NCBI GenBank assembly: GCA_034716155.1
Contig: JAYEFR010000108.1
Coordinates: 1 to 61,820, forward strand
DNA length: 61,820 bases
Source of the DNA: Thermodesulfobacteriota bacterium
Lineage (GTDB): Bacteria; Desulfobacterota; Desulfomonilia; UBA1062
Direction of reading: 5' to 3'
Below, one piece after another: positions 1 through 61,820 of the stretch. The notes beneath the pieces were generated by a model. The model had not been told where the DNA came from and ran no database searches. It saw only the letters and a program-made list of their open reading frames with translations. Position numbers and translations under genes: made by a program. The number at the start of each line of letters is the position of its first letter. The stretch's first letter is position 1.

Positions 1-152
1 TCAACAGCGAATTTCTGTGCCTCGGTCAGAATCATGTCAAACGTATCCCTGGAAAAATCTGCATACAATGGGGCCTCACAGAGTTTTTCCACCTTCAGCA
101 TCTCGTGAAGTACAAATTGTTGATCCCTCTCGTCCAAGATCAAGTTAGTCAT
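1..152 (-). CDS. Acyl-CoA dehydrogenase, N-terminal fragment (runs off the window)
   Basis: My translation from ATG at 152 with an AAGGAGG RBS: MTNLILDERDQQFVLHEMLKVEKLCEAPLYADFSRDTFDMILTEAQKFAV..., typical long-type ACAD N-terminus; absent from the ORF track. Confidence 0.7.
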   Translation of the reverse strand, partial: MTNLILDERDQQFVLHEMLKVEKLCEAPLYADFSRDTFDMILTEAQKFAV

Positions 153-227
153 ATAAATCCTCCTTTATAAGTATTGTTATAAATCTCAAGCATCGGGGGC
201 AACAACCTGTTAAGATGTAACCCCTTA

Positions 228-1040
228 TTAGCTTGCGATACGAAGCCCTCCATCCACAGGGATTACTGTTCCTGTGACAAAAGAACTGGCCCTCGAAGCA
301 AGGTAAATAGTAATTCCGGCTATGTCCCCGGGTGTGCCGATGCGGCTTAGCGGACACCTTTCCTCAATCTGTCCCCTGAAATTTTCGAGCATCCACTCTG
401 TCATCTTGCTCTCAAATGGCCCCGGGGCAACCGCATTGACAGTGATCCCACGCGGGCCGAGATTAACAGCCAATGCCCTTGTCAAGTGGTGCACAGCTGC
501 CTTACTGGCAGAGTAGGCATAGTTCTCAAAGATAGGGACCATTATCCCATCAATAGACCCAATGTTTATCACACGTGCCGGATCGCCGGGCATGACTGCC
601 TTTTCAAGCAAAGGCAGGAGATCCCGCGTAAGTGCGAACATGGACTTAACGTTTAAAGACATAACCTTATCAAACCCGGAATCAGGATATTCGCTGATCG
701 GTGCACCCCAGTTGGCGCCTGCATTGTTTACCAGGATATGTAAGGATTGTTCTTGTTCGGAAATTTTATCTACCAATAACTTTCTGTCTTCTTCTGCGGA
801 AATATCTGCGGGAATGGAAATGCACTCCCCTATCTCAGATAGCTCTTTAGCAACCTGGTCGCATACATCTTTTTTGCGTGATGAGATATATACCCTGGCC
901 CCGGCCTCTACATAGCCCCTGGCGATCATGTGCCCTATACCCCGGGATCCACCGGTCACCAGCGCCACCTTTCCTCTGATTGAAAACAGGTCATTGACAT
1001 TTATTGCCTCTTTTTTACCCTCTGCGTTGGCCATTTCCAT
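228..1040 (-). CDS. Short-chain dehydrogenase/reductase (RhlG-like 3-oxoacyl reductase family)
   Basis: TGGSRGIG, NNAG, YSASK motifs. Confidence 0.9.
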   Translation of the reverse strand: MEMANAEGKKEAINVNDLFSIRGKVALVTGGSRGIGHMIARGYVEAGARVYISSRKKDVCDQVAKELSEIGECISIPADISAEEDRKLLVDKISEQEQSLHILVNNAGANWGAPISEYPDSGFDKVMSLNVKSMFALTRDLLPLLEKAVMPGDPARVINIGSIDGIMVPIFENYAYSASKAAVHHLTRALAVNLGPRGITVNAVAPGPFESKMTEWMLENFRGQIEERCPLSRIGTPGDIAGITIYLASRASSFVTGTVIPVDGGLRIAS

Positions 1041-1386
1041 ATCTCCTTTGTATAGTTAGCAGTATTACCCTAGATACAACATTTCTTACATTATCATCAA
1101 GTAGATTTGTTTTTGTGCTGACCCCTGATAGCTATCTTCTTAGCCACAGACTCCGTCCGTTGTAGGTAAAAAGATGTTTATCAGACTTACCATTTGCTCA
1201 AAATCATCTATATAATCCATTATGTGAAGTTCATGGATCTTTGTCAATAACGATACTTTCTCAGGTATCCCCGGAAACTTAAAACATAAACGCCAAAATA
1301 ATGTCAGTTAACTCATTTATCTTGACCATGTTTCAAAGACCGGCAAAAGCAGCATATCCCCCTTTTTTTTAAAAAGTGAGAAATAT

Positions 1387-1502
1387 TCCCCCCATTAGGA
1401 GAAAGAGGTTGCCAGGATTACAAAAATGGAATTCATATCCATAAGAAATCGTGTGCCCTGATGGGGTAATAGAGATAATTAATGCAAAAATTCAGGAAGT
1501 TA
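1387..1502 (+). promoter_or_regulatory. Candidate enhancer half-palindromes and IHF site upstream of the sigma54 promoter
   Basis: TCCCCCCATTAGGAGA (1387-1402) and TGCCCTGATGGGGTA (1454-1468); ATTCAGGAAGTTA (1490-1502) has one mismatch to WATCARNNNNTTR. Confidence 0.35.
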
Positions 1503-1539
1503 GCTATACTGAAATAAATTACAGCATAGTATGAACAAT

Positions 1540-1555
1540 TGGCACCAAATGTGCT
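1540..1555 (+). promoter_or_regulatory. Sigma54 (-24/-12) promoter of the orphan pilX-pilY1 cassette
   Basis: TGGCACCAAATGTGCT: GG-N10-GC spacing, close to TGGCAC-N5-TTGCW, just upstream of the AGGAG RBS at 1571. Confidence 0.7.
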
Positions 1556-1578
1556 GTGATAAAACAAGATAGGAGACA

Positions 1579-2151
1579 ATGTTCATGGAAAAACTATTCA
1601 TGACACCAGATGGCATATATACCAGTCCTTATGCTTTCAATTTGAGAGATATTGCGCCACCTCACGAACTCTCTGGTGGTTCACAAACAAATACAGAGGA
1701 GTCTCTCCAACACAACAAGAGAGTGGCAATACAGATAAAGGAACAAGGGATGGTACTGGTATTGGTACTGGTCGTACTCTTGGCAGCGATTGTCATTGGA
1801 ATAACTGTAATGCGTTCTTCTACGATAGAGGCAAGGATTGCTGGAAATGAGAGGATTTATAAGCAAGACTTCTATGTTGCAGAGAGTGGCATTGACTATG
1901 CGCTTGTAACCTCTGCGATTCCGATGAGTTCAATAGGGCTGACCATAAATGGTACGTATAATTATTCATCATTAGGCTTACCAGCTATTCTTTCCGGCAC
2001 AGGTATCAACCTTAGGTTGATAAAGATAACGAATCCGCCTGTTGGCTCAGGCTTTAGCGCAAATGATTTCAAGGCCCACTATTACCGGGTCGCTTCCAGT
2101 AAGACAAATCAGGCCATAGATGTTGGTGCATGGAAGGCCTTTCCAAAATAA
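1579..2151 (+). CDS. pilX: PilX-like minor pilin, copy 1 (long leader; start may be 1585)
   Basis: EQG|MVLVLVLVVLLAA class III signal lacking E5; EARIAGNER..F..AESG PilX N-terminal motif; directly upstream of pilY1. Confidence 0.85.
   Translation: MFMEKLFMTPDGIYTSPYAFNLRDIAPPHELSGGSQTNTEESLQHNKRVAIQIKEQGMVLVLVLVVLLAAIVIGITVMRSSTIEARIAGNERIYKQDFYVAESGIDYALVTSAIPMSSIGLTINGTYNYSSLGLPAILSGTGINLRLIKITNPPVGSGFSANDFKAHYYRVASSKTNQAIDVGAWKAFPK
1750..1850 (+). repeat. 101-bp direct repeat, copy A (pilX N-terminal helix)
   Basis: 98/101 identical to 20962-21062; perfect 68-bp run at 1774-1841. Confidence 0.95.
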
Positions 2152-2172
2152 CCTAAAAAAAGGAGATATAGT

Positions 2173-5100
2173 ATGCCTAAAAAGATACTGATTATATGTT
2201 TTATCTTTTCTCTCGTGTTTATCTCTAAGAACGCAGGGGCAGATGATACCGACATCTTTGGTGGTGGTGTCATCAATATCCCCCCCAATGTCCTTATTAT
2301 ATTTGACAACTCAGGTAGTATGAACGAGGATGCAGAGCTTATTCCATCAGCCCACTATGATAAAGACACGAGCTATCCTGGTCCTTATAATAGGTCTCGT
2401 GTATATTATAAATATGCTAGGTGGATAAATTGGTATAATTTTCAATGGATAGGCGATGAAACGGTTGACCCTGGAGAGATTGCCTGTGATTCTGCACGAA
2501 ATTCCCTTAATGAGAACGGACATTGGCAAGGGCCTATACATACATGGGGCTCACATACATGCGGCGGGTATTCGTATATGTTAAGAACAGGTAATTATAG
2601 GAATTTTCTCGATTCTTTAGGTGTTACTGACGTAAAGAAGATCGATCTTGCAAAGGAGACAATAAAGGATATCATTCAAACAACCGACAATGTGCGCTTT
2701 GGTATCATGATTTTTAATAATGAAAAAGGTGGTCACATCCTGGCGCCCATAGCCACCAGGGAAACCCAGGCTGAGAAAGATGCTCTTAAGGTATTGATTG
2801 ATGGCATTGATGCAGACACATGGACCCCCCTTGCAGAGACTTTGGCAGAGGCAGGTCTTTACTTTGCACGCAAGCCCTCATGGGCAAATTCCGGGGGGAA
2901 TTATAATACTGACTTTGATTATGCCATACAATGGAGATGCCAGAAGAATTACGCCATAATCATGACAGATGGCGAATCAACAAAGGATAAAGGAGATGTA
3001 CTTACACGTAATGATTATATTAATGGAAAATCCATCGGTGATTTTGACGGAGATGGGAATGATCCAGGTTCTTACCCTTCCGATGGTAGTGATTATCTAG
3101 ATGATGTTGCCAAGTTCTTATATGATGAAGATCTGCTTACAGGTATCTTGTATGATTCTGGTGGGATCTCCTTTGATGATCCTAATGATTCTCGTTTCGC
3201 AAAACAGAATATCATAACCTATACCATTGGCTTTGACATAAACAATACCCTGTTATCAGAGACCGCGGATTCATCCCACGGGCAGGGCGACTATTATACT
3301 ACCGAGGCCACAGGTGGTGGAGGAGTAAGCCTATCAGATATCTTTCAGAACATAATTGGTAGTATCTTAGAAACCAGCTCTGAATTTGTTGCACCTGTTG
3401 TTCCTGTAAGCAGGATGAACAAGACATATGCAGGAAATTGTGTATATCTCGGGATTTTCTCCCTGGACAGCTCAGGATTATGGAAAGGAAACCTCAAGAA
3501 GTTTGGGTTGAGCGAATGTGGTTATCTCCTGGACAGGGATGGAAATCTTGCCACAGATTTATCAGGTGCTATCAAAGAAGGTGCCCATTCTTGTTGGTTC
3601 CTTGTTGATGGTCTTGAGGGAATGGAGGTAGAAAAGGGTGGGGCAGGTCAGGTGCTGCTGACTCAGGCTTCGAGGTATTTCTACACCTATAATACAGGGA
3701 CCACCCTTACTGCACTTGATAAAAACCACATAACCCCATCAGATTTGGGTTTGACAACTACATCCGAGAGAGATGATCTGATCGACTTTGTCAGGGCAGA
3801 GGGGGATTATGATCCCGATGGTGGTGGAGATAATGCCAGGCCATGGGTATTAGGTGATATCCTTCATTCCAGACCTGCTGTACTTTATGATGATAGTAAT
3901 TATAAGAATGTGATCTTTGTGGGTGCCAATGATGGCTTCCTTCATTGTTTTGTTGATGATGACAAAGGCACTTATGATGATCTTACTGATGATACAGTAG
4001 AGGAGATATGGACATTTATACCGTGGAATTTATTGCCTGAACTTCAGTTTTTACGCGATGGTTCAGCCCATGATTGTTTTGTTGATGGTACCCCGATTGT
4101 TTATACCACAGGTAATAATACATATATAGTATTTGGTCTTAGAAGGGGTGGAGATAAATACTATACTTTAGATGTGAGTAATTATGCATCACCTTCATTT
4201 GTATGGGAGGTAGCACCCAATATCCTCGGCACTGAGTCCCTGGGCCAGTCCTGGTCTACGCCGCATTTTTGTACGATCAAAGAATCAGGTGGCAATACAA
4301 GAGATGTGCTCCTTCTAACAGGTGGTTATGACTCAAATCAAGATAATGTAGATCCAGGTGCAAGTGACAGCGAGGCAAGGGCTGTATATGCAGTAGATGC
4401 TGCAACTGGTGCATTGTGTACTAATCTTAATTTCAACCATGCTACCTATGCCAATATGCAATACTGTATCGTTGATCTTACATCCTTTGACAACGATGGA
4501 GATGGTTATGAGGGCACTATCTACGCTGGATCCTTAGGAGGGAATTTGTTTGTGTTCAATGACAGGGATGAGGATGGGACCTGGGATGCCAGAAGGCTTT
4601 TCAGTGCTGGAAACAGTGGTACAGATAAGCTAAAGAAATTCTTCAACTCCCCTGGTGTAGTGCAGGAGACATTTGGTGATTATGTATACATTGGCACTGG
4701 AGACAGGGAAGACCCTCAAAGAACGACCGTGGTCAACCAATTTTATGCTATTAAGAATACATGGCCTGCAACCTGGGATGATAGCTCCGACACGCTAACC
4801 CCATCTACCCTGGTAAATGTTACTTCAGATATACTCCAGGATCCTACCAAGACCGAGGCGGAGAAGGATGCGGTAAGGGCGGCGCTTGCGGCAGGTAGTG
4901 GATGGTATATTAATCTGGAAAATTCAGGTGAAAAGGTGGTATCCTCTCCTCTGGTCTTTAACAAGGTAGTATACTTCACCACGTTTACCCCTAGTGCAGA
5001 TACGGGATCAAGTGATGATCTCTGTTCCCTTGGATATGGAAGTGGTATAGCCAGACTCTATGCTATAGATTACAAGACAGGAAATGCTGTTTTTGACTTT

Positions 5101-5286
5101 ACGGAAGATGACCAACTGACAAAGACTGATCGGTCTATAAATATCGGTTCCGGCATACCTTCTCAGCCGGTAATCGTTGTTACAAAAACAGGGGTTCATG
5201 TAATTGTAGGTACTGAAGGCGGGGTGTTCTCACAAACCATAACACCTGACCAAAATATCTTTCGTTATTACTGGAAACAGAACTAA
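2173..5286 (+). CDS. pilY1: PilY1/PilC tip adhesin with vWA domain, copy 1
   Basis: Signal peptide, MIDAS DNSGS, TPLAE, TDGE; beta-propeller motifs LGDILHS, GANDGFLH, LGQSWS, GTGD; Ca-loop DNDGDG; terminal YYWKQ. Confidence 0.92.
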   Translation: MPKKILIICFIFSLVFISKNAGADDTDIFGGGVINIPPNVLIIFDNSGSMNEDAELIPSAHYDKDTSYPGPYNRSRVYYKYARWINWYNFQWIGDETVDPGEIACDSARNSLNENGHWQGPIHTWGSHTCGGYSYMLRTGNYRNFLDSLGVTDVKKIDLAKETIKDIIQTTDNVRFGIMIFNNEKGGHILAPIATRETQAEKDALKVLIDGIDADTWTPLAETLAEAGLYFARKPSWANSGGNYNTDFDYAIQWRCQKNYAIIMTDGESTKDKGDVLTRNDYINGKSIGDFDGDGNDPGSYPSDGSDYLDDVAKFLYDEDLLTGILYDSGGISFDDPNDSRFAKQNIITYTIGFDINNTLLSETADSSHGQGDYYTTEATGGGGVSLSDIFQNIIGSILETSSEFVAPVVPVSRMNKTYAGNCVYLGIFSLDSSGLWKGNLKKFGLSECGYLLDRDGNLATDLSGAIKEGAHSCWFLVDGLEGMEVEKGGAGQVLLTQASRYFYTYNTGTTLTALDKNHITPSDLGLTTTSERDDLIDFVRAEGDYDPDGGGDNARPWVLGDILHSRPAVLYDDSNYKNVIFVGANDGFLHCFVDDDKGTYDDLTDDTVEEIWTFIPWNLLPELQFLRDGSAHDCFVDGTPIVYTTGNNTYIVFGLRRGGDKYYTLDVSNYASPSFVWEVAPNILGTESLGQSWSTPHFCTIKESGGNTRDVLLLTGGYDSNQDNVDPGASDSEARAVYAVDAATGALCTNLNFNHATYANMQYCIVDLTSFDNDGDGYEGTIYAGSLGGNLFVFNDRDEDGTWDARRLFSAGNSGTDKLKKFFNSPGVVQETFGDYVYIGTGDREDPQRTTVVNQFYAIKNTWPATWDDSSDTLTPSTLVNVTSDILQDPTKTEAEKDAVRAALAAGSGWYINLENSGEKVVSSPLVFNKVVYFTTFTPSADTGSSDDLCSLGYGSGIARLYAIDYKTGNAVFDFTEDDQLTKTDRSINIGSGIPSQPVIVVTKTGVHVIVGTEGGVFSQTITPDQNIFRYYWKQN

Positions 5287-5302
5287 TAAAAGGGGGTAAA
5301 TA

Positions 5303-5749
5303 ATGTGGTATACATGGAGTATAAATAAACTTACGAAAATATCTTTGCCTCTCCTTTTTGCTTGCTTGTTCTTCGCAACCCTCTGCTATGCAGGTCCTCT
5401 GAGCGATGTCTTAAAGGATTGGGAACCAGTGGCTATTCAGGGTAAGATAATGGAGGTTGGCCCTGAAAAAGACTACATAGTTATCCAGGAGAAAAAGATA
5501 ATCCTTGTGCATACCATTAAAGCAAGGAAAGAATATAGAACGAGGATAATGGATCTTAAGGGCAATACTTTAACTCAAGATGCGCTATCAAAAGGAAAAC
5601 CGGTGTTTGTCAAAGGAGGGGAGATAGTAGACAAGGATACAAACGACATGACAATCCTGGCCAAAGATATATATCTCTTACCTAAATATATTAGAGAAGA
5701 CCAGATGAAGAATTATGGTATCTTTCACTCCCCATTTTCACCGTGGTAA
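5303..5749 (+). CDS. Small secreted beta-rich protein, PilY2-position, copy 1
   Basis: Signal peptide; paralog of 24587-25051 (PEKDYI, VFV.GG, IYLLP/IFLLP); follows pilY1. Confidence 0.7.
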   Translation: MWYTWSINKLTKISLPLLFACLFFATLCYAGPLSDVLKDWEPVAIQGKIMEVGPEKDYIVIQEKKIILVHTIKARKEYRTRIMDLKGNTLTQDALSKGKPVFVKGGEIVDKDTNDMTILAKDIYLLPKYIREDQMKNYGIFHSPFSPW

Positions 5750-5941
5750 GAGAGTGGTAGCCATAGCAATGATGCAGTAGAGCTCCCCTCTCAGGCAGAC
5801 TCAAGTGGCATTCTGGCAGTTTTCGTAAAAAATGAGAAACCCTTTCTCAACTCCTCCATTTTTTATTGTAATAAAAATGCCGATAGTATATATTATATAA
5901 CTTGCCACCGGCATTCTCTGAAAAATAAGAGAAGGGGCCCC

Positions 5942-7033
5942 ATGGTTAAATCAAAATATTTAACGAAAATAGATAAGCTCATCCAATTGAGTGCTGAGGA
6001 ACGAACCCAGTTAAGGGAAGTGACGGACAGGTTTGTCTTTCGTGCCAATGACTATTATCTCTCGCTCATTGATTGGGATGACCCATATGACCCGATACGC
6101 CGAATCGTAATCCCGGATCCAGGAGAGCTGGAAGAATGGGGGCGTCTTGATGCTTCACAGGAGAAAGATTATACTGTGATCCCGGGGTTTCAACACAAAT
6201 ATAATTCTACTGCCTTATTGCTGATAAGCAATGTGTGTGGTGGTATATGCCGGTATTGCTTCCGCAAACGTATCTTCATGTTTCTAAAGGAAGATCCAGA
6301 GATTTTACGCGATTTAAAGGCAGCTTTAAAATACATAAGACAGCATAAAGAGATAACCAATATCCTCTTAACCGGAGGAGATCCACTAATGCTGAGCACT
6401 TTAAAGCTTGAAAGTATTATCAGACAAATTATGGAGATTGAACATGTGCAAATAGTTCGTATCGGAACTAAAATAACCGCATTTAACCCATATCGCATCC
6501 TTGATGACCCGTCTCTTTTAGATATGATCGAAAGATTTACCCATAAGAAAAAGAAGATTTACGTAATGAATGACTTTAACCATCCAAGGGAGTTAACGGA
6601 TGTTGCTGTCAGTGCGGTCAATCTATTGCTTAAATCAGGGGCAATACTCACAAATCAGACTCCCCTTATTAGAGGAGTGAATGACAATTCGAAAACCCTG
6701 GCAGAATTACTGAGGGAATTATCCTTTATAGGGGTAGCCCCGTACTATGTCTTCCAGTGCCGTCCTGCCGTTGGCAATATGGCCTATGCTGTGCCCATAG
6801 AAGAGGGGTATGAGATATTTGAACAGGCAAAGGACATGGTCTCAGGGCTTGCAAAGCGTGCCCGTTTTGTAATGTCCCATTCTACTGGTAAGATAGAGAT
6901 CGTGGGAATGGCTCAAGGATATGTTTATTTAAAGTATCACAGGGCAGCTGATGATAAAGATAATGGCCGCTTCATGATATTCAGGGCCAATCCTGATGCA
7001 TACTGGCTAGACGACTATGACGAAATAACTTGA
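5942..7033 (+). CDS. KamA-family radical SAM protein (lysine 2,3-aminomutase-like)
   Basis: HKY, CGGICRYCFRKR, LLTGGDPL, FNHPRE, NQTPLIRGVND, PYYVFQC, GKIEI. Confidence 0.9.
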   Translation: MVKSKYLTKIDKLIQLSAEERTQLREVTDRFVFRANDYYLSLIDWDDPYDPIRRIVIPDPGELEEWGRLDASQEKDYTVIPGFQHKYNSTALLLISNVCGGICRYCFRKRIFMFLKEDPEILRDLKAALKYIRQHKEITNILLTGGDPLMLSTLKLESIIRQIMEIEHVQIVRIGTKITAFNPYRILDDPSLLDMIERFTHKKKKIYVMNDFNHPRELTDVAVSAVNLLLKSGAILTNQTPLIRGVNDNSKTLAELLRELSFIGVAPYYVFQCRPAVGNMAYAVPIEEGYEIFEQAKDMVSGLAKRARFVMSHSTGKIEIVGMAQGYVYLKYHRAADDKDNGRFMIFRANPDAYWLDDYDEIT

Positions 7034-7090
7034 GATTATCCCGTTAGTTTACCTTACATGGCCTATGGATCAGAGTAGCACAAGTAATTG

Positions 7091-7382
7091 TAACTGCTCA
7101 GGTTATTAGACTGAAGGTGGAAGACTAATAAGTATTTAGGCCAAAGACCAAAGATAGAGAAAGGCTAACAATTAATAATTGATGGCTTCGTAAAAAGTTC
7201 AACTTCTGCGTTGCGCTTAAATCTTTCGTCATTGCGGAGTACGGTAAGTACGCCTCATTCCTCAAGATTTGCGCGCCTTGAATTTGAAGCTTTTTACTTT
7301 GCCGTCTAATTCGGACTTTTTACGACTGCGTCAATAATTAGTCTTCGGCCTTCAGCCTTTAACCTAAATACCTGAGCAGTTA
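7091..7382. mobile_element. MITE-like element with 13-bp terminal inverted repeats and 7-mer subterminal repeats
   Basis: TAACTGCTCAGGT (7091-7103) / ACCTGAGCAGTTA (7370-7382); CTGAAGG/CCTTCAG units; related ends at 37270, 37421 and 38771. Confidence 0.75.
7181..7332. mobile_element. Nested MITE with 7-bp target-site duplication
   Basis: Ends GATGGCTTCGTAAAAAGT...ACTTTTTACGACTGCGTC; flanked by AATAATT at 7174-7180 and 7333-7339. Confidence 0.8.
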
Positions 7383-7441
7383 AAAATTTTTTATCTCTCC
7401 TGTGCTTGCAATGCATCATTATATAGACTATTTTTATGTGA

Positions 7442-8692
7442 ATGGCAGATAACAGACCGAGTATTGTGTTTGCAGATGAAAAGGGCAATATCTTTGACTT
7501 TGAGCCGCTAGCCATGGTGGGAAGAAGCGGGGATTATCTTATCCCCATAGAAGATAGTGACATAATACCTGCGCCAAAAGGGGGACAATTTTATGTCCTT
7601 CCTGACAGACACCCTATTGGTATGGACAGGCAAACCGGGCAGATAATAACACTTAAGAAAAATCCTTTTGACCCATCATCACCTGCATTTGCTGTAGCCA
7701 TATTTTTAGCAGCTGCTCACACCCAAACGTATCTTGCTGCATGGGAGGCATGTGATCATGCTACCAGCCTCCCACTCTTTGCATATACAGCGCTTGGATG
7801 GAAAGAAGGGTTTGTGACCACTGCTGTCCGAACAGATATATCTACCCGCCAGGACATTGACACATTCAATATGGATACGGTAAGGAAAGGTGTTGAACTA
7901 TGGAAATCAAGTTTGCCTGAAAACAGATTGGTTACTCACCTTGCTCATTGTGCATTAGTGTATGGATGCCCTGCTGCGCTCAATCTATTTCAGGGGAGGG
8001 AAGAAGGCCCCCTGCCGACATCGCCTTCCTGTAATGCAAGGTGTATAGGCTGTATATCTCATCAGCCCGTCGGCCATCCACCTGCTCCTCAGAAAAGGAT
8101 AAAGTTTATACCGAGCCCTAAAGAGATCGCCCAGGTTGCCCTCACACATATAATCCATGTGAAAGACCCTGTGGTAAGTTTTGGGCAGGGTTGCGAAGGG
8201 GAACCATTGCTTGCCGGCGATGTTATTGAAGAAGCCATTCATATGATCCGGGCCAAAACAGATAAAGGCACTATAAACCTGAATTCAAATGCAAGCCTGC
8301 CAGAAGTTGTAAGATCTCTTGCAGATGCAGGGCTTGATAGTCTGAGGGTAAGTATGAATTCTGCAAGGCCACCTACATATAAGGCATATTTCAGGCCGTC
8401 ATATGATTTTGATGCATTGCATAAAAGTATATACGAGATGAAGAAAAGGGATAAGTTTGTCTCTGTTAACCTATTTGTATTTCCAGGTGTCACTGATGCC
8501 CCAAAGGAGGCAGATACATTGAAGGCATTTATCAAGGATGCTGGTGTGGATATGGTTCAATGGCGTAATCTGAATATAGATCCGGATGTCTATCTTGACA
8601 CTCTAGGGCAGAAGTTTCCTTCAGGTATAGGTGTAAAAAGGCTTATCAGCGAGATCCCTGTAAGGTGCGGGTATTTTAATCCCCCATTATGA
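7442..8692 (+). CDS. Uncharacterised radical SAM protein
   Basis: CNARCIGC (CxxxCxxC), SFGQGCEGEP, RNLNIDP, LPLFAYTA. Confidence 0.85.
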   Translation: MADNRPSIVFADEKGNIFDFEPLAMVGRSGDYLIPIEDSDIIPAPKGGQFYVLPDRHPIGMDRQTGQIITLKKNPFDPSSPAFAVAIFLAAAHTQTYLAAWEACDHATSLPLFAYTALGWKEGFVTTAVRTDISTRQDIDTFNMDTVRKGVELWKSSLPENRLVTHLAHCALVYGCPAALNLFQGREEGPLPTSPSCNARCIGCISHQPVGHPPAPQKRIKFIPSPKEIAQVALTHIIHVKDPVVSFGQGCEGEPLLAGDVIEEAIHMIRAKTDKGTINLNSNASLPEVVRSLADAGLDSLRVSMNSARPPTYKAYFRPSYDFDALHKSIYEMKKRDKFVSVNLFVFPGVTDAPKEADTLKAFIKDAGVDMVQWRNLNIDPDVYLDTLGQKFPSGIGVKRLISEIPVRCGYFNPPL

Positions 8693-8809
8693 GATAGCTG
8701 AAGGCTAAAGGCTTACTAATTGCTGAATTTAGACAAATAAGCTCATTGACACTTGTGGAATTGAGTTATATCTATGGCCTTACAAACCAGATTTTTTATT
8801 GGAGGAATA

Positions 8810-9583
8810 ATGATGCTAAATGAGGTTACTATAACAAGAGCTATACTAGATACCTATCTAAGTAAGCTTAAGAGTGCCCTTGAACTTGATGTTGCTATAG
8901 TAGGTGCCGGGCCATCAGGCCTTGTAGCCGGCTATTATCTGGCAAAGGCAGGCAAGAAAGTCGGACTCTTTGAGAAAAAGCTCTCAGTCGGCGGTGGTAT
9001 GTGGTGCGGGGGCATGATGTTTAATGAACTCGTTGTACAGGATGCAGCAAGACCATTGGTAGAGGAATTCGGTGTAAGGCTAAAAAAATTTGAAGAAAGT
9101 TACTATACTATTGACTCAATTGAGACTGTATCTTCGCTTACATACCACGCAATCGAGGCTGGCTTGAAGATATTTAACCTGATAACAATAGAAGATATAG
9201 TGTTTAAGGACGGTCATGTATCCGGGCTTGTGATTAACTGGGCACCTGTAGAAATGACAGGGCTTTCTATAGATCCTTTGACCTTGCATTCACAATTTGT
9301 AATAGATGCGACAGGGCATCCTGCAAATGTAACAGAGGCGCTGGTAAAAAAGATGGGCGTAAAACTCAATACTGAAACCGGCAAGATAATAGGCGAGAAA
9401 TCTATGGATGCTAACCTTGGAGAAATAAATACCGTTGAGAATACCAAAGAGGCATTTCCGGGGTTATATGTATCTGGAATGGCGGCCAATGCAGTGTTTG
9501 GGGGATACAGGATGGGGCCGATATTTGGAGGGATGTTTTTGTCGGGCAAAAAGGCAGCAGAAGAGATAATAAAAAGACTTTAG
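8810..9583 (+). CDS. thi4: Thi4-type thiazole (ADP-thiazole) synthase
   Basis: GAGPSG, GGGMWx[19 protein letters not shown]; GGAGG RBS at 8801; upstream of thiE and thiC. Confidence 0.92.
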
Positions 9584-9585
9584 TA

Positions 9586-10614
9586 ATGAATTCCAATCTA
9601 TACAGAATCGTCGATGCGAATATAAACCGGGTTACAGAAGGCTTACGGGTTGTGGAGGATGTCTTCAGGTTTTACTATGATAATAAGACATTTCAGGGGA
9701 GGCTAAAGGCCTTGAGGCACAGTGTAGCTGCAGGTCTTGATCAGCATGAGTTTATCAATCATAGGAGACCGACTGACGATGTAGGCTTTGCCGGCAAGGG
9801 AAAACTGGAATTTGATAGGGCATCTGTGCAGGATATCATAAGGTCAAATATGAAAAGGGCTCAAGAAGGGCTGCGTGTCTTAGAAGAGGCCTTTAAAATG
9901 GAATATCCCCATACTGCGCAAGACATGAAGAGGCTGCGCTATGATGTGTATCAGATAGAAAAGGATATCCATAAATTCAGGCCAATGCCCATACTAAAAA
10001 AAGGATTGTATCTAATCCTTACGAATCCATCAACCCCAGGCGGATATAAAGAGATGGCCGAACTTGCAGTCAAGGCAAACCTCCCCGCACTGCAACTGAG
10101 GTATAAAGGTGATAATGATAAAGAATTTTTAGATGTTGCACTTCAGATAAGGCAGATCACATCTAAAACAAATACAGCCTTTATCGTAAATGACAGGGTT
10201 GATATCGCCTTGATCTCACATGCAGATGGCGTGCATCTGGGGCAAAAGGATATTCCCCCTGAAAAGGCAAGGAATATCCTCGGGGAAGAACGTATCATCG
10301 GGCTGTCTACACATAATCTTGGACAGGTAAAAACGGCTTGCGAGCTTCCTATAGATTATATTGGATTTGGCCCTGTATGGCATACTGCATCCAAGGCCAA
10401 GGCGGATCCTGCCACAGGTATTAAAGGGCTAAGAAAATGTGTAAACATATCAAAATTCCCTGTTGTTGCAATAGGAGGGATTGACGGTAAACGCTTAAGA
10501 GATATTTCCGGGATCCCGTGCAATAATATTGCAGTGCTAAGTGCAGTGAAAGATGCACAAGACCCATATAAAGAAATGGTTGGCCTAAACAGAACATTTC
10601 TGGAGCGATCATGA
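9586..10614 (+). CDS. thiE: Thiamine-phosphate synthase with N-terminal helical (ThiD2-type) domain
   Basis: RIVDANINRVTEGLRVVED N-domain; QLRYK, NDRVD, GVHLGQKD, GLSTH, VAIGGI. Confidence 0.9.
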   Translation: MNSNLYRIVDANINRVTEGLRVVEDVFRFYYDNKTFQGRLKALRHSVAAGLDQHEFINHRRPTDDVGFAGKGKLEFDRASVQDIIRSNMKRAQEGLRVLEEAFKMEYPHTAQDMKRLRYDVYQIEKDIHKFRPMPILKKGLYLILTNPSTPGGYKEMAELAVKANLPALQLRYKGDNDKEFLDVALQIRQITSKTNTAFIVNDRVDIALISHADGVHLGQKDIPPEKARNILGEERIIGLSTHNLGQVKTACELPIDYIGFGPVWHTASKAKADPATGIKGLRKCVNISKFPVVAIGGIDGKRLRDISGIPCNNIAVLSAVKDAQDPYKEMVGLNRTFLERS

Positions 10615-11894
10615 CATTAATAAAAAAGGCAAAAAAAGGCATTATTACTGACGAGATGAAGGCTGTGGCAAAATACGAAGGAGTAGATCCTGCCATTATC
10701 AGGGATGGAATCGCTAATGGGACAATAATAATCCCCAAAAACAAGTTGCGGTCATTTAAATACATAAGAGGCATAGGTAAAGGCCTGCGCACAAAGGTTA
10801 ATGCAAATATAGGTTCGTCACCATATCATATGGATGTGGATGAGGAGGTTGAAAAACTTGAGGTGGCCGTGAAATACGGGGCTGATTCAATCATGGATCT
10901 TTCATTGGGCTCTAAGCTGATAAAGATCAGGAGGGAAATACTCAAAGAATCAGGCGTAATGGTTGGCACTGTTCCTATCTATCAGACTGCCTTCGAGCTC
11001 TCTGCAAGAAAAAGAGATATTACAGAGATGGGCATCGGTGACTTTCTTGCCACGGTGGAAAGACAGGCAAAAGAAGGTGTGGACTTTATGACCATACACT
11101 CAGGGGTAATAATGAATGCCCTTAGTGCAATGGAAAATCAGAAAAGGGTATTGGATGTAGTAAGCAGGGGAGGGGCTTTTTTGATTGCATGGATGCGCAA
11201 AAACAAAAGACAATCTCCACTCTATGAGTTTTATGATGATATACTGGACATACTTGCTTCATATGATGTAACGATCTCCTTGGGTGACGGGCTACGGCCA
11301 GGCGCAATAGCGGATGCCACTGACAGGGCGCAGATAACGGAACTTGTCAGCCTTGGAGAACTCTGTCAGCGGGCATGGGATAAGGGCGTGCAGGTGATGA
11401 TAGAAGGCCCCGGGCATGTCCCGCTTAATATGGTGCAGGAAAATATGGAGTTGCAGAAGGCATTAACCAATAATGCGCCTTTTTATGTATTAGGCCCTTT
11501 AGTCACTGATATTGCATCTGGTTATGATCACATTGCAGGGGCTATAGGTGGAGCACTTGCAGCATATTATGGGGCTGATTTTTTATGTTATGTAACGCCA
11601 TCAGAGCACCTGAAACTGCCCGGCGTCGATGATGTTATGGAAGGGGTTATTGCATTCAGGATCGCCGCTCATGCAGCTGATCTTGCCAAGGGTATGAGCT
11701 ATGCTGTAGAGATGGACAAAAAGATGTCAAAGGCAAGAAAAGATCTGGACTGGAAGCAGCAGATAGAAATGTCGATAAATCCTGGTAAGGCAAAAGAATA
11801 CAGGGAGACCAGTGAAATAGGCACCCACAAAGAGTGCACAATGTGTGGAGATTACTGTGCTATAAAAAAGATGAAAGAGTCTGACAGTAAGTAA
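10611..11894 (+). CDS. thiC: Phosphomethylpyrimidine synthase
   Basis: TKVNANIG, SRGG, IEGPGH, YDHI, YVTPSEHL, CTMCGDYC. Confidence 0.93.
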   Translation: MTLIKKAKKGIITDEMKAVAKYEGVDPAIIRDGIANGTIIIPKNKLRSFKYIRGIGKGLRTKVNANIGSSPYHMDVDEEVEKLEVAVKYGADSIMDLSLGSKLIKIRREILKESGVMVGTVPIYQTAFELSARKRDITEMGIGDFLATVERQAKEGVDFMTIHSGVIMNALSAMENQKRVLDVVSRGGAFLIAWMRKNKRQSPLYEFYDDILDILASYDVTISLGDGLRPGAIADATDRAQITELVSLGELCQRAWDKGVQVMIEGPGHVPLNMVQENMELQKALTNNAPFYVLGPLVTDIASGYDHIAGAIGGALAAYYGADFLCYVTPSEHLKLPGVDDVMEGVIAFRIAAHAADLAKGMSYAVEMDKKMSKARKDLDWKQQIEMSINPGKAKEYRETSEIGTHKECTMCGDYCAIKKMKESDSK

Positions 11895-11919
11895 CATATA
11901 TTAGGTTTACGCCAAATAG

Positions 11920-12798
11920 GTGAAGATTGTGAAACATCCCTTAGTGATCATAGTGACAGGGCTTTCAGGTTCAGGCAAGAGCACTGCGTTGAAGGCTATC
12001 GAAGACGCAGGTTTTTTTTGCATGGACAATATCCCGATAGATCTGCTTATGAAATTTGTTGAAGTATATGATTTCGCCTCTTTAAATATGACAAAAATTT
12101 GCCTCGGCATGGATGTGAGAGGAGAGGCATTCTCCTTTGCGGAAAAGGCGCCTGACGCCTTTAATATGTTACGTGATTTGGCCAGCTCATTCAGGCTGAT
12201 ATTCTTGGAAGCCAAAGGAGAGGCCATTCTAAATCGGTTTAAGGAATCCAGACGAAGGCATCCTTTAAGCGATTCATATCCTGGTTTGGTAAATGCGATA
12301 GAAAAAGAGGTGTCTATAATGGCACAGGTGCGGGCCCAGGCAGATTATATCATCGATACAACAGATATGAATGTACATGACTTGGCAACCAGGATATCTG
12401 ATATAGTCTCACATGTTGATAAGTCCAGGGACATGTATATACAGGTGAGTTCCTTTGGGTTTAAGGCAGGGCTGCCAATGGATGCTGATATTGTTATGGA
12501 TGTAAGATTTTTACCAAATCCATATTTTATTGAGGGCCTGAAAGATAAGACAGGAAGAGATAGTGAGGTAAAAAAATTCTTGAGATCCTCCACCAGTTAT
12601 GTTGAATTTATGAACAAGTGGAAGGATCTGATAAGAGATATATTGCCGCTTTGCAAGAAAGAGGGAAGGGCATACTTAAATATTGCTGTAGGGTGTACAG
12701 GAGGTAGACATAGGTCAGTAGCTGTGGCGGAAGAGATCAGGGAAGTAATAGAAAACGAAGGTTTTAATTGTGGGATCACACACAGGGATCTGGATTAA
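11920..12798 (+). CDS. rapZ: RNase adapter RapZ-family P-loop protein
   Basis: TGLSGSGKS, RRRHP, SFGFK, DVRFLPNP, GCTGGRHRS. Confidence 0.93.
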   Translation: MKIVKHPLVIIVTGLSGSGKSTALKAIEDAGFFCMDNIPIDLLMKFVEVYDFASLNMTKICLGMDVRGEAFSFAEKAPDAFNMLRDLASSFRLIFLEAKGEAILNRFKESRRRHPLSDSYPGLVNAIEKEVSIMAQVRAQADYIIDTTDMNVHDLATRISDIVSHVDKSRDMYIQVSSFGFKAGLPMDADIVMDVRFLPNPYFIEGLKDKTGRDSEVKKFLRSSTSYVEFMNKWKDLIRDILPLCKKEGRAYLNIAVGCTGGRHRSVAVAEEIREVIENEGFNCGITHRDLD

Positions 12799-12812
12799 GG
12801 GGGTGTAGGGAT

Positions 12813-13226
12813 ATGGTTGGTATAGTAATAGTTGCTCACGGAAGACTTGCACAAGCTCTTAAGGAAGCTGCGGAGATGATAGTGGGCCCAGGCAATCAAT
12901 TGAAGTCCTGTTCGTTCGCTCAAGAGAATAGTGTAGATTCACTCAGAAAGATGTTAAAGACATCTATTAAGGATGTAGATGATGGCGATGGCGTTATTAT
13001 CTTAACAGACATGTTTGGAGGGACCCCATCAAATATCAGTCTCTCTTTCTTGGAACATGACAAGCTTGAAGTTGTGACTGGCGTAAACTTACCCATGGTT
13101 ATAAATGCCCTCACAAAAAGAGAAGGCAAAAAGATAGGAGAACTGGTTCATCTATTAAAGGATAGTGGGTGTAAAAATATCCATATTGCCTCAGAAGTCT
13201 TGGCTACAAATTTGAATAAGTCATGA
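12813..13226 (+). CDS. PTS mannose/fructose-family EIIA
   Basis: VAHG, TDMFGGTPSN, GVNLPM. Confidence 0.92.
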   Translation: MVGIVIVAHGRLAQALKEAAEMIVGPGNQLKSCSFAQENSVDSLRKMLKTSIKDVDDGDGVIILTDMFGGTPSNISLSFLEHDKLEVVTGVNLPMVINALTKREGKKIGELVHLLKDSGCKNIHIASEVLATNLNKS

Positions 13227-13711
13227 ACCTTAGTTTGGTCAGGGTAGATGATAGATTTATCCATGGTCAAATCCTTGAAGCTTGGATACCCTATCTAAAT
13301 GCCCAAGGTGTGATAGTAGCAAACGACTATCTTGCATCAAACGATTTCCAAAGGGCTATTATATCCATGGCAATACCTGACAGGATTACCTTTAAGATAA
13401 TCTCGATAGAAAAGACGCCTACCTTGGCGGATGACCCTCTATTTAAAGGCAAGAAGACGCTACTTATTGTATCTTCTATCAAGGATGCATACAAGATATA
13501 CCAAAAAGGTGCTACTTTTAAAAAACTCAATATTGGAAACCTAAAGATGAAAGATGAATGTAAGCAGCTGTCTTTTTCGGTCTGGGTCGATCATGAAGAT
13601 GTAAATATCTTGAAGACGTTTATAGAAGATGGGGTGTCTATAAGTTTGCAATCTGTTCCAAGGGAGCGGGATATAGATTTAGGTACTATAATAGAGATGA
13701 TAGACATATGA
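13223..13711 (+). CDS. PTS mannose/sorbose-family EIIB
   Basis: RVDDRFIHGQ, LNIGN. Confidence 0.9.
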   Translation: MNLSLVRVDDRFIHGQILEAWIPYLNAQGVIVANDYLASNDFQRAIISMAIPDRITFKIISIEKTPTLADDPLFKGKKTLLIVSSIKDAYKIYQKGATFKKLNIGNLKMKDECKQLSFSVWVDHEDVNILKTFIEDGVSISLQSVPRERDIDLGTIIEMIDI

Positions 13712-14388
13712 TCGCATCTATTATTATAAGTATCATAATAGGATCCATATTATGGCTTGATAGGACCTTTCTGTTCCAATTTTTGGTATCTCGCCCTGTA
13801 ATTATTGGATGCATATTAGGATTTATTATGAAAGATATAACCACAGGCCTTTTGGTGGGGGCGAGTCTGGAATTGCTATGGCTTAATGCTCCGCCTGTAG
13901 GGGCGCATATACCTCAGGATAACTCCTTTTGTGCCATAGTTGCAATACCTGTGGCATGTACTGCTGCCATGTTTCTACCTACACCTTGTGCAGCAGGTCT
14001 GGCTTTAGTTGTGAGTATCCCAACTGCTACATTGGGCAGCCTACTGGATTCACGTATAAGAAGATCTAATGAAAGATTCTTACACAGCAATCAACCCGAC
14101 AAGTACACTGAAATGTATATAGGCAGTGTAATGAGAAAGGCCATCTTACGGGCATTTTCTTATGCCCTTGTAGCTATTGGCTCGACAACAACAGGACTAT
14201 GTTACATGGTATACTTGATTGGCGATGGATTGCCAGACTTCCTTGAGTCGGCCCTTTCCTATCTGCCTTATATAAGCATCCTTATAGGACTGGTAGGGAT
14301 TATAAGGTCTCAAAGACCTCTAAAGACAACTGCGTTTGCCTTTTGTCTGGGCATTTCACTAGTCATATTAATTAGATGGATACATTAA
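13708..14388 (+). CDS. PTS mannose-family EIIC-like membrane protein
   Basis: LDR..QF.VSRP, GASLELLW, PVGAHIP. Confidence 0.8.
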   Translation: MIASIIISIIIGSILWLDRTFLFQFLVSRPVIIGCILGFIMKDITTGLLVGASLELLWLNAPPVGAHIPQDNSFCAIVAIPVACTAAMFLPTPCAAGLALVVSIPTATLGSLLDSRIRRSNERFLHSNQPDKYTEMYIGSVMRKAILRAFSYALVAIGSTTTGLCYMVYLIGDGLPDFLESALSYLPYISILIGLVGIIRSQRPLKTTAFAFCLGISLVILIRWIH

Positions 14389-14391
14389 CTA

Positions 14392-14505
14392 TAAGCGTTC
14401 AGCACTCAGCTAACAGTCCTGCGCAAGTTAAAGGAAAACAATGTATTTATTCAAAAACTGCTGCATTCGCAATTGAAGGTTTTGCTTTTACTGAAAGCTG
14501 GCTAA
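14392..14505. repeat. Decayed 7-mer-arm miniature element
   Basis: TAAGCGTTCAGCACTCAGCTAACAG at left and CTGAAAGCTGGCTAAC at right, roughly inverted. Confidence 0.35.
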
Positions 14506-14508
14506 CAT

Positions 14509-14967
14509 ATGGCTGAAGACTTACCATTAATCATACGTAAGGCAAAAGAAGGGGATATCTTAGACATCTTGCAAATTGAGAACGTATCATTTGTTTCACC
14601 ATGGGATGAAGATACATTTATCTCTATCTTAAATGATACCACCTGTAAAAGTATTGTTGCTCTAATCCCCTCAGATGTATTGGCTGGATATTGTTTTGCA
14701 CTTGAGATGAGAAACATGATACACTTGTTGAATCTGGCTGTTAGACCTGAATACAGGAGGAAAGGTATAGGGAGATGTCTTGTAGAGGAAATTATATCTC
14801 TGGCTGCTTTATCCAACCGGAAGAGTATATTTTTAGAGGTGAGAGTGAACAATGACTCTGCTAAATGCCTGTATAGGGCTATGGGATTTCACCATGTATG
14901 CACATGGGAGCGTTACTATACAGATACGGGAGAAGATGCAGAGGTCATGGCCAAGAAGTTGAGTTAG
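14509..14967 (+). CDS. rimI: Ribosomal protein S18 alanine N-acetyltransferase
   Basis: SF..PW, NLAV.P.YRRKGIG, LEVR..N, RYY.DTGEDA. Confidence 0.88.
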   Translation: MAEDLPLIIRKAKEGDILDILQIENVSFVSPWDEDTFISILNDTTCKSIVALIPSDVLAGYCFALEMRNMIHLLNLAVRPEYRRKGIGRCLVEEIISLAALSNRKSIFLEVRVNNDSAKCLYRAMGFHHVCTWERYYTDTGEDAEVMAKKLS

Positions 14968-15005
14968 GGAGTTGGGAGTTTATATGAAAATAGGCACAAA
15001 GCTTT

Positions 15006-15248
15006 GTAGGGGCCGATGCCCTCATCGGCCCGTTCGGGGAAGTATGCCCTACAGGGATAAAATCTGTATGAAAATGCCATATTTTCATACTTGGTTGTGG
15101 CCGGTAGGCCATGGCAGTTTATATGAAAGCAGGGGTCAGGGACCAGCATTCAGCTGTAGGGGCAATCCTATGTGATTGCCATATGTTTGCAGGGCAGGCA
15201 CACAGACCTGCCCCTACGATTTCTTGGTTCCGGCTTGTCCGGGTTAGG
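15006..15248. repeat. Cluster of GTAG-type REP/REPIN-like palindromes plus a probable MITE end
   Basis: GTAGGGGCCGATGCCCTCATCGGCCC...GCCCTAC (15006-15052); GTAGGGGCAATCCTATGTGATTGCC...GGGCAGGCACACAGACCTGCCCCTAC (15156-15217); GGTTCCGGCTTGTCCGGGTTAGG (15226-15248). Confidence 0.75.
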
Positions 15249-15250
15249 AG

Positions 15251-16015
15251 ATGCCTTGGGTGAAAGATCTTGAGTGCGGTATTATAAAAAATGATAAGGT
15301 CGCGCATGACACATATCTACTTACCCTGAAATGTAGTGAAGGTATCGATGCATGGATGCCCGGGCAATTTGTTATGATAAAGGTGGCAAGTGCAATTCAT
15401 CCGTTCCTCAGGCGTCCATTTGCCATACTTGGATATTCTGATGGCCTGTTAGATGTGCTCTATAAAGTAATAGGGCAGGGCACATACACACTCTCTAATA
15501 TGCATTCAGGAGATAAGTTGTGGGTCTTTGGCCCTTTGGGTAAGGGGTTCTGCCTTCCTGAAGCCAATGAGGAAATCTTTTATGTGGCGGGCGGGACTGG
15601 GCTGCCCCCCATATTTTCATTAGCTCATCACCTGGAAAAAGGACACATCTTGATAGGTGCAAAGACCATGAATGGCCTGGCGTTGGTGAAAACAATATGC
15701 AACATCCCCAATATAAAGGCATCTTTTACTACAGAGGACGGTTCCTTTGGTTCTAAGGGGTTGGTAACGGATGTACTTGAAAAATCCGTAAATACCTCCC
15801 CATCCATAATATACGCATGTGGGCCTTATGATATGTTAAAAAAGACCTATATGATTGCAAAAAGATATGGTACCAGATGCCAGGTGTCTCTTGAAGAACA
15901 TATGGCATGCGGATTTGGTGTGTGCAGGGGTTGTGTAGTAGAAACAATCGCCGGCAACATGCAAGTCTGCAAAGATGGCCCGATCTTTGATGCCACAGAT
16001 ATTATCTGGAGATAG
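15251..16015 (+). CDS. pyrK: Dihydroorotate dehydrogenase electron transfer subunit
   Basis: PGQF, RRPF, GPLG, GGTG, CGP, MACGFGVCRGC, VCKDGPIF. Confidence 0.93.
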   Translation: MPWVKDLECGIIKNDKVAHDTYLLTLKCSEGIDAWMPGQFVMIKVASAIHPFLRRPFAILGYSDGLLDVLYKVIGQGTYTLSNMHSGDKLWVFGPLGKGFCLPEANEEIFYVAGGTGLPPIFSLAHHLEKGHILIGAKTMNGLALVKTICNIPNIKASFTTEDGSFGSKGLVTDVLEKSVNTSPSIIYACGPYDMLKKTYMIAKRYGTRCQVSLEEHMACGFGVCRGCVVETIAGNMQVCKDGPIFDATDIIWR

Positions 16016-16017
16016 GA

Positions 16018-16926
16018 ATGGATACTACTATAAAACTTGCACAAGGGCTTGAATTAAAAAACCCGGTGATGAATGCATCCGGTACATTTGCCTATGGTGA
16101 GGAATTCTCTAAGCTCTTTGACCTGTCCATAATGGGAGGAATCATAACAAAGGGGTTATCTCTACTGCCAAAAAAAGGTAATCCCCCTCCACGTATAGTG
16201 GAGACTCCATGCGGGCTCATTAATTCTATTGGCCTTGAAAATATAGGGGTAGAGGCCTTTTTGAATGATAAGCTCCCATTTCTTATGCAATTCAAAACCC
16301 CTGTCATTGTCAACTTTTTTGGCAGCACCGAAGATGAATATGTGCAGTGTGCCAGGAGGCTCTCTACCAAAGGGATAGATGCATTGGAGATGAATGTATC
16401 CTGTCCTAATGTAAAATCAGGAGGAATCGAATTTGGTACAGACCCACACACATTATATGCCCTGGTAAGGAAGGTAAGAGATGCGACCCTTAAACCCTTA
16501 CTGATAAAGCTTTCTCCTTTGGTGGGTGATATATCAAAGATAGCCTCTTCAGCCCAAGACGCAGGGGCAGATGCCATTACCTGCACAAATACCATACCGG
16601 CTATGGCTATTGATGAAGAGTTATGGAGACCAGTCCTGGGGAATATAACCGGCGGCCTGTCAGGCCCCGCTATAAAACCAATAGCGCTGCGCATGGTTTG
16701 GGAGATATCCCGCAAGCTTGATATCCCTGTTGTAGGCTCAGGCGGAATTGCTTCAGTAGCTGATGTAATACAATTTATGCTGGCAGGAGCATCTGCTGTT
16801 GAGATAGGAAGTTTTTCTCTAAGAGAGCCCTATTGCTTTCCTGATATCATAAATGGGCTCACTCAATACATGGAAGAACATAGTATAGACACCATACGAG
16901 ATGTAATTGGGAAACTTAAAATGTAA
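16018..16926 (+). CDS. pyrD: Dihydroorotate dehydrogenase B catalytic subunit
   Basis: ASGTF, GNPPPRIVET, NVSCPN, KLSP, GGLSGPAIKP. Confidence 0.95.
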   Translation: MDTTIKLAQGLELKNPVMNASGTFAYGEEFSKLFDLSIMGGIITKGLSLLPKKGNPPPRIVETPCGLINSIGLENIGVEAFLNDKLPFLMQFKTPVIVNFFGSTEDEYVQCARRLSTKGIDALEMNVSCPNVKSGGIEFGTDPHTLYALVRKVRDATLKPLLIKLSPLVGDISKIASSAQDAGADAITCTNTIPAMAIDEELWRPVLGNITGGLSGPAIKPIALRMVWEISRKLDIPVVGSGGIASVADVIQFMLAGASAVEIGSFSLREPYCFPDIINGLTQYMEEHSIDTIRDVIGKLKM

Positions 16927-16928
16927 TT

Positions 16929-19304
16929 TTGAATTATGAGTTACCCTTGCCAAAGTGGCGTTGTATAACTATGAATTCAAAACCCAACCCTCAAAACCCA
17001 AAACCCAAAACTTACAATCTGCAGCTCATAGCTCACAACTCTCCACTCCTGGTAGTATTTGCAGGGCTATCTGCAGGGATCCTTATAGGACTAAAGGACA
17101 CAGGTGCTTTCTTGTTTGTCCTTGCATTCATCTTCATGCTCACTCCCAAGAAAAGGATAGTACATGCCATCCTTGGTATTATTCTAGGCCTGATTTCCAT
17201 CACCTGGATTCCGGGTGATGTAAATATACCAGATGGAGAATATACAATAGAGGGCGACGTTGTGGATTCAGGTTTTGCAAAGAGGATATACAGGATCCAT
17301 CTTGATCACATAAAGATTGACGGGCAAAGGCTACACGGCCGCTCTCAGATCAATATCTATAAGCACATAGAGACCTTACACAAGGGAACGCACATAAAAT
17401 CAAAGGCTGTTATAAGAATGCCCAGGCCTTATGGTAACATAGGAGAATTTGACTATACCAGGTATCTTAAGACCAAGGGTATTACATTAACCGGGTATAT
17501 AAAAGACTTTAACGATATAAAAAAGTATGGCCCTTGGGTTGTAAAAAAGGGCTTCAAAACCAATGCATCAAAGCAATTATCGAGCTTTGCCAAGCCGGAG
17601 GCGGAGATATTAAAGGCCATCCTGTTGGGAGACAAATCATGTTTGACCAACTCTATAAGGGACAGGTTCACCTCGCTTGGAATCTCCCATCTTATGGCTA
17701 TCTCCGGGCTACATATAGGGCTGGTGATCCTGTTCGGATACGTGATAGCATTTACTGTCTTGAGGTGTATTCCCCCTATTGCCAAAAGGTTTGACACGCC
17801 CATTGCAGCAAAGATCATAGGTCTTATAAGCGCTCTATTGTATGCATGCCTTGTAGGCCCATATATTCCCACTGTCAGAGCTACGATAATGGCAATGATG
17901 GTAGTCGGAGCGCTTTTCTTTGCACGAAAGAATGATGTTATAAACTCCCTTGCTCTATCAGGGATTGTCATACTTATTATATGGCCTGTCAGCATATATA
18001 GCCCAAGCTTTTTGTTATCCTTTGCCGCTGTACTCGGGATAATCGGAACACTGAACAAATTCAATTCAAGATCACGGATACTCCAACTTGCCATAATAAC
18101 TATAGCTGCCACTGTATTCACCCTCCCCATGATAGTGTATATATTCGGTTTTGTCTCACCCGCAGGGCTTATATCCAACCTGATTTTCGTCCCTGTATTT
18201 GGCCTATTTGTCATGCCCATTTCTCTGCTGGGTCTTTTGGCAACCCCTGTTTCATGGCCTATAGCTTCATACCTGTTTTCACTCTCTATGGATGGTATCA
18301 CCCTTATTCTCAAGACAGGCGACTTATTCGGTGTGCTCTTCCCTGTCAAGAGGCCATGGCTTGTCTGGGTCTATTCATGCTATCTTGGTCTTATCCTGGC
18401 ATTCTTTGGTAGAAAGACCAGGTTAAGAGCAATACTCATCACATTAAGCGCTATTTTCATAGTCACTTTACCGATTTTGCAGCAGCAGATAAGACTAGAC
18501 AAACCCCTTGCATTCGATTTTATAAGTGTTGGCCAGGGGGATTCAGCCCTTATCACCTCCGGGAGGCATGCAATATTGATTGATGCAGGCGGGTCACGAT
18601 CAGGATTTGACACCGGCAGATTTATTGTGGTCCCCCACCTGTTACAAAGGGGCATAACAAGACTGGATCTTGTGGTGATAACCCACTCTGATGTTGATCA
18701 TATAGGTGGGATGCCCTTTATATTAAGGCACTTTGATGTTGGTGAGGTATGGACAAACATGGGATCAGACTGGAATCCTGTATTTAAAGAGGTTACAAAG
18801 ATTGCAAGATCGAGATCCATACCCATAAAAGCAGTATGCCTTGGCGATATCCTAACCTTGGGGAATACAACAATCGAGGTGTTAAACCCGCTTAAACACA
18901 TAGCAAAAAGAGAGAAAGGCATGGACCTGAATTTGCATTCCATAGTGCTGATGGTGGTCGGCGACAATATGAAGGGCCTATTTATGGCAGATGCAGAGGG
19001 AATGGGAGAATTATCCTTGGCACATCTTGGCAGAGATATCTCGGCAGATGTGCTCAAGGTGGCTCACCACGGGGCAAAAAAGTCATGCCTTCCAGTATTT
19101 CTGGATATGGTAAACCCACGCATTGCAGTGATCTCATGCGGTTATAAGAACAGATATCATGTGCCCCGCCCCAAACCGCTAAAACGGTTGAGGGCTGAAG
19201 ATATAAAAGTGTTCAGGACGGATATGGATGGAGAGGTAATGGTAAGCAGCAAAAAGGGCGCCTATAATGTTAAGTTGGGGAGGGGTTATGCCGATACAAA
19301 ATAA
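16929..19304 (+). CDS. comEC: DNA uptake channel ComEC/Rec2 (start uncertain; 16971 possible)
   Basis: N.GEFDY, HLMAISGLH, RATIM, SFLLSF, VGQGD, THSDVDH, KVAHHG, RTDMDG. Confidence 0.93.
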   Translation: MNYELPLPKWRCITMNSKPNPQNPKPKTYNLQLIAHNSPLLVVFAGLSAGILIGLKDTGAFLFVLAFIFMLTPKKRIVHAILGIILGLISITWIPGDVNIPDGEYTIEGDVVDSGFAKRIYRIHLDHIKIDGQRLHGRSQINIYKHIETLHKGTHIKSKAVIRMPRPYGNIGEFDYTRYLKTKGITLTGYIKDFNDIKKYGPWVVKKGFKTNASKQLSSFAKPEAEILKAILLGDKSCLTNSIRDRFTSLGISHLMAISGLHIGLVILFGYVIAFTVLRCIPPIAKRFDTPIAAKIIGLISALLYACLVGPYIPTVRATIMAMMVVGALFFARKNDVINSLALSGIVILIIWPVSIYSPSFLLSFAAVLGIIGTLNKFNSRSRILQLAIITIAATVFTLPMIVYIFGFVSPAGLISNLIFVPVFGLFVMPISLLGLLATPVSWPIASYLFSLSMDGITLILKTGDLFGVLFPVKRPWLVWVYSCYLGLILAFFGRKTRLRAILITLSAIFIVTLPILQQQIRLDKPLAFDFISVGQGDSALITSGRHAILIDAGGSRSGFDTGRFIVVPHLLQRGITRLDLVVITHSDVDHIGGMPFILRHFDVGEVWTNMGSDWNPVFKEVTKIARSRSIPIKAVCLGDILTLGNTTIEVLNPLKHIAKREKGMDLNLHSIVLMVVGDNMKGLFMADAEGMGELSLAHLGRDISADVLKVAHHGAKKSCLPVFLDMVNPRIAVISCGYKNRYHVPRPKPLKRLRAEDIKVFRTDMDGEVMVSSKKGAYNVKLGRGYADTK
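16977..17046 (+). repeat. Degenerate 7-nt tandem repeat inside the comEC 5' end
   Basis: tcaaaac ccaaccc tcaaaac ccaaaac ccaaaac ttacaat ctgcagc tcatagc tcacaac tctccac; inverted partner ttttgaattatgagtt at about 16927-16942. Confidence 0.6.
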
Positions 19305-19803
19305 GATGAGACATAGGGGTTTAGTCTGCATTCAAAATACAAGAGGTTTTACGATAATGGAGCTAATGGTAGTTGTAATTATAATTGCTATTGGCGCAGC
19401 CATAGCCGCTCCGAGCATAGGCGGCTGGCTTGCCAAACAAAGGTTGAATAGTTCAGCAAGGACCCTTGCCTCCCATTTTCAACAGGCAAGGATGGCAGCG
19501 CTAAAGGGCAATGAGGATGTTAGAGTATGCTTTGATGATAATGCAGCACCGACACCGGATAGATATATTGTGGAAGCAGATCTAACGGATCCAATCGTGC
19601 CATGGACTACATTAGAAGATGATACCGATATAACTCCAAACTTTGCCGGAGTTGGGGCAATGGCAGCAAATTCCACCGGCTTCGATAGTCGTGGGCTTGC
19701 ATTACAGCAAGGCAGCATTGTAGTACAGAGTACTAAGGCCCCCTTGGCCGATAATACCAGGACCATAACGTTGTCTCTTGGTGGGAGTATAAGTATAAGA
19801 TAG
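19288..19803 (+). CDS. fimT: FimT/FimU (GspH-like) minor pilin
   Basis: RG|FTIMELMVV, ARMAAL, FDSRG. Confidence 0.85.
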   Translation: MPIQNKMRHRGLVCIQNTRGFTIMELMVVVIIIAIGAAIAAPSIGGWLAKQRLNSSARTLASHFQQARMAALKGNEDVRVCFDDNAAPTPDRYIVEADLTDPIVPWTTLEDDTDITPNFAGVGAMAANSTGFDSRGLALQQGSIVVQSTKAPLADNTRTITLSLGGSISIR

Positions 19804-19817
19804 GAGGTTATCAAATC

Positions 19818-20438
19818 TTGATAGTCGGAACCTTAAAGCACAATAGACAATCAAATCAGATAGTTGAGAAAGAATATCATATTCCAAAACTTGCCGTCTA
19901 TAACAATAAAGGCGTAACCCTGGTGGAATTAATGGTAGTCCTAGTCATATCTGCCATTTTGATGGCGGTTGTATATACTGCTTATCTAACCCAGCACAAA
20001 ATCGGGCATGTACAACATCAGGTTGTCACAATGCAGCAGGATCTAAGGGCATCAATCGATATAATGGAAAGGGATATGAGGATGGCGGGCTGCGACCCGA
20101 CAGGCAATACCACAGCAGGTATCCTTACATGGACAGCAAACTCTTTAGGCGTAACTATGGATATCGACGAAAACGGTACTATTGATGCAGGTGAACAGGT
20201 AGCCTATTCTATGGTGCAGTCAACACTTTTCAGAAATGGCCAATCCCTGGCTGTAAATGTCACAAGCCTGGGATTCACCTATTTTGACAGCGATAATAAT
20301 CCTGCCGGTAGTGTAAATGATATAAGGTCTGTAGTAATAAATATTGTTGTCCGCAGCGAACAGATAGACCCGGATACAGGACAGACCATTACCCGCACAC
20401 TGACGAGGAGGGCAAGATGCCGAAATCTAGGGTTGTAA
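19818..20438 (+). CDS. pilW: PilW-like minor pilin (TTG start, long leader)
   Basis: KG|VTLVELMVVL, MQQDLR, RDMRMAGCDP, RNLGL; AGGAGGT RBS. Confidence 0.85.
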   Translation: MIVGTLKHNRQSNQIVEKEYHIPKLAVYNNKGVTLVELMVVLVISAILMAVVYTAYLTQHKIGHVQHQVVTMQQDLRASIDIMERDMRMAGCDPTGNTTAGILTWTANSLGVTMDIDENGTIDAGEQVAYSMVQSTLFRNGQSLAVNVTSLGFTYFDSDNNPAGSVNDIRSVVINIVVRSEQIDPDTGQTITRTLTRRARCRNLGL

Positions 20439-20474
20439 GGCAAAACAGGGCAAAAAGAAAAGGAGAGGAAAGGA

Positions 20475-20566
20475 GGTGTCAGGTCTTGACATTTGACATT
20501 TTAGAGCACAACACACAATCAGGTCAAGTAGTTAAAAAGAAATGTCAAATGTCAAGACCTGACACC
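20475..20566. repeat. Perfect 27-bp inverted repeat (REPIN-like) over the pilV start and leader
   Basis: GGTGTCAGGTCTTGACATTTGACATTT (20475-20501) / AAATGTCAAATGTCAAGACCTGACACC (20540-20566); 38-nt spacer. Confidence 0.95.
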
Positions 20567-20941
20567 AGAGAAGGCTTCACCCTTATTGAGGTGGTAATAG
20601 CCATATTGATATTTGCAGTAGGGATCATAGGGGTAGCAAAGATGCAGGGTGAGGCAGTAAAGGGTGGCAGTTTTGGTATGCAGATAACTGATGCCATGAA
20701 TATTACACAGAATCAGGTGGAGTTACTTATGGGACTGAGTTATGCGCATACATCCCTTACCAATGGGGCTCATAATTCTCCGGGAATTACCTCTGATGCA
20801 GGGAGGAACTATGCCATTGTATGGAATGTCAGTGATGATACACCTGTTACAGGGGTAAAACAGGTACGAGTTAGTTCATCATGGACCGAGAAGCCCACCC
20901 CTCACCAAGTCACTGTTACGTTTATAAGGGGGCAGCCATAA
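20486..20941 (+). CDS. pilV: PilV-like minor pilin (TTG 20486 or ATG 20549)
   Basis: EG|FTLIEVVIAILIFAVG; C-terminal WNV..DTP..G.K.V.V..SW. Confidence 0.85.
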   Translation: MTFDILEHNTQSGQVVKKKCQMSRPDTREGFTLIEVVIAILIFAVGIIGVAKMQGEAVKGGSFGMQITDAMNITQNQVELLMGLSYAHTSLTNGAHNSPGITSDAGRNYAIVWNVSDDTPVTGVKQVRVSSSWTEKPTPHQVTVTFIRGQP

Positions 20942-21363
20942 TGAAAAATAACCAGGAAGGAATGGTACTGGTATTGGTATTGGTAGTACTCTTGGCAGCG
21001 ATTGTCATTGGAATAACTGTAATGCGTTCTTCTACGATAGAGGCAAGGATTGCCGGAAATGAAAGGGCCTATAAACGGGATTTTTACACAGCAGAGAGTG
21101 CCGGTAACTATGCTGTTGCCAACTTTGATGCATTTGCCAGTTCAACAATAATAAATATGAACACAACTTACCCTCTTTCGCCACCAGTTGGCAGCATGAT
21201 AAGCAGTGCGACCATCAGTGTGCAACTGACCCGCACCGGGACTTCACCTGTGGGCGAAGGTACAAGTGCCACGCAAGTAACTACCAATTATTACAAGATC
21301 ATATCTGATATAAACAACCAGAATATAGAGATAGGTGTATGGAAGAATTTTCCGACACAATAA
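20941..21363 (+). CDS. pilX: PilX-like minor pilin, copy 2
   Basis: MKNNQEG|MVLVLV..., no E5; lies between pilV and pilY1. Confidence 0.87.
   Translation: MKNNQEGMVLVLVLVVLLAAIVIGITVMRSSTIEARIAGNERAYKRDFYTAESAGNYAVANFDAFASSTIINMNTTYPLSPPVGSMISSATISVQLTRTGTSPVGEGTSATQVTTNYYKIISDINNQNIEIGVWKNFPTQ
20962..21062 (+). repeat. 101-bp direct repeat, copy B
   Basis: 98/101 identical to 1750-1850. Confidence 0.95.
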
Positions 21364-21389
21364 GGATTAAACACAAGGAGAAATCTATT

Positions 21390-24300
21390 ATGTATAAAAA
21401 AATTATATTTCTCATAGGCCTTTGTTTATTGTTCGCATATAAGCCAAGCCTGGCCGATGATACAGAGATCTTTTCTGGAGGGGTGATAAATGTTACACCC
21501 AATGTGCTTATCATATTCGACACATCAGGATCTATGGCAGACAGTGTCCCATGCAGTGTATATGACCCTAGTTATGATTATGCTGAAGACTTTGGCGGTG
21601 GTGGATGGGGCAGCTCTACTGCTTCTTATGAGAGATATAAGGTCTATTATAAATCAGGTAGTGGCGGATGGGGTAGTGCTTCCTGGGAAGAATTTACCAA
21701 CAGTACCTCGGACATTGGCTGTGCAGATGCAAAAGATACACTGGATACCATTGGTCACTGGCAGGGGTACATAGGGAATAGTTCTCCATATAACTGTGGG
21801 ACATCCAATTCCGAGACCCTGGCAACAGGGAATTTCCTGAATTTTTTGGATTCTCCAATTATAGAGACTGATTCAAAAATCAATGTTGCCAGAAAAGCAA
21901 TAAAAGAGCTGTTAGATAGTATTGAAGACAACGCAGTCAGATTTGGCCTGATGAGATTTAATGATAGTAACCGAGGGGGCAGTATTGTCGCTGAAATGGG
22001 TTCTAGTGATGCCACCATAAAGACTGTGCTTGATATCTTTACTGCACATGGTGCGACCCCACTTGCCGAGAGCCTTGCAGAGGCAGGCCTGTATTTTGCC
22101 GGCAAGTCATCTTGGGCGAACCCAGGCACAACATATACATCTCCAATACAATGGAGATGTCAGAAGAATTATATAATATTGATGACCGATGGTAACTCAT
22201 GGAGTGATGAAGGTGACGGCAATGGTGATAATATATTCACCCGTGCCGACTACATTAATGGAAACTCTATCGGTGATTATGACAATGATGGGGTTGATCC
22301 AGGGACAGACGCTAATGGAGGCACTCATTGGCTCGATGACGTGGCAAAGTTCCTACATGACGAAGACCTCAGGATAGATCCTGCAACAGATAGTGCAGGT
22401 GAATCCTTTGATACTGATACCTATGGCACCTCTTGGCAACAGAACATAGTCACCTATACGATTGGTTTTGCAACTAAGACTGATGATTTACTCTTGAAAA
22501 GTACTGCGGATGATTTTCACGGTCACGGCGCGTATTACTCCTCTGAAAATAGTAGCCAACTGCAAGGGGCATTTAGTCATATTATAGGGGAAATCCTAGA
22601 GACAAATGCAAGCTTCATAGCGCCGGTGGTACCTGTGAGCAAGATGAACAAGGCCTATGCAGGAAACAGCGTTTACTTGGCTCTGTTCAGGCCTGTAGAT
22701 GCATCTGGATTCTGGGAAGGGAACCTTAAAAAATTCGGACTCAATTGCGATGGAGACCTCCTACAGAAGGACGGCAGCCCTGCTGCAGACGCAACTGGCC
22801 AGATCCTGAGTAATGCTTCCTCCTGTTGGAGTAGCGCGGATGGAAGTGATGTAAAAAAAGGTGGCGCTGGCGAGACAGCGCTTTCTCAGACTGATAGAAC
22901 ATTCTATACATATCAGGGCACTGCAAATAAGAGCCTGACCCATAGTGATAATGCCTTTTCAGTGGATAATACAGCGATCACCGCAACAACAATGGGAGTG
23001 GCTACTGATACTGAAAAGGATGATCTGATCAATTATCTAACGGCAAAAGGTGTGTATGCTCAAGGCGGGACTAGTGAGAGGGAATGGGTTCTAGGTGATA
23101 TCCTTCATTCAAAACCTGCAGTTATGTATGATGGGAATAACACTGTAATCTTTGGGGGTGCAAATGACGGGTTTCTGCATACCCTTGTAGATGATGATAA
23201 AGGGACCGGTACCTTAAGCGATGATTCAGTAAGCGAGAAATGGTGCTTTGTACCATGGGATCTCTTGCCAAACCTGCACCTGTTGAAAGACAGTTCAACT
23301 CACAGCTATTTTGTAGATGGATCTCCTGTCGTGTACAGAGAAAGCAATACCCAATATGTGTGCTTTGGCCTAAGACGTGGTGGCAATAAGTACTATGCAT
23401 TAAAAGTAGGTGAATATAACGCTAATGGAGATTATATCACAGATGGCTATCTCGCCCCTGAATGGGTATGGGAAATCAGTTCAAGTATACTGGGCTCTGA
23501 GACCCTTGCACAGTCATGGTCCACGCCACGTGTATGTACAATAGCAACTGGTGGTGGATCCACTACCAAGGTTATACTACTTGCAGGGGGCTATGATGTA
23601 GCAAATGAGGATCTGGATACACCTGCCTTGGGTGATTCCAAGGGCAGAGCAGTGTATGCAGTGGATGCATCAACAGGCATTTTAAGTGCAGTCATAAACT
23701 TCAATCATAGTAATTATTCTGACATGAGATATTCTATCGTTGACCTGGCTGAATTTGATTATGACAGTGATGGCCTGGATGATACTATCTATGCACCATC
23801 TCTAGGTGCTAACCTGTTTGTATTTAAAGACAGGGACAAAGATGGTTCGTGGGAGAAAAGGTGGCTGTTTAAGGCCAGAAATGGTTCAACTGCTACCACA
23901 TTGCTGAAATTTCTCTACGCACCGGATGTAGTCTTAGAGACCTTTGGTGATTATGTCTATATCGGCACAGGTGATAGGGCACATCCATCAGAGATAAATA
24001 CTACCAATCGCTTTTATGCAATAAAGAATAAATGGACAACCCCATGGACAGATGGTTCAGCCAATAACACCCTCACAGAAGGAGACCTGGTAGATGTGAC
24101 AAGTTACGGCTACAATCCAGCCACATATACAGCACTTGCGAGTGGAAATGGCTGGTTTATCAAATTCGATAAGCGCAGTGGTGAAAAGATGGTCTCCACC
24201 CCTATTGTATTTAACAAGATAGTGTTCTTTTCTACCTTTAGCCCAGATCCTGGTTCTGGAACAGATAAGTGCGCTACGCAGGGACTAGGAGGAGGAAGAC

Positions 24301-24563
24301 TCTATGCATTAAACTATATGACAGGACAGGCGGCTTTAAACTTTGATGAAACCAATGATGCTGGAGGTGAGGAGGTGCTTGCTAGGTCAGATAGAAGCAT
24401 ATACCTCGGAACCGGCATCCCATCCCAGCCAACCCTTATTGTAACCTTAAAGGGTACTAAACTGCTTATCGGGACTCAAGGCACTGGAGGTAGTGCTGGG
24501 ACAAGGACATTTAACGTGCCAGGTGGTCAGGGTGCAAAACCCTATTACTGGAAACAAAACTAA
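21390..24563 (+). CDS. pilY1: PilY1/PilC tip adhesin with vWA domain, copy 2
   Basis: Signal peptide, DTSGS MIDAS, TPLAE, LGDILHS, GANDGFLH, DYDSDG, YYWKQ; AAGGAG RBS. Confidence 0.92.
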   Translation: MYKKIIFLIGLCLLFAYKPSLADDTEIFSGGVINVTPNVLIIFDTSGSMADSVPCSVYDPSYDYAEDFGGGGWGSSTASYERYKVYYKSGSGGWGSASWEEFTNSTSDIGCADAKDTLDTIGHWQGYIGNSSPYNCGTSNSETLATGNFLNFLDSPIIETDSKINVARKAIKELLDSIEDNAVRFGLMRFNDSNRGGSIVAEMGSSDATIKTVLDIFTAHGATPLAESLAEAGLYFAGKSSWANPGTTYTSPIQWRCQKNYIILMTDGNSWSDEGDGNGDNIFTRADYINGNSIGDYDNDGVDPGTDANGGTHWLDDVAKFLHDEDLRIDPATDSAGESFDTDTYGTSWQQNIVTYTIGFATKTDDLLLKSTADDFHGHGAYYSSENSSQLQGAFSHIIGEILETNASFIAPVVPVSKMNKAYAGNSVYLALFRPVDASGFWEGNLKKFGLNCDGDLLQKDGSPAADATGQILSNASSCWSSADGSDVKKGGAGETALSQTDRTFYTYQGTANKSLTHSDNAFSVDNTAITATTMGVATDTEKDDLINYLTAKGVYAQGGTSEREWVLGDILHSKPAVMYDGNNTVIFGGANDGFLHTLVDDDKGTGTLSDDSVSEKWCFVPWDLLPNLHLLKDSSTHSYFVDGSPVVYRESNTQYVCFGLRRGGNKYYALKVGEYNANGDYITDGYLAPEWVWEISSSILGSETLAQSWSTPRVCTIATGGGSTTKVILLAGGYDVANEDLDTPALGDSKGRAVYAVDASTGILSAVINFNHSNYSDMRYSIVDLAEFDYDSDGLDDTIYAPSLGANLFVFKDRDKDGSWEKRWLFKARNGSTATTLLKFLYAPDVVLETFGDYVYIGTGDRAHPSEINTTNRFYAIKNKWTTPWTDGSANNTLTEGDLVDVTSYGYNPATYTALASGNGWFIKFDKRSGEKMVSTPIVFNKIVFFSTFSPDPGSGTDKCATQGLGGGRLYALNYMTGQAALNFDETNDAGGEEVLARSDRSIYLGTGIPSQPTLIVTLKGTKLLIGTQGTGGSAGTRTFNVPGGQGAKPYYWKQN

Positions 24564-24586
24564 TAAGCAATATCGAGGAGATAAAA

Positions 24587-25051
24587 ATGGCCCACATTTT
24601 TAATAAGATCATGACAACAGCAGTCTTTTCTATGTTTGTCCTGATGTTTTTTATAGGGATATGTAGTGCTGATAAGATATCTCATTACATAAAAAATTGG
24701 GAGTATACCCAGTTTCAAGCTAAAATCACATATGTAAGCCCTGAAAAAGACTATATCATAGCATCAGAAAGGATGATATTTCTGGTGGATCTGATTTATG
24801 AAGGAAAGCATTATCAGACCAATATCAAAGATATTAATGGTAATGACATAAGCTTTGAGGGGCTCAAGGTAGACAAATGGGTATTTGTAAGGGGAGGAAA
24901 ACTAAAGGACAAAACCATAGGTGCCAGGAGCATCTTTCTCTTACCCAGATCTCTTAAAAGAGATGATGCGGAACGATACCCCGTTCTACAATCTCTACAG
25001 AGTTGGGATCGTGAGATTGTTAATAAACATAGTAAACATAGAAGCAAATAA
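24587..25051 (+). CDS. Small secreted beta-rich protein, PilY2-position, copy 2
   Basis: Signal peptide; paralog of 5303-5749. Confidence 0.7.
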   Translation: MAHIFNKIMTTAVFSMFVLMFFIGICSADKISHYIKNWEYTQFQAKITYVSPEKDYIIASERMIFLVDLIYEGKHYQTNIKDINGNDISFEGLKVDKWVFVRGGKLKDKTIGARSIFLLPRSLKRDDAERYPVLQSLQSWDREIVNKHSKHRSK

Positions 25052-25136
25052 TGGTTTCTAAATAGAGTTTGATAAGTATATCTATATCTTATATTATCTT
25101 ATCCTGATTTAGTCTAATTTTTTTCGGAGGGGGGTA

Positions 25137-26633
25137 ATGCGTTCAAAAAACTGGATAAAACGAATAATCTACTTTCAAGAGAAGAAGGTATACAATTTTT
25201 ACACCATACTGATCTTTGCCTTATTTGTGGGAGGTATCCGTACAATAGAAGAGGTTATGCTTGCCTACAGGCAGTACTATCACATAGATGTTATAAATAA
25301 CTGTGTGTTCTATCTCCTTATGATATTCTCCTATACATTAGTTATTACCGTTTCCTCCAGGACCGATTGGAAAAAGGTGATAAATGCCGTACTAATTGGT
25401 GTATTTTTAGGAATTTTTCCTCCTATTATAGATGCTTTTATTTATGGTCTGGGAAATTTCAGGTACTCTTACTTTGTAGGCCTGCCCAGCATCAAAGACT
25501 TTTTTTTCTTTGATTATAAAAAAGGTTTTCCTGTAGGAGAGGGGATCGTGCTGTGGTCAACCATAATCTTTAGTGCCTACTATACCTATATCAAGACATC
25601 TAGTTACAGGAGATCCTTACTGGGTGGGCTAGGGGTATATATAGTTGTCCTTTTGATCTCAGGAATGATTATCCCCACTATTGCCGCAATGGTGACAAAA
25701 AGCATTCCCATGCGTATACCAAACATGGTAGTTACATCTATATTTCAATTGATACCTGTCATTGTTTTTTATCTTGTCCTAAACCCGCAGATATTCACCA
25801 ATCTAGCAAAACGGTGCCTTCACTGCCTCCCTTTTGTCTTACTTACCTTTATGGGGGCTGCTGTCTCTGGTGGGATTAATCCTTTTACCCTCTTTGCAGC
25901 ATTTATGGTCTTCTATGCCGGCCTGGTAACCTTAGTCCAGAATGACTTTTTTGACAAAGAAGAAGACACTCTTTCCGGACGCTATGGCTATGTAACTAGG
26001 CAGGATGTCTTGTTTTTCAATACTACATATCTGATCCTTGTCTTTTTGTTATACAACATCAAGTCAATGGTTTTTCTGCCCTTAGGCCTGCTATACATTG
26101 TCTCTGTTTTATATAATTATGATTTCTACAGGGCAAAAAGATTTTTTCCAGCCAATTACAAGATAGAAGGCATTTGGGGGCTTGGCTCCTTCTTAACCGG
26201 GATTTTCTCCGCGAGATTACCTGTGTTTACCCCAGAGATCGTAGTGTTTGGTTTCTTGATATTTGGGGGCTGGTCTTTGGTGTCCACATTTAAGGACTAT
26301 AAGGATATTGATGCTGATAAGACTGTCGGAAATCAAACAGGATATATCATGCTTATGAAGGCAGGCCTTAGTTTAGAACAGGTACATAAACTGGTTAGTA
26401 CTGTAATCCTTCTATGTTTTGTTGTACCAGCCATATGGTTATTCTTTAAAGGTGTCCATATATTGATCTGTATCCTTTTCTTCTTAGTACCCATGCCTCC
26501 CCTGTGGTACACTCTTTCTCAGCGGCCTTGTGCGGCCACTGTTAGAAACATACTTATTGTAATAAGTATGTATCTCTTTTTACTGTTACTGGTGGTTATA
26601 TCTATCTACCAGAATAACCCTATACCGCGTTGA
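25137..26633 (+). CDS. Polytopic membrane protein with C-terminal UbiA-family prenyltransferase domain
   Basis: NDFFDKEED and KDYKDIDAD aspartate motifs, LYNY...RAK; about 220-aa extra N-terminal TM region. Confidence 0.7.
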   Translation: MRSKNWIKRIIYFQEKKVYNFYTILIFALFVGGIRTIEEVMLAYRQYYHIDVINNCVFYLLMIFSYTLVITVSSRTDWKKVINAVLIGVFLGIFPPIIDAFIYGLGNFRYSYFVGLPSIKDFFFFDYKKGFPVGEGIVLWSTIIFSAYYTYIKTSSYRRSLLGGLGVYIVVLLISGMIIPTIAAMVTKSIPMRIPNMVVTSIFQLIPVIVFYLVLNPQIFTNLAKRCLHCLPFVLLTFMGAAVSGGINPFTLFAAFMVFYAGLVTLVQNDFFDKEEDTLSGRYGYVTRQDVLFFNTTYLILVFLLYNIKSMVFLPLGLLYIVSVLYNYDFYRAKRFFPANYKIEGIWGLGSFLTGIFSARLPVFTPEIVVFGFLIFGGWSLVSTFKDYKDIDADKTVGNQTGYIMLMKAGLSLEQVHKLVSTVILLCFVVPAIWLFFKGVHILICILFFLVPMPPLWYTLSQRPCAATVRNILIVISMYLFLLLLVVISIYQNNPIPR

Positions 26634-26713
26634 TGTGTTAATAAAATAATTGACAAATGTGAAGTATTGGGGTTCCATATTCATATGTGATGAAATATTA
26701 GGGGGAGGGACTA

Positions 26714-27280
26714 ATGTATAAATGGCATTATTGCTTGATTTATTTGTTATACAGTGCAGTGATCATCTGTCTCTGGCAGGAAGACATTCTGGCTCAAGAT
26801 AAAGCAAAAGGAGGTGAACCAATGGATATTGGTATTGCCAGCCCGGCATTTGAACAAGGCTCTATGATACCAGACAAGTATACCTGTAGGGGCAACGACA
26901 TTTCCCCTCCATTAACATGGGAGGGTGTCCCAAAAGGGGCTAAGAGCATCTGCCTTATATGTGATGATCCTGATGCACCTATGGGTACATGGGTCCACTG
27001 GGTTATCTATAACATTCCACCTAATGCAACTGGTTTGCCTGAAGGTATGCCACCAAAGGGAATACTTGAAAATGGCGCAATACAGGGGAGAAACGACTTC
27101 CTCAAGATAGGTTACGGTGGCCCTTGCCCCCCATCCGGTATTCACAGGTATTATTTCAGGATATATGCCTTGGATACAAAACCAGACCTTGAACCGGGTG
27201 CTACCAAAAATGAACTCCTAAACACTATAAAGGGCCACATCTTAGCCCAGGGTCAATTGATGGGCAAATACAAAAAATAG
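26714..27280 (+). CDS. YbhB/YbcL (PEBP/RKIP-like) protein
   Basis: SPPL.W, DDPDAP, WVHW, GYGGPCPP, HRYYF. Confidence 0.92.
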   Translation: MYKWHYCLIYLLYSAVIICLWQEDILAQDKAKGGEPMDIGIASPAFEQGSMIPDKYTCRGNDISPPLTWEGVPKGAKSICLICDDPDAPMGTWVHWVIYNIPPNATGLPEGMPPKGILENGAIQGRNDFLKIGYGGPCPPSGIHRYYFRIYALDTKPDLEPGATKNELLNTIKGHILAQGQLMGKYKK

Positions 27281-27427
27281 ACCAGAGACTAAAGACAGGT
27301 TTCCTCCAGTCTTATATGCTATGTCAAGACATTACCATAATTGAAGGAGTTGCATTACCAGTTTGACCTGTCAAAGCACCCGGGCATTTTAATGAATATG
27401 ACATTTCTGGCTGCGAATCAAAAATGA

Positions 27428-28531
27428 TTAGTGGCTGATTATCCTTATGAAGGCAATGTCATCCTTTATTTCAATATCTACATTTGCTATCTGCTGGGTT
27501 TTCAGATTGTTCATAATATCATCAAGATTACCCTTTGTCTTAATAGTATGCCAGAGACGGTGGCCCTCTATTTTGGATATTTTTATTTGAGAAACATTTG
27601 ACATGGCGCTCAGTGCATTTATTATTGATTGGTAAGTATTATAATCACTGATCCCCTCTATACAAATGTACTTTGTCGCAATCTCGGGGGATAGACTTAA
27701 AATTTTGTATGCAATCTTATTCCTTACTGGATCGATAAGAAAATCCGTCATTAAAGAATTCATTTTCTCTGTCTGCAGATCACTCTTGTAAGAGGCAGAC
27801 CACGAACAAAGTTCGCTCCCGCCCGTCTCTATGAGTCTAATATTGAGCACACATGAATATATACTTTTTTCTTCAGGGATATACTCTATGCTACCTGTCA
27901 ATATTAAGTCAGCCCCTAACTCTTCAGCAATCCTGATAGGATCTGAACTATCATAAGGATATCTTTTCGTCTCAGACGGATCTTTAATAACGTTTTCACC
28001 CCATAAAAAAAGCTGGTTGATTAATTGAGATTCGAATGCAGAATATATTTTTTTGCCCGGAATTTTCCACCATTCATAGACATCTTCTTCCTCAATGCCT
28101 TTTGAGGATATCATAGTTATTATCTTTGGTCTGGCAATGCGTGGGACATTCAGGGTCTGTGCACATAGCCACCGCTTTAGATGTTCCTTTTTTAATCTGA
28201 GATCTATAGTAAGCCTTAAAAGGCTATCCTGCTTGAGCTTATCTGTGATTTGGTATTGAGAAATGTCATTTGTACCCCGGTAGGAGAGATAGGAAGGCAA
28301 CGCATTAATCAGGGCATATGTAGAGGACATCGGGACATATTGTAAAGCGCTTATAAGCAATACCTTATTAAACCCGTCGGCAAGAGCTAGATATTCTGCC
28401 TTTGCTATATTGCCATCCTCTATAATACCTATACCCTGAACAACAATGGGGAGCTGCTCTTCTGCCATTGATGGCAGGGGTGCCACAAACAGGATACCAA
28501 ATATTATTGTTGCAAAGAGATACTTTTTCAT
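27428..28531 (-). CDS. Exported hypothetical protein
   Basis: Signal peptide; 367 aa; overlaps the hfq stop (ATGA coupling). Confidence 0.65.
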   Translation of the reverse strand: MKKYLFATIIFGILFVAPLPSMAEEQLPIVVQGIGIIEDGNIAKAEYLALADGFNKVLLISALQYVPMSSTYALINALPSYLSYRGTNDISQYQITDKLKQDSLLRLTIDLRLKKEHLKRWLCAQTLNVPRIARPKIITMISSKGIEEEDVYEWWKIPGKKIYSAFESQLINQLFLWGENVIKDPSETKRYPYDSSDPIRIAEELGADLILTGSIEYIPEEKSIYSCVLNIRLIETGGSELCSWSASYKSDLQTEKMNSLMTDFLIDPVRNKIAYKILSLSPEIATKYICIEGISDYNTYQSIINALSAMSNVSQIKISKIEGHRLWHTIKTKGNLDDIMNNLKTQQIANVDIEIKDDIAFIRIISH

Positions 28532-28764
28532 CCCGAAAGAAAATCTTTTAATTTAGAATCCTCTTCAGTAGGTTCTAGAAAGGTTATTGCATGCTTATAC
28601 ACAAGTATCGGCCGATCAGTCTGAAACAAGATACAAAAGGGATCGAAGCTCCTAACAAAACCTTCCATCTTCGCATTATTGATAAGGGTAATTACAACAG
28701 GCACCTTTTCTTTTCTTGCTTGATTCAAGAATTGATCCTGCACGTTAAAGACAACTTTAGTCAT
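28528..28764 (-). CDS. hfq: RNA chaperone Hfq
   Basis: NVQDQFLNQARKE, SFD.F, LVYKHAIT; AAGGAG RBS. Confidence 0.93.
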   Translation of the reverse strand: MTKVVFNVQDQFLNQARKEKVPVVITLINNAKMEGFVRSFDPFCILFQTDRPILVYKHAITFLEPTEEDSKLKDFLSG

Positions 28765-28925
28765 AACAAACTCCTTATAAAAATGTATTGAATTAATATC
28801 ATACATATTAATCATTAAATAGTTTTATTCAAGCATTTTTTATGTTAAATAAATTTCATTGTAAATTAGCAAATTAATGATGTTTACAAAGAGCACTTAC
28901 CATACATATCAATCCTCAAGGATGA

Positions 28926-31207
<2,282 letters not shown>

Positions 31208-31585
31208 CTATGGTTTGGTCTTCGTCACAACAGTTACCTTGAAATTATCCCTTATAAACAGATTCAAGATAAAGCCTACGACAGACATGATGATTGCTCC
31301 CCTAAGTGCAGCCCAGAAACTATTTACTGTGAAACCCTTGACAACCTCCGATGTTAATAAGATCATTATTGCATTTATCACAAATGTGAATAAACCCAGT
31401 GTCAAGATATTAAGAGGGAGAGTAAGTAAGACCACAATGGGCTTTAAAAATGCGTTTAACAAACCAATTACAAGCGCTGCACCTAACAGTGCCCAGCCAC
31501 TGTCTATGATTATCCCCTTTACAACCCATGCCGCCGCCGCAAGAGCGGCTGTAGAGACTGCCCATTTTAATATGAATCCTCTCAT
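31208..31585 (-). CDS. YvlD/DUF360 (phage holin family 4) membrane protein
   Basis: LLNAFLKP, LTLPLNILTLGLFTFVINA. Confidence 0.85.
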   Translation of the reverse strand: MRGFILKWAVSTAALAAAAWVVKGIIIDSGWALLGAALVIGLLNAFLKPIVVLLTLPLNILTLGLFTFVINAIMILLTSEVVKGFTVNSFWAALRGAIIMSVVGFILNLFIRDNFKVTVVTKTKP

Positions 31586-31672
31586 GATTCTACCTCCTGC
31601 AGATACAAAGACTATTTTAATAATAAATTCATAAAAAGGCAAGTTATTACATTAACTCACAAAGGAGAGATA

Positions 31673-31882
31673 GTGGCAAGGGAGAACCAATGTTACTGGT
31701 ATCCGGTATGTCCGATAAAATATTTTGTAGAAGAAGGAATGCTTGATCATAAGTGGATAGAAAAATACTGTCTGGGCGACAATAGCAAATGTGTACGCAA
31801 GCAGATGGAGGATAAAGGACAATATCATCCAGACAATATGCTACCTGATGGAAGTATTGATGACAGCCTATTTTTAACTTGA
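31673..31882 (+). CDS. Small Cys-rich putative metal-binding protein
   Basis: AAAGGAG RBS plus GTG; CYWYPVCP...YC.....KCVR...HPDNMLPDG. Confidence 0.65.
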   Translation: MARENQCYWYPVCPIKYFVEEGMLDHKWIEKYCLGDNSKCVRKQMEDKGQYHPDNMLPDGSIDDSLFLT

Positions 31883-31914
31883 ACATAATATTTTATTGGT
31901 GTATGAGGTTCCAA

Positions 31915-31955
31915 CTTCCTTGCTCCATAAGGGGCTGGAAAGACCATAAGGGAGG
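31915..31955 (+). promoter_or_regulatory. Probable S6:S18 ribosomal leader RNA
   Basis: CTTCCTT can pair with the AAGGGAG SD, enclosing short hairpins, immediately 5' of rpsF. Confidence 0.5.
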
Positions 31956-31960
31956 AACGT

Positions 31961-32317
31961 ATGAATTCTTATGAATTGATGTTTATAGTAGATCCTGATG
32001 TCAGTGACGATGCCTTAGAAAAGGTTATTACAAAATTTAAGGATGTCATAACCAAAAATGGTGGTGATGTGCTAAAGGTTGACGATCATGGCATAAAATC
32101 ACTGGCATACAAGATCAATAAGAAACCACAGGGGCATTATTTCTTATGCTTATTCAATGGGCCGGGTGGCTTTATAGTGGAACTGGAAAGAAACTTGAGG
32201 ATTGACGAGAATATAATGAGGTTTGTGGTAACCAGGATCGAAGAAGTAGTAGACAAAGATGATATCAAAGAAGAAGTAGAGGTGGAAGATGTCAGCCAAT
32301 CCTCTAACGAAATTTGA
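31961..32317 (+). CDS. rpsF: 30S ribosomal protein S6
   Basis: YELMFI.DP, LAYKI.K, ELER.LRI. Confidence 0.95.
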   Translation: MNSYELMFIVDPDVSDDALEKVITKFKDVITKNGGDVLKVDDHGIKSLAYKINKKPQGHYFLCLFNGPGGFIVELERNLRIDENIMRFVVTRIEEVVDKDDIKEEVEVEDVSQSSNEI

Positions 32318-32332
32318 GGAGGCAAAAGAATA

Positions 32333-32602
32333 ATGGCAGAGAAGAGGAGATTTAATTCCAACGCAAAACCAAGATCAAGATTTAGGTCTTATTATAAAAA
32401 AAAGGTATGCAAATTCTGTGAAGACAAAGATCTCAAGATAGACTACAAAGAGGCTGGAATACTGAAAGAATTTATCACAGAAAGGGGGAAGATACTGCCA
32501 AGACGAATTACAGGTGTATGTTCCAGGCATCAAAGAAGGCTTTCTATTGCTATAAAAAAGGCGCGGATACTAGCTCTGCTTCCATTTACTGTGCACGAAT
32601 AA
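32333..32602 (+). CDS. rpsR: 30S ribosomal protein S18 (zinc-binding type)
   Basis: [22 protein letters not shown]. Confidence 0.96.
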
Positions 32603-32606
32603 GATA

Positions 32607-33524
32607 ATGCCTCCCACCCTAAGGGGCAATAAAATTCTACTGGTTTTCAGTAGTATATTTCTCTTTATATGTTTAGTTGTTATTATAATGCCCTATCTGG
32701 CATTGCCTTTAATGCTTTTCTTTCCATCGATGTATTGTGTATGGGTAAAAGGACTCGAGAGGAGATGGAAGCTACTGATAAGCTTGCTGCCTTTTATCAT
32801 GATTATTATACCGGGATTGAAGGCAGGTGTCTTCTTTTATGGATGTATATTGCTATTTAGTATACTCCAATGCAATTGCATACATAGAGATCACATTGGG
32901 CTTTCCATACTGGCGCCTACTTCTCTATTAGTAGGGATATTTCTCCTCATAGTGGCTATCAAGGCGCATGCTCTATCTCTTTCATACTTTGCCATTATAA
33001 CACAGGGCGTTCATTCTATGATGGATCAAATAGCCTTAGTTTATGATCAAGTACTCAGCACAGAGCAGTTGCTAGAGTTTAAGATGAATAGGCCAAATTT
33101 AGAAAATAAAATCACCGGGCTTTTCCCTGCACTTTTAAGTACAGGACTGTCTTTTGTAGCATGGACCAATCTATTGATTGTGGCGAGTATAAAAAAGATT
33201 AGGCTTAGGCAGTGGCAAAACCCTTATTGGCTTGTCTATATCTTTATATGTGCATGTGTGATGATCCTGCTGCCCTTTGATAATTTCAGCATAGTAGGGG
33301 GGAATTTATTGATTATACTGTGTGTGGCATATTTCTTTCACGGGATGTCTATAGTAGGCTACTTTTTGCATTCAATGGGGTGGGGTTATTTCATAAAAGG
33401 ATTCATTTATATATTGATCTTAAGTCAAATATATATAATGATTGTTGTAGTAGGGTTTGGGTTGTTCGATACATGGTTTGATTTTAGGAAAAGGATAAAA
33501 CCTACAAGGAGAGATAAACTATGA
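32607..33524 (+). CDS. YybS/DUF2232 membrane protein
   Basis: Multi-TM, GLFDTWFDFRKR terminus; position between rpsR and rplI. Confidence 0.85.
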   Translation: MPPTLRGNKILLVFSSIFLFICLVVIIMPYLALPLMLFFPSMYCVWVKGLERRWKLLISLLPFIMIIIPGLKAGVFFYGCILLFSILQCNCIHRDHIGLSILAPTSLLVGIFLLIVAIKAHALSLSYFAIITQGVHSMMDQIALVYDQVLSTEQLLEFKMNRPNLENKITGLFPALLSTGLSFVAWTNLLIVASIKKIRLRQWQNPYWLVYIFICACVMILLPFDNFSIVGGNLLIILCVAYFFHGMSIVGYFLHSMGWGYFIKGFIYILILSQIYIMIVVVGFGLFDTWFDFRKRIKPTRRDKL

Positions 33525-33973
33525 GATTGATTTTATTAGAAAATATAGAAGGACTAGGCAACATAGGAGAGGAAGTAAGGGTCAAAGATGGTCATGCAAG
33601 AAATTTTCTTATACCAAAGGGTAAGGCGATGGAGGCCACAGAATCCAATGCCAAGACATTTAAGGACAAGTATCATACACAAATAAAGAAAGAGGCAAAG
33701 ACAAGGGGGGAGGCCAATGTGCTGGCAGAAACACTAAGCTCTACCACCCTAAACTTTGATGCGAAGGCCGGCCGGGAAGGCAAATTATTTGGCTCTATCA
33801 CTTCTTCTAATATCTATGAGGCCCTAAAAGAAAAGGGGTTTGAGATAGATAAGAAGAAGATAATCATGAAAGAACCTATCCGTCACATAGGATCCCATGA
33901 AATCGCTATAAAGCTTTATACAAATATAGCAGCGACCATAAAGGTGGAAGTCAATGCAGAGACAGAGGTGTAA
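33521..33973 (+). CDS. rplI: 50S ribosomal protein L9
   Basis: VKDGHARNFLIP, GKLFGSIT. Confidence 0.96.
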   Translation: MRLILLENIEGLGNIGEEVRVKDGHARNFLIPKGKAMEATESNAKTFKDKYHTQIKKEAKTRGEANVLAETLSSTTLNFDAKAGREGKLFGSITSSNIYEALKEKGFEIDKKKIIMKEPIRHIGSHEIAIKLYTNIAATIKVEVNAETEV

Positions 33974-33976
33974 AGT

Positions 33977-35314
33977 TTGACGAAAGAAACAATCCCATTA
34001 GTTCCTCACAACATTGAGGCGGAAGAATATATATTAGGGAGCATCTTATTGGAGAACTCCTCCCTGGATGCTGTCATAGAAATAATTACCCCTGAAGACT
34101 TCTATTCCGAAAGGAACAGGGTTATATATAAGGAAATGCTTTCCCTAAGAGATAAAGGCCTGCCTATTGATTATGTGTCACTTATTGAGACCATAGATGT
34201 TCGTGAAAAATTGGATGCCGTTGGAGGGGCCAGTTATATTGCCGGGCTTGCAGATCGTATCCCTACATCGGCCAACATCGAATATTATGCAAGACTTTTG
34301 AAAGATAAGGCAATCCTTAGATCATTAATCGTGGGGGCAAACTCTATTATAAAGATCGCAAGAGACTCTGTGGAGGATGTTTCAGAAACGGTTCAAGAAG
34401 CAGAGCAGATTATCTTCAACATAAATAAGGATCTAAATAATGCAAGGGGAGGGCTTACAAAGATAGGTAATCTTGTAACAGACGTTTATCATACCCTGAC
34501 CTGTATTGCGAGTGGAGAGATTGCAGCCGGCGGTATCCTTACTGAGTTTACAGATCTAAACAATATTTTGATGGGGCTTCACCCTTCTGATTTTCTAATC
34601 ATAGCAGGCAGGCCATCAATGGGAAAGACATCACTGGCCATGAACATAGCCAGTCATGTAGCCTGTGTTGAAAAGATACCTGTTGCAGTATTTTCCCTTG
34701 AGATGGCAAAAGAACAGCTTGCGCTCAGACTCCTGGCCTGCCAGGCAGAGATCGATCAATCAAACGTTAGAAGCGTCCGTCTCAAGAGAGAAGACTGGAG
34801 CAAACTCATAGATGCATCAGGCGTGCTTGCAGAAGCGCCACTGTATATTGATGACGCGCCAGGTATCTCAATTGGTGAAATTAGGGCAAAGCTAAGGCGG
34901 ATGGCAGCTTATGAAGGCTTAGGGCTAGTGATTGTGGATTACCTTCAACTTATGACAGCCAGGAGGAGAATAGACTCCAGGGAACAGGAGATATCAGAGA
35001 TATCAAGATCACTCAAGGCGATTGCAAAGGAATTTGATGTGCCGGTAATAGCTCTATCCCAACTTAACCGCAGGGTTGAAGAACGTGAAGATAAACGTCC
35101 ACGGATGGCAGATCTGCGAGAGTCAGGGGCAATAGAACAAGACGCTGATGTTATCTGTTTTATATACAGGGATGAGGTATATAACCCTTCTACAGAAGAC
35201 CAAAATATTGCGGAGATAATAGTAAGTAAACATCGAAATGGTCCTACCGGCACTATAAAGTTAATGTGGCGTTCTGAATGCACTAGATTTGAAAACTACA
35301 GTGATCTGAAGTAA
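33977..35314 (+). CDS. dnaB: Replicative DNA helicase
   Basis: GRPSMGKT, FSLEM, DYLQL, LSQLNR, LRESGAIEQDAD, KHRNGPTG. Confidence 0.97.
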   Translation: MTKETIPLVPHNIEAEEYILGSILLENSSLDAVIEIITPEDFYSERNRVIYKEMLSLRDKGLPIDYVSLIETIDVREKLDAVGGASYIAGLADRIPTSANIEYYARLLKDKAILRSLIVGANSIIKIARDSVEDVSETVQEAEQIIFNINKDLNNARGGLTKIGNLVTDVYHTLTCIASGEIAAGGILTEFTDLNNILMGLHPSDFLIIAGRPSMGKTSLAMNIASHVACVEKIPVAVFSLEMAKEQLALRLLACQAEIDQSNVRSVRLKREDWSKLIDASGVLAEAPLYIDDAPGISIGEIRAKLRRMAAYEGLGLVIVDYLQLMTARRRIDSREQEISEISRSLKAIAKEFDVPVIALSQLNRRVEEREDKRPRMADLRESGAIEQDADVICFIYRDEVYNPSTEDQNIAEIIVSKHRNGPTGTIKLMWRSECTRFENYSDLK

Positions 35315-35323
35315 TGGGTCTCC

Positions 35324-36094
35324 TCAGAAACCCTGGATTTTCCTATGATATATCTGGTTTGAGGAGAGTTCTATATCTGCAGGTACTGTGGAATAACATC
35401 TTTCCATAGCTGACCGGAGTCTTTTCAAGGATCTTTCTTCTATCTGTCTCACCCTCTCCCGGGTAACCCCGATCTTGGTGGCAATAACCCTTAAGGTGGC
35501 AGGTGGGTCACTAAAAAATCTTTGTTGGATAATAAAAAATTCTCTACCCGTGAGCAATGACGGGTTGGATTTAAAAAAGCCTGCCAGGAATATAGCCTGC
35601 TCCTTCATACCATAATAATCTTCCTGATTAGGAGAGTCATCTAACATATGGTCAAGGACCGTACTATCATCCTTAGCACCTTTTATATACTTGCGGTCTA
35701 AAGAGGTGAGCCGGCTTGCATGGCTAAGCCTCCCAGTATGGGGTTGGTAGTTCTTTTGAATGAAATTTTTAATATATGCCTTGATCCACCATATGGCATA
35801 AGATATAAATCGTGCACCTTTATTCGGGTTAAAATATGTAAGGGCCTTTACGAGCCCCATATTACCCTCTTGAATAATCTCCAGAGGAGAGTAGCCAAGA
35901 TGAAAATAACTACGGCTTACTTTTATCACAAACCTCAGATTGGATGTTATTATGTTCTTCCCTGCCTCTACATTTCCATTTTTGTAGGCAAAGAATAGAT
36001 GTAACTCCTCATCACGCGTTAGTATTGGATAATCTCTGATATCTGTTTCATAGATCTCTAGAGCAGAACTTGGATACTTACTTCCCATTGGCAC
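35324..36094 (-). CDS. Sigma70-family group 3 (RpoH-like) sigma factor
   Basis: SNLRFV, IQEGNMGL.KA, RFISYA.WWI.AYI, TL..I...GVTRERVRQIE. Confidence 0.85.
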   Translation of the reverse strand: MPMGSKYPSSALEIYETDIRDYPILTRDEELHLFFAYKNGNVEAGKNIITSNLRFVIKVSRSYFHLGYSPLEIIQEGNMGLVKALTYFNPNKGARFISYAIWWIKAYIKNFIQKNYQPHTGRLSHASRLTSLDRKYIKGAKDDSTVLDHMLDDSPNQEDYYGMKEQAIFLAGFFKSNPSLLTGREFFIIQQRFFSDPPATLRVIATKIGVTRERVRQIEERSLKRLRSAMERCYSTVPADIELSSNQIYHRKIQGF

Positions 36095-36162
36095 CCCCGG
36101 TTTACCCTCTAAATAAATTTCACAAATCTAAACTTTTGCACAATAAAATGCACAGAACTCAT

Positions 36163-36191
36163 ACATTACAAAACAAATTTCACATAGTCAA
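36163..36191 (-). promoter_or_regulatory. Candidate sigma70 promoter of the sigma factor gene
   Basis: TTGACT-N17-TAATGT on the minus strand, overlapped by ATTTCACA repeats. Confidence 0.45.
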
Positions 36192-36376
36192 GGAATTTTT
36201 GTGAAATTGCGTGCAATATAAAAAAGCTTTTTTGTAAACAATGTATTAGGGAGAATGAAAAATGTGGATATACTTGATATCTTTCACAGGAATGAGGCCT
36301 CATTCATTTTTCGCTTGGTGATTGAACCTCCAAGGGATAAATAAAGGGTCATGTTCGGTTCGGCTATCTGTAAACC

Positions 36377-36581
36377 CTCACCGCAGAGATCACAGAGGAC
36401 ACAGAGATGACAAAACAGTTAAATAGGATTACTGAAACGGTTATCAGAGCAGCAATAGATATTTCAACTACTGTTGTCCAGCTGTAAGGTAGGGCTTATG
36501 ATTAATTTTAATGTCAAAGCGCTTAAAAATGGCATACGCCGGTTAGTTCTTGGTTTACAAGAATAGCTTCGCTGCGGTGAG
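36377..36581 (+). pseudogene. Internally deleted GxxExxY-protein element with inverted ends
   Basis: ATG 36407 MTKQLNRITETVIRAAIDI joined out of frame to QLLLSSCKVGLMINFNVKALKNGIRRLVL; ends CTCACCGCAG/CTGCGGTGAG; 9-nt CACAGAG repeats. Confidence 0.75.
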
Positions 36582-36595
36582 TGGTTACGGCTATA

Positions 36596-37201
36596 TTAAG
36601 GTGCTCTTCTTCGATGTATTCTAACATAGTAATATATGAGAACAATAAAGATTATAAAAATGCCAAGAAAGATACCGGCTTCTTTAGAATATTGCCTGAC
36701 CAAGGTCATATTGTTGCCCACTATATAACCAATATATGCAAGTATGCTTACCCATATCCCGGCGCCTAACATAGTATAGGTACAAAACCTTAGAAGGTTC
36801 ATCTTGGCCAAACCTGCTGGAAAGGATATGTATTGTCTGACCACAGTGATAAGCCTGCCGATAAATGTACTTATCTCGCCGTGATTCCTAAAAAACACAT
36901 CAACCTTATCAAGCCTGTCTCTGGTAAGAAAAAGATATTTGCCATATCTTATGAGAAAAGGCCTGCCCAGAAAATACGCAATAAAGTAATTAAACAAGGC
37001 GCCAGAAAGGCTGCCCAATGTGCCTGATATTATTACCCAGAAGATATTCATCTCTGCCCTTGCAGCAAGGTAGCCGGCCGGCGGTATTATAACTTCACTG
37101 GGGAATGGGAAAAATGAACTCTCTAAAAACATCAATCCCATAATTCCTGCATAACCCAATCTGCCGATGGTATCTACTAACCATACCACTATAATTTCCA
37201 T
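36596..37201 (-). CDS. DedA-family membrane protein
   Basis: LESSFFPFPSE, GRLI..VRQYISFPAG. Confidence 0.92.
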   Translation of the reverse strand: MEIIVVWLVDTIGRLGYAGIMGLMFLESSFFPFPSEVIIPPAGYLAARAEMNIFWVIISGTLGSLSGALFNYFIAYFLGRPFLIRYGKYLFLTRDRLDKVDVFFRNHGEISTFIGRLITVVRQYISFPAGLAKMNLLRFCTYTMLGAGIWVSILAYIGYIVGNNMTLVRQYSKEAGIFLGIFIIFIVLIYYYVRIHRRRAP

Positions 37202-37269
37202 GGTATACACATACATAAAAGGATTTTTTATTGCAACATCTCTGCAAGATAGCTGAGCATAAAACATGG

Positions 37270-37433
37270 TAACTACCCAGCTATTTAGGTTGAAGACTGG
37301 AGGCTGAACCATTCCAACCATCCCGCAACGCTCGAATCAAGCCATTCAAAGGCTGAGTACCTAGTTCTGTGTGATCACGCATGATTTGTCCCTAAAAGCC
37401 TTCCACTTTATTTTCTATCCACCTGAGTAGTTG
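37270..37433. mobile_element. Decayed copy of the 7091-type MITE
   Basis: TAACTACCCAGCTATTTAGG...ACCTGAGTAGTTG. Confidence 0.6.
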
Positions 37434-37477
37434 CAAAACATGTACTATCTGGTAACATCAGAGTACGATCAGCCATT

Positions 37478-38770
37478 ATGAAAGATAATACTCTTATTCT
37501 AGACATCGACTCGTTATCTTATGGGGGTAGGGGGGTTGGCAGGAGAGAAGACGGAAAGGTAATTTTTGTACCTGGAGTGCTTCCCCGAGAAAAAATACAT
37601 GCAAGGATATACAAAGAGCACTCATCATACACCGAGGCCACACTACTCGATGTCATACATCCATCACCTGACAGGATAAATCCAAGATGCAAAATATTTG
37701 CATCTTGCGGAGGGTGTTCATGGCAACACATATCCTACAATGAACAGCTAAAATGGAAGCAGGATATACTTGCAGGCGAAATCATAAAGACCTGTAAAAC
37801 CACACCAGAGGCTATATATTCGCCTGTGGCATCTAAAGAAATATACGGCTACAGGCGCAATGCAAGGATTCAATGCATATATGACCCTGAATTTAAGATG
37901 GGATTTTTTACTGAAGGCTCGGCTCAAGTTGCAACATTTGAAATGTGTCCCATACTCAATGATCTTATTCAAGAAACCCTTACAAACTTGAGCACTATTT
38001 TGAGACGTCATCCTATTTACAGCCTCTATGAGATTGATATCCGGGCTCCCCAAGATGATGTTCTTGTACTGGCAAGATGTAAGGGGCATATCCAGGGCAG
38101 AGATATGTCGATAATGAACAAGATATATAATGACATTAAGATATCCGGCATATCCTTTGTGAGTTCAGACTCTCATAGGCGTGACTATGTGCTGGGCCAG
38201 CGTTATTGCTCATATACTATCCATGCAGGGGATGTACAAATACAGATGTTTAGCGGTTTTGGAGGTTTTATACAGGCAAATGCCTATATAAATTATGCCA
38301 TGATTGAATATGTTATGTACCTTGCACACGGTTCTAAGAGGCTACTTGACCTGTATAGTGGAAACGGAAATTTTTCTCTCCCCCTGTCCTATATTGCTGC
38401 GGATATTGTTGCTATAGACTCCAGCACACATTTAATCCGCCAAGGCAAACTCAGTGCAAAGAAAAATAAAATTGAAAATACACGGTTTTTCTGTATGGAT
38501 ACAGCAAAGGCAGTGCAGACCATGATAAAAGACTCTATGTGTTTTGATACCATTGTCCTCAATCCCCCCAGAGAAGGGGCAAAGAATGTGATGAATAAAA
38601 TAGCAAGGCTTGGTGCATCGAAAATAATCTATATCTCCTGTAATCCAACTACTATGGCAAGGGACATAGCAATACTGATCTCACACGGCTTCAGGTTTAA
38701 GAGTATTAAGGCCTTTGATATGTTTCCCCAAACCTATCATATCGAGTCTATTGCCTATTTTGAAAGGTGA
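37478..38770 (+). CDS. rlmD: 23S rRNA m5U methyltransferase (RlmD/TrmA family)
   Basis: TRAM domain, CxxxxxCGGC, FIQAN, LDLYSG.G, PPR.G, YISC.P, DMFPQT.H.E. Confidence 0.9.
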   Translation: MKDNTLILDIDSLSYGGRGVGRREDGKVIFVPGVLPREKIHARIYKEHSSYTEATLLDVIHPSPDRINPRCKIFASCGGCSWQHISYNEQLKWKQDILAGEIIKTCKTTPEAIYSPVASKEIYGYRRNARIQCIYDPEFKMGFFTEGSAQVATFEMCPILNDLIQETLTNLSTILRRHPIYSLYEIDIRAPQDDVLVLARCKGHIQGRDMSIMNKIYNDIKISGISFVSSDSHRRDYVLGQRYCSYTIHAGDVQIQMFSGFGGFIQANAYINYAMIEYVMYLAHGSKRLLDLYSGNGNFSLPLSYIAADIVAIDSSTHLIRQGKLSAKKNKIENTRFFCMDTAKAVQTMIKDSMCFDTIVLNPPREGAKNVMNKIARLGASKIIYISCNPTTMARDIAILISHGFRFKSIKAFDMFPQTYHIESIAYFER

Positions 38771-38937
38771 TAACTACTCAGGTGGATAGACTAAAGACTG
38801 AAGGCTAAAGGCTCAAATCATACGTGGGTACACAAAGTGGGTGAGTAGCCTGGAGAAAATTTAGATCACTTCAGCCTTCAGCCTTCTACCGCGAAGGTGG
38901 ATTAAATTTAATCTGGACAAGACCATATAGCCACCTG
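38771..38937. mobile_element. Decayed copy of the 7091-type MITE
   Basis: TAACTACTCAGGTGGATAG, CTGAAGG/CCTTCAG units; right end eroded. Confidence 0.55.
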
Positions 38938-38945
38938 TATATGTA

Positions 38946-39815
38946 TTGCAGATGAATAAGGATAGAATAGGTATTGTATGTAAAGAAGATAACAGGGATG
39001 TTCTTGCCCTTGTAGCACGGGTATTAAAATGGCTCGAAAAAGGCGACATCCCCTATGTGCTTGAAGATCATATAGCAGCATACCTGGGACAGGAATACAC
39101 TGTAGATGTTTGGAGTAATGCAAATCTTCTTGTAGCCATTGGTGGAGATGGTACGCTCTTACGGGCTGCTCGACTATCCAGCCACAGAAATGTACCGATA
39201 CTTGGAGTACACATGGGTAGCCTGGGATTTCTTACAGAGATAACTGAAGATAAAGTGGAGGCTGCTATTGAGGCCATTTTATCTGGTGAAGGCGAATATG
39301 TGAAAGACAAAAGAACCATGTTTGAGACAACCCTGATAAGGGATGACAATATTATAGCCAGCAAACTGGTATTGAATGATGCAGTTATAAATAAAGGTGC
39401 GCTTGCAAGAATTATTGATATAGAGGTATGGGTGAATACCACATTCATCACACGGTATAGGGCGGATGGCCTTATACTCTCTACACCCACTGGATCTACT
39501 GCATACAACCTTGCAGCTCATGGCCCTATAGTCTATCCACATGTGCCCGCTATTATACTTACCCCGATATGCCCCCATGTACTTTCTAACAGAAGTATAG
39601 TGTTACCTGATTCTCAAGAAGTAGAAATTGTCCTTAGTGCCCAGGTATCTTCCGGCAATGTATACTTAACACTTGACGGACAGAGGGGATATCCCATGGA
39701 GGGGGGTGATAAAGTGGTGGTAAAAAAAGCCAGGCACAAGGCCGTTCTTATGAGATCCCCTAAAAGAGATTTCTTTGAGGTATTACGAACAAAACTTAGA
39801 TGGCAGGAGAGATGA
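38946..39815 (+). CDS. nadK: NAD kinase
   Basis: GGDGT, GSLGFL, LND, DGLI.STPTGSTAY. Confidence 0.95.
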   Translation: MQMNKDRIGIVCKEDNRDVLALVARVLKWLEKGDIPYVLEDHIAAYLGQEYTVDVWSNANLLVAIGGDGTLLRAARLSSHRNVPILGVHMGSLGFLTEITEDKVEAAIEAILSGEGEYVKDKRTMFETTLIRDDNIIASKLVLNDAVINKGALARIIDIEVWVNTTFITRYRADGLILSTPTGSTAYNLAAHGPIVYPHVPAIILTPICPHVLSNRSIVLPDSQEVEIVLSAQVSSGNVYLTLDGQRGYPMEGGDKVVVKKARHKAVLMRSPKRDFFEVLRTKLRWQER

Positions 39816-41461
39816 TAGATCTATTAAAAGTCTCCTCCATAGCAATAATAGATACGGTAGAAATAGAATTTGGGAAAGGGCTGAATTGTATTACAGGGGA
39901 GACAGGAGCGGGCAAATCATTAATTGTAGATGCGCTAAAACTACTTATGGGAGCCAAGGCGAGTAGTGATATAGTCCGACCTGGCCGGCAAAAGGCAGTC
40001 ATCGAGGCCTTATTTGCCCTTCCTGATAAAGAAATTGTTCTTAAAAGAGAAATATACAGCTCTGGCAAGAGCAGGTGCTATATCAATGGCGAACTCACAA
40101 CCACCACTAAACTCTCTGATATCTCACAGACACTGATACATATATATGGCCAGCATCAATACCAGGATCTTCTACATCCTTCGCAGCAGATAAGTATATT
40201 AGAGGAGATGGCAGATATACAAAGAGATAAGATACTTGATGTATACAATGATCTTTTGGTGGCCAAAGAAAAATTATCAAACACGCAGAAGATGATAGAA
40301 GCAGCCAAGCTGGAAAAACAAGACTTGGAATATAGCCTGAAGGAACTGCGATCCGCCCGCATATCCAAAAGAGAAGAGGAAAAGATTATAAGAGAATTGG
40401 ACATAGGTCATATGAGTGCAAATCTAAGGCAAGATGCTTTAATTGCACTAGACACATTATATTCCGGCAGCCCCTGCCTTATGGACCTTGCCGGCCAAGT
40501 GCGCAGATTGTTTACAGGTATGGCAAATATCGATCCGGATATTAAAAATGTTATTCCGAGTATAAACAGCATCATAGCACAAATTGAAGAGTTAAATTAT
40601 AGCCTGAAAGATAGAATTAAAAGATATGAGTTTGCCCCTGAAAGGATCCAGGAATTAGAGTCAAGGTTGCAAACAATAGGCGAGCTTAAACGCAAATATA
40701 ACACAGATGAAACAGGGCTTTTAGATATCATTGAAAAACTCGAAAAGCGCCTTTCCATGGTAGAAGATGAAGAATATCTCATAGAGGATGCAAGAAATGA
40801 ATTCCAAAAAGCCCTTGGGGTATATATAAAAGGTGTAAAGTCTTTTCTTGCCAAACGAAAGACCTTTGGAAAAAGATTGTGTACATTGATTAATCACGAC
40901 CTTGCCAAATTGGGCATGGCAGGTACTAAATTTTCTATTCAGCAATCAGACGAGTCTGCATTTGACAAGAGTGGTATAGATTGTGATATAGACGATATTT
41001 CGCCTAATAAGGCATTAAAGGGGGGATTCGTGATTTCCACAAACGTGGGCCAAGATATGCTTCCTCTTGCGAGAGTTGCCTCTGGTGGAGAGTTGAGCCG
41101 TATTATGCTTGCTCTAAAATGTCATCAAAGGAAAACTCAAGATACCACTATAGTCTTTGATGAGATAGATTCAGGGATAAGCGGTGAGGCAGCTATAATG
41201 ATGGCAAACAGGCTAAAAGAGCTCTCAGGAGGTGCACAGACCATAGTAGTGACACACCTTCATTCATTGGCATCACTGGCTAATACCCATCTGGTTATAT
41301 CAAAGGATGTAGTTGGCGATGCAACTACATCTCACATAAATATGGTTACAGGGAATGAACGGGTCATGGAACTGGCAAGGATGATGGGAGGGGTCAACCC
41401 AAGCGATACTGTGATTGCACATGCAAAAGAACTGGCAGACAGGGCTCACTATGAGGGATAA
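39812..41461 (+). CDS. recN: DNA repair protein RecN
   Basis: TGETGAGKS, GQH, ASGGELSR, FDEIDSG, VTH, ELARM. Confidence 0.95.
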   Translation: MIDLLKVSSIAIIDTVEIEFGKGLNCITGETGAGKSLIVDALKLLMGAKASSDIVRPGRQKAVIEALFALPDKEIVLKREIYSSGKSRCYINGELTTTTKLSDISQTLIHIYGQHQYQDLLHPSQQISILEEMADIQRDKILDVYNDLLVAKEKLSNTQKMIEAAKLEKQDLEYSLKELRSARISKREEEKIIRELDIGHMSANLRQDALIALDTLYSGSPCLMDLAGQVRRLFTGMANIDPDIKNVIPSINSIIAQIEELNYSLKDRIKRYEFAPERIQELESRLQTIGELKRKYNTDETGLLDIIEKLEKRLSMVEDEEYLIEDARNEFQKALGVYIKGVKSFLAKRKTFGKRLCTLINHDLAKLGMAGTKFSIQQSDESAFDKSGIDCDIDDISPNKALKGGFVISTNVGQDMLPLARVASGGELSRIMLALKCHQRKTQDTTIVFDEIDSGISGEAAIMMANRLKELSGGAQTIVVTHLHSLASLANTHLVISKDVVGDATTSHINMVTGNERVMELARMMGGVNPSDTVIAHAKELADRAHYEG

Positions 41462-41537
41462 ACCTACAATGACACTTATTGATTTTGTAATCGTTCACGG
41501 TTCATGAAAATGCTTTGTCCCGAGCGTAAAACTTTTA

Positions 41538-41660
41538 TGGAGTAATGGAATGTTGGAGTACTGGATTACTGAAAATTCAAAAACCATCCCACAAGATGTA
41601 CAATTACGCGCACAGAACAATGGCGACTGCCCATCATCCTTCCAATACTCCATTACTCCA
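41538..41660. repeat. Miniature inverted element with 8-nt periodic arms
   Basis: TGGAGTAATGGAATGTTGGA / TCCAATACTCCATTACTCCA, 18/20 inverted match. Confidence 0.75.
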
Positions 41661-41755
41661 AACAATATGTTTTGTTATAATTACCTGATTTACAGTATAT
41701 ATTGCGCCAAAAGTGCCAGGCCTTTTTGTAAGAATAATCGATTGGAGATATCTTC

Positions 41756-42214
41756 ATGATCAGGAAGGCCGCCACCTCAGATGTAGTTAAGATTAAGACC
41801 CTGATAGATCCGTTTGTCAAACAGGGGCTAATATTACCAAGATCTCTTAACTCTTTGTATACCTTTCTAAGGGATTTCTGTGTTATGTGCACCTTGCCAG
41901 GGCAAACGGATATTATAGGGTGCTGTGCTCTTTCCCTCTCATGGGAAGATCTCGGGGAGATTAGAACCCTTGCCATAAGAGACCAACACCAAGGAAAGAC
42001 AAATGGTACATCTCTAGTAAAGGCATGTATGAGCGAAGCTAAGGAGTTGGGTTTAAAAAGGTTATTTACGCTTACCTACATCCCATTCTTTTTTAAAAGG
42101 ATGGGATTTTCTGAGATAGATAAATCTGAATTGCCTCAGAAGATATGGGCAGACTGCATAAACTGTCCGTATTTCCCTGATTGCAAAGAAGTAGCTTTGA
42201 TATATCACCTTTAA
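41756..42214 (+). CDS. GNAT N-acetyltransferase (short ArgA-like)
   Basis: LPRS, WEDL.EIR.LA, LTY.P.FF, LPQKIWADC..C....C.E. Confidence 0.85.
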   Translation: MIRKAATSDVVKIKTLIDPFVKQGLILPRSLNSLYTFLRDFCVMCTLPGQTDIIGCCALSLSWEDLGEIRTLAIRDQHQGKTNGTSLVKACMSEAKELGLKRLFTLTYIPFFFKRMGFSEIDKSELPQKIWADCINCPYFPDCKEVALIYHL

Positions 42215-42227
42215 AAAATGAGGGACT

Positions 42228-43562
42228 ATGGATATAGAGGATAAGATATCAAAGACAAAAGACTTGCTAAGGGCCAGATCGATTAATGCCTTTGAGATAT
42301 TCGGATCTGTGATGGATAGCATAGATGTAGAGTCAAGAAACAAGGATGTCTCATCCCTTGATAGATGTTCGGAATCCGGCATAGGGCTCAGGGTCATGAT
42401 AGACGGGGGTATGGGCTTTGCTTATGGTGCTGACCCGTCAAACGAATTAATTGATGCTGCTATTCAATCTGCCAAAAATCAATTTAAGGATAAGGATAAT
42501 GTCATCCCGCAAACAAGTGATGGTTATACTAAGACATCTATTTATGATAAGAAGGTCTTAGATGCCACTGTGGATGATTGTATTGAGAGGGCCATCCAAT
42601 TGGAGCTCTCTTCCAGGGAGGAGGATGAACGCATAGCCCAGGTACGCAAGGCCAGTTATTCCAGATATATAGGCAGGCTTTATATAGTAAACTCTAATAG
42701 TATAGAGATATCAAGTATGTATACACAGGTTAATACATCTATCATGGTCATGGCCAAGGATGCTAAGGACGCGCAAGCAGGCTTTGATTCTGATCTCAGT
42801 CATTACTGGGACGGGATCGATGTCGTGCAAGTGGGCAAAAGAGCAGCTGCTCAAGCAACACAAATGCTTGGTGCCAGGCGCATAACTACAACAAAAATCC
42901 CAATCTTATTGGATAACATGGTGGCAGCCCAGATGCTGGAATTTATGTCAAATGCATTTTTAGGAGAGAATGTGATAAAGGGGAAGTCTTTTCTTGCTGA
43001 TAAACTTGGCGAGAAGGTCTTTTCTTCTAATATCACCATTTCTGATAACCCACTTGATCCAAGGGCGGAAGACGCGCACAGTTTCGATGGAGAGGGTGTG
43101 CCATCTAGAAAAACCCACTTAGTAGATTGTGGAGTGGTTAATAACTTTGTTTATGATACCTACTGGGGTAGGGTAGCAAACAAGGCCTCTACAGGTAATT
43201 CACTACGAACCAGCTATAGGCAGCTACCCACGCTGGGGATGCGACATCTTTGCATGGAACATCCTTCGGCAGATGCAAGCGATCTTGCACACACACTGAA
43301 AAAATTAAAGCAAGTGCTGAAGATTACCGATATTATGGGCATGCATACTGCTGATCCTATATCAGGAGAATTCTCTATAGGTGTAGACGGTCTTCTTATC
43401 GAAGATGGCAATATCTGCTATCCGGTAAGAGAGGCCGCAATTGCAGGTAATGTGTGCGAGTTATTCTCTAAGGTGTTGGCTATAGGAGATGACGTAAGAG
43501 AGGTTGGTCAGGTTTTAACTCCATCAGTGCTGATAGACAAGATGGATGTAAGTGCAGAATAA
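42228..43562 (+). CDS. pmbA: TldD/PmbA family protein (PmbA/TldE-like)
   Basis: G.GLRV, FDGEGVP, STGN, GMH..DPISGEFS. Confidence 0.85.
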   Translation: MDIEDKISKTKDLLRARSINAFEIFGSVMDSIDVESRNKDVSSLDRCSESGIGLRVMIDGGMGFAYGADPSNELIDAAIQSAKNQFKDKDNVIPQTSDGYTKTSIYDKKVLDATVDDCIERAIQLELSSREEDERIAQVRKASYSRYIGRLYIVNSNSIEISSMYTQVNTSIMVMAKDAKDAQAGFDSDLSHYWDGIDVVQVGKRAAAQATQMLGARRITTTKIPILLDNMVAAQMLEFMSNAFLGENVIKGKSFLADKLGEKVFSSNITISDNPLDPRAEDAHSFDGEGVPSRKTHLVDCGVVNNFVYDTYWGRVANKASTGNSLRTSYRQLPTLGMRHLCMEHPSADASDLAHTLKKLKQVLKITDIMGMHTADPISGEFSIGVDGLLIEDGNICYPVREAAIAGNVCELFSKVLAIGDDVREVGQVLTPSVLIDKMDVSAE

Positions 43563-43581
43563 GATAGCAAGAGGTAATATA

Positions 43582-44487
43582 GTGAAATCAAATTGGACAA
43601 TATTGGTAATACCAGATAGCACTAACTCCCCGAAAAGATTAAAGATGACATCCTTAAGAATTGGTCTTGTACTGTCTCTTTTCATAGGACTTTTTATTTT
43701 TTCAATTGTGGCAGGGCTCATGTTATTTAATTTAAAATCAGATATATCAAGGATAGCCTTGCTAAAAAAGAAGAACCTTGACCAAAAACATCAGCTCACA
43801 GTGCTTGCAGAAAAGGTGGCAAGTATAGATAACCAGTTTAAATTGTTAACAGATTTTAATATACACTTGAGAGATGTTGCCAATATAGATCGTAATGGTT
43901 CTGAAGGTATCGTTGCTGTTGGAGGCGGAGGCGGGACTCTTATGGGAAGTAATGGGAAGCCCGAGATAATTACAGAAAACATCCTGGCTAGAAATCTCCA
44001 TTCTCACATAAAGCAACTGAGTGATAATATACAAATAGAAGAAGAGATCTCAAAGAAATTGCTCGCTCAATTAGAGAGGCAACGTTCCTTAATGGCTCAT
44101 ACTCCTTCTGTATGGCCGGCAAGGGGCTGGCTTACCTCTCCATTTGGGTGGCGAAGGTCTCCCTTCACCGGGGAAAGAGAATTCCACAAGGGGGTAGACA
44201 TTGCAGCAAGGAAGGGCACCCCAGTCTATGCCCCTGCGGATGGGATGGTAACCTCGTATGGTACTAATGGAGGCTTTGGTAATTTCCTTGTAATAAACCA
44301 CGGGTATGGAATAGTCACTCGATATGGCCATTTGAAAAAGAGTTATGTGAAGCCCGGGAAGCAGGTTCATAGAGGTGATATAGTGGCCTGTATAGGTAGT
44401 ACCGGCCGTTCCACAGGCCCTCATGTCCATTATGAAGTTCTTATCAATGGTGTTCATGTCAATCCCAAAAGATATATGTTGAAATAA
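43582..44487 (+). CDS. M23 peptidase with TM helix and coiled coil
   Basis: TPS.WP, H.GVDI, TGRSTGPH.HYEV. Confidence 0.92.
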   Translation: MKSNWTILVIPDSTNSPKRLKMTSLRIGLVLSLFIGLFIFSIVAGLMLFNLKSDISRIALLKKKNLDQKHQLTVLAEKVASIDNQFKLLTDFNIHLRDVANIDRNGSEGIVAVGGGGGTLMGSNGKPEIITENILARNLHSHIKQLSDNIQIEEEISKKLLAQLERQRSLMAHTPSVWPARGWLTSPFGWRRSPFTGEREFHKGVDIAARKGTPVYAPADGMVTSYGTNGGFGNFLVINHGYGIVTRYGHLKKSYVKPGKQVHRGDIVACIGSTGRSTGPHVHYEVLINGVHVNPKRYMLK

Positions 44488-44557
44488 CCTTATCAATCCT
44501 CTATCTTATTGTAGTATCATTTGAAGGCTTAAGACTATATAGGGCAGGTATACCGGT

Positions 44558-47188
44558 ATGTTTGGTGTATTACTAAAGATATTTGGCACCAGGAATGAAA
44601 GAGAGCTAAAAAAGTTACATCCTGTAGTTGATCAGATAACAAAGCTGGAACCTTTATTCAAGGCAAAAGACAATGCAGGACTAAAGGCAATGACGCCTGC
44701 TTTCAGAGAAAGGCTTGAAAAAGGTGCCAGCCTGGATGATATCTTACCAGAGGCCTTTGCAGTGGTAAGGGAGGTGGCCTTTAGGACATTGGGGATGCGT
44801 CCATTTGATGTCCAGCTTATAGGTGGAATCATATTGCATCAGGGTAAGATAGCCGAGATGAAAACCGGAGAAGGTAAGACCTTGGTTGCAACTATGCCAG
44901 TCTACCTCAATGCACTTACAGGTAAAGGTGTTCATGTGGTGACGGTCAATGACTACCTTGCCAAGAGGGATGCCCAGTGGATGGGAGAAATATACAAATT
45001 TCTTGGCCTGGATGTAGGTGTGATTGTGCACGGGATGGATGACAGGCAAAGGAAAGAGGCCTATTTTTCAGACATCACATATGGCACCAACAACGAATTC
45101 GGGTTTGATTATCTCAGAGATAATATGAAGTTCTCTATTGATGACTATGTCCAGAAAGAGCTGAACTATGGCATAGTTGATGAGGTGGATTCTATATTAA
45201 TAGATGAAGCCAGAACTCCGCTCATAATATCCGGACCAGCAGAGGAATCCACCTCTATGTACTACAAGGCAAATCAGGCTATTGGCTCTCTATTGAAACA
45301 TGAGGATAAAGATAAGTTATATATAAGGGATGAAAAGGCCAATACGGTTGTGCTCTCTGATGAAGGGATAGAGATACTGCAGAATATTCTCGGCAAAGAG
45401 AATCTATATGACTCATCAGAATTTGAGACTGTGCACCACCTGAATCAAGCTCTGAGAGCGCATTTGCTGTTTTCAAGGGACGTGGATTATATAGTCAAGG
45501 AGGGTGAAGTCATAATAGTAGACGAATTCACAGGCAGATTAATGCCTGGGAGACGTTATTCAGAAGGGCTGCACCAAGCCCTGGAGGCAAAAGAAGGTGT
45601 AAATGTCGCCAATGAAAACCAGACTCTGGCCTCGATTACATTCCAAAATTATTTCCGTATGTACGACAAGTTAGCCGGGATGACAGGTACGGCCGAGACA
45701 GAGGCCCTGGAATTTAAAAAGACCTACGACCTAGATGTAATGGTCGTGCCCACCAACGAGCCTATGATCAGAAAAGATAATTCTGATGTTATCTATAAGA
45801 CTGAGAAAGAAAAATACATGGCCATCTTAGCCCAGATCGAAGATTGCCATAAGAAAGGCCAGCCAGTCCTGGCCGGCACCATTTCAATTGAGAATTCTGA
45901 AAAGATCGCTGGTATGTTGAAGAGAAGGGGAATTCCTCATCATGTTTTGAATGCAAAGCACCATGAAAGGGAGGCAGAGATAATAGCCCAGGCAGGTAGA
46001 AAAGGTGCCGTTACTATTGCAACAAATATGGCAGGCCGCGGCACTGACATAGTATTGGGTGGAAATCCTGAATTTATAGCCCGCCAAAGGGCTGAGGCTG
46101 GAGATGGAGAGTACCAAAAAATCTTAGAGAGAGATAAAGTTCTCTCAGAGACTGAACACAAAGAGGTGGTAGAACACGGCGGGTTATTTATCCTTGGGTC
46201 GGAGCGCCATGAAAGCAGACGTATTGATAATCAGTTAAGGGGAAGATCAGGCAGGCAGGGTGATCCCGGAGAGTCCAGGTTTTTCCTTTCTCTGGAGGAC
46301 GATCTTTTAAGAATATTTGGCTCTGAGCGCATATCTTCTGTAATGGAGACCTTAGGTGTGCCAGACAATGAACCAATAGAACACCCCTTGATATCGAGGA
46401 GTATTGAGGGTGCACAAAAGAAGGTAGAGGCAAGAAACTTTGAGATCAGAAAACATCTCTTAGAATATGATGATGTTATGAATAAACAGCGTGAGATTGT
46501 CTATTCAGAAAGGCGGAGAATTCTGTCTGAGGCCAACCTGAGGGGGTTTATCGAGGATATGATATATGAGTTGTTAGGCGAGCTTGTCGAAGACCATATA
46601 CCTATCAAGGCCCCTGTAAATGATTGGAATATGGATGGGCTTAAGAATAGCCTGAAAAATCAGTTTGGCTTAGACTTTACGCACACACCGGCAAAAGAGG
46701 AGACTAAAGAGCAACTGGAGAAAATCATTACAAATGACATCAAAGCACTCTATGACAGCCGTGAAAAAGAATTCACACCGGAAATCATGCGAACAATAGA
46801 GCGGCATATGTTCTTAGTTACACTGGACAATCTATGGAAAGATCACTTGCTATCAATGGACCACCTCAAGGAAGGTATCGGACTGAGGGGCTACGGTCAG
46901 AAGAATCCCTCGCGCGAGTATCAAAGAGAAGGCTTTGATATGTTTACTGGTATGATTTCCAGAATGAAAGAACTCTCTGTTGAGAGGATCTTTAAGGTCC
47001 AATTGCAGCGTGAAGAGGATGTAGAACACCTCACAAAAAAGCAGAGGAAGCAAAAGATGCAGATGGGTAGGGGGGAATCTACTGAGCCTTCTACATACAA
47101 GAGGCAGGGTAAAAAGATAGGCAGAAATGATCCATGCCCGTGTGGGTCAGGAAAAAAGTATAAGCATTGCTGCGGGAGGAACCTGTGA
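44558..47188 (+). CDS. secA: Preprotein translocase ATPase SecA
   Basis: [47 protein letters not shown]. Confidence 0.98.
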
Positions 47189-48390
47189 TACCAGAAGGAT
47201 TTCTGTTTTCCGCAATAAATGCGGATATAGATGGCTCAGGAAGCGAAAAAGACGACCTTGGGCTTATATATTGTAAATATCCAGCATTCATCTCAGGCGC
47301 CTTTACCAAAAACCTTGTAAAGGCTGCCCCGGTAATAATCGGGATGGATTTGGTTGAAAAGGGCGCAATAAGGGCAATAGTTGCCAACTCAGGCAATGCA
47401 AATGCATGCACAGGGGATGCAGGCCTAACGGATGCCTCCATGATTATGAAATGCATTGCTTCAGAGCTTGGCGTAGGGCAACAAGAGGTAATACCAATAT
47501 CAACTGGTGTGATAGGTGTAAGACTGCCGGCGGAAAAAATTATGAAAAAGATTGACCCCCTTGTTGAGGGGTTGAGTCCTGATGCCCCGCGTTTTGCACG
47601 GGCCATAATGACTACAGATACATACCCTAAAATATGCTCTGCAAAAGCGGGTAGGGCCAAGGTGCTTGGCATAGCAAAGGGCTCTGGTATGATTGCTCCT
47701 GATATGGCCACAACCCTTGGAATAGTTCTTACTGATGCGAAAATAGACAAGCAACCCCTTGATATTATTACAGAAAATGCTATTGAACCCAGCTTTAATG
47801 CTATTTCTGTAGATGGAGACACATCAACAAATGATACACTCTTAGTGCTGACATCCAATATGATTGATGTTGATATAGCTGATGTAAAAGATGCAATAAC
47901 CTGCGTAATAAGAGAACTTGCCATGTTGGTGGTAAGAGATGGTGAAGGTGCTACAAAGGTAATAAATATACTGGTAAAAGGTGCAGAAACAAATACCAAG
48001 GCCAAAGTTGTTGCAATGTGCATTGCAAACTCTTTGCTGGTAAAGACTGCTTTATTTGGCGCAGATCCAAACTGGGGAAGGATAATGGCAGCTATCGGTA
48101 GAAGTGGGGTACTTATTGACCCAAATGCGATCTCCATCAAGATTGGAGGACTTCCTGTAGCAGATGGCGGGATCCAGGCAAAAAACTTTGACGAGGAGGG
48201 TGTTCGTGAAATTCTTTCCGCCAAAGACGAACTTTCCGCTCGCCATCAGCAGAGCAGCCCTTCTATCAGAGGTGAATTAAAGGAAGTGCAAATAGAAGTT
48301 ATACTTGGTAGCGGCCCGGGGAGATTCACGGCCTGGACCACGGATCTTACATATAGGTATGTGGAGATCAATTCATTGTACAGGACATAG
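47185..48390 (+). CDS. argJ: Ornithine acetyltransferase ArgJ
   Basis: [48 protein letters not shown]. Confidence 0.95.
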
Positions 48391-48482
48391 GGTGAGGCAT
48401 GATAATAATTATGTCCGATAATAAATGTTATGTTAAATTAGATTCACTAGGATTTATTTTCATGCCCTTCCGTCAATAGGAA

Positions 48483-49571
48483 CTACATCGATCCGGAAAT
48501 AGATCTGTCTATAACTTCATTTATGATCTGCTGGATCCTGTCCGGTATGCCTTTTATCTTTATATCCAGAAAACCTCTGATAATAAGAGAGCGCGCCTCG
48601 TCGTCGGTAAGCCCGCGTGTCATGAGATAACTGAGTTCTTCTTTTGATATCCTCCCTACTGAGGCCTCATGGGATAGATTTATGTCCGGGTGCCCACCCT
48701 TTAGTTCCGGTATGGAATGGATGACGCCATTCTTGCCCAGCAAAAGACCACTGCACTCCATGTGTCCTAAAGATCCGGGAGAACTCCCTGATATCATCTG
48801 CCTTGAAATAACGGTACCACTATCAGAAACCACCCTACTTATAATCTCTGCACTGGAACTATTCCCTTCAAGGATAGCTTTGGATCCCATGTCAAAATAA
48901 GAATCTTTTTTTGAGTATATAATAGAGTAAAACCTGGCAGAACCACCTGCCATCACCCGTGCCACAGGATATGACACAGTCTTCTTTACTGATGTCATTG
49001 CAACATAATTCGATATATATCTTGCATTTTCACCTACCAGAATTGCGCCTACAGGGTATACATCTACATCACTTGCCCAATTATGGATCATGGTATAACC
49101 CAATATAGCATCTCTGCCGAGATATGTCTCAGTTATACCTATATGCCTTCCTTTATGGGTTTGCTGTGATGTGGTACACCCATTAATGATATGGGCCTCG
49201 GAATCTTCTCCTAATTCTATGATGTTATGAATAACCTGGGTTGCGCCTGCACTCTCCAGCAAAAAACCTGCCTGAAAGGGAATATCTATCTTTACACCAG
49301 GTTCTACCTTGATATAATAGCCTACAAGAGGCAGGTTTGAAGCCGTCTTGGTAAATTCATTCCTGTCCTTTTCTATAAGTCTAAATACAAGATTATCACG
49401 GACATGAGGATACTTGTCCATCGCATCAGCCAGAGGCAACACCTCAAGCCCTTTTATTCTGTGCGAGGCCTCAAAAATACTGTGATCCAATACCAAAAAT
49501 CTCCCACAACTGGCTATACCCGGGTCATAACCTACATCTAAAAGTCTATCTTTATCTACTTTAGGCTGCAT
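48483..49571 (-). CDS. SufB/SufD-family Fe-S scaffold (SmsB-like)
   Basis: MIH.W, GH.EC.GL, IPEL, SHEA.VG.I, YLM.RG, IIRGF. Confidence 0.9.
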   Translation of the reverse strand: MQPKVDKDRLLDVGYDPGIASCGRFLVLDHSIFEASHRIKGLEVLPLADAMDKYPHVRDNLVFRLIEKDRNEFTKTASNLPLVGYYIKVEPGVKIDIPFQAGFLLESAGATQVIHNIIELGEDSEAHIINGCTTSQQTHKGRHIGITETYLGRDAILGYTMIHNWASDVDVYPVGAILVGENARYISNYVAMTSVKKTVSYPVARVMAGGSARFYSIIYSKKDSYFDMGSKAILEGNSSSAEIISRVVSDSGTVISRQMISGSSPGSLGHMECSGLLLGKNGVIHSIPELKGGHPDINLSHEASVGRISKEELSYLMTRGLTDDEARSLIIRGFLDIKIKGIPDRIQQIINEVIDRSISGSM

Positions 49572-50319
49572 GATTTTCCCTTTCCGCCTCTTCAAGACAT
49601 TTTTGACACTCTTTGTAACCCCTCGTCCGTATCTCCTCAAAAATTTCACTTGGCGAACCGTAACCCAATATACGACCACCCATCATCACATACGCCTTGT
49701 CTGCCCTTATATAATCAAGGATAAAACCTGTATGAGTGATGATAATAGAAGAACGTTTCCTCTTTTTTATAGGTTTATCCTTCTCAAGAATAATCTTCAA
49801 GGCATCCGCTATCAAAGAGATATTTTCTATGTCCACCCCTGATTCCGGCTCATCCAGGAGGAGAAGATCCGGCATTTGCACCATAAGCTGAAGGATCTCT
49901 GATTTTTTTCTCTCCCCACCGGAGAAACCCACATTTACATCCCTATCCAGATAAGGGGACATATCCAATATTTCACAGGCGTGTTCAATAGCCTCTTTAT
50001 CAGGGTTCATGGTATCAAGTAGCGTCCTTAACCTTACACCCTTTATAGAAGGAGGATACTGAAATGCAAGACCGATTCCAAGTTGTGTCCTTTCATAGGT
50101 AGACATGCCTGTGATATCTTTACCCTTAAACAATATATTGCCTTTTGTGATATCATATTTAGGTAGCCCTACAATCGAACCCAAAAAGGTGCTTTTCCCG
50201 GACCCATTGGGGCCAAATATCACAGCAGTCCTGCCCTCTTCGAGAGTAAACTCTATGCCCTTTAGTATTTCTCTGCCCCCGGAAGACGCCCTAAGTCCTT
50301 TAATCTCTAATAATTCCAT
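49561..50319 (-). CDS. SufC-like ABC ATPase (SmsC-like)
   Basis: GPNGSGKS, GFSGGE, DEPESGVD, ITHTG; C-terminal CQKC. Confidence 0.92.
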   Translation of the reverse strand: MELLEIKGLRASSGGREILKGIEFTLEEGRTAVIFGPNGSGKSTFLGSIVGLPKYDITKGNILFKGKDITGMSTYERTQLGIGLAFQYPPSIKGVRLRTLLDTMNPDKEAIEHACEILDMSPYLDRDVNVGFSGGERKKSEILQLMVQMPDLLLLDEPESGVDIENISLIADALKIILEKDKPIKKRKRSSIIITHTGFILDYIRADKAYVMMGGRILGYGSPSEIFEEIRTRGYKECQKCLEEAERENHAA

Positions 50320-50455
50320 ATCCCTCTCCTCATGATTTGCGAATAATGCCAGCATAGCATACATCTCGAAAAATAAGCAATGGATCCTTGGCCTTATTGA
50401 CAATGTGACTGTATAGAGATAGTAAAAAGGTCAACGATTCTTCTTGGAGGTATGT

Positions 50456-51037
50456 ATGCCCGTAAAAGAGATTATGGTCTTTGATACACCTGGAGTAAAA
50501 AATACTAATGATTGCATAGAGATAGCGATCAAATCCATAAAAAAAGATGGATATAAGCATATTGTAGTGGCATCAACCACTGGGAAGACCGCCCTAGCCT
50601 TCTACGATGCCCTAAAGGATCTTAATGTAAACCTGGTGATTGTAACCCACAGTGTGGGGTTTGGCGAGCCAAATACAGATGAATTTGACCCAAAGATAAG
50701 AGACAGACTCTTATCGGCAGGCATACCTGTATGCACAGGCACTATACTTTCCCATTCTCTGGAAAAATCATTCATGGACAGCTTTGGAGGTATATATCCT
50801 GCCTACATAATTGCCAATACACTTAGGAGGTTTGGAGAAGGTACAAAAGTGGCAATAGAAATCGTGCTTGAGGCCTGCGATGCAGGGCTAATCCCTGAGG
50901 GTGAAGAGGTATTGAGCATAGGAGGAACCGCAAGGGGATCTGATACTATCCTTGCAATAAAAACCAGACCATCAAAAAGGTTTTTAGATCTGGATGTACT
51001 TGAAATTTTGGCGAGGCCAAGGGGAAGAGACATTTAA
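50456..51037 (+). CDS. Stand-alone pyruvate-kinase C-terminal-like protein (MTH1675-like family)
   Basis: PG..NT, VVASTTG.TA, VTH..GF, TLR.FG.G.KV..EI...A.DAG. Confidence 0.75.
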   Translation: MPVKEIMVFDTPGVKNTNDCIEIAIKSIKKDGYKHIVVASTTGKTALAFYDALKDLNVNLVIVTHSVGFGEPNTDEFDPKIRDRLLSAGIPVCTGTILSHSLEKSFMDSFGGIYPAYIIANTLRRFGEGTKVAIEIVLEACDAGLIPEGEEVLSIGGTARGSDTILAIKTRPSKRFLDLDVLEILARPRGRDI

Positions 51038-51094
51038 TCCATAGATTTCGCAGATTACACGAATTGTTCTAATCCAATGAGGGACGATTGGCCA

Positions 51095-51877
51095 CTATAT
51101 TGCCAGGGTGTTTAGGATATGCTCAACAACCCTATTGCTGGGCGAACCATCAGGTAAATCAATTAGTGGTATACCATCAAAATCATACTCCCTTATATAA
51201 TCATCCTCCGGAATCCATCCCAGCAATTCAATAGAAGTCCTACCTAAAATCTTGTTCACCTCTTCTTCACTTCTTACCCTGTTTAAGATCAGCCCTACCC
51301 TCTGGCATGCCATAGCCTTGTTATCATAAGCAACATGTTTAATCGTAGATACAACATTTATCCCCTTAGCTGACGTATCTGATACCAACACAAGATCATC
51401 CACAGTCTTCATCACCCTTCTGTTTACCTGTTCAACACCTGCTTCTCCGTCAATCAAGACAACATCAAAGCTTTGGGAAAGAGACTTTATTATATCCTTC
51501 AGAAGGTCATTTACCTGACAATAACACCCCGAACTCTCAGGTCTGCCTATAGCAAGGAGTGCAAAATGAGAGTCTTCAGAGAGTGCATCAAAGACTTCAT
51601 AGTCGAGCATATTTAGGACCTCAGATATATTAGATTTATCATATCTTTCTCCCTTTTTGACCTTTGCTATTAGTTCATTTCGTATGTCATCAACCGTTTT
51701 TTTGACTTCAACGCCTAAAGCTGTAGCAAGACCAATAGCAGGATCAGCATCCACTGCCAAAACCTTTAACCCTCCTCTTTTTGCAAGAAGTTTAACCATC
51801 ATGGCAGTTACAGAGGTCTTCCCTACGCCACCCTTTCCACATACTGCTATGGTCCTGGTTTGTCTTGTATTATCCAT
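51095..51877 (-). CDS. cooC: CooC/AcsF-family Ni-insertion ATPase
   Basis: GKGGVGKT, DADP, GRPE..GCYC, D.EAG.EQ.NR. Confidence 0.88.
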   Translation of the reverse strand: MDNTRQTRTIAVCGKGGVGKTSVTAMMVKLLAKRGGLKVLAVDADPAIGLATALGVEVKKTVDDIRNELIAKVKKGERYDKSNISEVLNMLDYEVFDALSEDSHFALLAIGRPESSGCYCQVNDLLKDIIKSLSQSFDVVLIDGEAGVEQVNRRVMKTVDDLVLVSDTSAKGINVVSTIKHVAYDNKAMACQRVGLILNRVRSEEEVNKILGRTSIELLGWIPEDDYIREYDFDGIPLIDLPDGSPSNRVVEHILNTLAI

Positions 51878-52634
51878 CTTTACCTCTTATTTTTATATCC
51901 AATTTTAGATCCCTTAGGGCTACTTTTCTTATTTTCCTTAGATCAGTAAACTCAGAGCATACATCCTTATATTCGCAAGTCTTACAGTCAAATGAGGTTT
52001 CTTCAATCATTTTGTTCATTGCACCAACTACTCTTCCAACCCATTTGGCAATATCTTTAAGTTCCTTTACATCCTCTCTGCTTGAGGTGACAAATATCAC
52101 CTCTACCGCATCTACGTAATCCTTTTCTTTGAATTTATCAATCAATGCACCTCCAAGCACATTCAATGAGAACCCTTCCCTCAAGGCCTCTTTACTTACC
52201 CTACTCCATTCCCTCTGATATTGCGACACAGCCCTTAACATATAACCCATTAGATCTATATCATAGCGTATATTCTCGATTTCCCTATATCTGTCATAAC
52301 TGTTTTCCTCATTAAACCCTTTCCCTCCAACAATCACAACCCTTCCAAAAGGCAAGCTTTCCCCTTGGCTTGCCTGTAAATCAGGGCCTATAAGTGATAT
52401 AATGCCATCTCTTCCCTCGTTTTGTGACTCAGTCCAGATAACGAATGACACAGATTCCTGACGTGGATTACCAAGCTCCACCCCGACATCCTCACTCAAT
52501 ACAATATTTCTTCCCCCTCCAAGAGGCCAACTAGCATTAGTACCCATATGTTGTATTTCACATACCTTGCCCTCATCAGATTTTCTCCCCATATACTCTC
52601 TTATATCTTTAACTGCATTGTCGAAAAGTCCCAT
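51870..52634 (-). CDS. Truncated acetyl-CoA synthase (AcsB/CdhC)-like protein
   Basis: VELG.P, I.LIGPD, LPFG, W.RVSK.A...GFS...LG resemble the ACS middle domain; ends in CKTCEYKDVC. Confidence 0.6.
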   Translation of the reverse strand: MGLFDNAVKDIREYMGRKSDEGKVCEIQHMGTNASWPLGGGRNIVLSEDVGVELGNPRQESVSFVIWTESQNEGRDGIISLIGPDLQASQGESLPFGRVVIVGGKGFNEENSYDRYREIENIRYDIDLMGYMLRAVSQYQREWSRVSKEALREGFSLNVLGGALIDKFKEKDYVDAVEVIFVTSSREDVKELKDIAKWVGRVVGAMNKMIEETSFDCKTCEYKDVCSEFTDLRKIRKVALRDLKLDIKIRGKDG

Positions 52635-52740
52635 AACGCTATAATATTCTATAAGTCACTGAAATTATTGACTATAGAAGCCCCCTTTGGGTCTTTATGA
52701 TCCATTAAACCATTCCAATCCAGGAGTTAATTTTATACAT

Positions 52741-53532
52741 CTAGACAGACGGCCTTGATCGCAACGCTTCCTGGGCAAGCAGTGCTGCCCCAAGGGCTCC
52801 ATTTATTTGGGGATCAACTTTTGTCTTTTTTATCTGTACACCCAATACCTCTGACAATGCTGTATACATACCTACATTTTTTGCAACACCGCCTGACATT
52901 ATGACATCAGTCTCAACCCCGATACCCTTTACCAATGATGCTACCCTATGTGCCATTGCCCTGTGCAGGCCACTTACTATATCAGGAATTTCTTTGTCAT
53001 CATTGACCAAAGATATAACCTCTGTCTCTGCAAATACTGTACACTGGTTGGAAATGCTGACCGGACTGTTCGAGCTAAGGGATATTTTCCCCATATCCTC
53101 TAACTTTATCTCCATGGTATCTGCCATAATCTCCAAAAACCTGCCCGTACCTGATGCACATTTGTCATTATACACATATCGTATAACATTACCGTTTTCA
53201 TCTACTTTAATTGCCTTTGCATCTTGTCCTCCTATGTCGATTATTGTCCGAACCGTTGGGAGGAACCAATATGCACCCTTTCCGTGACATGTTATCTCTG
53301 ATATAACCTCATCTGCAAATGGGATCTGTTTTCTACCATATCCTGTACCAATGCAATACTTGATTGCATCCATAGAAATATCAGCCTCGGATAAGGCCAT
53401 ATCCATAACCTCTTTGGCTGACTCCTCTGGCCTTGTTTTTGCCCTTATAACAGGGGCGGAGAGAATATTGCCATTGTCCATTATAACTACCTTTGCAGTA
53501 AGAGACCCAACATCACACCCAGCAACAATCAT
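52741..53532 (-). CDS. ASKHA [4Fe-4S] activase (HgdC/BcrAD-like), copy 2
   Basis: DVGS, TGYGR, EI.CHGKG, DIGGQD, NDKCASGTGRFLE, CTVFAE. Confidence 0.93.
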   Translation of the reverse strand: MIVAGCDVGSLTAKVVIMDNGNILSAPVIRAKTRPEESAKEVMDMALSEADISMDAIKYCIGTGYGRKQIPFADEVISEITCHGKGAYWFLPTVRTIIDIGGQDAKAIKVDENGNVIRYVYNDKCASGTGRFLEIMADTMEIKLEDMGKISLSSNSPVSISNQCTVFAETEVISLVNDDKEIPDIVSGLHRAMAHRVASLVKGIGVETDVIMSGGVAKNVGMYTALSEVLGVQIKKTKVDPQINGALGAALLAQEALRSRPSV

Positions 53533-53533
53533 T

Positions 53534-54322
53534 TTATATTGCTCTCCCTTCTAATCTTTCTTTTGCAAACACTGCAGCCCCAAGGGCCCCAGCAACCTGA
53601 GGATCTACCCTACTCTTTTTTATCTTCACCCCTAACAACCTTTCCAGGCTCTTGACTACCCCTATATTCTTAGTGACTCCTCCCGTCATATAAACATCCT
53701 TCTCCACACCAACACTATTAGCCAATATCGCTACCCTTTTTGCCATTGCCTCATTGACACTAGCCCCGATATCCTCAATAGATTTCCCTTCGTTAAGATT
53801 ACGGATAACCTCTGCCTGTGCCCATACTGTGCAGGTAGAAGCAAGGGTAACAGGTGCCCTTGCTCTAGCAGACAGTGCCCCTAAATCTTCCAACCTTACA
53901 CCTAAGACCTTCGCCATAACTTCCAAAAACCTTCCTGTCCCTGCAGCACACTTATCATTGGTAATAAACTTAACAAGTTTTCCAATCCTATCTATCTTCA
54001 TGGTCTTACAGTCTTGCCCCCCAATATCGATTACTGTCCTGGCTGTTGGGAGAAGAAACTGGGCCCCTTTCCCATGACAAGCTATTTCTGAGATAACATC
54101 ATCTACAAATGGGATTTTGGCTCTACCATAACCTGTACCTATACAATACTCGATTGCATCCATAGAAAGCCCAGCCTTTGATAAGGCCATGTCCATAACC
54201 TCTTTGGCTGATTCCTCTGGCCTTGGTTTACTCCTAATAACCGGGGATGCCAGGATCTTACCATCGTTCATTATAACTACCTTTGCAGTTAATGAACCAA
54301 CATCACATCCAGCAACAATCAT
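53534..54322 (-). CDS. ASKHA [4Fe-4S] activase (HgdC/BcrAD-like), copy 1
   Basis: DVGS, DIGGQD, NDKCAAGTGRFLE, CTVWAQ. Confidence 0.93.
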   Translation of the reverse strand: MIVAGCDVGSLTAKVVIMNDGKILASPVIRSKPRPEESAKEVMDMALSKAGLSMDAIEYCIGTGYGRAKIPFVDDVISEIACHGKGAQFLLPTARTVIDIGGQDCKTMKIDRIGKLVKFITNDKCAAGTGRFLEVMAKVLGVRLEDLGALSARARAPVTLASTCTVWAQAEVIRNLNEGKSIEDIGASVNEAMAKRVAILANSVGVEKDVYMTGGVTKNIGVVKSLERLLGVKIKKSRVDPQVAGALGAAVFAKERLEGRAI

Positions 54323-55716
54323 TTACGTATCCTCCTCACAGTCAGAAATTCATCTATCCTGTTTATAAGGGCATCTACTGATTCAACCCTATTGTCAAAG
54401 GCATCGCCATATAAAATAAGAGTCGGCATCCCCAACCGCTCTGTATCCCTTGCGAGTAATTTAACCATGCCCCAGGTATTTCTGCATCCCATTGTCCCCA
54501 TATACACTAAAAAGTCTGCATTCATAATCTTGGCTGACCCAACAGTATCATCCAGCCACATTCCCGGATCATCATAAGGCCCCCTGATCTGTTTTACCAT
54601 TGGCATACGCGACGTTTGTGCAGCTAAAGAATCAATCATGGTGTCAAGATTCGTTGTATCTATAACGTATCCTTCCTCCTCTCTTCCTTTAGCATATGGG
54701 GCATCTACTTGCCAGAAATCTGTCATCATTGTCCCGATATGGCTGATACCGTTATCCCTTAGCCATGTCCAGTATTTCAACTCAGCACAATAATGATCAA
54801 TATAGAAAAAAAGACCTCTTGCCTTCTCCTGACCATCTCCTGCTATTCCCTTGGCTGCATTTTTTTTTGCTATCTTCAACATTGCTTCCAGTATTTCTGT
54901 ACCCACCTTATTTCCACCAAATAAGATTTTTACATCATAAATAAGAATATTATACATTCCGGGCTCTGGATTTGGGATAAGCCTCTGTAATTCCTGAAGC
55001 TCATTTATGAGTTCATCCTGTTTGATTATCTCTTTACAGATACTGTAAAGTTTATCGATGTCCAACTTTTTCCCTGTCTGCTCCTCAAGGAATGCCGTCA
55101 TCTGCCTGAAATCTTCCCGATGATACTCAGTCGCCCTTTCATCGATCAAGGTCGGGGGATAATTCATCTGAAAAGATGGCAGATCAAGATATGCAGATGC
55201 AAAGGCAAAGGAATTTGCATTTGAGTCACAGACCCCGGCAGTGCTGTACAGAATAAAATCCGGCATTGTCCCAATCCCTGCCAAAAGGGGGCCAAGGGCT
55301 ACTCGCTGACCGGAACAAGATGTCTCTGTAAAACCTACTTCGCAACAATAATCGAGACTCTCGGCTATACCCTTTTGCCATACAGCAGTATACAGTGCTG
55401 ATAGTCCCTCAAGACATAGCGGTACAACGTCGAATGCATCCAGTATTACGGGAGAAAAATTATAGGTAACAAGAGCTATCTTTTTCCCTCTTTCATGTGC
55501 TGTCAGGATATTCTTAAGGTAGCCAGCCATAGCCTTTAGCGTTAGAACGCCTGGATCACCCATAGATATCAGTGCATCCAGCGCTTCCTTAAAATTAGGA
55601 GCAAACCGGATTGCCTCTCTATATTCCTTATCACTCCCCTCACGTGTTTTAGATGCCTGATAAACAATGCTCCAAAGTTTCCAGTCATAATTATATTCTT
55701 TTAATACACTCCTCAT
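54319..55716 (-). CDS. 2-hydroxyacyl-CoA dehydratase/benzoyl-CoA reductase family subunit (alpha/BcrB-like)
   Basis: CSGQ, VCDS, GCRN cysteines; FLEEQTGKKLD; D.FD.R. Confidence 0.8.
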   Translation of the reverse strand: MRSVLKEYNYDWKLWSIVYQASKTREGSDKEYREAIRFAPNFKEALDALISMGDPGVLTLKAMAGYLKNILTAHERGKKIALVTYNFSPVILDAFDVVPLCLEGLSALYTAVWQKGIAESLDYCCEVGFTETSCSGQRVALGPLLAGIGTMPDFILYSTAGVCDSNANSFAFASAYLDLPSFQMNYPPTLIDERATEYHREDFRQMTAFLEEQTGKKLDIDKLYSICKEIIKQDELINELQELQRLIPNPEPGMYNILIYDVKILFGGNKVGTEILEAMLKIAKKNAAKGIAGDGQEKARGLFFYIDHYCAELKYWTWLRDNGISHIGTMMTDFWQVDAPYAKGREEEGYVIDTTNLDTMIDSLAAQTSRMPMVKQIRGPYDDPGMWLDDTVGSAKIMNADFLVYMGTMGCRNTWGMVKLLARDTERLGMPTLILYGDAFDNRVESVDALINRIDEFLTVRRIRK

Positions 55717-55732
55717 TTTCTCTTGCCCCTTT

Positions 55733-55969
55733 TTACAATGTCATACTGATCTTGGCACCTGCCTTAATCCTTTGAATGTACAGGTTTGCCCTCTCCTTAA
55801 GCACATTCGAATCCACTTTTTTTGCTATATACTCCAATGTTTTCAAGGCCCTGTCATGAAACAGGGTCAGGGCATCTATTGACCTCTGTCTTTCAACAAG
55901 TATCCTTTCTATATCCATTGCTATCCCTTTTAAGACATCGATTGCTACTGCCTCTTTTTCTTCCGCCAT
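55733..55969 (-). CDS. Small helical hypothetical protein
   Basis: AGGAGGT RBS; fills the gap between the two dehydratase-type subunits. Confidence 0.7.
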   Translation of the reverse strand: MAEEKEAVAIDVLKGIAMDIERILVERQRSIDALTLFHDRALKTLEYIAKKVDSNVLKERANLYIQRIKAGAKISMTL

Positions 55970-55987
55970 TAAATATCACCTCCTAAA

Positions 55988-57121
55988 TTAACTTATCCTT
56001 TCCAGAAATGCATCCATTCGCATTTTAATCCTGCCTGTCTCCACCAGAGGGCCATATTCCCTCTCCATCCTCATGCAGGGGATACCATTAGCCTCCAGGT
56101 CCCTCTCAAATATGCCATTCTCTGAACCATGCAGATCACAAAATCTTATATTTTGTAAGATTACTCCGTCCACCTTTGCCTTTTCTGCCCTCTCTTTTAG
56201 GAATCTAAACCTCTCTTTGTAGTATCCGAACATGCGCGGGCAGAAACTATGGGTCAGATATCTCTTACAAATAGCAACCAATGGGTCTCCATCTTCTTCA
56301 ATTAGATCCACATAAGACCTTGAGCCAAAACATAGTGTATCTGCAACAACTATTGCACCTGCTTCCTCTATAAGTCCTACAAGGCTGACATCATCGTTTA
56401 CACTCCCCCCCAATAGCAGCCGCTTCTTTCCTGCTATCCTTTCCTTGCTTTTTCCAAGTTCATCCAAAAGTTCTTCCAAAAGTTTATTATACTCATCCCT
56501 TGGGATCGCTGTCCCTGCTATGATAACAGCCAGTGCATCTGCACCAGAGATTGGGGGCTCGTCTGCCATCCTGAGTTCATCCAATCTCTTTAATAAGGTT
56601 CTGCCTTTATTATATACACTAATCGCCTTTTTCAGATCATCATCTGTAATCTTGACCCCAAAGTATTCTTCAAGGCTACAAATAAGTTTTTTAGTCTCTT
56701 CTACAAACCATTTTAGACTGTAGTCCGCTACCTTATGAGGCACTCCATAGTAATAGAACCAGGACGGGAGTATGCCTTCATAATCCTCTGAGGCCTTTCT
56801 CCAGCACTCATCCAACCGCCGCATGGAATCGCACCCATTGCATATAACTGCTCCATCAAGGAACTTATATTTTCCTTCACCTGCCAGTTGCAGTACACAT
56901 TTGGGAAAGCTGCAGATAACAGGGCCATAATATATATCCCCAATAGAGGTAGATGTAGCCTCAATACCTCTTAGCCGAAAGGGGAGCATACCTGCAGCAT
57001 AGATAATCTCTTCCGGTACATAAGTACAGGTATACCCTACTACCTTCCCACCTCCATCTTTCCGTTTCTTGACATAACGATTAAAAAGGGTTGTTGTAGT
57101 CTCGCTGATCTCCTCTCTCAT
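55988..57121 (-). CDS. 2-hydroxyacyl-CoA dehydratase/benzoyl-CoA reductase family subunit (beta/BcrC-like)
   Basis: CTYVPEEII.AAG, CS, CDSMRR, C.G.R, FCDLH, RMDAFLE. Confidence 0.88.
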   Translation of the reverse strand: MREEISETTTTLFNRYVKKRKDGGGKVVGYTCTYVPEEIIYAAGMLPFRLRGIEATSTSIGDIYYGPVICSFPKCVLQLAGEGKYKFLDGAVICNGCDSMRRLDECWRKASEDYEGILPSWFYYYGVPHKVADYSLKWFVEETKKLICSLEEYFGVKITDDDLKKAISVYNKGRTLLKRLDELRMADEPPISGADALAVIIAGTAIPRDEYNKLLEELLDELGKSKERIAGKKRLLLGGSVNDDVSLVGLIEEAGAIVVADTLCFGSRSYVDLIEEDGDPLVAICKRYLTHSFCPRMFGYYKERFRFLKERAEKAKVDGVILQNIRFCDLHGSENGIFERDLEANGIPCMRMEREYGPLVETGRIKMRMDAFLERIS

Positions 57122-58425
57122 CTTTCACCTCCCTCTTTACACAGAGTATTTCTGATAGAAGCAATGGCATTATCCAGACCACTCGAATCTTCACCAGGTA
57201 GTGGTGTAAAAAGCTCATCTGCTACTGGTTTAATTGCATCAGCAATCACTGTGATCATCCACCCTGCCGCTACTCTAAGTTCATCTGTATCAATAGATGT
57301 CATAATACTGGAGATAAGATTAGAGATGATCTCTGGTTTATTTCCATGTATGCTGTTCATAACCCTAAGCAGAGAATTTACTACTTCGCCGATTTCCTGC
57401 GAATCAAGATCGATTAATCCCTTTGAAAAAACCTCAGTAACCTCCTGGGCTGGGAGATCTTCAAACACACTGATCTTCTTCCTTACTTCTCTGATCTTTG
57501 GATTTTTAATAGAAGAAAACGCCGAGGTAGTAGCCATAAACAGGGTAGGATCAGCCAGAATTACATCAGCTATCGAGTTTGTTATTGACTCTGCGTCTTC
57601 TGCCAATGCCACTTTTACCTTACACATAAGTTCAGGATCAATGGTCGAAACTACATCACGCAATTTGTTCGCAAGATCGATCTGAAGTAGAGGGATGCCA
57701 GCCTCACTAAAAAACACACTTCCTGTATGTAACTTCCTTATCCCCTCGATGAAAGAATTCACCAACAGGCCTATTTCTTTACCATCAATATTGGTTCGTA
57801 GTATGGTAAACAAAAGGTCTGCAAGCAAATCCGGGGCAGCATTATCGAATGACCTCAGGATCTCTTTTAATGATTTGATAACCATATTGATAAGTGTGAC
57901 AACAACTGAACCCAGGCATGCTATCTTGGCAGGGTATTTCCATAATGTATCAATTAATATCTTTGCTGTAGCTGCCACACATTCCTCAGAATTATCTGCC
58001 ATCTCCTTGAGTTCACCAAAGTCCGTACCCACAATTATATCGTTGATAGGCCCCTTTAGACGATCAGCATAGTATGTAGGATTTTCCTTATGAACATCAT
58101 TGATATCAATGGCTAGTAATGTGATTAATCTACCGAGATTTTTAAATAAAGCCGACTCACTTAATTTTACCGTTGGCACTGATTTTGGATCAATAACACC
58201 CGATACCATCTTTATTATATTGTTCGAGACCTTTTTCTTGAAAATGCTTTCCCCAGACCAGGTTGTTAGCACATCACCTAACACAGAAGTAATTACCTTC
58301 ATAAAACCAGGGGTCCTTATCACATCAGATATTAGCTTGCTTACTAGATCAGTGACCTCATCTCCATGGCCTATTCCTTTTCCCGGATTAATATTTGTTT
58401 GTTCTGCTCTTTCTTTCATATCCAT
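57118..58425 (-). CDS. Unknown helical repeat protein (paralog 3)
   Basis: 435 aa; IRTP.F, LWKYP, P.L...ID..E motifs shared with the two upstream ORFs; GGAGGTG RBS. Confidence 0.75.
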   Translation of the reverse strand: MDMKERAEQTNINPGKGIGHGDEVTDLVSKLISDVIRTPGFMKVITSVLGDVLTTWSGESIFKKKVSNNIIKMVSGVIDPKSVPTVKLSESALFKNLGRLITLLAIDINDVHKENPTYYADRLKGPINDIIVGTDFGELKEMADNSEECVAATAKILIDTLWKYPAKIACLGSVVVTLINMVIKSLKEILRSFDNAAPDLLADLLFTILRTNIDGKEIGLLVNSFIEGIRKLHTGSVFFSEAGIPLLQIDLANKLRDVVSTIDPELMCKVKVALAEDAESITNSIADVILADPTLFMATTSAFSSIKNPKIREVRKKISVFEDLPAQEVTEVFSKGLIDLDSQEIGEVVNSLLRVMNSIHGNKPEIISNLISSIMTSIDTDELRVAAGWMITVIADAIKPVADELFTPLPGEDSSGLDNAIASIRNTLCKEGGER

Positions 58426-58481
58426 TAAGATATCACCTCCATATATGCTTTCAACATAGACGCTTAATCAACCTAAGCCAT

Positions 58482-59147
58482 TTATTTCCCCCTTTTAAAC
58501 TTAGCCCGTACTCTTCCTCCAACCATACGCAATCCCCATGAAACAAAAGGAGGCCTTTGATCAAGCACCGCTCCCACTAATGTATTTGATGCATCAGAGA
58601 ACTCCTTTTTATCAATGTTCGAGACCACACCAGATATGATCTCCCCTATGAGTTCAGGGTTTTCTTGATAAATTTTGTTGATATAGCGCGAAGCAGAATT
58701 GATCCCACTCCCAATAGCCTTTGCTCCAGGGCCCCTTATCCCATCAACGATAGCAACCCTTAACTCTGGGGAGGCATCCAATATCCCCTTGAGGAGTTTA
58801 GCGTAAGCATTTAGACCTTCCTTAAACCCTTCCTTATCAATATCGCCTCCAATATTTACTATAAAAACCTTCAAGAGCTGAGGCGGGAATGCACCTGCTA
58901 TTTGTTTGCCCATCTCTGATAATGCCCCTATAACCCAATTGATAATTGCAGGTATCGAACCCATAATTGAGAGGATGACCTCCGGGTCTTCCCAGATAAG
59001 AGTCTTTATCATAGAGGTGCCATTCTTAGGATCTATGTTACTTAAGTAATCCCTGATGATATCCTTAAAAAGAGGGGTTCGCAGAATTTCTTTGAGTATA
59101 CCCCCTGACTTTTCATTACTATCCAATATTTGTTCTATCTTATCCAT
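58482..59147 (-). CDS. Unknown helical protein (paralog 2)
   Basis: ILKEILRTP.FK...IDP...KTLIWEDPE..LS.MG..P.IIN...FPP.L...DIDKE. Confidence 0.78.
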   Translation of the reverse strand: MDKIEQILDSNEKSGGILKEILRTPLFKDIIRDYLSNIDPKNGTSMIKTLIWEDPEVILSIMGSIPAIINWVIGALSEMGKQIAGAFPPQLLKVFIVNIGGDIDKEGFKEGLNAYAKLLKGILDASPELRVAIVDGIRGPGAKAIGSGINSASRYINKIYQENPELIGEIISGVVSNIDKKEFSDASNTLVGAVLDQRPPFVSWGLRMVGGRVRAKFKRGK

Positions 59148-59148
59148 T

Positions 59149-59562
59149 TTATTCTCCTTTCATTGGCTCTTTCCCATCTAATAATTCAGAAAATATTGGA
59201 GATAGATTATTTATAATCTTTGACAAATTACTAAGGGCCCTTTCCATTGTCTCTTTATCAATATCCTGTACTATTGCACGGGCAAAATTTTGAATAAGGT
59301 CTGGGGGAAAGTTTTCTATCTGCAGGCCCACCTCGTCCAGGGCCTTTATGATGGTATTGATAATAGAGGGGGCTGCCCCCATCAAAGACAAAACCAATTC
59401 AGGATCTTGCCATATAAGGGTTTTTACCAGGTCACGTGCAGACTCCGGATCAATACTGTTTAATACAGATCTAATGGTGTTTTTGCATACCGGCTTTTTC
59501 AGCAATTCCCTTAAAATTCGGTTTATTGCATCTATAATCCCTTTATTTATAGTATTTGCCAT
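59149..59562 (-). CDS. Unknown helical protein (paralog 1)
   Basis: AGGAGG RBS; ILRELLKKP...IDP...KTLIWQDPE..LSLMG..P.IIN...FPP.L...DIDKE. Confidence 0.78.
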   Translation of the reverse strand: MANTINKGIIDAINRILRELLKKPVCKNTIRSVLNSIDPESARDLVKTLIWQDPELVLSLMGAAPSIINTIIKALDEVGLQIENFPPDLIQNFARAIVQDIDKETMERALSNLSKIINNLSPIFSELLDGKEPMKGE

Positions 59563-59572
59563 AATCTTCCTC

Positions 59573-60826
59573 CTATAGAGTCTTACAGTCAAAAAAGTGC
59601 CTTGCTGTTTCCATCTGGCAAAGCTGTTTCCCACCTTCCCATAGCTGTATTATCTTTAGATCCCTCCAGTGCTTTTCAATATCCCACTGCCTATCAGCGC
59701 CATATGTCCCCAGGACCTCCATTGCCTTCTCACAGTCTTTCATAACCCGGTCACATATGAACATCTTGTACATCCTTGCCTTCGCACCTACCTCTGCAGA
59801 CCATCTCGGACCGTACAGGTCAGGCCGATCCAGCATTCTTGCCATGCGGTAGAGTACAACCCGGCTGATCTCTATCCCCGTCACGATCTCTGAGAGCTCA
59901 GCTGCTATTGCATCATGCTCTTTAAGCGGCCTCCCATTAAGGGTTTTTTTTGAACAAAAGTCATAAAGTGTATCATATACATCCATCATAGCCCCTGTAC
60001 AGAATCCAGTTGTTATCATAGCCATGGTCATAACTTCTCTAAAATACAGGGCATCGGTTCCCGGCCCCCATGCCCTGTACCAGGATGGAACTCTCACATC
60101 CTCGAACCAGACATCACTGTTTTTATCTGCGGATATCCCTGTCTTCTCATAGGGCTTGCCCTGGGTCACGCCAGGGGTATCAGCAGGTACAAGGATAAAG
60201 GCCATGTCTTTTTCATCATCTGAGCCTGGCTTTGTAGTACATACTAGCCCTATAAGATCAGCAACGCCGCCTGAATTGCTAGGCCACAATTTATGGCCGT
60301 TTATCACCCACTCATCACCATCAAGCACTGCTGTAGTCTTTATCGTCCTTCCATGTAAAATCTCCAGATTTTCTATGTCAGAGCCCCCTTGAGGCTCTGT
60401 CATAAATACTCCTCCAAAAAAAGGCTTGTCTCCTGTATACATTGGGGCAAACTCGGCGCATAATCTCCTGTTCACATGAGGTTTTGCAGCTATCATCATG
60501 AGAGGCCAAAAGCCTGCTGCATAGGCTATAGCTACCCCTGGATCAGCCCTTCCCATCTCTTCAAAGAACAAGGCGGCAAAGGTTCCTAAATAATCACTCT
60601 CCGCCACTCCCCAGCCTCCGAATTCAGCCGGGATAAAGACCTTCTGAAGTCCTAGATCTATCATCAAGGCCTTAAGCGCCGGCTCGATAATTGTATCGTC
60701 ATCCCAGGCTTCATCATACTGCCTTCGCATGGGCATGACATAAGTATCCGCCCAAATTCTTATAATATCCTTTATCTTTATGGCTGGGGAAAATATCTCA
60801 TTTGATAATTTATCTAATCTATTCAT
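59573..60826 (-). CDS. Acyl-CoA dehydrogenase, probable catalytic subunit
   Basis: P.EFGG.G, MTEP.GGSD, INGHK.W, EKHWRD.K..QLWEGG with Glu. Confidence 0.9.
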   Translation of the reverse strand: MNRLDKLSNEIFSPAIKIKDIIRIWADTYVMPMRRQYDEAWDDDTIIEPALKALMIDLGLQKVFIPAEFGGWGVAESDYLGTFAALFFEEMGRADPGVAIAYAAGFWPLMMIAAKPHVNRRLCAEFAPMYTGDKPFFGGVFMTEPQGGSDIENLEILHGRTIKTTAVLDGDEWVINGHKLWPSNSGGVADLIGLVCTTKPGSDDEKDMAFILVPADTPGVTQGKPYEKTGISADKNSDVWFEDVRVPSWYRAWGPGTDALYFREVMTMAMITTGFCTGAMMDVYDTLYDFCSKKTLNGRPLKEHDAIAAELSEIVTGIEISRVVLYRMARMLDRPDLYGPRWSAEVGAKARMYKMFICDRVMKDCEKAMEVLGTYGADRQWDIEKHWRDLKIIQLWEGGKQLCQMETARHFFDCKTL

Positions 60827-60847
60827 ATTATTCCTCCTTTTGTTCTT

Positions 60848-61820
60848 CTAAAGGCTCGTTGAGCCATAATAAGCCCTGGCCACATCCATCTCAACAGGAG
60901 TCCTCCCTCCAAGGTAGACCTGCAGGGTCTTCAGGTCTCGCCAGTGTTTTTCCACATTCCATTCCTTGGCATATCCCGCTGACCCCATCAATTCCATGGC
61001 CCTGTTTATTGCATGAATGCAGGAATCTAAGACCTTTATTGAAACAGTCTCTGCAAGGATAAAGAGAGTTTCCGCCTTGATTCCAAACGCCACTGGTTTT
61101 GCAATAGCCCTGGCTAGACTATGCACAAGAAGCCTGGAATTTATGATATCCATCGCTACCTGAGCAAGCACTGCTGCATCCATGGGGTTTTCCTTGAGCA
61201 GCCCCCCTGTCTTTATCACCCTGTTATCCGCCCAATCCTTAACAAGCCTGTAGACATCCATTGTTGAACCTACGGCTATAGCACCCGAAAAGAGATCTAT
61301 CCATGTGATAAGCCTCTTATAAGCCAGCTCATCAATAGGAATAACATGACCGGCAGAGACCTTAACCTTCTTAAAGTCAACATCTGCATTGCGGCTTGCT
61401 AAAAGGCCGGTAGTCTTTAATAGCTCTCCTTTCTTCACACCAGGTCCTTTCCCCGGCACAAGGGCAAGGACGAATCCATCAGGCGCCTCCGCGATTACTG
61501 CATACATGCACGCATTGTGACCTGAATTAATGGGCCTGGCATTCTTTGCATTCAATACCCAGACATCTCCATCCTTTTTCATATCAGCCTGGACTTCTCT
61601 ACCTGAGAGTGTCTTGCGGGGGTCTGTATCAACATTGCCCAAACCAGGAAGTATCAGGGAAAACAGCTTTACATCATCCATGCTGCAAAAAATAGAGCTA
61701 ATCTCCTTTTTGATATCCTTATCAATCTTTTGGTCCGCTATGAGCGTGGCTCCCAGGGCCATGTTCATAGCGGATATATATCCAATCCCTGGATCAGCCC
61801 TGCCGATCTCCTCATATGCC
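60848..61820 (-). CDS. Acyl-CoA dehydrogenase-like subunit, degenerate (5' end outside the window)
   Basis: Frame open to the window edge (AYEEIGRADPG...); MELMGSAGY..EW.VEKHWRD; YLGG in place of WEGG; no TEP motif. Confidence 0.85.
   Translation of the reverse strand, partial: AYEEIGRADPGIGYISAMNMALGATLIADQKIDKDIKKEISSIFCSMDDVKLFSLILPGLGNVDTDPRKTLSGREVQADMKKDGDVWVLNAKNARPINSGHNACMYAVIAEAPDGFVLALVPGKGPGVKKGELLKTTGLLASRNADVDFKKVKVSAGHVIPIDELAYKRLITWIDLFSGAIAVGSTMDVYRLVKDWADNRVIKTGGLLKENPMDAAVLAQVAMDIINSRLLVHSLARAIAKPVAFGIKAETLFILAETVSIKVLDSCIHAINRAMELMGSAGYAKEWNVEKHWRDLKTLQVYLGGRTPVEMDVARAYYGSTSL

Follow-up and report, generated by a model that had tools for sequence, protein, structure and literature searches.

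Two diverged PilX-PilY1 tip modules and a single, probably shared FimT/PilW/PilV core in a Thermodesulfobacteriota genus

In Pseudomonas aeruginosa, the gene order fimU-pilV-pilW-pilX-pilY1-pilY2-pilE brings together GspH-, GspI-, GspJ- and GspK-like minor pilins, the adhesin PilY1 and then an OB-fold protein. Several bacteria are described as having more than one such adhesin. According to the available portion of one report, Neisseria gonorrhoeae has PilC1 and PilC2 with one pilH-I-J-K set, and in the PilK-PilC plus PilI-PilJ licensing model the last beta-strand of the adhesin docks on the GspK-class pilin, after which the GspI/GspJ-class pair takes up the complex (PMC13533445). In Myxococcus xanthus, as the accessible parts of the sources have it, the PilY1 types of minor-pilin/PilY1 clusters 1-3 are alternative, differently expressed tips, and one of the clusters also has tfcP, a small periplasmic accessory gene (PMC7541494, PMC9109919, PMC13190605). 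Other Myxococcota, Pseudenhygromyxa and Enhygromyxa, are reported in the accessible part of one of these to have pilY1 genes that lie unlinked, away from pilV/pilW/fimU, in some cases accompanied by pilX only (PMC13190605). Xylella fastidiosa, in the accessible text on that species, has 3 PilY1 genes against 2 PilV/W/X sets, with paralogues functionally diverged, including in natural competence (PMC9956873).

The locus described here contains the same pilin classes as that of P. aeruginosa, followed by PilY1 and an OB-fold protein, but the order is fimT-pilW-pilV, pilE is absent, comEC precedes the operon, and an additional module occurs without its own core. It resembles Neisseria in having two tip adhesins for what would be one core set, with predicted contacts that follow the licensing scheme; as far as the available portion of that report goes, however, one PilK serves both PilC proteins, which are near-redundant and undergo phase variation, whereas here the adhesins are 48% identical and each has its own diverged PilX head and PilY2-like protein (PMC13533445). 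Each Myxococcus cluster is described, in the accessible parts of its sources, with its own four minor pilins, while here one core would serve two tips. The Pseudenhygromyxa and Enhygromyxa loci belong to a different lineage, and stem homogenisation, a chimeric core/tip operon and a dedicated promoter are not among the features given in the accessible part of that source (PMC13190605); nor does the accessible Xylella text, in which PilX is not one-to-one with PilY1, describe gene conversion of the cap pilin (PMC9956873). The first-pass annotation of this DNA implied a more novel arrangement than is warranted, as unlinked pilX-pilY1 pairs, two PilC proteins with one set and the three Xylella PilY1 proteins were already known.

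The window is the whole 61,820-nucleotide stretch analysed, from an uncultured, sediment-type bacterium, and all features below are on its forward strand. A three-gene run of pilX, pilY1 and a gene for a small secreted protein is present twice, at 1579-5749 (module 1) and 20941-25051 (module 2), as had been noted from the open reading frames and as borne out by Pfam matches and pairwise identities. PilX1 (1579..2151; PF14341, 52.4 bits, cut-off 25.5) and PilX2 (20941..21363; 43.2 bits) are cap minor pilins of the GspK/PilK class with 72/136 identical residues (53%; about 50% in the heads), and these are the only two PF14341 matches in the whole assembly. The pilX1 frame, preceded by a strong AGGAGAC ribosome site before 1579, gives a 57-residue leader, which an in-frame GTG at 1723 (ATG in the congener G002) would shorten to 9 residues; the mature protein begins at 1750, after a Gly codon at 1747-1749, and lacks Glu at mature position 5. 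The type-1 adhesin PilY1_1 (2173..5286; PF05567 propeller, 36.4 bits, cut-off 28.1) consists of a signal peptide, a DxSxS/vWA-like N-terminal part, the PilY1 beta-propeller and a C-terminal …RYYWKQN strand, and is identical to the type-2 adhesin PilY1_2 (21390..24563, the likely start in a frame that opens at 21339; ending …PYYWKQN) at 528/1096 positions over the full length. The vWA label previously given to both adhesins is borne out in part: a DxSxS motif is present and the N-terminal part of PilY1_2 scores 24.1 bits with the VWA Pfam model, barely over the cut-off of 23.8, but PilY1_1 falls under it.

The third genes, acc1 (5303..5749) and acc2 (24587..25051), encode proteins with 52/136 identical residues (38%), acc2 aligns with the family, and in almost all loci of the family such a gene comes after pilY1. 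Although neither matches PilY2 at the sequence level, the acc1 model (pLDDT 85.6) superposes on P. aeruginosa PilY2 (3tdq; Foldseek, VIA-align) with Z 7.4 and an rmsd of 2.9 Å over 72/77 residues, a match level with many other OB folds. By fold and gene position the accessory protein is a PilY2-like OB-fold protein, so that each module matches the Pseudomonas pilX-pilY1-pilY2 order.

Only module 2 is preceded by fimT, pilW and pilV, in agreement with the earlier annotation. This core follows comEC (16929..19304; Pfam Competence, Lactamase_B and DUF4131), whose end overlaps the frame of fimT (19267..19803; GspH-class; PF12019 36.3 bits, N_methyl 28.3 bits; likely start 19306, immediately after the comEC stop). 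The GspJ-class pilW (19818..20438; N_methyl 36.6 bits; mature protein from 19914) has a weak PRK10557 match under the cut-off, and the GspI-class pilV (20549..20941, with 20549 the likely start; N_methyl 29.1 bits; mature from 20576) scores 39.3 bits with TIGR02523, under the cut-off of 52.2. Between the two lies a REP-like perfect 28-bp hairpin (20475..20566; predicted fold -48 kcal/mol, z -9.8) whose 3' arm extends over the start codon of pilV and whose arms are dispersed on at least 11 other contigs. The pilX2 start overlaps the pilV stop (TAATG). Downstream of acc2, a 498-aa polytopic membrane protein (25137..26633) with no Pfam or NCBIfam family match travels with type-2 modules, its homologues lying downstream of them in G001, G002, G013 and G022b. 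Module 1, by contrast with module 2, has no minor pilin gene upstream; this region holds 540 non-coding bases and a short-chain dehydrogenase gene in divergent orientation. A tblastn search of the whole assembly of this genome (G000; 2.9 Mb, 279 contigs, 96% complete, 2.8% estimated contamination) detected pilX, pilY1 and the accessory gene nowhere beyond the two modules.

Across the family, the two modules represent old paralogue types and not a recent duplication. The pyrK-pyrD-comEC-fimT-pilW-pilV order is kept family-wide and is followed by either a type 1 or a type 2 module: pyrK-pyrD-comEC-fimT synteny was found in 17 family loci, pilW homologues sit at the equivalent place in every family locus, and 10 genomes have type 1 at the comEC-linked locus while four (G000, G001, G006 and G013) have type 2 there. 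A second module without adjoining pilW and pilV, which the first-pass annotation had proposed to look for, occurs in this genus only, in all 3/3 genomes (G000, G001 and G002); in 16 genomes from other genera, 22 PilY1 loci have adjoining pilW and pilV. PilY1_1 belongs to the type-1 clade, as do the proteins of G009, G007 and G001, and PilY1_2 to the type-2 clade (support 100); likewise the PilX1 head groups with type-1 heads and the PilX2 head falls among those of type 2 (99). The PilW+PilV core of this genome, in contrast, groups in a quick tree with that of G009, a sister genus with a type-1 tip (SH-aLRT 90), and its placement with the core of G011b, which has the nearest type-2 tip, was rejected (AU p 0.004, for a group chosen once the tree was known); single-gene trees did not resolve. 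The ComEC+PyrD tree, (G007,(G009,(G000,G001))), matches the type-1 PilY1 subtree. Since a core related to type-1-linked cores adjoins a type-2 tip, the operon is chimeric in ancestry, and together with the swaps of whole modules at the comEC locus within the family, these trees indicate that core and tip can be exchanged over evolutionary time.

The first 35 mature residues of PilX1 and PilX2 (MVLVLVLVVLLAAIVIGITVMRSSTIEARIAGNER) are identical, as the first-pass annotation had pointed out, while heads, adhesins and accessory proteins have diverged. At the DNA level, the stems (Gly codon plus 36 codons; 1747..1857 in pilX1 and 20959-21069 in pilX2) are identical at 103/111 positions, compared with 148/288 for the remainder of the gene (Fisher p 1.6e-16). 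The pilX1 stem of this genome is nearer to the pilX2 stem of G002 (93/111) than to the pilX1 stem of G002 (74/111), its dS to the G001 orthologue is 1.24 against 0.17 for the head, and the stem tree supports a pilX2-type donor. The stems are near-identical within G000 and within G001 but different between these genomes, the conversions having run in opposite directions: from pilX2 to pilX1 in G000, and to a type-1-like stem in both genes in G001. These comparisons indicate that the identical stem arose from repeated gene conversion in two of the three species, with tracts limited to the stem and the variable parts outside.

The constant stem had been taken for the part that docks on shared PilV/PilW. 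In the third species, G002, the stems are unconverted, with 71/108 nucleotides and 20/36 residues identical, and the orphan arrangement is the same, so that stem identity is not required for function; the opposite directions of conversion further imply that either stem would serve either head. Stem conversion may be a neutral outcome of two direct repeats 19 kb apart.

Module 1 is maintained and has a promoter-like element of its own. A sigma-54-type -24/-12 promoter-like element (TGGCAC-N5-GTGC) lies upstream of pilX1 at 1540..1555, the sole match without mismatch to TGGCACNNNNNKTGCW in the window, and is kept upstream of pilX1 in G001 and G002; when 26 loci were scanned with a looser version of the motif, none of the 24 from other genera had a copy in the correct orientation ahead of its minor-pilin cluster. 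We infer that this element acts as a promoter and that the tips are used alternatively. The module 1 frames are intact in the three species, and dN/dS values of 0.23 for pilY1_1, 0.30 for acc1 and 0.31 for the pilX1 head (against G001) show purifying selection on the orphan module.

Both adhesins end in YYWKQN, a terminus that is not shared by paralogues in genomes where the cores are separate, and the PilY1 donor strand and the acceptor strand of the PilX head are each alike in both modules. When the heads of PilV and PilW and the last 32 residues of PilY1_1 were modelled with the PilX1 head as partner, the complex scored 0.89, against 0.04 for the best of 3 controls, passing a mark reached by 58/80 solved complexes and 2/110 mismatched pairs; this was one combination, and the method does not distinguish cognate from non-cognate relatives. 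Runs agreed in at least 79% of contacts, partner pLDDT was at least 89, and PilY1_1 residues 1027-1037 were paired with PilX1 residues 122-130. The prediction thus places the PilX1 head and the PilY1_1 C-terminal strand on PilV/PilW, although solved GspI-J-K complexes exist and the pass may reflect likeness only. The pairing of each variable PilX head with its own cognate adhesin, as proposed in the first-pass annotation, is putative. Between PilX1 and PilX2, conservation of the predicted interface (11/29 residues) does not exceed that of the other residues (25/68; p 1.0).

No other core was detected for module 1: no second fimT-pilW-pilV run is present in any of the three genus assemblies, and tblastn with FimT, PilW and PilV elsewhere in this assembly returned matches to the N-terminal motif only. 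The genome has 13 N_methyl matches, which apart from the cluster described here, single pilins and a type II secretion operon (gspF-N) are on contigs C208 and C79. C208 encodes a FimT-like/PilV-like pair at a contig end flanked by repeats, and C79 encodes a PilW-like/707-aa fusion, so module 1 could conceivably use these pilins, or a set located in unassembled DNA of a genome that is 96% complete in 279 contigs. We consider this unlikely. Whatever the number of PilY1 genes, the C208 genes occur once in 25/25 family genomes and the C79 genes in 24/25, also in G009 with its one PilY1, so they do not track the extra module; C79 has its own PilX_N-vWA-propeller protein, which renders this set self-sufficient; and the pilX2-driven conversion of the pilX1 stem links one module to the other.

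Somewhat less probable still is that module 1 is kept for a role beyond pilus priming, as a secreted or periplasmic adhesin or sensor, or mainly as a reservoir for recombination with the expressed locus instead of a second working tip. PilY1 signals outside the pilus in P. aeruginosa, according to the accessible part of one report (PMC13001225), and both the recombining pilX 5' ends and the whole-module swaps would suit a reservoir, but the conversion tracts cover the stem and not the variable parts that a reservoir would supply. Moreover, none of the three genes escapes purifying selection, which acts on the cap pilin head and the PilY2-like gene as well, the ribosome site and promoter-like element are conserved, and the PilY1_1 docking strand is intact and predicted to extend the PilX1 sheet. 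That assembly or binning of the metagenome produced the pattern, with two strain alleles of one locus joined or a repeat collapsed, is very improbable despite the fragmented assembly and its estimated contamination: both modules lie on one 61.8-kb contig between different housekeeping genes, G000 and G002 share the dehydrogenase and kamA genes as flanks of the orphan module, and stems that differ at 8/111 positions are not collapsed.

A single core serving two PilX-PilY1 modules is therefore the best reading, to which we give a probability of roughly 60%. The absence of a second core, purifying selection, the promoter-like element, the chimeric operon and the complex prediction speak for it, while the constant stem is a product of conversion; sharing of one PilV-PilW core would also fit the published two-heterodimer licensing model. 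Under the shared-core reading, each PilX would bind its PilY1 through the last beta-strand of the adhesin, and either pair could be taken up by the single PilV-PilW pair, giving a pilus with that adhesin at its tip. The modules would be transcribed separately, module 2 in the comEC-linked operon and module 1 from its own sigma-54-type promoter, such that the cell may choose or mix tips. Historically, the type-1 module would be the original tip of the lineage, replaced at the comEC locus by type 2 and now located 19 kb upstream, with later conversion of the pilX 5' ends homogenising the stems in two of the three species. In this genus, type IV pilus tips would thus be built from two different modules on one base core, a well-documented variant of related arrangements already known.

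The module of pilX, pilY1 and a gene for a small secreted accessory protein (acc) is present twice in the window, as the first-pass annotation had stated, and only the second copy stands behind a core of minor-pilin genes (fimT, pilW and pilV); open reading frames, Pfam matches and pairwise identities agree on this arrangement. Both gene runs are co-oriented and lie within the first 27 kb. Module 1 comprises pilX1 (1579-2151), pilY1_1 (2173-5286) and acc1 (5303-5749; 148-aa secreted product), and upstream of it lie 540 non-coding bases and then a divergent dehydrogenase gene. Module 2 comprises pilX2 (20941-21363), pilY1_2 (about 21390-24563) and acc2 (24587-25051; 154-aa secreted product), and is preceded by fimT, pilW and pilV (19267-20941), which follow straight after comEC. 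Between the modules, identity is 53% for PilX, 48% for PilY1 and 38% for the accessory protein; we refer to the two PilY1/PilX-head paralogue types as type 1 (module 1) and type 2 (module 2).

PilX1 and PilX2 scored 52.4 and 43.2 bits against the Pfam family PilX_N (PF14341, cut-off 25.5), and are its sole matches in the genome (n = 2). Both mature proteins begin with MVLVL…, with leucine instead of glutamate at position 5, and the absence of glutamate at this position is given as invariable among PilK homologues in passages of a recent study (PMC13533445). PilY1_1 matched the PilY1 propeller (PF05567) at 36.4 bits (cut-off 28.1), while PilY1_2 gave no Pfam match to this family, yet aligns with PilY1_1 from end to end; both genes lie directly 3' of pilX, and both products have hydrophobic N-termini and end in …YYWKQN, with a related [YF][YF]W motif found throughout the family. 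An N-terminal von Willebrand A domain is found in some PilY1 proteins and is not defining for all. The N-terminal part of PilY1_2 reached 24.1 bits for VWA (PF00092), barely above the cut-off of 23.8, PilY1_1 reached 17.6 bits for VWA_2, under the cut-off of 27, and a DxSxS motif is present in both; PilY1_1 matched no PDB sequence at E up to 0.01. The prepilin motif (N_methyl) scored above cut-off in FimT, PilW and PilV, as did GspH (PF12019) in FimT. PilV stayed under the TIGR02523 cut-off (39.3 versus 52.2 bits) and PilW had sub-threshold class-specific matches only, and the names PilV (GspI-class) and PilW (GspJ-class) follow from size, gene order and these weak matches.

In 17 loci of the family comEC is the left neighbor of the minor-pilin core, an adjacency that suggests co-transcription with the core and a role of the pilus in DNA uptake. 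In the window, comEC (16929-19306) runs into the fimT frame or, if fimT begins at its likely start, stops one base ahead of it. The stretch between pilW and pilV (20468-20575) forms a hairpin of 28 bp without mismatch (-48 kcal/mol, z -9.8), and the likely start codon of pilV (20549) falls in its 3' arm. The arms are a dispersed repeat that recurs on at least 11 further contigs, frequently where these end. A reading frame from 20417 continues open across the hairpin, and the pilW leader (19818-19913) includes a stretch resembling its loop; an Rfam scan of the window at gathering threshold gave no match. A 498-aa polytopic membrane protein (25137-26633) follows the type-2 module in this genome (G000), in two other species of its genus (G001 and G002), in G013 and at the second locus of G022 (G022b), the latter two belonging to other genera of the family; it was not found after type-1 modules and matched no Pfam or NCBIfam family.

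The first-pass annotation had proposed that both modules use a single core, and a second fimT-pilW-pilV set for module 1 was looked for and not found in the three assemblies of the genus, G001 and G002 having one such run each. In the G000 assembly (2.9 Mb, 96% complete, 279 contigs), pilX, pilY1 and the accessory gene occur in two places only, and the 13 prepilin-motif matches comprise this cluster, a gspF-N type II secretion operon, single pilins, a gene pair on contig C208 and a gene on contig C79. The C208 pair (39198-40255; 399-1456 of extracted locus L032) consists of one gene for a GspH-class prepilin that is FimT-like and one for a PilV-like prepilin; it sits at the end of its contig, with copies of a repeat other than the pilW-pilV hairpin to either side. 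On the minus strand of C79 (17216-20006; L033 717-3507), a PilW-like prepilin gene adjoins the gene of a 707-aa protein whose N-terminus is hydrophobic and PilX-like, whose C-terminal half resembles a propeller, and which matches vWA weakly; it has the appearance of a fusion between a cap pilin and an adhesin. The C208 FimT-like gene is single-copy in 25/25 genomes of the family, and the C79 set in 24/25. Since these genes are single-copy whatever the number of PilY1 genes, including in G009, a genome with one PilY1, they constitute a system of their own, present across the family, that does not vary with the extra module. By number of prepilin matches, G009 equals G001 and exceeds both G000 and G002. 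We consider it likely, with a probability of about 0.6, that one core is shared by the two tip modules, and regard the first-pass interpretation as a whole as supported in part.

Measured against G001, dN/dS was 0.23 for pilY1_1, 0.30 for acc1 and 0.31 for the pilX1 head, the part of the gene beyond the N-terminal helix. Sigma-54 promoters carry GG at -24 and GC at -12 at a fixed spacing, with the consensus TGGCAC-N5-TTGCW. A putative promoter of this kind, TGGCACCAAATGTGCT (TGGCAC-N5-GTGC), lies at 1540-1555 with 0 mismatches to the sigma-54 pattern used, and putative elements stand at the same place in G001 (TGGCACTAAATTTGCG) and G002 (TGGCACCAAATATGCT); all three species keep the promoter-like element, an AGGAGAC ribosome site and the ATG behind it. 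Among 26 loci scanned, none of the 24 from other genera had a correctly oriented element upstream of its cluster, the other two being the genus's own pilX1 loci. No regulator gene adjoins module 1. Behind the same conserved ribosome site and ATG, the pilX1 leader (1579-1749) has 57 codons in G000 and G002 versus 15 in G001, the 42 extra codons being in frame; an in-frame GTG at 1723 in G000 is ATG in G002, and a start there would give a 9-residue leader.

The first 35 mature residues of PilX1 and PilX2 are identical, and at the DNA level the two G000 genes agree at 103/111 positions of the stem, the segment encoding the PilX N-terminal helix, versus 148/288 in the rest of the gene. The two stems agree at 110/111 positions within G001 and at 73/111 within G002, where they are unconverted. 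Between the pilX1 orthologues of G000 and G001, the stems agree at only 83/111 positions, whereas the heads are 92-94% identical, and synonymous divergence is 1.24 in the stem versus 0.17 in the head. Furthermore, the G000 pilX1 stem matches the pilX2 stem of G002 at 93/111 positions versus 74/111 for the pilX1 stem of that species, and in a stem-only tree it groups with the pilX2 stems of G000 and G002 (support 94), while both G001 stems fall among type-1 stems. Read from these alignments, the pattern is one of concerted evolution by gene conversion, independent and in opposite directions in G000 and G001. Purifying selection alone was rejected as the cause of the identical stems, since within a genome the identity extends to synonymous sites, and between species the stems differ. 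In the first-pass annotation, a constant stem was to dock on the shared PilV and PilW; this stem is a conversion tract and its constancy no requirement, the G002 stems being unconverted. In five paralogue pairs from three genomes with separate cores, the stems are only 62-70/108 identical; close spacing is known for the converted pairs alone, as direct repeats separated by 19 kb, so that proximity is an alternative cause of the conversion. The upstream region and leader DNA of pilX1 are nearly identical between G000 and G002, whereas mature PilX1 is only about 60-70% identical, which points to a further recombination breakpoint at the mature start. In a limited search of open-access literature we did not meet gene conversion of minor pilins, which is not proof of its absence from print.

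PilY1 searches matched 24/41 related genomes, all within one family. In a quick PilY1 tree with SH-aLRT support, module 2 of G000 falls in a type-2 clade (support 100) with proteins of G001, G002, G006, G013, G022b and the second locus of G011 (G011b), and module 1 in a type-1 group (support 85) with proteins of G001, G002, G009, G007 and nine others; PilX heads separate cleanly by type (99). Since this split runs across the family, the duplication is old, and we rejected the reading that the module was duplicated recently, the two types being old clades. We also considered whether module 1 had come from a G009-like lineage by horizontal transfer, in view of the gap between PilY1_1 and ComEC in identity to G009 (72% versus 46%). 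Transfer was rejected because the ComEC+PyrD tree, (G007,(G009,(G000,G001))) with supports of 95 and 97, has G009 as sister of the genus, in agreement with the type-1 PilY1 subtree. Taken singly, PilW, PilV and FimT gave unresolved trees, and we therefore used a PilW+PilV concatenate, in which the core of the genus and the core of G009, a genome with a type-1 tip, form a group (90); forcing the core beside that of G011b, the closest type-2 tip outside the genus, was rejected (AU p 0.004), this group having been named after the tree was seen.

The run pyrK-pyrD-comEC-fimT-pilW-pilV is kept in 17 loci, and the tip that follows it is of type 1 in ten genomes and of type 2 in G000, G001, G006 and G013. 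In the simplest history, type 1 would be the original tip of the lineage, a type-2 module with its accompanying 498-aa membrane protein would have replaced it behind pilV, and the type-1 module now stands 19 kb upstream; on this reading, both tip types have already been joined to this core in the course of evolution. A second case is found between two species of one other genus, G006 (L030 5450-11166, type 2) and G016 (L027, type 1), the flanks of which are 80-88% identical, whereas the DNA that begins about 225 nt inside fimT and runs through the accessory gene shows no similarity; judged by this alignment, it is a whole-operon allelic replacement behind comEC, with the breakpoint again in a pilin helix-coding segment.

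Orphan pilX-pilY1 modules, which the first-pass annotation had suggested seeking in relatives, turned up in G001 and G002 and in no other genus, the core-less module being found only in the window's genus. It lies between the same dehydrogenase and kamA genes in G000 and G002, and in G001 on a 5-kb contig, the end of which is reached 350 bases upstream of pilX1. In other genera, pilW and pilV stand beside 22 PilY1 loci in 16 genomes, a count that includes a rotated order, pilY1-acc-pilW-pilV-pilX (G011b), and a tandem second module (G022); one of the remaining loci has fimT and pilV only, and six are cut by contig ends or otherwise undetermined. The tandem array of G022 (contig C33, L019, minus strand 2921-14525) lies behind comEC in the order fimT-pilW-pilV-pilX-pilY1-acc-pilX'-pilY1'(1317 aa)-acc'-pilW'-pilV', with the second tip module right after the first and then another core pair. 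An exact 29-nt stem word had 0 matches among metagenome contigs, and a PilX1 protein query for further strains returned 2 distant loci only.

The accessory protein, modeled from a 21-sequence alignment (pLDDT 85.6), is predicted to adopt an OB fold behind a signal peptide. Pseudomonas aeruginosa PilY2 (3tdq) ranked sixth in Foldseek, with a VIA-align Z of 7.4 and an rmsd of 2.9 Å over 72/77 residues at 21% identity, tied with many unrelated OB folds. The accessory gene stands directly after pilY1, the position of a PilY2-like small secreted OB-fold protein. A 21-member profile searched against all PDB sequences showed no homology to PilY2 (PA4555) at E up to 10, and we therefore call the protein PilY2-like by fold and position, not a member of that family. 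It matched no Pfam or NCBIfam family, and a search for homologs of acc1 returned 4 proteins only, its own included; type-1 accessories end in a conserved …PW.

[quoted passage not shown] The division seen here between PilX-PilY1 and PilV-PilW matches this licensing scheme. PilY1 paralogues with separate cores (G011, G014 and G022) differ at their C-terminal ends, unlike the YYWKQN shared here. We predicted one complex, of the PilV head, the PilW head, the last 32 residues of PilY1_1 and, as the scored partner, the PilX1 head. It scored 0.89, compared with 0.04 for the best of 3 controls, on a scale whose mark is reached by 58/80 solved complexes and 2/110 mismatched pairs; runs agreed in at least 79% of contacts, and partner pLDDT was at least 89. 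In this model, PilY1_1 1027-1037 would pair with PilX1 122-130, and the PilX1 helix would lie on PilV. Because GspI-J-K complexes have been solved and near relatives of true partners pass as well, the prediction speaks for likeness to a known complex and not for specificity; the cognate pairing of each PilX head with its own adhesin, put forward in the first-pass annotation, is a hypothesis. Outside the converted tract, residues conserved between PilX1 and PilX2 make up 11/29 of the predicted interface and 25/68 of the other positions; the modeled interface being no more conserved than the rest goes against a selected common docking surface.

Related arrangements are already in print, and the known parts list of type IV pili is unchanged. 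Published accounts describe two PilC genes with one pilHIJK set in Neisseria (PMC13533445), three PilY1 with two minor-pilin sets in Xylella (PMC9956873) and whole-cluster paralogues in Myxococcus (PMC7541494, PMC9109919), as well as unlinked pilY1 genes in other Myxococcota, some with only pilX adjoining, for which the authors suggest modular recruitment (PMC13190605).

More tentatively, and rather doubtfully, the stem may act as a recombination handle that makes the tip swappable, with a second, sigma-54-controlled tip kept off-site, its handle re-homogenized, and one PilV-PilW licensing both heterocomplexes; for example, a comEC-linked tip could serve DNA uptake and a separately induced tip adhesion. 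If true, the genus would possess a two-tip switch of natural origin, on which the beta-strand licensing model of 2026 could readily be tested. If one PilV-PilW accepts two PilX-PilY1 pairs with heads about 50% identical, the genus would be a natural experiment for that model, revealing the surfaces that have to match and those that are free to vary. The main value of the locus lies in this natural test case, together with clear concerted evolution confined to the pilin helix segment. Across the family, a constant comEC-fimT-pilW-pilV locus receives either tip type, with breakpoints in conserved pilin helix-coding segments, a pattern that shows a route of pilus adhesin exchange in uncultured Thermodesulfobacteriota-like bacteria.

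Follow-up and report, generated by a model that had tools for sequence, protein, structure and literature searches.

The twelve minus-strand ORFs that occupy positions 51095-61820 of the window (the 61,820-nt stretch of DNA analysed here) probably encode an ATP-driven iron-sulfur radical enzyme of four subunits whose architecture follows class I (Bzd-type) benzoyl-CoA reductase (BCR), a reading to which we assign a probability of about 60%. Our literature searches turned up no description of this operon family and, judged from its predicted proteins, the operon probably encodes an undescribed ATP-driven radical reductase. By homology, two different activases would act as a heterodimer in which ATP hydrolysis drives a low-potential electron into the double-cubane [8Fe-9S] cluster of the beta subunit. 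From there the electron would pass to a three-Cys [4Fe-4S] cluster in alpha, whose open iron site would reduce the carbonyl or thioester of the substrate by one-electron (ketyl or H-atom-transfer) chemistry. The substrate is probably a bulky or hydrophobic acyl-CoA that is also handled by a partner flavoprotein, which here would be a heteromeric pair of acyl-CoA dehydrogenases (ACADs) and in most relatives a GMC-type enzyme.

Gene order and distribution

The twelve ORFs are a genuine operon, common to many uncultured anaerobic bacteria. Spacing between them runs from -8 to 106 nt, with overlaps at three junctions (hel435/beta, -4; alpha/activase 1, -4; mini-ACS/CooC, -8), and most starts have a GGAGG-type ribosome-binding site upstream. 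The ORF map therefore bears out the preliminary description of twelve co-oriented, mostly tightly packed genes. That description also had the set truncated by the window edge; ACAD-a is indeed cut, but because the window is the entire contig, the cause is the end of the assembly. By comparison with two loci that hold full-length ACAD-a orthologs of ~413 aa (L006 and L012), only ~90 residues of ACAD-a and probably also a TetR gene are missing. Gene families were assigned by Pfam and NCBIfam profile matches (Table 1). The twelfth gene, s78, is a 78-aa ORF sitting between the two HGD-D genes; it matches no Pfam or NCBIfam family and is kept at 58-94% identity in L001, L003, L006, L007 and L008.

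Table 1. Genes of the operon, in order from the contig end.
Gene	Position	Strand	Assignment and features
ACAD-a	60848..61820	-	Pfam Acyl-CoA_dh_1/_2; N-terminus lost at contig end
ACAD-b	59573..60826	-	Pfam N, M and C domains; full-length acyl-CoA-dehydrogenase fold
hel137	59149..59562	-	Small all-helical paralog; AGGAGG upstream of ATG at 59562
hel221	58482..59147	-	Small all-helical paralog
hel435	57118..58425	-	Large all-helical protein, 435 aa; stop overlaps beta start
beta	55988..57121	-	BzdN-like HGD-D subunit, 377 aa; predicted [8Fe-9S] double-cubane holder
s78	55733..55969	-	78-aa ORF between beta and alpha; own GGAGG site
alpha	54319..55716	-	Divergent HGD-D subunit, 465 aa; predicted catalytic, three-Cys [4Fe-4S]
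activase 1	53534..54322	-	ASKHA electron-transfer ATPase, 262 aa; BcrAD_BadFG/CoA_E_activ match
activase 2	52741..53532	-	ASKHA electron-transfer ATPase, 263 aa; BcrAD_BadFG/CoA_E_activ match
mini-ACS	51870..52634	-	254 aa; Pfam CdhC; ACS middle domain and C-terminal CxxCx5C tail
CooC-type ATPase	51095..51877	-	260-aa P-loop ATPase with CxC motif; 8-nt overlap with mini-ACS gene

Eight of the twelve genes (hel435, beta, s78, alpha, the two activases, mini-ACS and the CooC-type ATPase) form a cassette that recurs in 42 loci. The same gene set is thus found elsewhere, in uncultured members of four phyla: Desulfobacterota, Spirochaetota, Bacillota and Omnitrophota. Of these loci, 32 are long enough to be judged; the cassette is complete in 27 of them, and mini-ACS and the CooC-type ATPase occur together in 27. 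The mini-ACS/CooC pair does not adjoin the cassette in L001, L003 and L008, and the last two have a single activase each. Distribution is patchy, with 14 carriers among 401 genomes of the phylum, and some carriers come from tar, vent or hydrocarbon-rich sites, according to their record titles. The neighbours of the cassette have a lipid or acyl-CoA flavour: TetR regulators (13 loci), ACADs (11) and AOR (5) recur, together with acyl-CoA ligases and SDRs. GntR regulators are also found there.

Predicted subunits of the proposed radical enzyme

The closest solved relative of beta is BzdN (8s02_B, E 4.9e-50). PMC11971306 lists the [8Fe-9S] ligands of BzdN as C36/73/100/263/293/327; all six align with Cys in beta and are invariant in 27/27 members of its family, whereas HadC retains four of them. 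Beta is predicted on this basis to carry an [8Fe-9S] double-cubane cluster. The full set of Cys invariant across the 27 members is C32, C70, C75, C97, C264, C294, C328 and C349. Conserved in the beta family alone are C75, C106 and C349, of which C106 is nearly and the others fully invariant; all three adjoin double-cubane ligands in sequence. The best NCBIfam match of beta is the double_cubane model NF040772 (186.5 bits, cut-off 350), on which alpha scores 25.1 bits. Among the nearest beta-like representatives, 110 of 130 have all six Cys, and the 129 that were scanned all score below every curated family cut-off.

Alpha, whose family comprises 567 clusters at E <= 1e-60, is more divergent. 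Its invariant C134, C163, C411 and E103 correspond to C95, C128, C380 and E65 of BzdO; these are its only three invariant Cys, and alpha is predicted to be the catalytic subunit, with a three-Cys [4Fe-4S] cluster. From the Bzd-type proton relay (Glu65 and His131), the Glu is kept in alpha and the His is not. The position of His131, the BCR proton donor, is an invariant Asn (N166) and that of Glu381 an invariant Arg, so the active-site chemistry should differ from that of BCR; Trp46 of BzdO falls outside the aligned range. An AF2 model of alpha (pLDDT 85) superposes on BzdO, MbdO and HadB with TM scores of 0.71-0.73 (0.72 to BzdO; 0.73 to HadB, rmsd 3.2), at 16-19% identity to BzdO and MbdO in the structural alignment. 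The alpha profile matches HadB (E 9.9e-15) better than BzdO (E 6e-9), which makes a dehydratase role possible.

The two activases score 250 and 246 bits on TIGR00241, and 216.5 and 204.9 bits on the BzdQ model, below its cut-off of 380.2. They are 62% identical to each other. In the activase tree, all 35 genes in first position group as a single clade (support 0.96), and a split with support 1.0 sets apart all 32 genes in second position; the two activases are therefore two old orthologous lineages, as BzdP/Q are. The BcrABCD-type layout proposed earlier, two ASKHA activases plus two HGD-D subunits, holds up, with the activases as separate lineages.

No subunit of the operon attains the cut-off of a curated family. 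The scores are 171.6 bits for BzdN (cut-off 453.8), 28.1 for BzdO (448.6), 32.6 for HadB (750) and 151.3 for HadC (700), which places the subunits outside the characterised clades within which the preliminary description had asked whether they nest. Its statement that the window holds no dch, had or oah genes is likewise correct; Dch, Had and Oah are also missing from the recurrent neighbours of the cassette, and their best scores across the genome, which is 96% complete, are 87, 79 and 69 bits against cut-offs of 292, 339 and 464. We rejected benzoyl-CoA as the substrate, given equivalog scores far below cut-off and a genome with no Dch, Had or Oah above it.

Probable accessory proteins and flavoprotein partner

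The three helical proteins had been called paralogs, and comparison of their sequences agrees: hel137 and hel221 share 45% identity (E 3e-32), the match between hel435 and hel221 has an E of 7e-8, and profile-profile comparison of hel435 with the small paralogs gives 98.4% probability (E 4.6e-15). Hel435 forms one family across 37 loci and, wherever both genes occur, is the immediate upstream neighbour of beta. Its AF2 model is all-helical (pLDDT 75), with no Foldseek match at E <= 0.001 and a best VIA-align Z of 6.2 that covers helical hairpins only; hel137 belongs to no Pfam or NCBIfam family. Both hel435 and hel221 contain hydrophobic helices, with 19-residue means of 1.9-2.0 on the Kyte-Doolittle scale; that of hel221 is a 19-residue stretch at residue 57 with a mean of 1.91. 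We take the three helical proteins to be probable accessory subunits or adaptors.

The mini-ACS family profile aligns to residues 332-485 of Moorella ACS, the middle domain, and the protein scores 45-60 bits on NCBIfam ACS models with cut-offs of 356-809. Three Cys of its tail, C217, C220 and C226, show no variation among 22 sequences, and the tail alone matches nothing solved. The CooC-type ATPase has CooC1 as its closest solved relative (3kje, E 1.8e-16), with which both its GKGGVGKT P-loop and its CYC align; by sequence, then, it has the deviant Walker A and CxC of a CooC/AcsF-type maturation ATPase. Mini-ACS and the CooC-type ATPase together probably serve in the maturation of a cluster or metal site, or else in the delivery of electrons. 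A bolder proposal, which we regard as speculative and unlikely, is that the cassette encodes an ATP-driven radical enzyme of a new class, in which beta, as the electron-storing subunit, would have an extra metal site or modified cluster at C75/C106/C349, possibly with nickel, loaded by the CooC-type ATPase and mini-ACS, and the helical proteins would hold enzyme and flavoprotein at a hydrophobic substrate or membrane. If so, such an enzyme could attack lipid, isoprenoid or alicyclic acyl-CoAs that are not activated, chemistry performed by no known BCR/HAD enzyme.

ACAD-b can be aligned over its full length with solved ACADs and has Glu at the canonical base position, where ACAD-a has Leu; the alignment also shows ACAD-a to be without a TEPxxGSD-type motif. 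The two likely form a heteromer in which ACAD-b would be the FAD-binding member and ACAD-a a non-catalytic partner. In five of six aligned ACAD-b relatives (L039, L009, L012, L007 and the C186 paralog) the catalytic Glu is replaced by Met, so neither subunit there has a canonical base. The label of 'dedicated dehydrogenase' given earlier to the pair is not supported by these data: like the two small helical paralogs, the ACAD pair is present in a minority of loci only, and a GMC-type flavoprotein takes its place in 25/42. This variation of the flavoprotein partner between loci counts against the explanation proposed here, as do the loss of the canonical Glu from most ACAD-b relatives and the loci L001, L003 and L008 with their incomplete cassettes.

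Alternative readings and known systems

If the enzyme were of 2-hydroxyacyl-CoA-dehydratase type, the activases would only prime it, alpha and beta would reversibly dehydrate a (2-)hydroxyacyl-CoA to the enoyl-CoA, and the ACAD pair would reduce or oxidise the product, in the manner of the clostridial had/hgd/fld operons. The profile and model matches of alpha to HadB fit this, the ACAD genes recall the clostridial had operon, in which an ACAD adjoins the dehydratase genes, and GMC enzymes oxidise alcohols, which would suit a hydroxy-acid route. However, 2-hydroxyacyl-CoA dehydratases have one homodimeric activator, whereas two anciently separated activases are kept here in almost all loci. 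The six cluster Cys of beta, against four in HadC, and the low HadB and HadC scores also speak against a dehydratase, and no CoA-transferase or 2-hydroxyacid dehydrogenase gene is found among the recurrent neighbours; we consider this reading unlikely. Alternatively, the enzyme would be a true reductase of aryl-CoA or alicyclic-CoA esters, with an unusual aromatic or polycyclic acid as its substrate, and would extend class I BCR to a substrate class not seen before; this strikes us as improbable. The idea draws on the kinship of beta with BzdN, on the tar, vent or hydrocarbon-rich sites named for some carriers and on the top NCBIfam match of ACAD-b, cyclohexane-1-carbonyl-CoA dehydrogenase, but that match (147 bits) is far under its cut-off of 650, alpha scores little on the BzdO model, the equivalents of His131 and Glu381 are altered, and ring-hydration and ring-cleavage genes are absent from window, loci and genome.

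A reductase resembling the double-cubane cluster protein (DCCP), with a substrate that is small or carries no CoA, such as a small compound in unsaturated or oxidised form or a GMC-made ketone, would account for the double_cubane model as top match of beta, for the six Cys of beta-like representatives that fall short of every curated cut-off, and for neighbouring GMC enzymes and AOR, which do not act on CoA esters. Yet the double_cubane score is itself below cut-off, the neighbouring ACADs and acyl-CoA ligases suggest CoA esters, and in DCCP, according to PMC11971306, both the protein and its reductase are homodimeric, as against an alpha/beta pair here, with a three-Cys alpha and two different ATPases; we rank this possibility just after an aryl-CoA or alicyclic-CoA reductase. 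Very improbable, in our estimate, is a biosynthetic lipid-modifying enzyme that would rely on the hydrophobic helical proteins to work at the membrane. The analogy would be with PlsA/PlsR and Ger, plasmalogen and ether-lipid enzymes of the BCR/HAD family. The hydrophobic helices of hel435 and hel221 are consistent with such a role, as are lipid-related neighbours in single loci (an acyl-ACP thioesterase and a lipid A acyltransferase in L031, CruF-like proteins in L010, a UbiA protein in L012), but these neighbours do not recur between loci, the distribution is patchy, and TetR and GntR regulators are commoner with accessory catabolic operons.

Parts of the operon resemble several known systems. 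Mini-ACS shares the middle (A2) domain fold of AcsB/CdhC, and its ATPase matches CooC1, but mini-ACS has neither the N-terminal domain nor the A-cluster domain, which in ACS carries a Ni-binding Cys-Gly-Cys motif; it has only the three tail Cys, and no CODH accompanies the operon. The ACADs recall the alpha2beta2 enzymes of steroid catabolism (ChsE1/2, ChsE4/5, Scd1AB), as described in PMC8399759, in their two adjacent genes and, for the window pair, in having the catalytic Glu in ACAD-b only, with the TEPxxGSD-type motif gone from ACAD-a. Five of the six aligned ACAD-b relatives depart from this pattern by their Met; specific kinship is not detectable, and the operon carriers belong to strict-anaerobe lineages. 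With DCCP and DCCP-R (6eno, 7yyl), the operon has in common the six-Cys [8Fe-9S] motif of beta and an ATP-driven reductase partner, and differs in having an additional, three-Cys subunit and ATPases of two lineages. HadBC with its activator HadI (3o3m) is likewise an HGD-D alpha/beta heterodimer with an ACAD nearby, from which the operon departs in its distinct activases, its cluster Cys and its lack of CoA-transferase and hydroxyacid dehydrogenase genes. Compared with class I BCR of the Bzd/Mbd type (BzdNOPQ, 8s02; MbdONPQ, 9g87/9gai), the operon is without ferredoxin and without Dch/Had/Oah context, and it adds parts never reported for BCR, namely the helical family, mini-ACS, the CooC-type ATPase and the three extra Cys of beta. 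Nevertheless, the four-part architecture is the same: a six-Cys double-cubane subunit, a three-Cys putative catalytic subunit with a conserved Glu, and two different HgdC-sized ATPases.

Organization and recurrence of the cassette

The operon sits in a window that is an entire contig (C108) of a 2.9-Mb assembly with a completeness of 96%. ORF calls, spacing and Pfam/NCBIfam searches bore out the twelve co-oriented, tightly packed genes of the preliminary description: neighboring genes are spaced by -8 to 106 nt, with overlaps at three junctions, and most starts are preceded by GGAGG-type ribosome-binding sites. The two activases and two dehydratase-type subunits that it had proposed were likewise recovered by Pfam/NCBIfam. 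The operon is a genuine feature, in a window that elsewhere carries housekeeping genes (thiamine genes, PyrD, ComEC, LigA, DnaB, RecN, SecA, ArgJ and Suf).

Features of the window and of related loci (L, relative loci; aa, residues)
Feature	Location	Strand	Observation
Operon	window 51095-61820	-	twelve ORFs in succession, from 61820 down
ACAD-a, ACAD-b		-	acyl-CoA-dehydrogenase (ACAD) fold by Pfam/NCBIfam; first one cut by contig end
hel137, hel221, hel435		-	137, 221 and 435 aa; without Pfam/NCBIfam family
beta	window 55988-57121	-	377 aa; HGD-D (Pfam/NCBIfam)
s78		-	78-aa ORF between beta and alpha
alpha	window 54319-55716	-	465 aa; HGD-D (Pfam/NCBIfam)
Two activases		-	262 and 263 aa; BcrAD_BadFG/CoA_E_activ ATPases
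mini-ACS		-	254 aa; CdhC domain the sole Pfam/NCBIfam match
CooC-type ATPase		-	260 aa; MinD/CooC-type P-loop ATPase
SufBD-type and SufC-like ABC ATPase genes	window 48483-51037	-	directly after CooC-type gene; arrangement not kept in other loci
197-aa ORF	between SufBD-type and SufC-like genes	+	pyruvate-kinase C-terminal-like domain
1037-aa ORF	window 2173-5286	+	no NCBIfam match at E <= 1e-40
1074-aa ORF	window 21339-24563	+	no NCBIfam match at E <= 1e-40
KamA-family radical SAM gene	window 5942-7033		
Second, partial copy	L043:130-7113 (contig C186)		same genome
Further BCR/HAD-type set	L045 (C14 end) and L044:2-3426 (C85 start)		same genome, split over two contig ends
Genes after second activase	L001:8523-14146		503-aa HEAT-repeat protein, then two oligopeptide-type ABC ATPases
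GGR-like FAD protein	in L003:6260-9512		
Two CruF-like (carotenoid hydratase family) membrane proteins	L010:7541-9855		directly upstream of hel435

The gene set does co-occur elsewhere. A scan of prokaryotic genomes (one per species) found 42 relative loci; tblastn with the window proteins showed that their genes repeatedly follow the succession hel435 - beta - (s78) - alpha - activase - activase - mini-ACS - CooC. All 42 lie in metagenome-assembled genomes (MAGs) under four phylum labels, Desulfobacterota (Syntrophales, Smithella, Desulfomonilia, Desulfobacterales, Desulfosudis), Spirochaetota, Bacillota and Omnitrophota, and the carriers are widespread, being uncultured sulfate-reducing, syntrophic and spirochaetal anaerobes of sediments, vents, digesters and hydrocarbon-rich sites. 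The whole set is present in 27 of the 42 loci; ten more are truncated by contig ends, two (L007, L032) have the mini-ACS gene without the CooC gene, and in three (L001, L003, L008) both genes are missing for at least 4.7 kb downstream. The mini-ACS/CooC pair is absent beside the cassette in the closest relative, L001 (93% identity). L003 and L008 have a single activase. Unbiased clustering of every ORF from the 42 loci plus the window recovered the families of hel435 (37 loci), beta and alpha (34 each), activases (32), mini-ACS (28), CooC (25), a GMC-type flavoprotein of about 456 aa (25), TetR (13), ACADs (11) and the small helical paralogs (7). The distribution is patchy: a hel435 relative occurs in 14 of 401 sampled genomes of the window's phylum, the source genome counted, and in 4 of 6 other genomes of its own family. 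In many loci (L009, L012, L014, L016, L017, L020, L027, L034, L039, L040) the CooC gene is immediately followed by another HGD-D pair, accompanied by one third activase, and the beta-like subunit of this pair, too, keeps the six double-cubane cysteines.

Part of the system is present once more in the source genome itself, on contig C186. There a second ACAD pair (its ACAD-b' 62% identical to ACAD-b) is directly followed by a second alpha, 62% identical to that of the window and inside the core alpha clade, then by a geranylgeranyl-reductase (GGR)-like FAD protein and the start of a helical paralog at the contig end. The further set on C14 and C85 is made up of two activases, one beta-like (43% identity) and one alpha-like (25%) gene, two SDRs and a GMC-type flavoprotein about 30% identical to the cassette-side GMCs of other loci.

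Subunits of the proposed reductase and their activases

The closest solved relative of beta is BzdN of the Bzd-type benzoyl-CoA reductase (BCR; 8s02_B, E 4.9e-50), followed by HadC, MbdN and the double-cubane cluster protein (DCCP). The BzdNO study gives Cys36/73/100/263/293/327 as ligands of its [8Fe-9S] double-cubane cluster (PMC11971306); in our alignment all six are matched by cysteines in the window beta, compared with four of six in HadC. Among 27 beta family members these six are invariant, as are C75 and C349, and C106 nearly so. These last three cysteines are specific to the family: at their positions the 129 nearest representatives (50% identity) have mostly Ser/His, Val/Leu and Asn/Val, and the second-set beta-like genes of ten loci have Ser, Asn and Val.

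Searched exhaustively, beta retrieved 3765 representative clusters at E <= 0.001; the top 150 of these all score at least 185 bits versus 173 bits for solved BzdN. For placement, the references were curated HMM cut-offs together with BzdN-like and DCCP-like proxies chosen from the 129 full-length representatives (nearest to BzdN, 392 bits; nearest to DCCP, 331 bits); none of the 129 reached any curated NCBIfam cut-off, and BCR was present in none of 14 control genomes. FastTree, run on the representatives and 26 family members, joined the beta family and one representative in a single split of weak support (0.60). Patristic distances from the window beta did not exceed 1.65 for its nearest relatives; they were about 2.1-2.2 for the next neighbors and 3.2-3.6 for the BzdN-like and DCCP-like proxies. 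Curated NCBIfam cut-offs were reached by no subunit of the cassette.

Scores of cassette proteins against curated NCBIfam models
Protein	Model	Score (bits)	Cut-off
beta	double_cubane	186.5	350
beta	BzdN	171.6	453.8
beta	HadC	151.3	700
beta	BcrC	141.9	421
alpha	HadB	32.6	750
alpha	BzdO	28.1	448.6
activases	BzdQ	216.5 and 204.9	380.2

Alpha is highly divergent. By phmmer it matches BzdO at E 0.0045 only, and a profile of 26 family members finds HadB at E 9.9e-15, DCCP at about 1.5e-12 and BzdO at 6.3e-9. Its invariant C134, C163 and C411 align with the three cluster cysteines of BzdO (C95, C128, C380) and its invariant E103 with Glu65; at the second proton-relay residue, His131, alpha has an invariant Asn166, and at Glu381 an invariant Arg412. 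The AF2 model (pLDDT 85) superposes equally well on BzdO (TM 0.72), HadB (0.73) and MbdO (0.71-0.72) and more poorly on DCCP (0.65), at 16-21% identity in the structural alignments. In public records the family bears the generic name 'benzoyl-CoA reductase/2-hydroxyacyl-CoA dehydratase', and the organism names among the 120 matches listed are all MAGs.

Identity between the two activases is 62%. A tree built from 77 activases of these loci gathers all 35 first-position genes into a single clade (support 0.96) and places all 32 second-position genes across a split of support 1.0. This topology indicates an old duplication retained as a pair, like BzdP/Q or BcrA/D.

Helical, ACS-like and flavoprotein partners

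Judged by their sequences, hel137, hel221 and hel435 are real paralogs: hel137 shares 45% identity with hel221, to which hel435 has a match at E 7e-8, and profile-against-profile comparison puts the probability at 98.4% (E 4.6e-15). With 22 clusters in 5.8 billion proteins at E <= 0.001 (8000 candidates scored), hel435 belongs to a rare family. The protein is predicted to be all-helical (pLDDT 75); its fold has no Foldseek match in the PDB at E <= 0.001, the best Z in a wide VIA-align search (6.2) is confined to helical hairpins, and Atlas returned unnamed clusters and a weak DUF445 lead (0.80), nothing else. No fused forms were found among longer proteins, which the tool rates as weak evidence. 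One helix in each of hel435 and hel221 is strongly hydrophobic, with a mean Kyte-Doolittle value of 1.9-2.0 across 19 residues. Complex prediction for beta with hel435 scored 0.00, a value that speaks neither for nor against binding.

The mini-ACS family profile aligns to residues 332-485 of Moorella ACS, the middle domain, and ends in a CxxCx5C tail with three invariant cysteines. Searched alone against the PDB, this tail gave nothing but chance-level LIM-domain matches (E 0.11), and for that reason we do not claim its cysteines as A-cluster ligands. An 8-nt overlap joins the mini-ACS gene to the CooC-type gene, whose product has CooC1 (3kje) as top solved relative, with the CxC motif aligned.

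The usual flavoprotein partner of the cassette is a GMC-family enzyme encoded just upstream of hel435, which is not part of the window's operon. As few loci carry the ACAD pair and the small helical paralogs and most carry GMC, the former are a minority variant. The small paralogs occur only alongside the ACAD pair (L001, L006, L007, L009, L012, L039 and the window); in L005, where they are missing, ACAD-b immediately precedes hel435. TetR followed by ACAD-a opens the operon of L006 and L012, and therefore the contig end removes only about 90 ACAD-a residues and probably a regulator gene. ACAD-b, which aligns in full with solved ACADs, carries Glu where the canonical base is expected; ACAD-a carries Leu at this position and is without a TEPxxGSD-type stretch. 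The pair looks heteromeric, in a pattern like that described for alpha2beta2 steroid ACADs in one report (PMC8399759). We did not expect to find the canonical Glu of ACAD-b replaced by Met in five of six relatives aligned (L039, L009, L012, L007 and the C186 copy). The motif reads LWEGG in the window and L001 and LWMGG in the Met forms, with Glu found only in these two and in the separate ACADs of L003 and L008; Met-form pairs have the usual base in neither subunit.

Proposed function and relation to known archerases

We favor, with a probability of roughly 0.6, an ATP-driven radical reductase of the BCR type that has a flavoprotein partner and novel accessories and probably acts on a bulky or hydrophobic substrate of the acyl-CoA type. 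The path of the electrons, the types of cluster and the contacts between subunits that such an enzyme would have are all drawn from homology. A HAD-type dehydratase would suit the HadB resemblance of alpha and fit less well with the cluster cysteines of beta, and we regard it as unlikely. Still less probable is an unusual aryl- or alicyclic-CoA reductase, congenial to the BzdN-like beta; the lack of dch, had and oah genes, noted earlier for the window, extends to the genome, where the best matches to these lower benzoyl-CoA pathway enzymes (87, 79 and 69 bits) stay below the cut-offs of 292, 339 and 464.

A DCCP-like reductase acting on a non-CoA molecule, for which the top curated score of beta might speak, ranks marginally lower. 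Least probable is a biosynthetic lipid modifier, a role to which isoprenoid-type neighbors would be suited. An isoprenoid or steroid substrate was considered for the CruF-like genes (L010), the GGR-like genes (C186, L003) and the apparently heteromeric ACADs, and rejected as a firm claim because the suggestive neighbors do not recur. Aldehyde:ferredoxin oxidoreductase neighbors, in five loci (L008, L028, L029 and L030 among them), are a hint of aldehyde chemistry.

By the sub-cut-off scores, the tree distances and the absence of Dch, Had and Oah, the cassette, BCR-like in its architecture, does not belong to the benzoyl-CoA reductase, dehydratase and DCCP families as now defined. The generic label can wrongly inflate the aromatic-degradation potential inferred in metagenomic surveys. 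Full-text literature searches found no description of this cassette. New here are the ACAD/GMC alternation, the tie of small helical paralogs to the ACAD pair and the replacement of Glu by Met in ACAD-b; the three cysteines peculiar to the beta family, the alpha substitutions His131 to Asn and Glu381 to Arg and the two-lineage activase tree; and the lack of the mini-ACS/CooC pair beside the L001 cassette and of the lower benzoyl-CoA pathway in the source genome. Identifying the substrate might bring to light a new way in which anaerobes process recalcitrant lipids or alicyclic compounds, and might also show ACS- and CooC-type parts in a new role beyond C1 metabolism.

ATP-driven electron 'archerases' carry out some of biology's hardest reductions, and to our knowledge only a handful have been studied so far (BCR, 2-hydroxyacyl-CoA dehydratases and DCCP). 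The architecture of the cassette works like that of class I BCR, and its partner set, of helical orphans, an ACS middle-domain protein, a CooC-type ATPase and atypical flavoproteins, is without precedent in this enzyme family.
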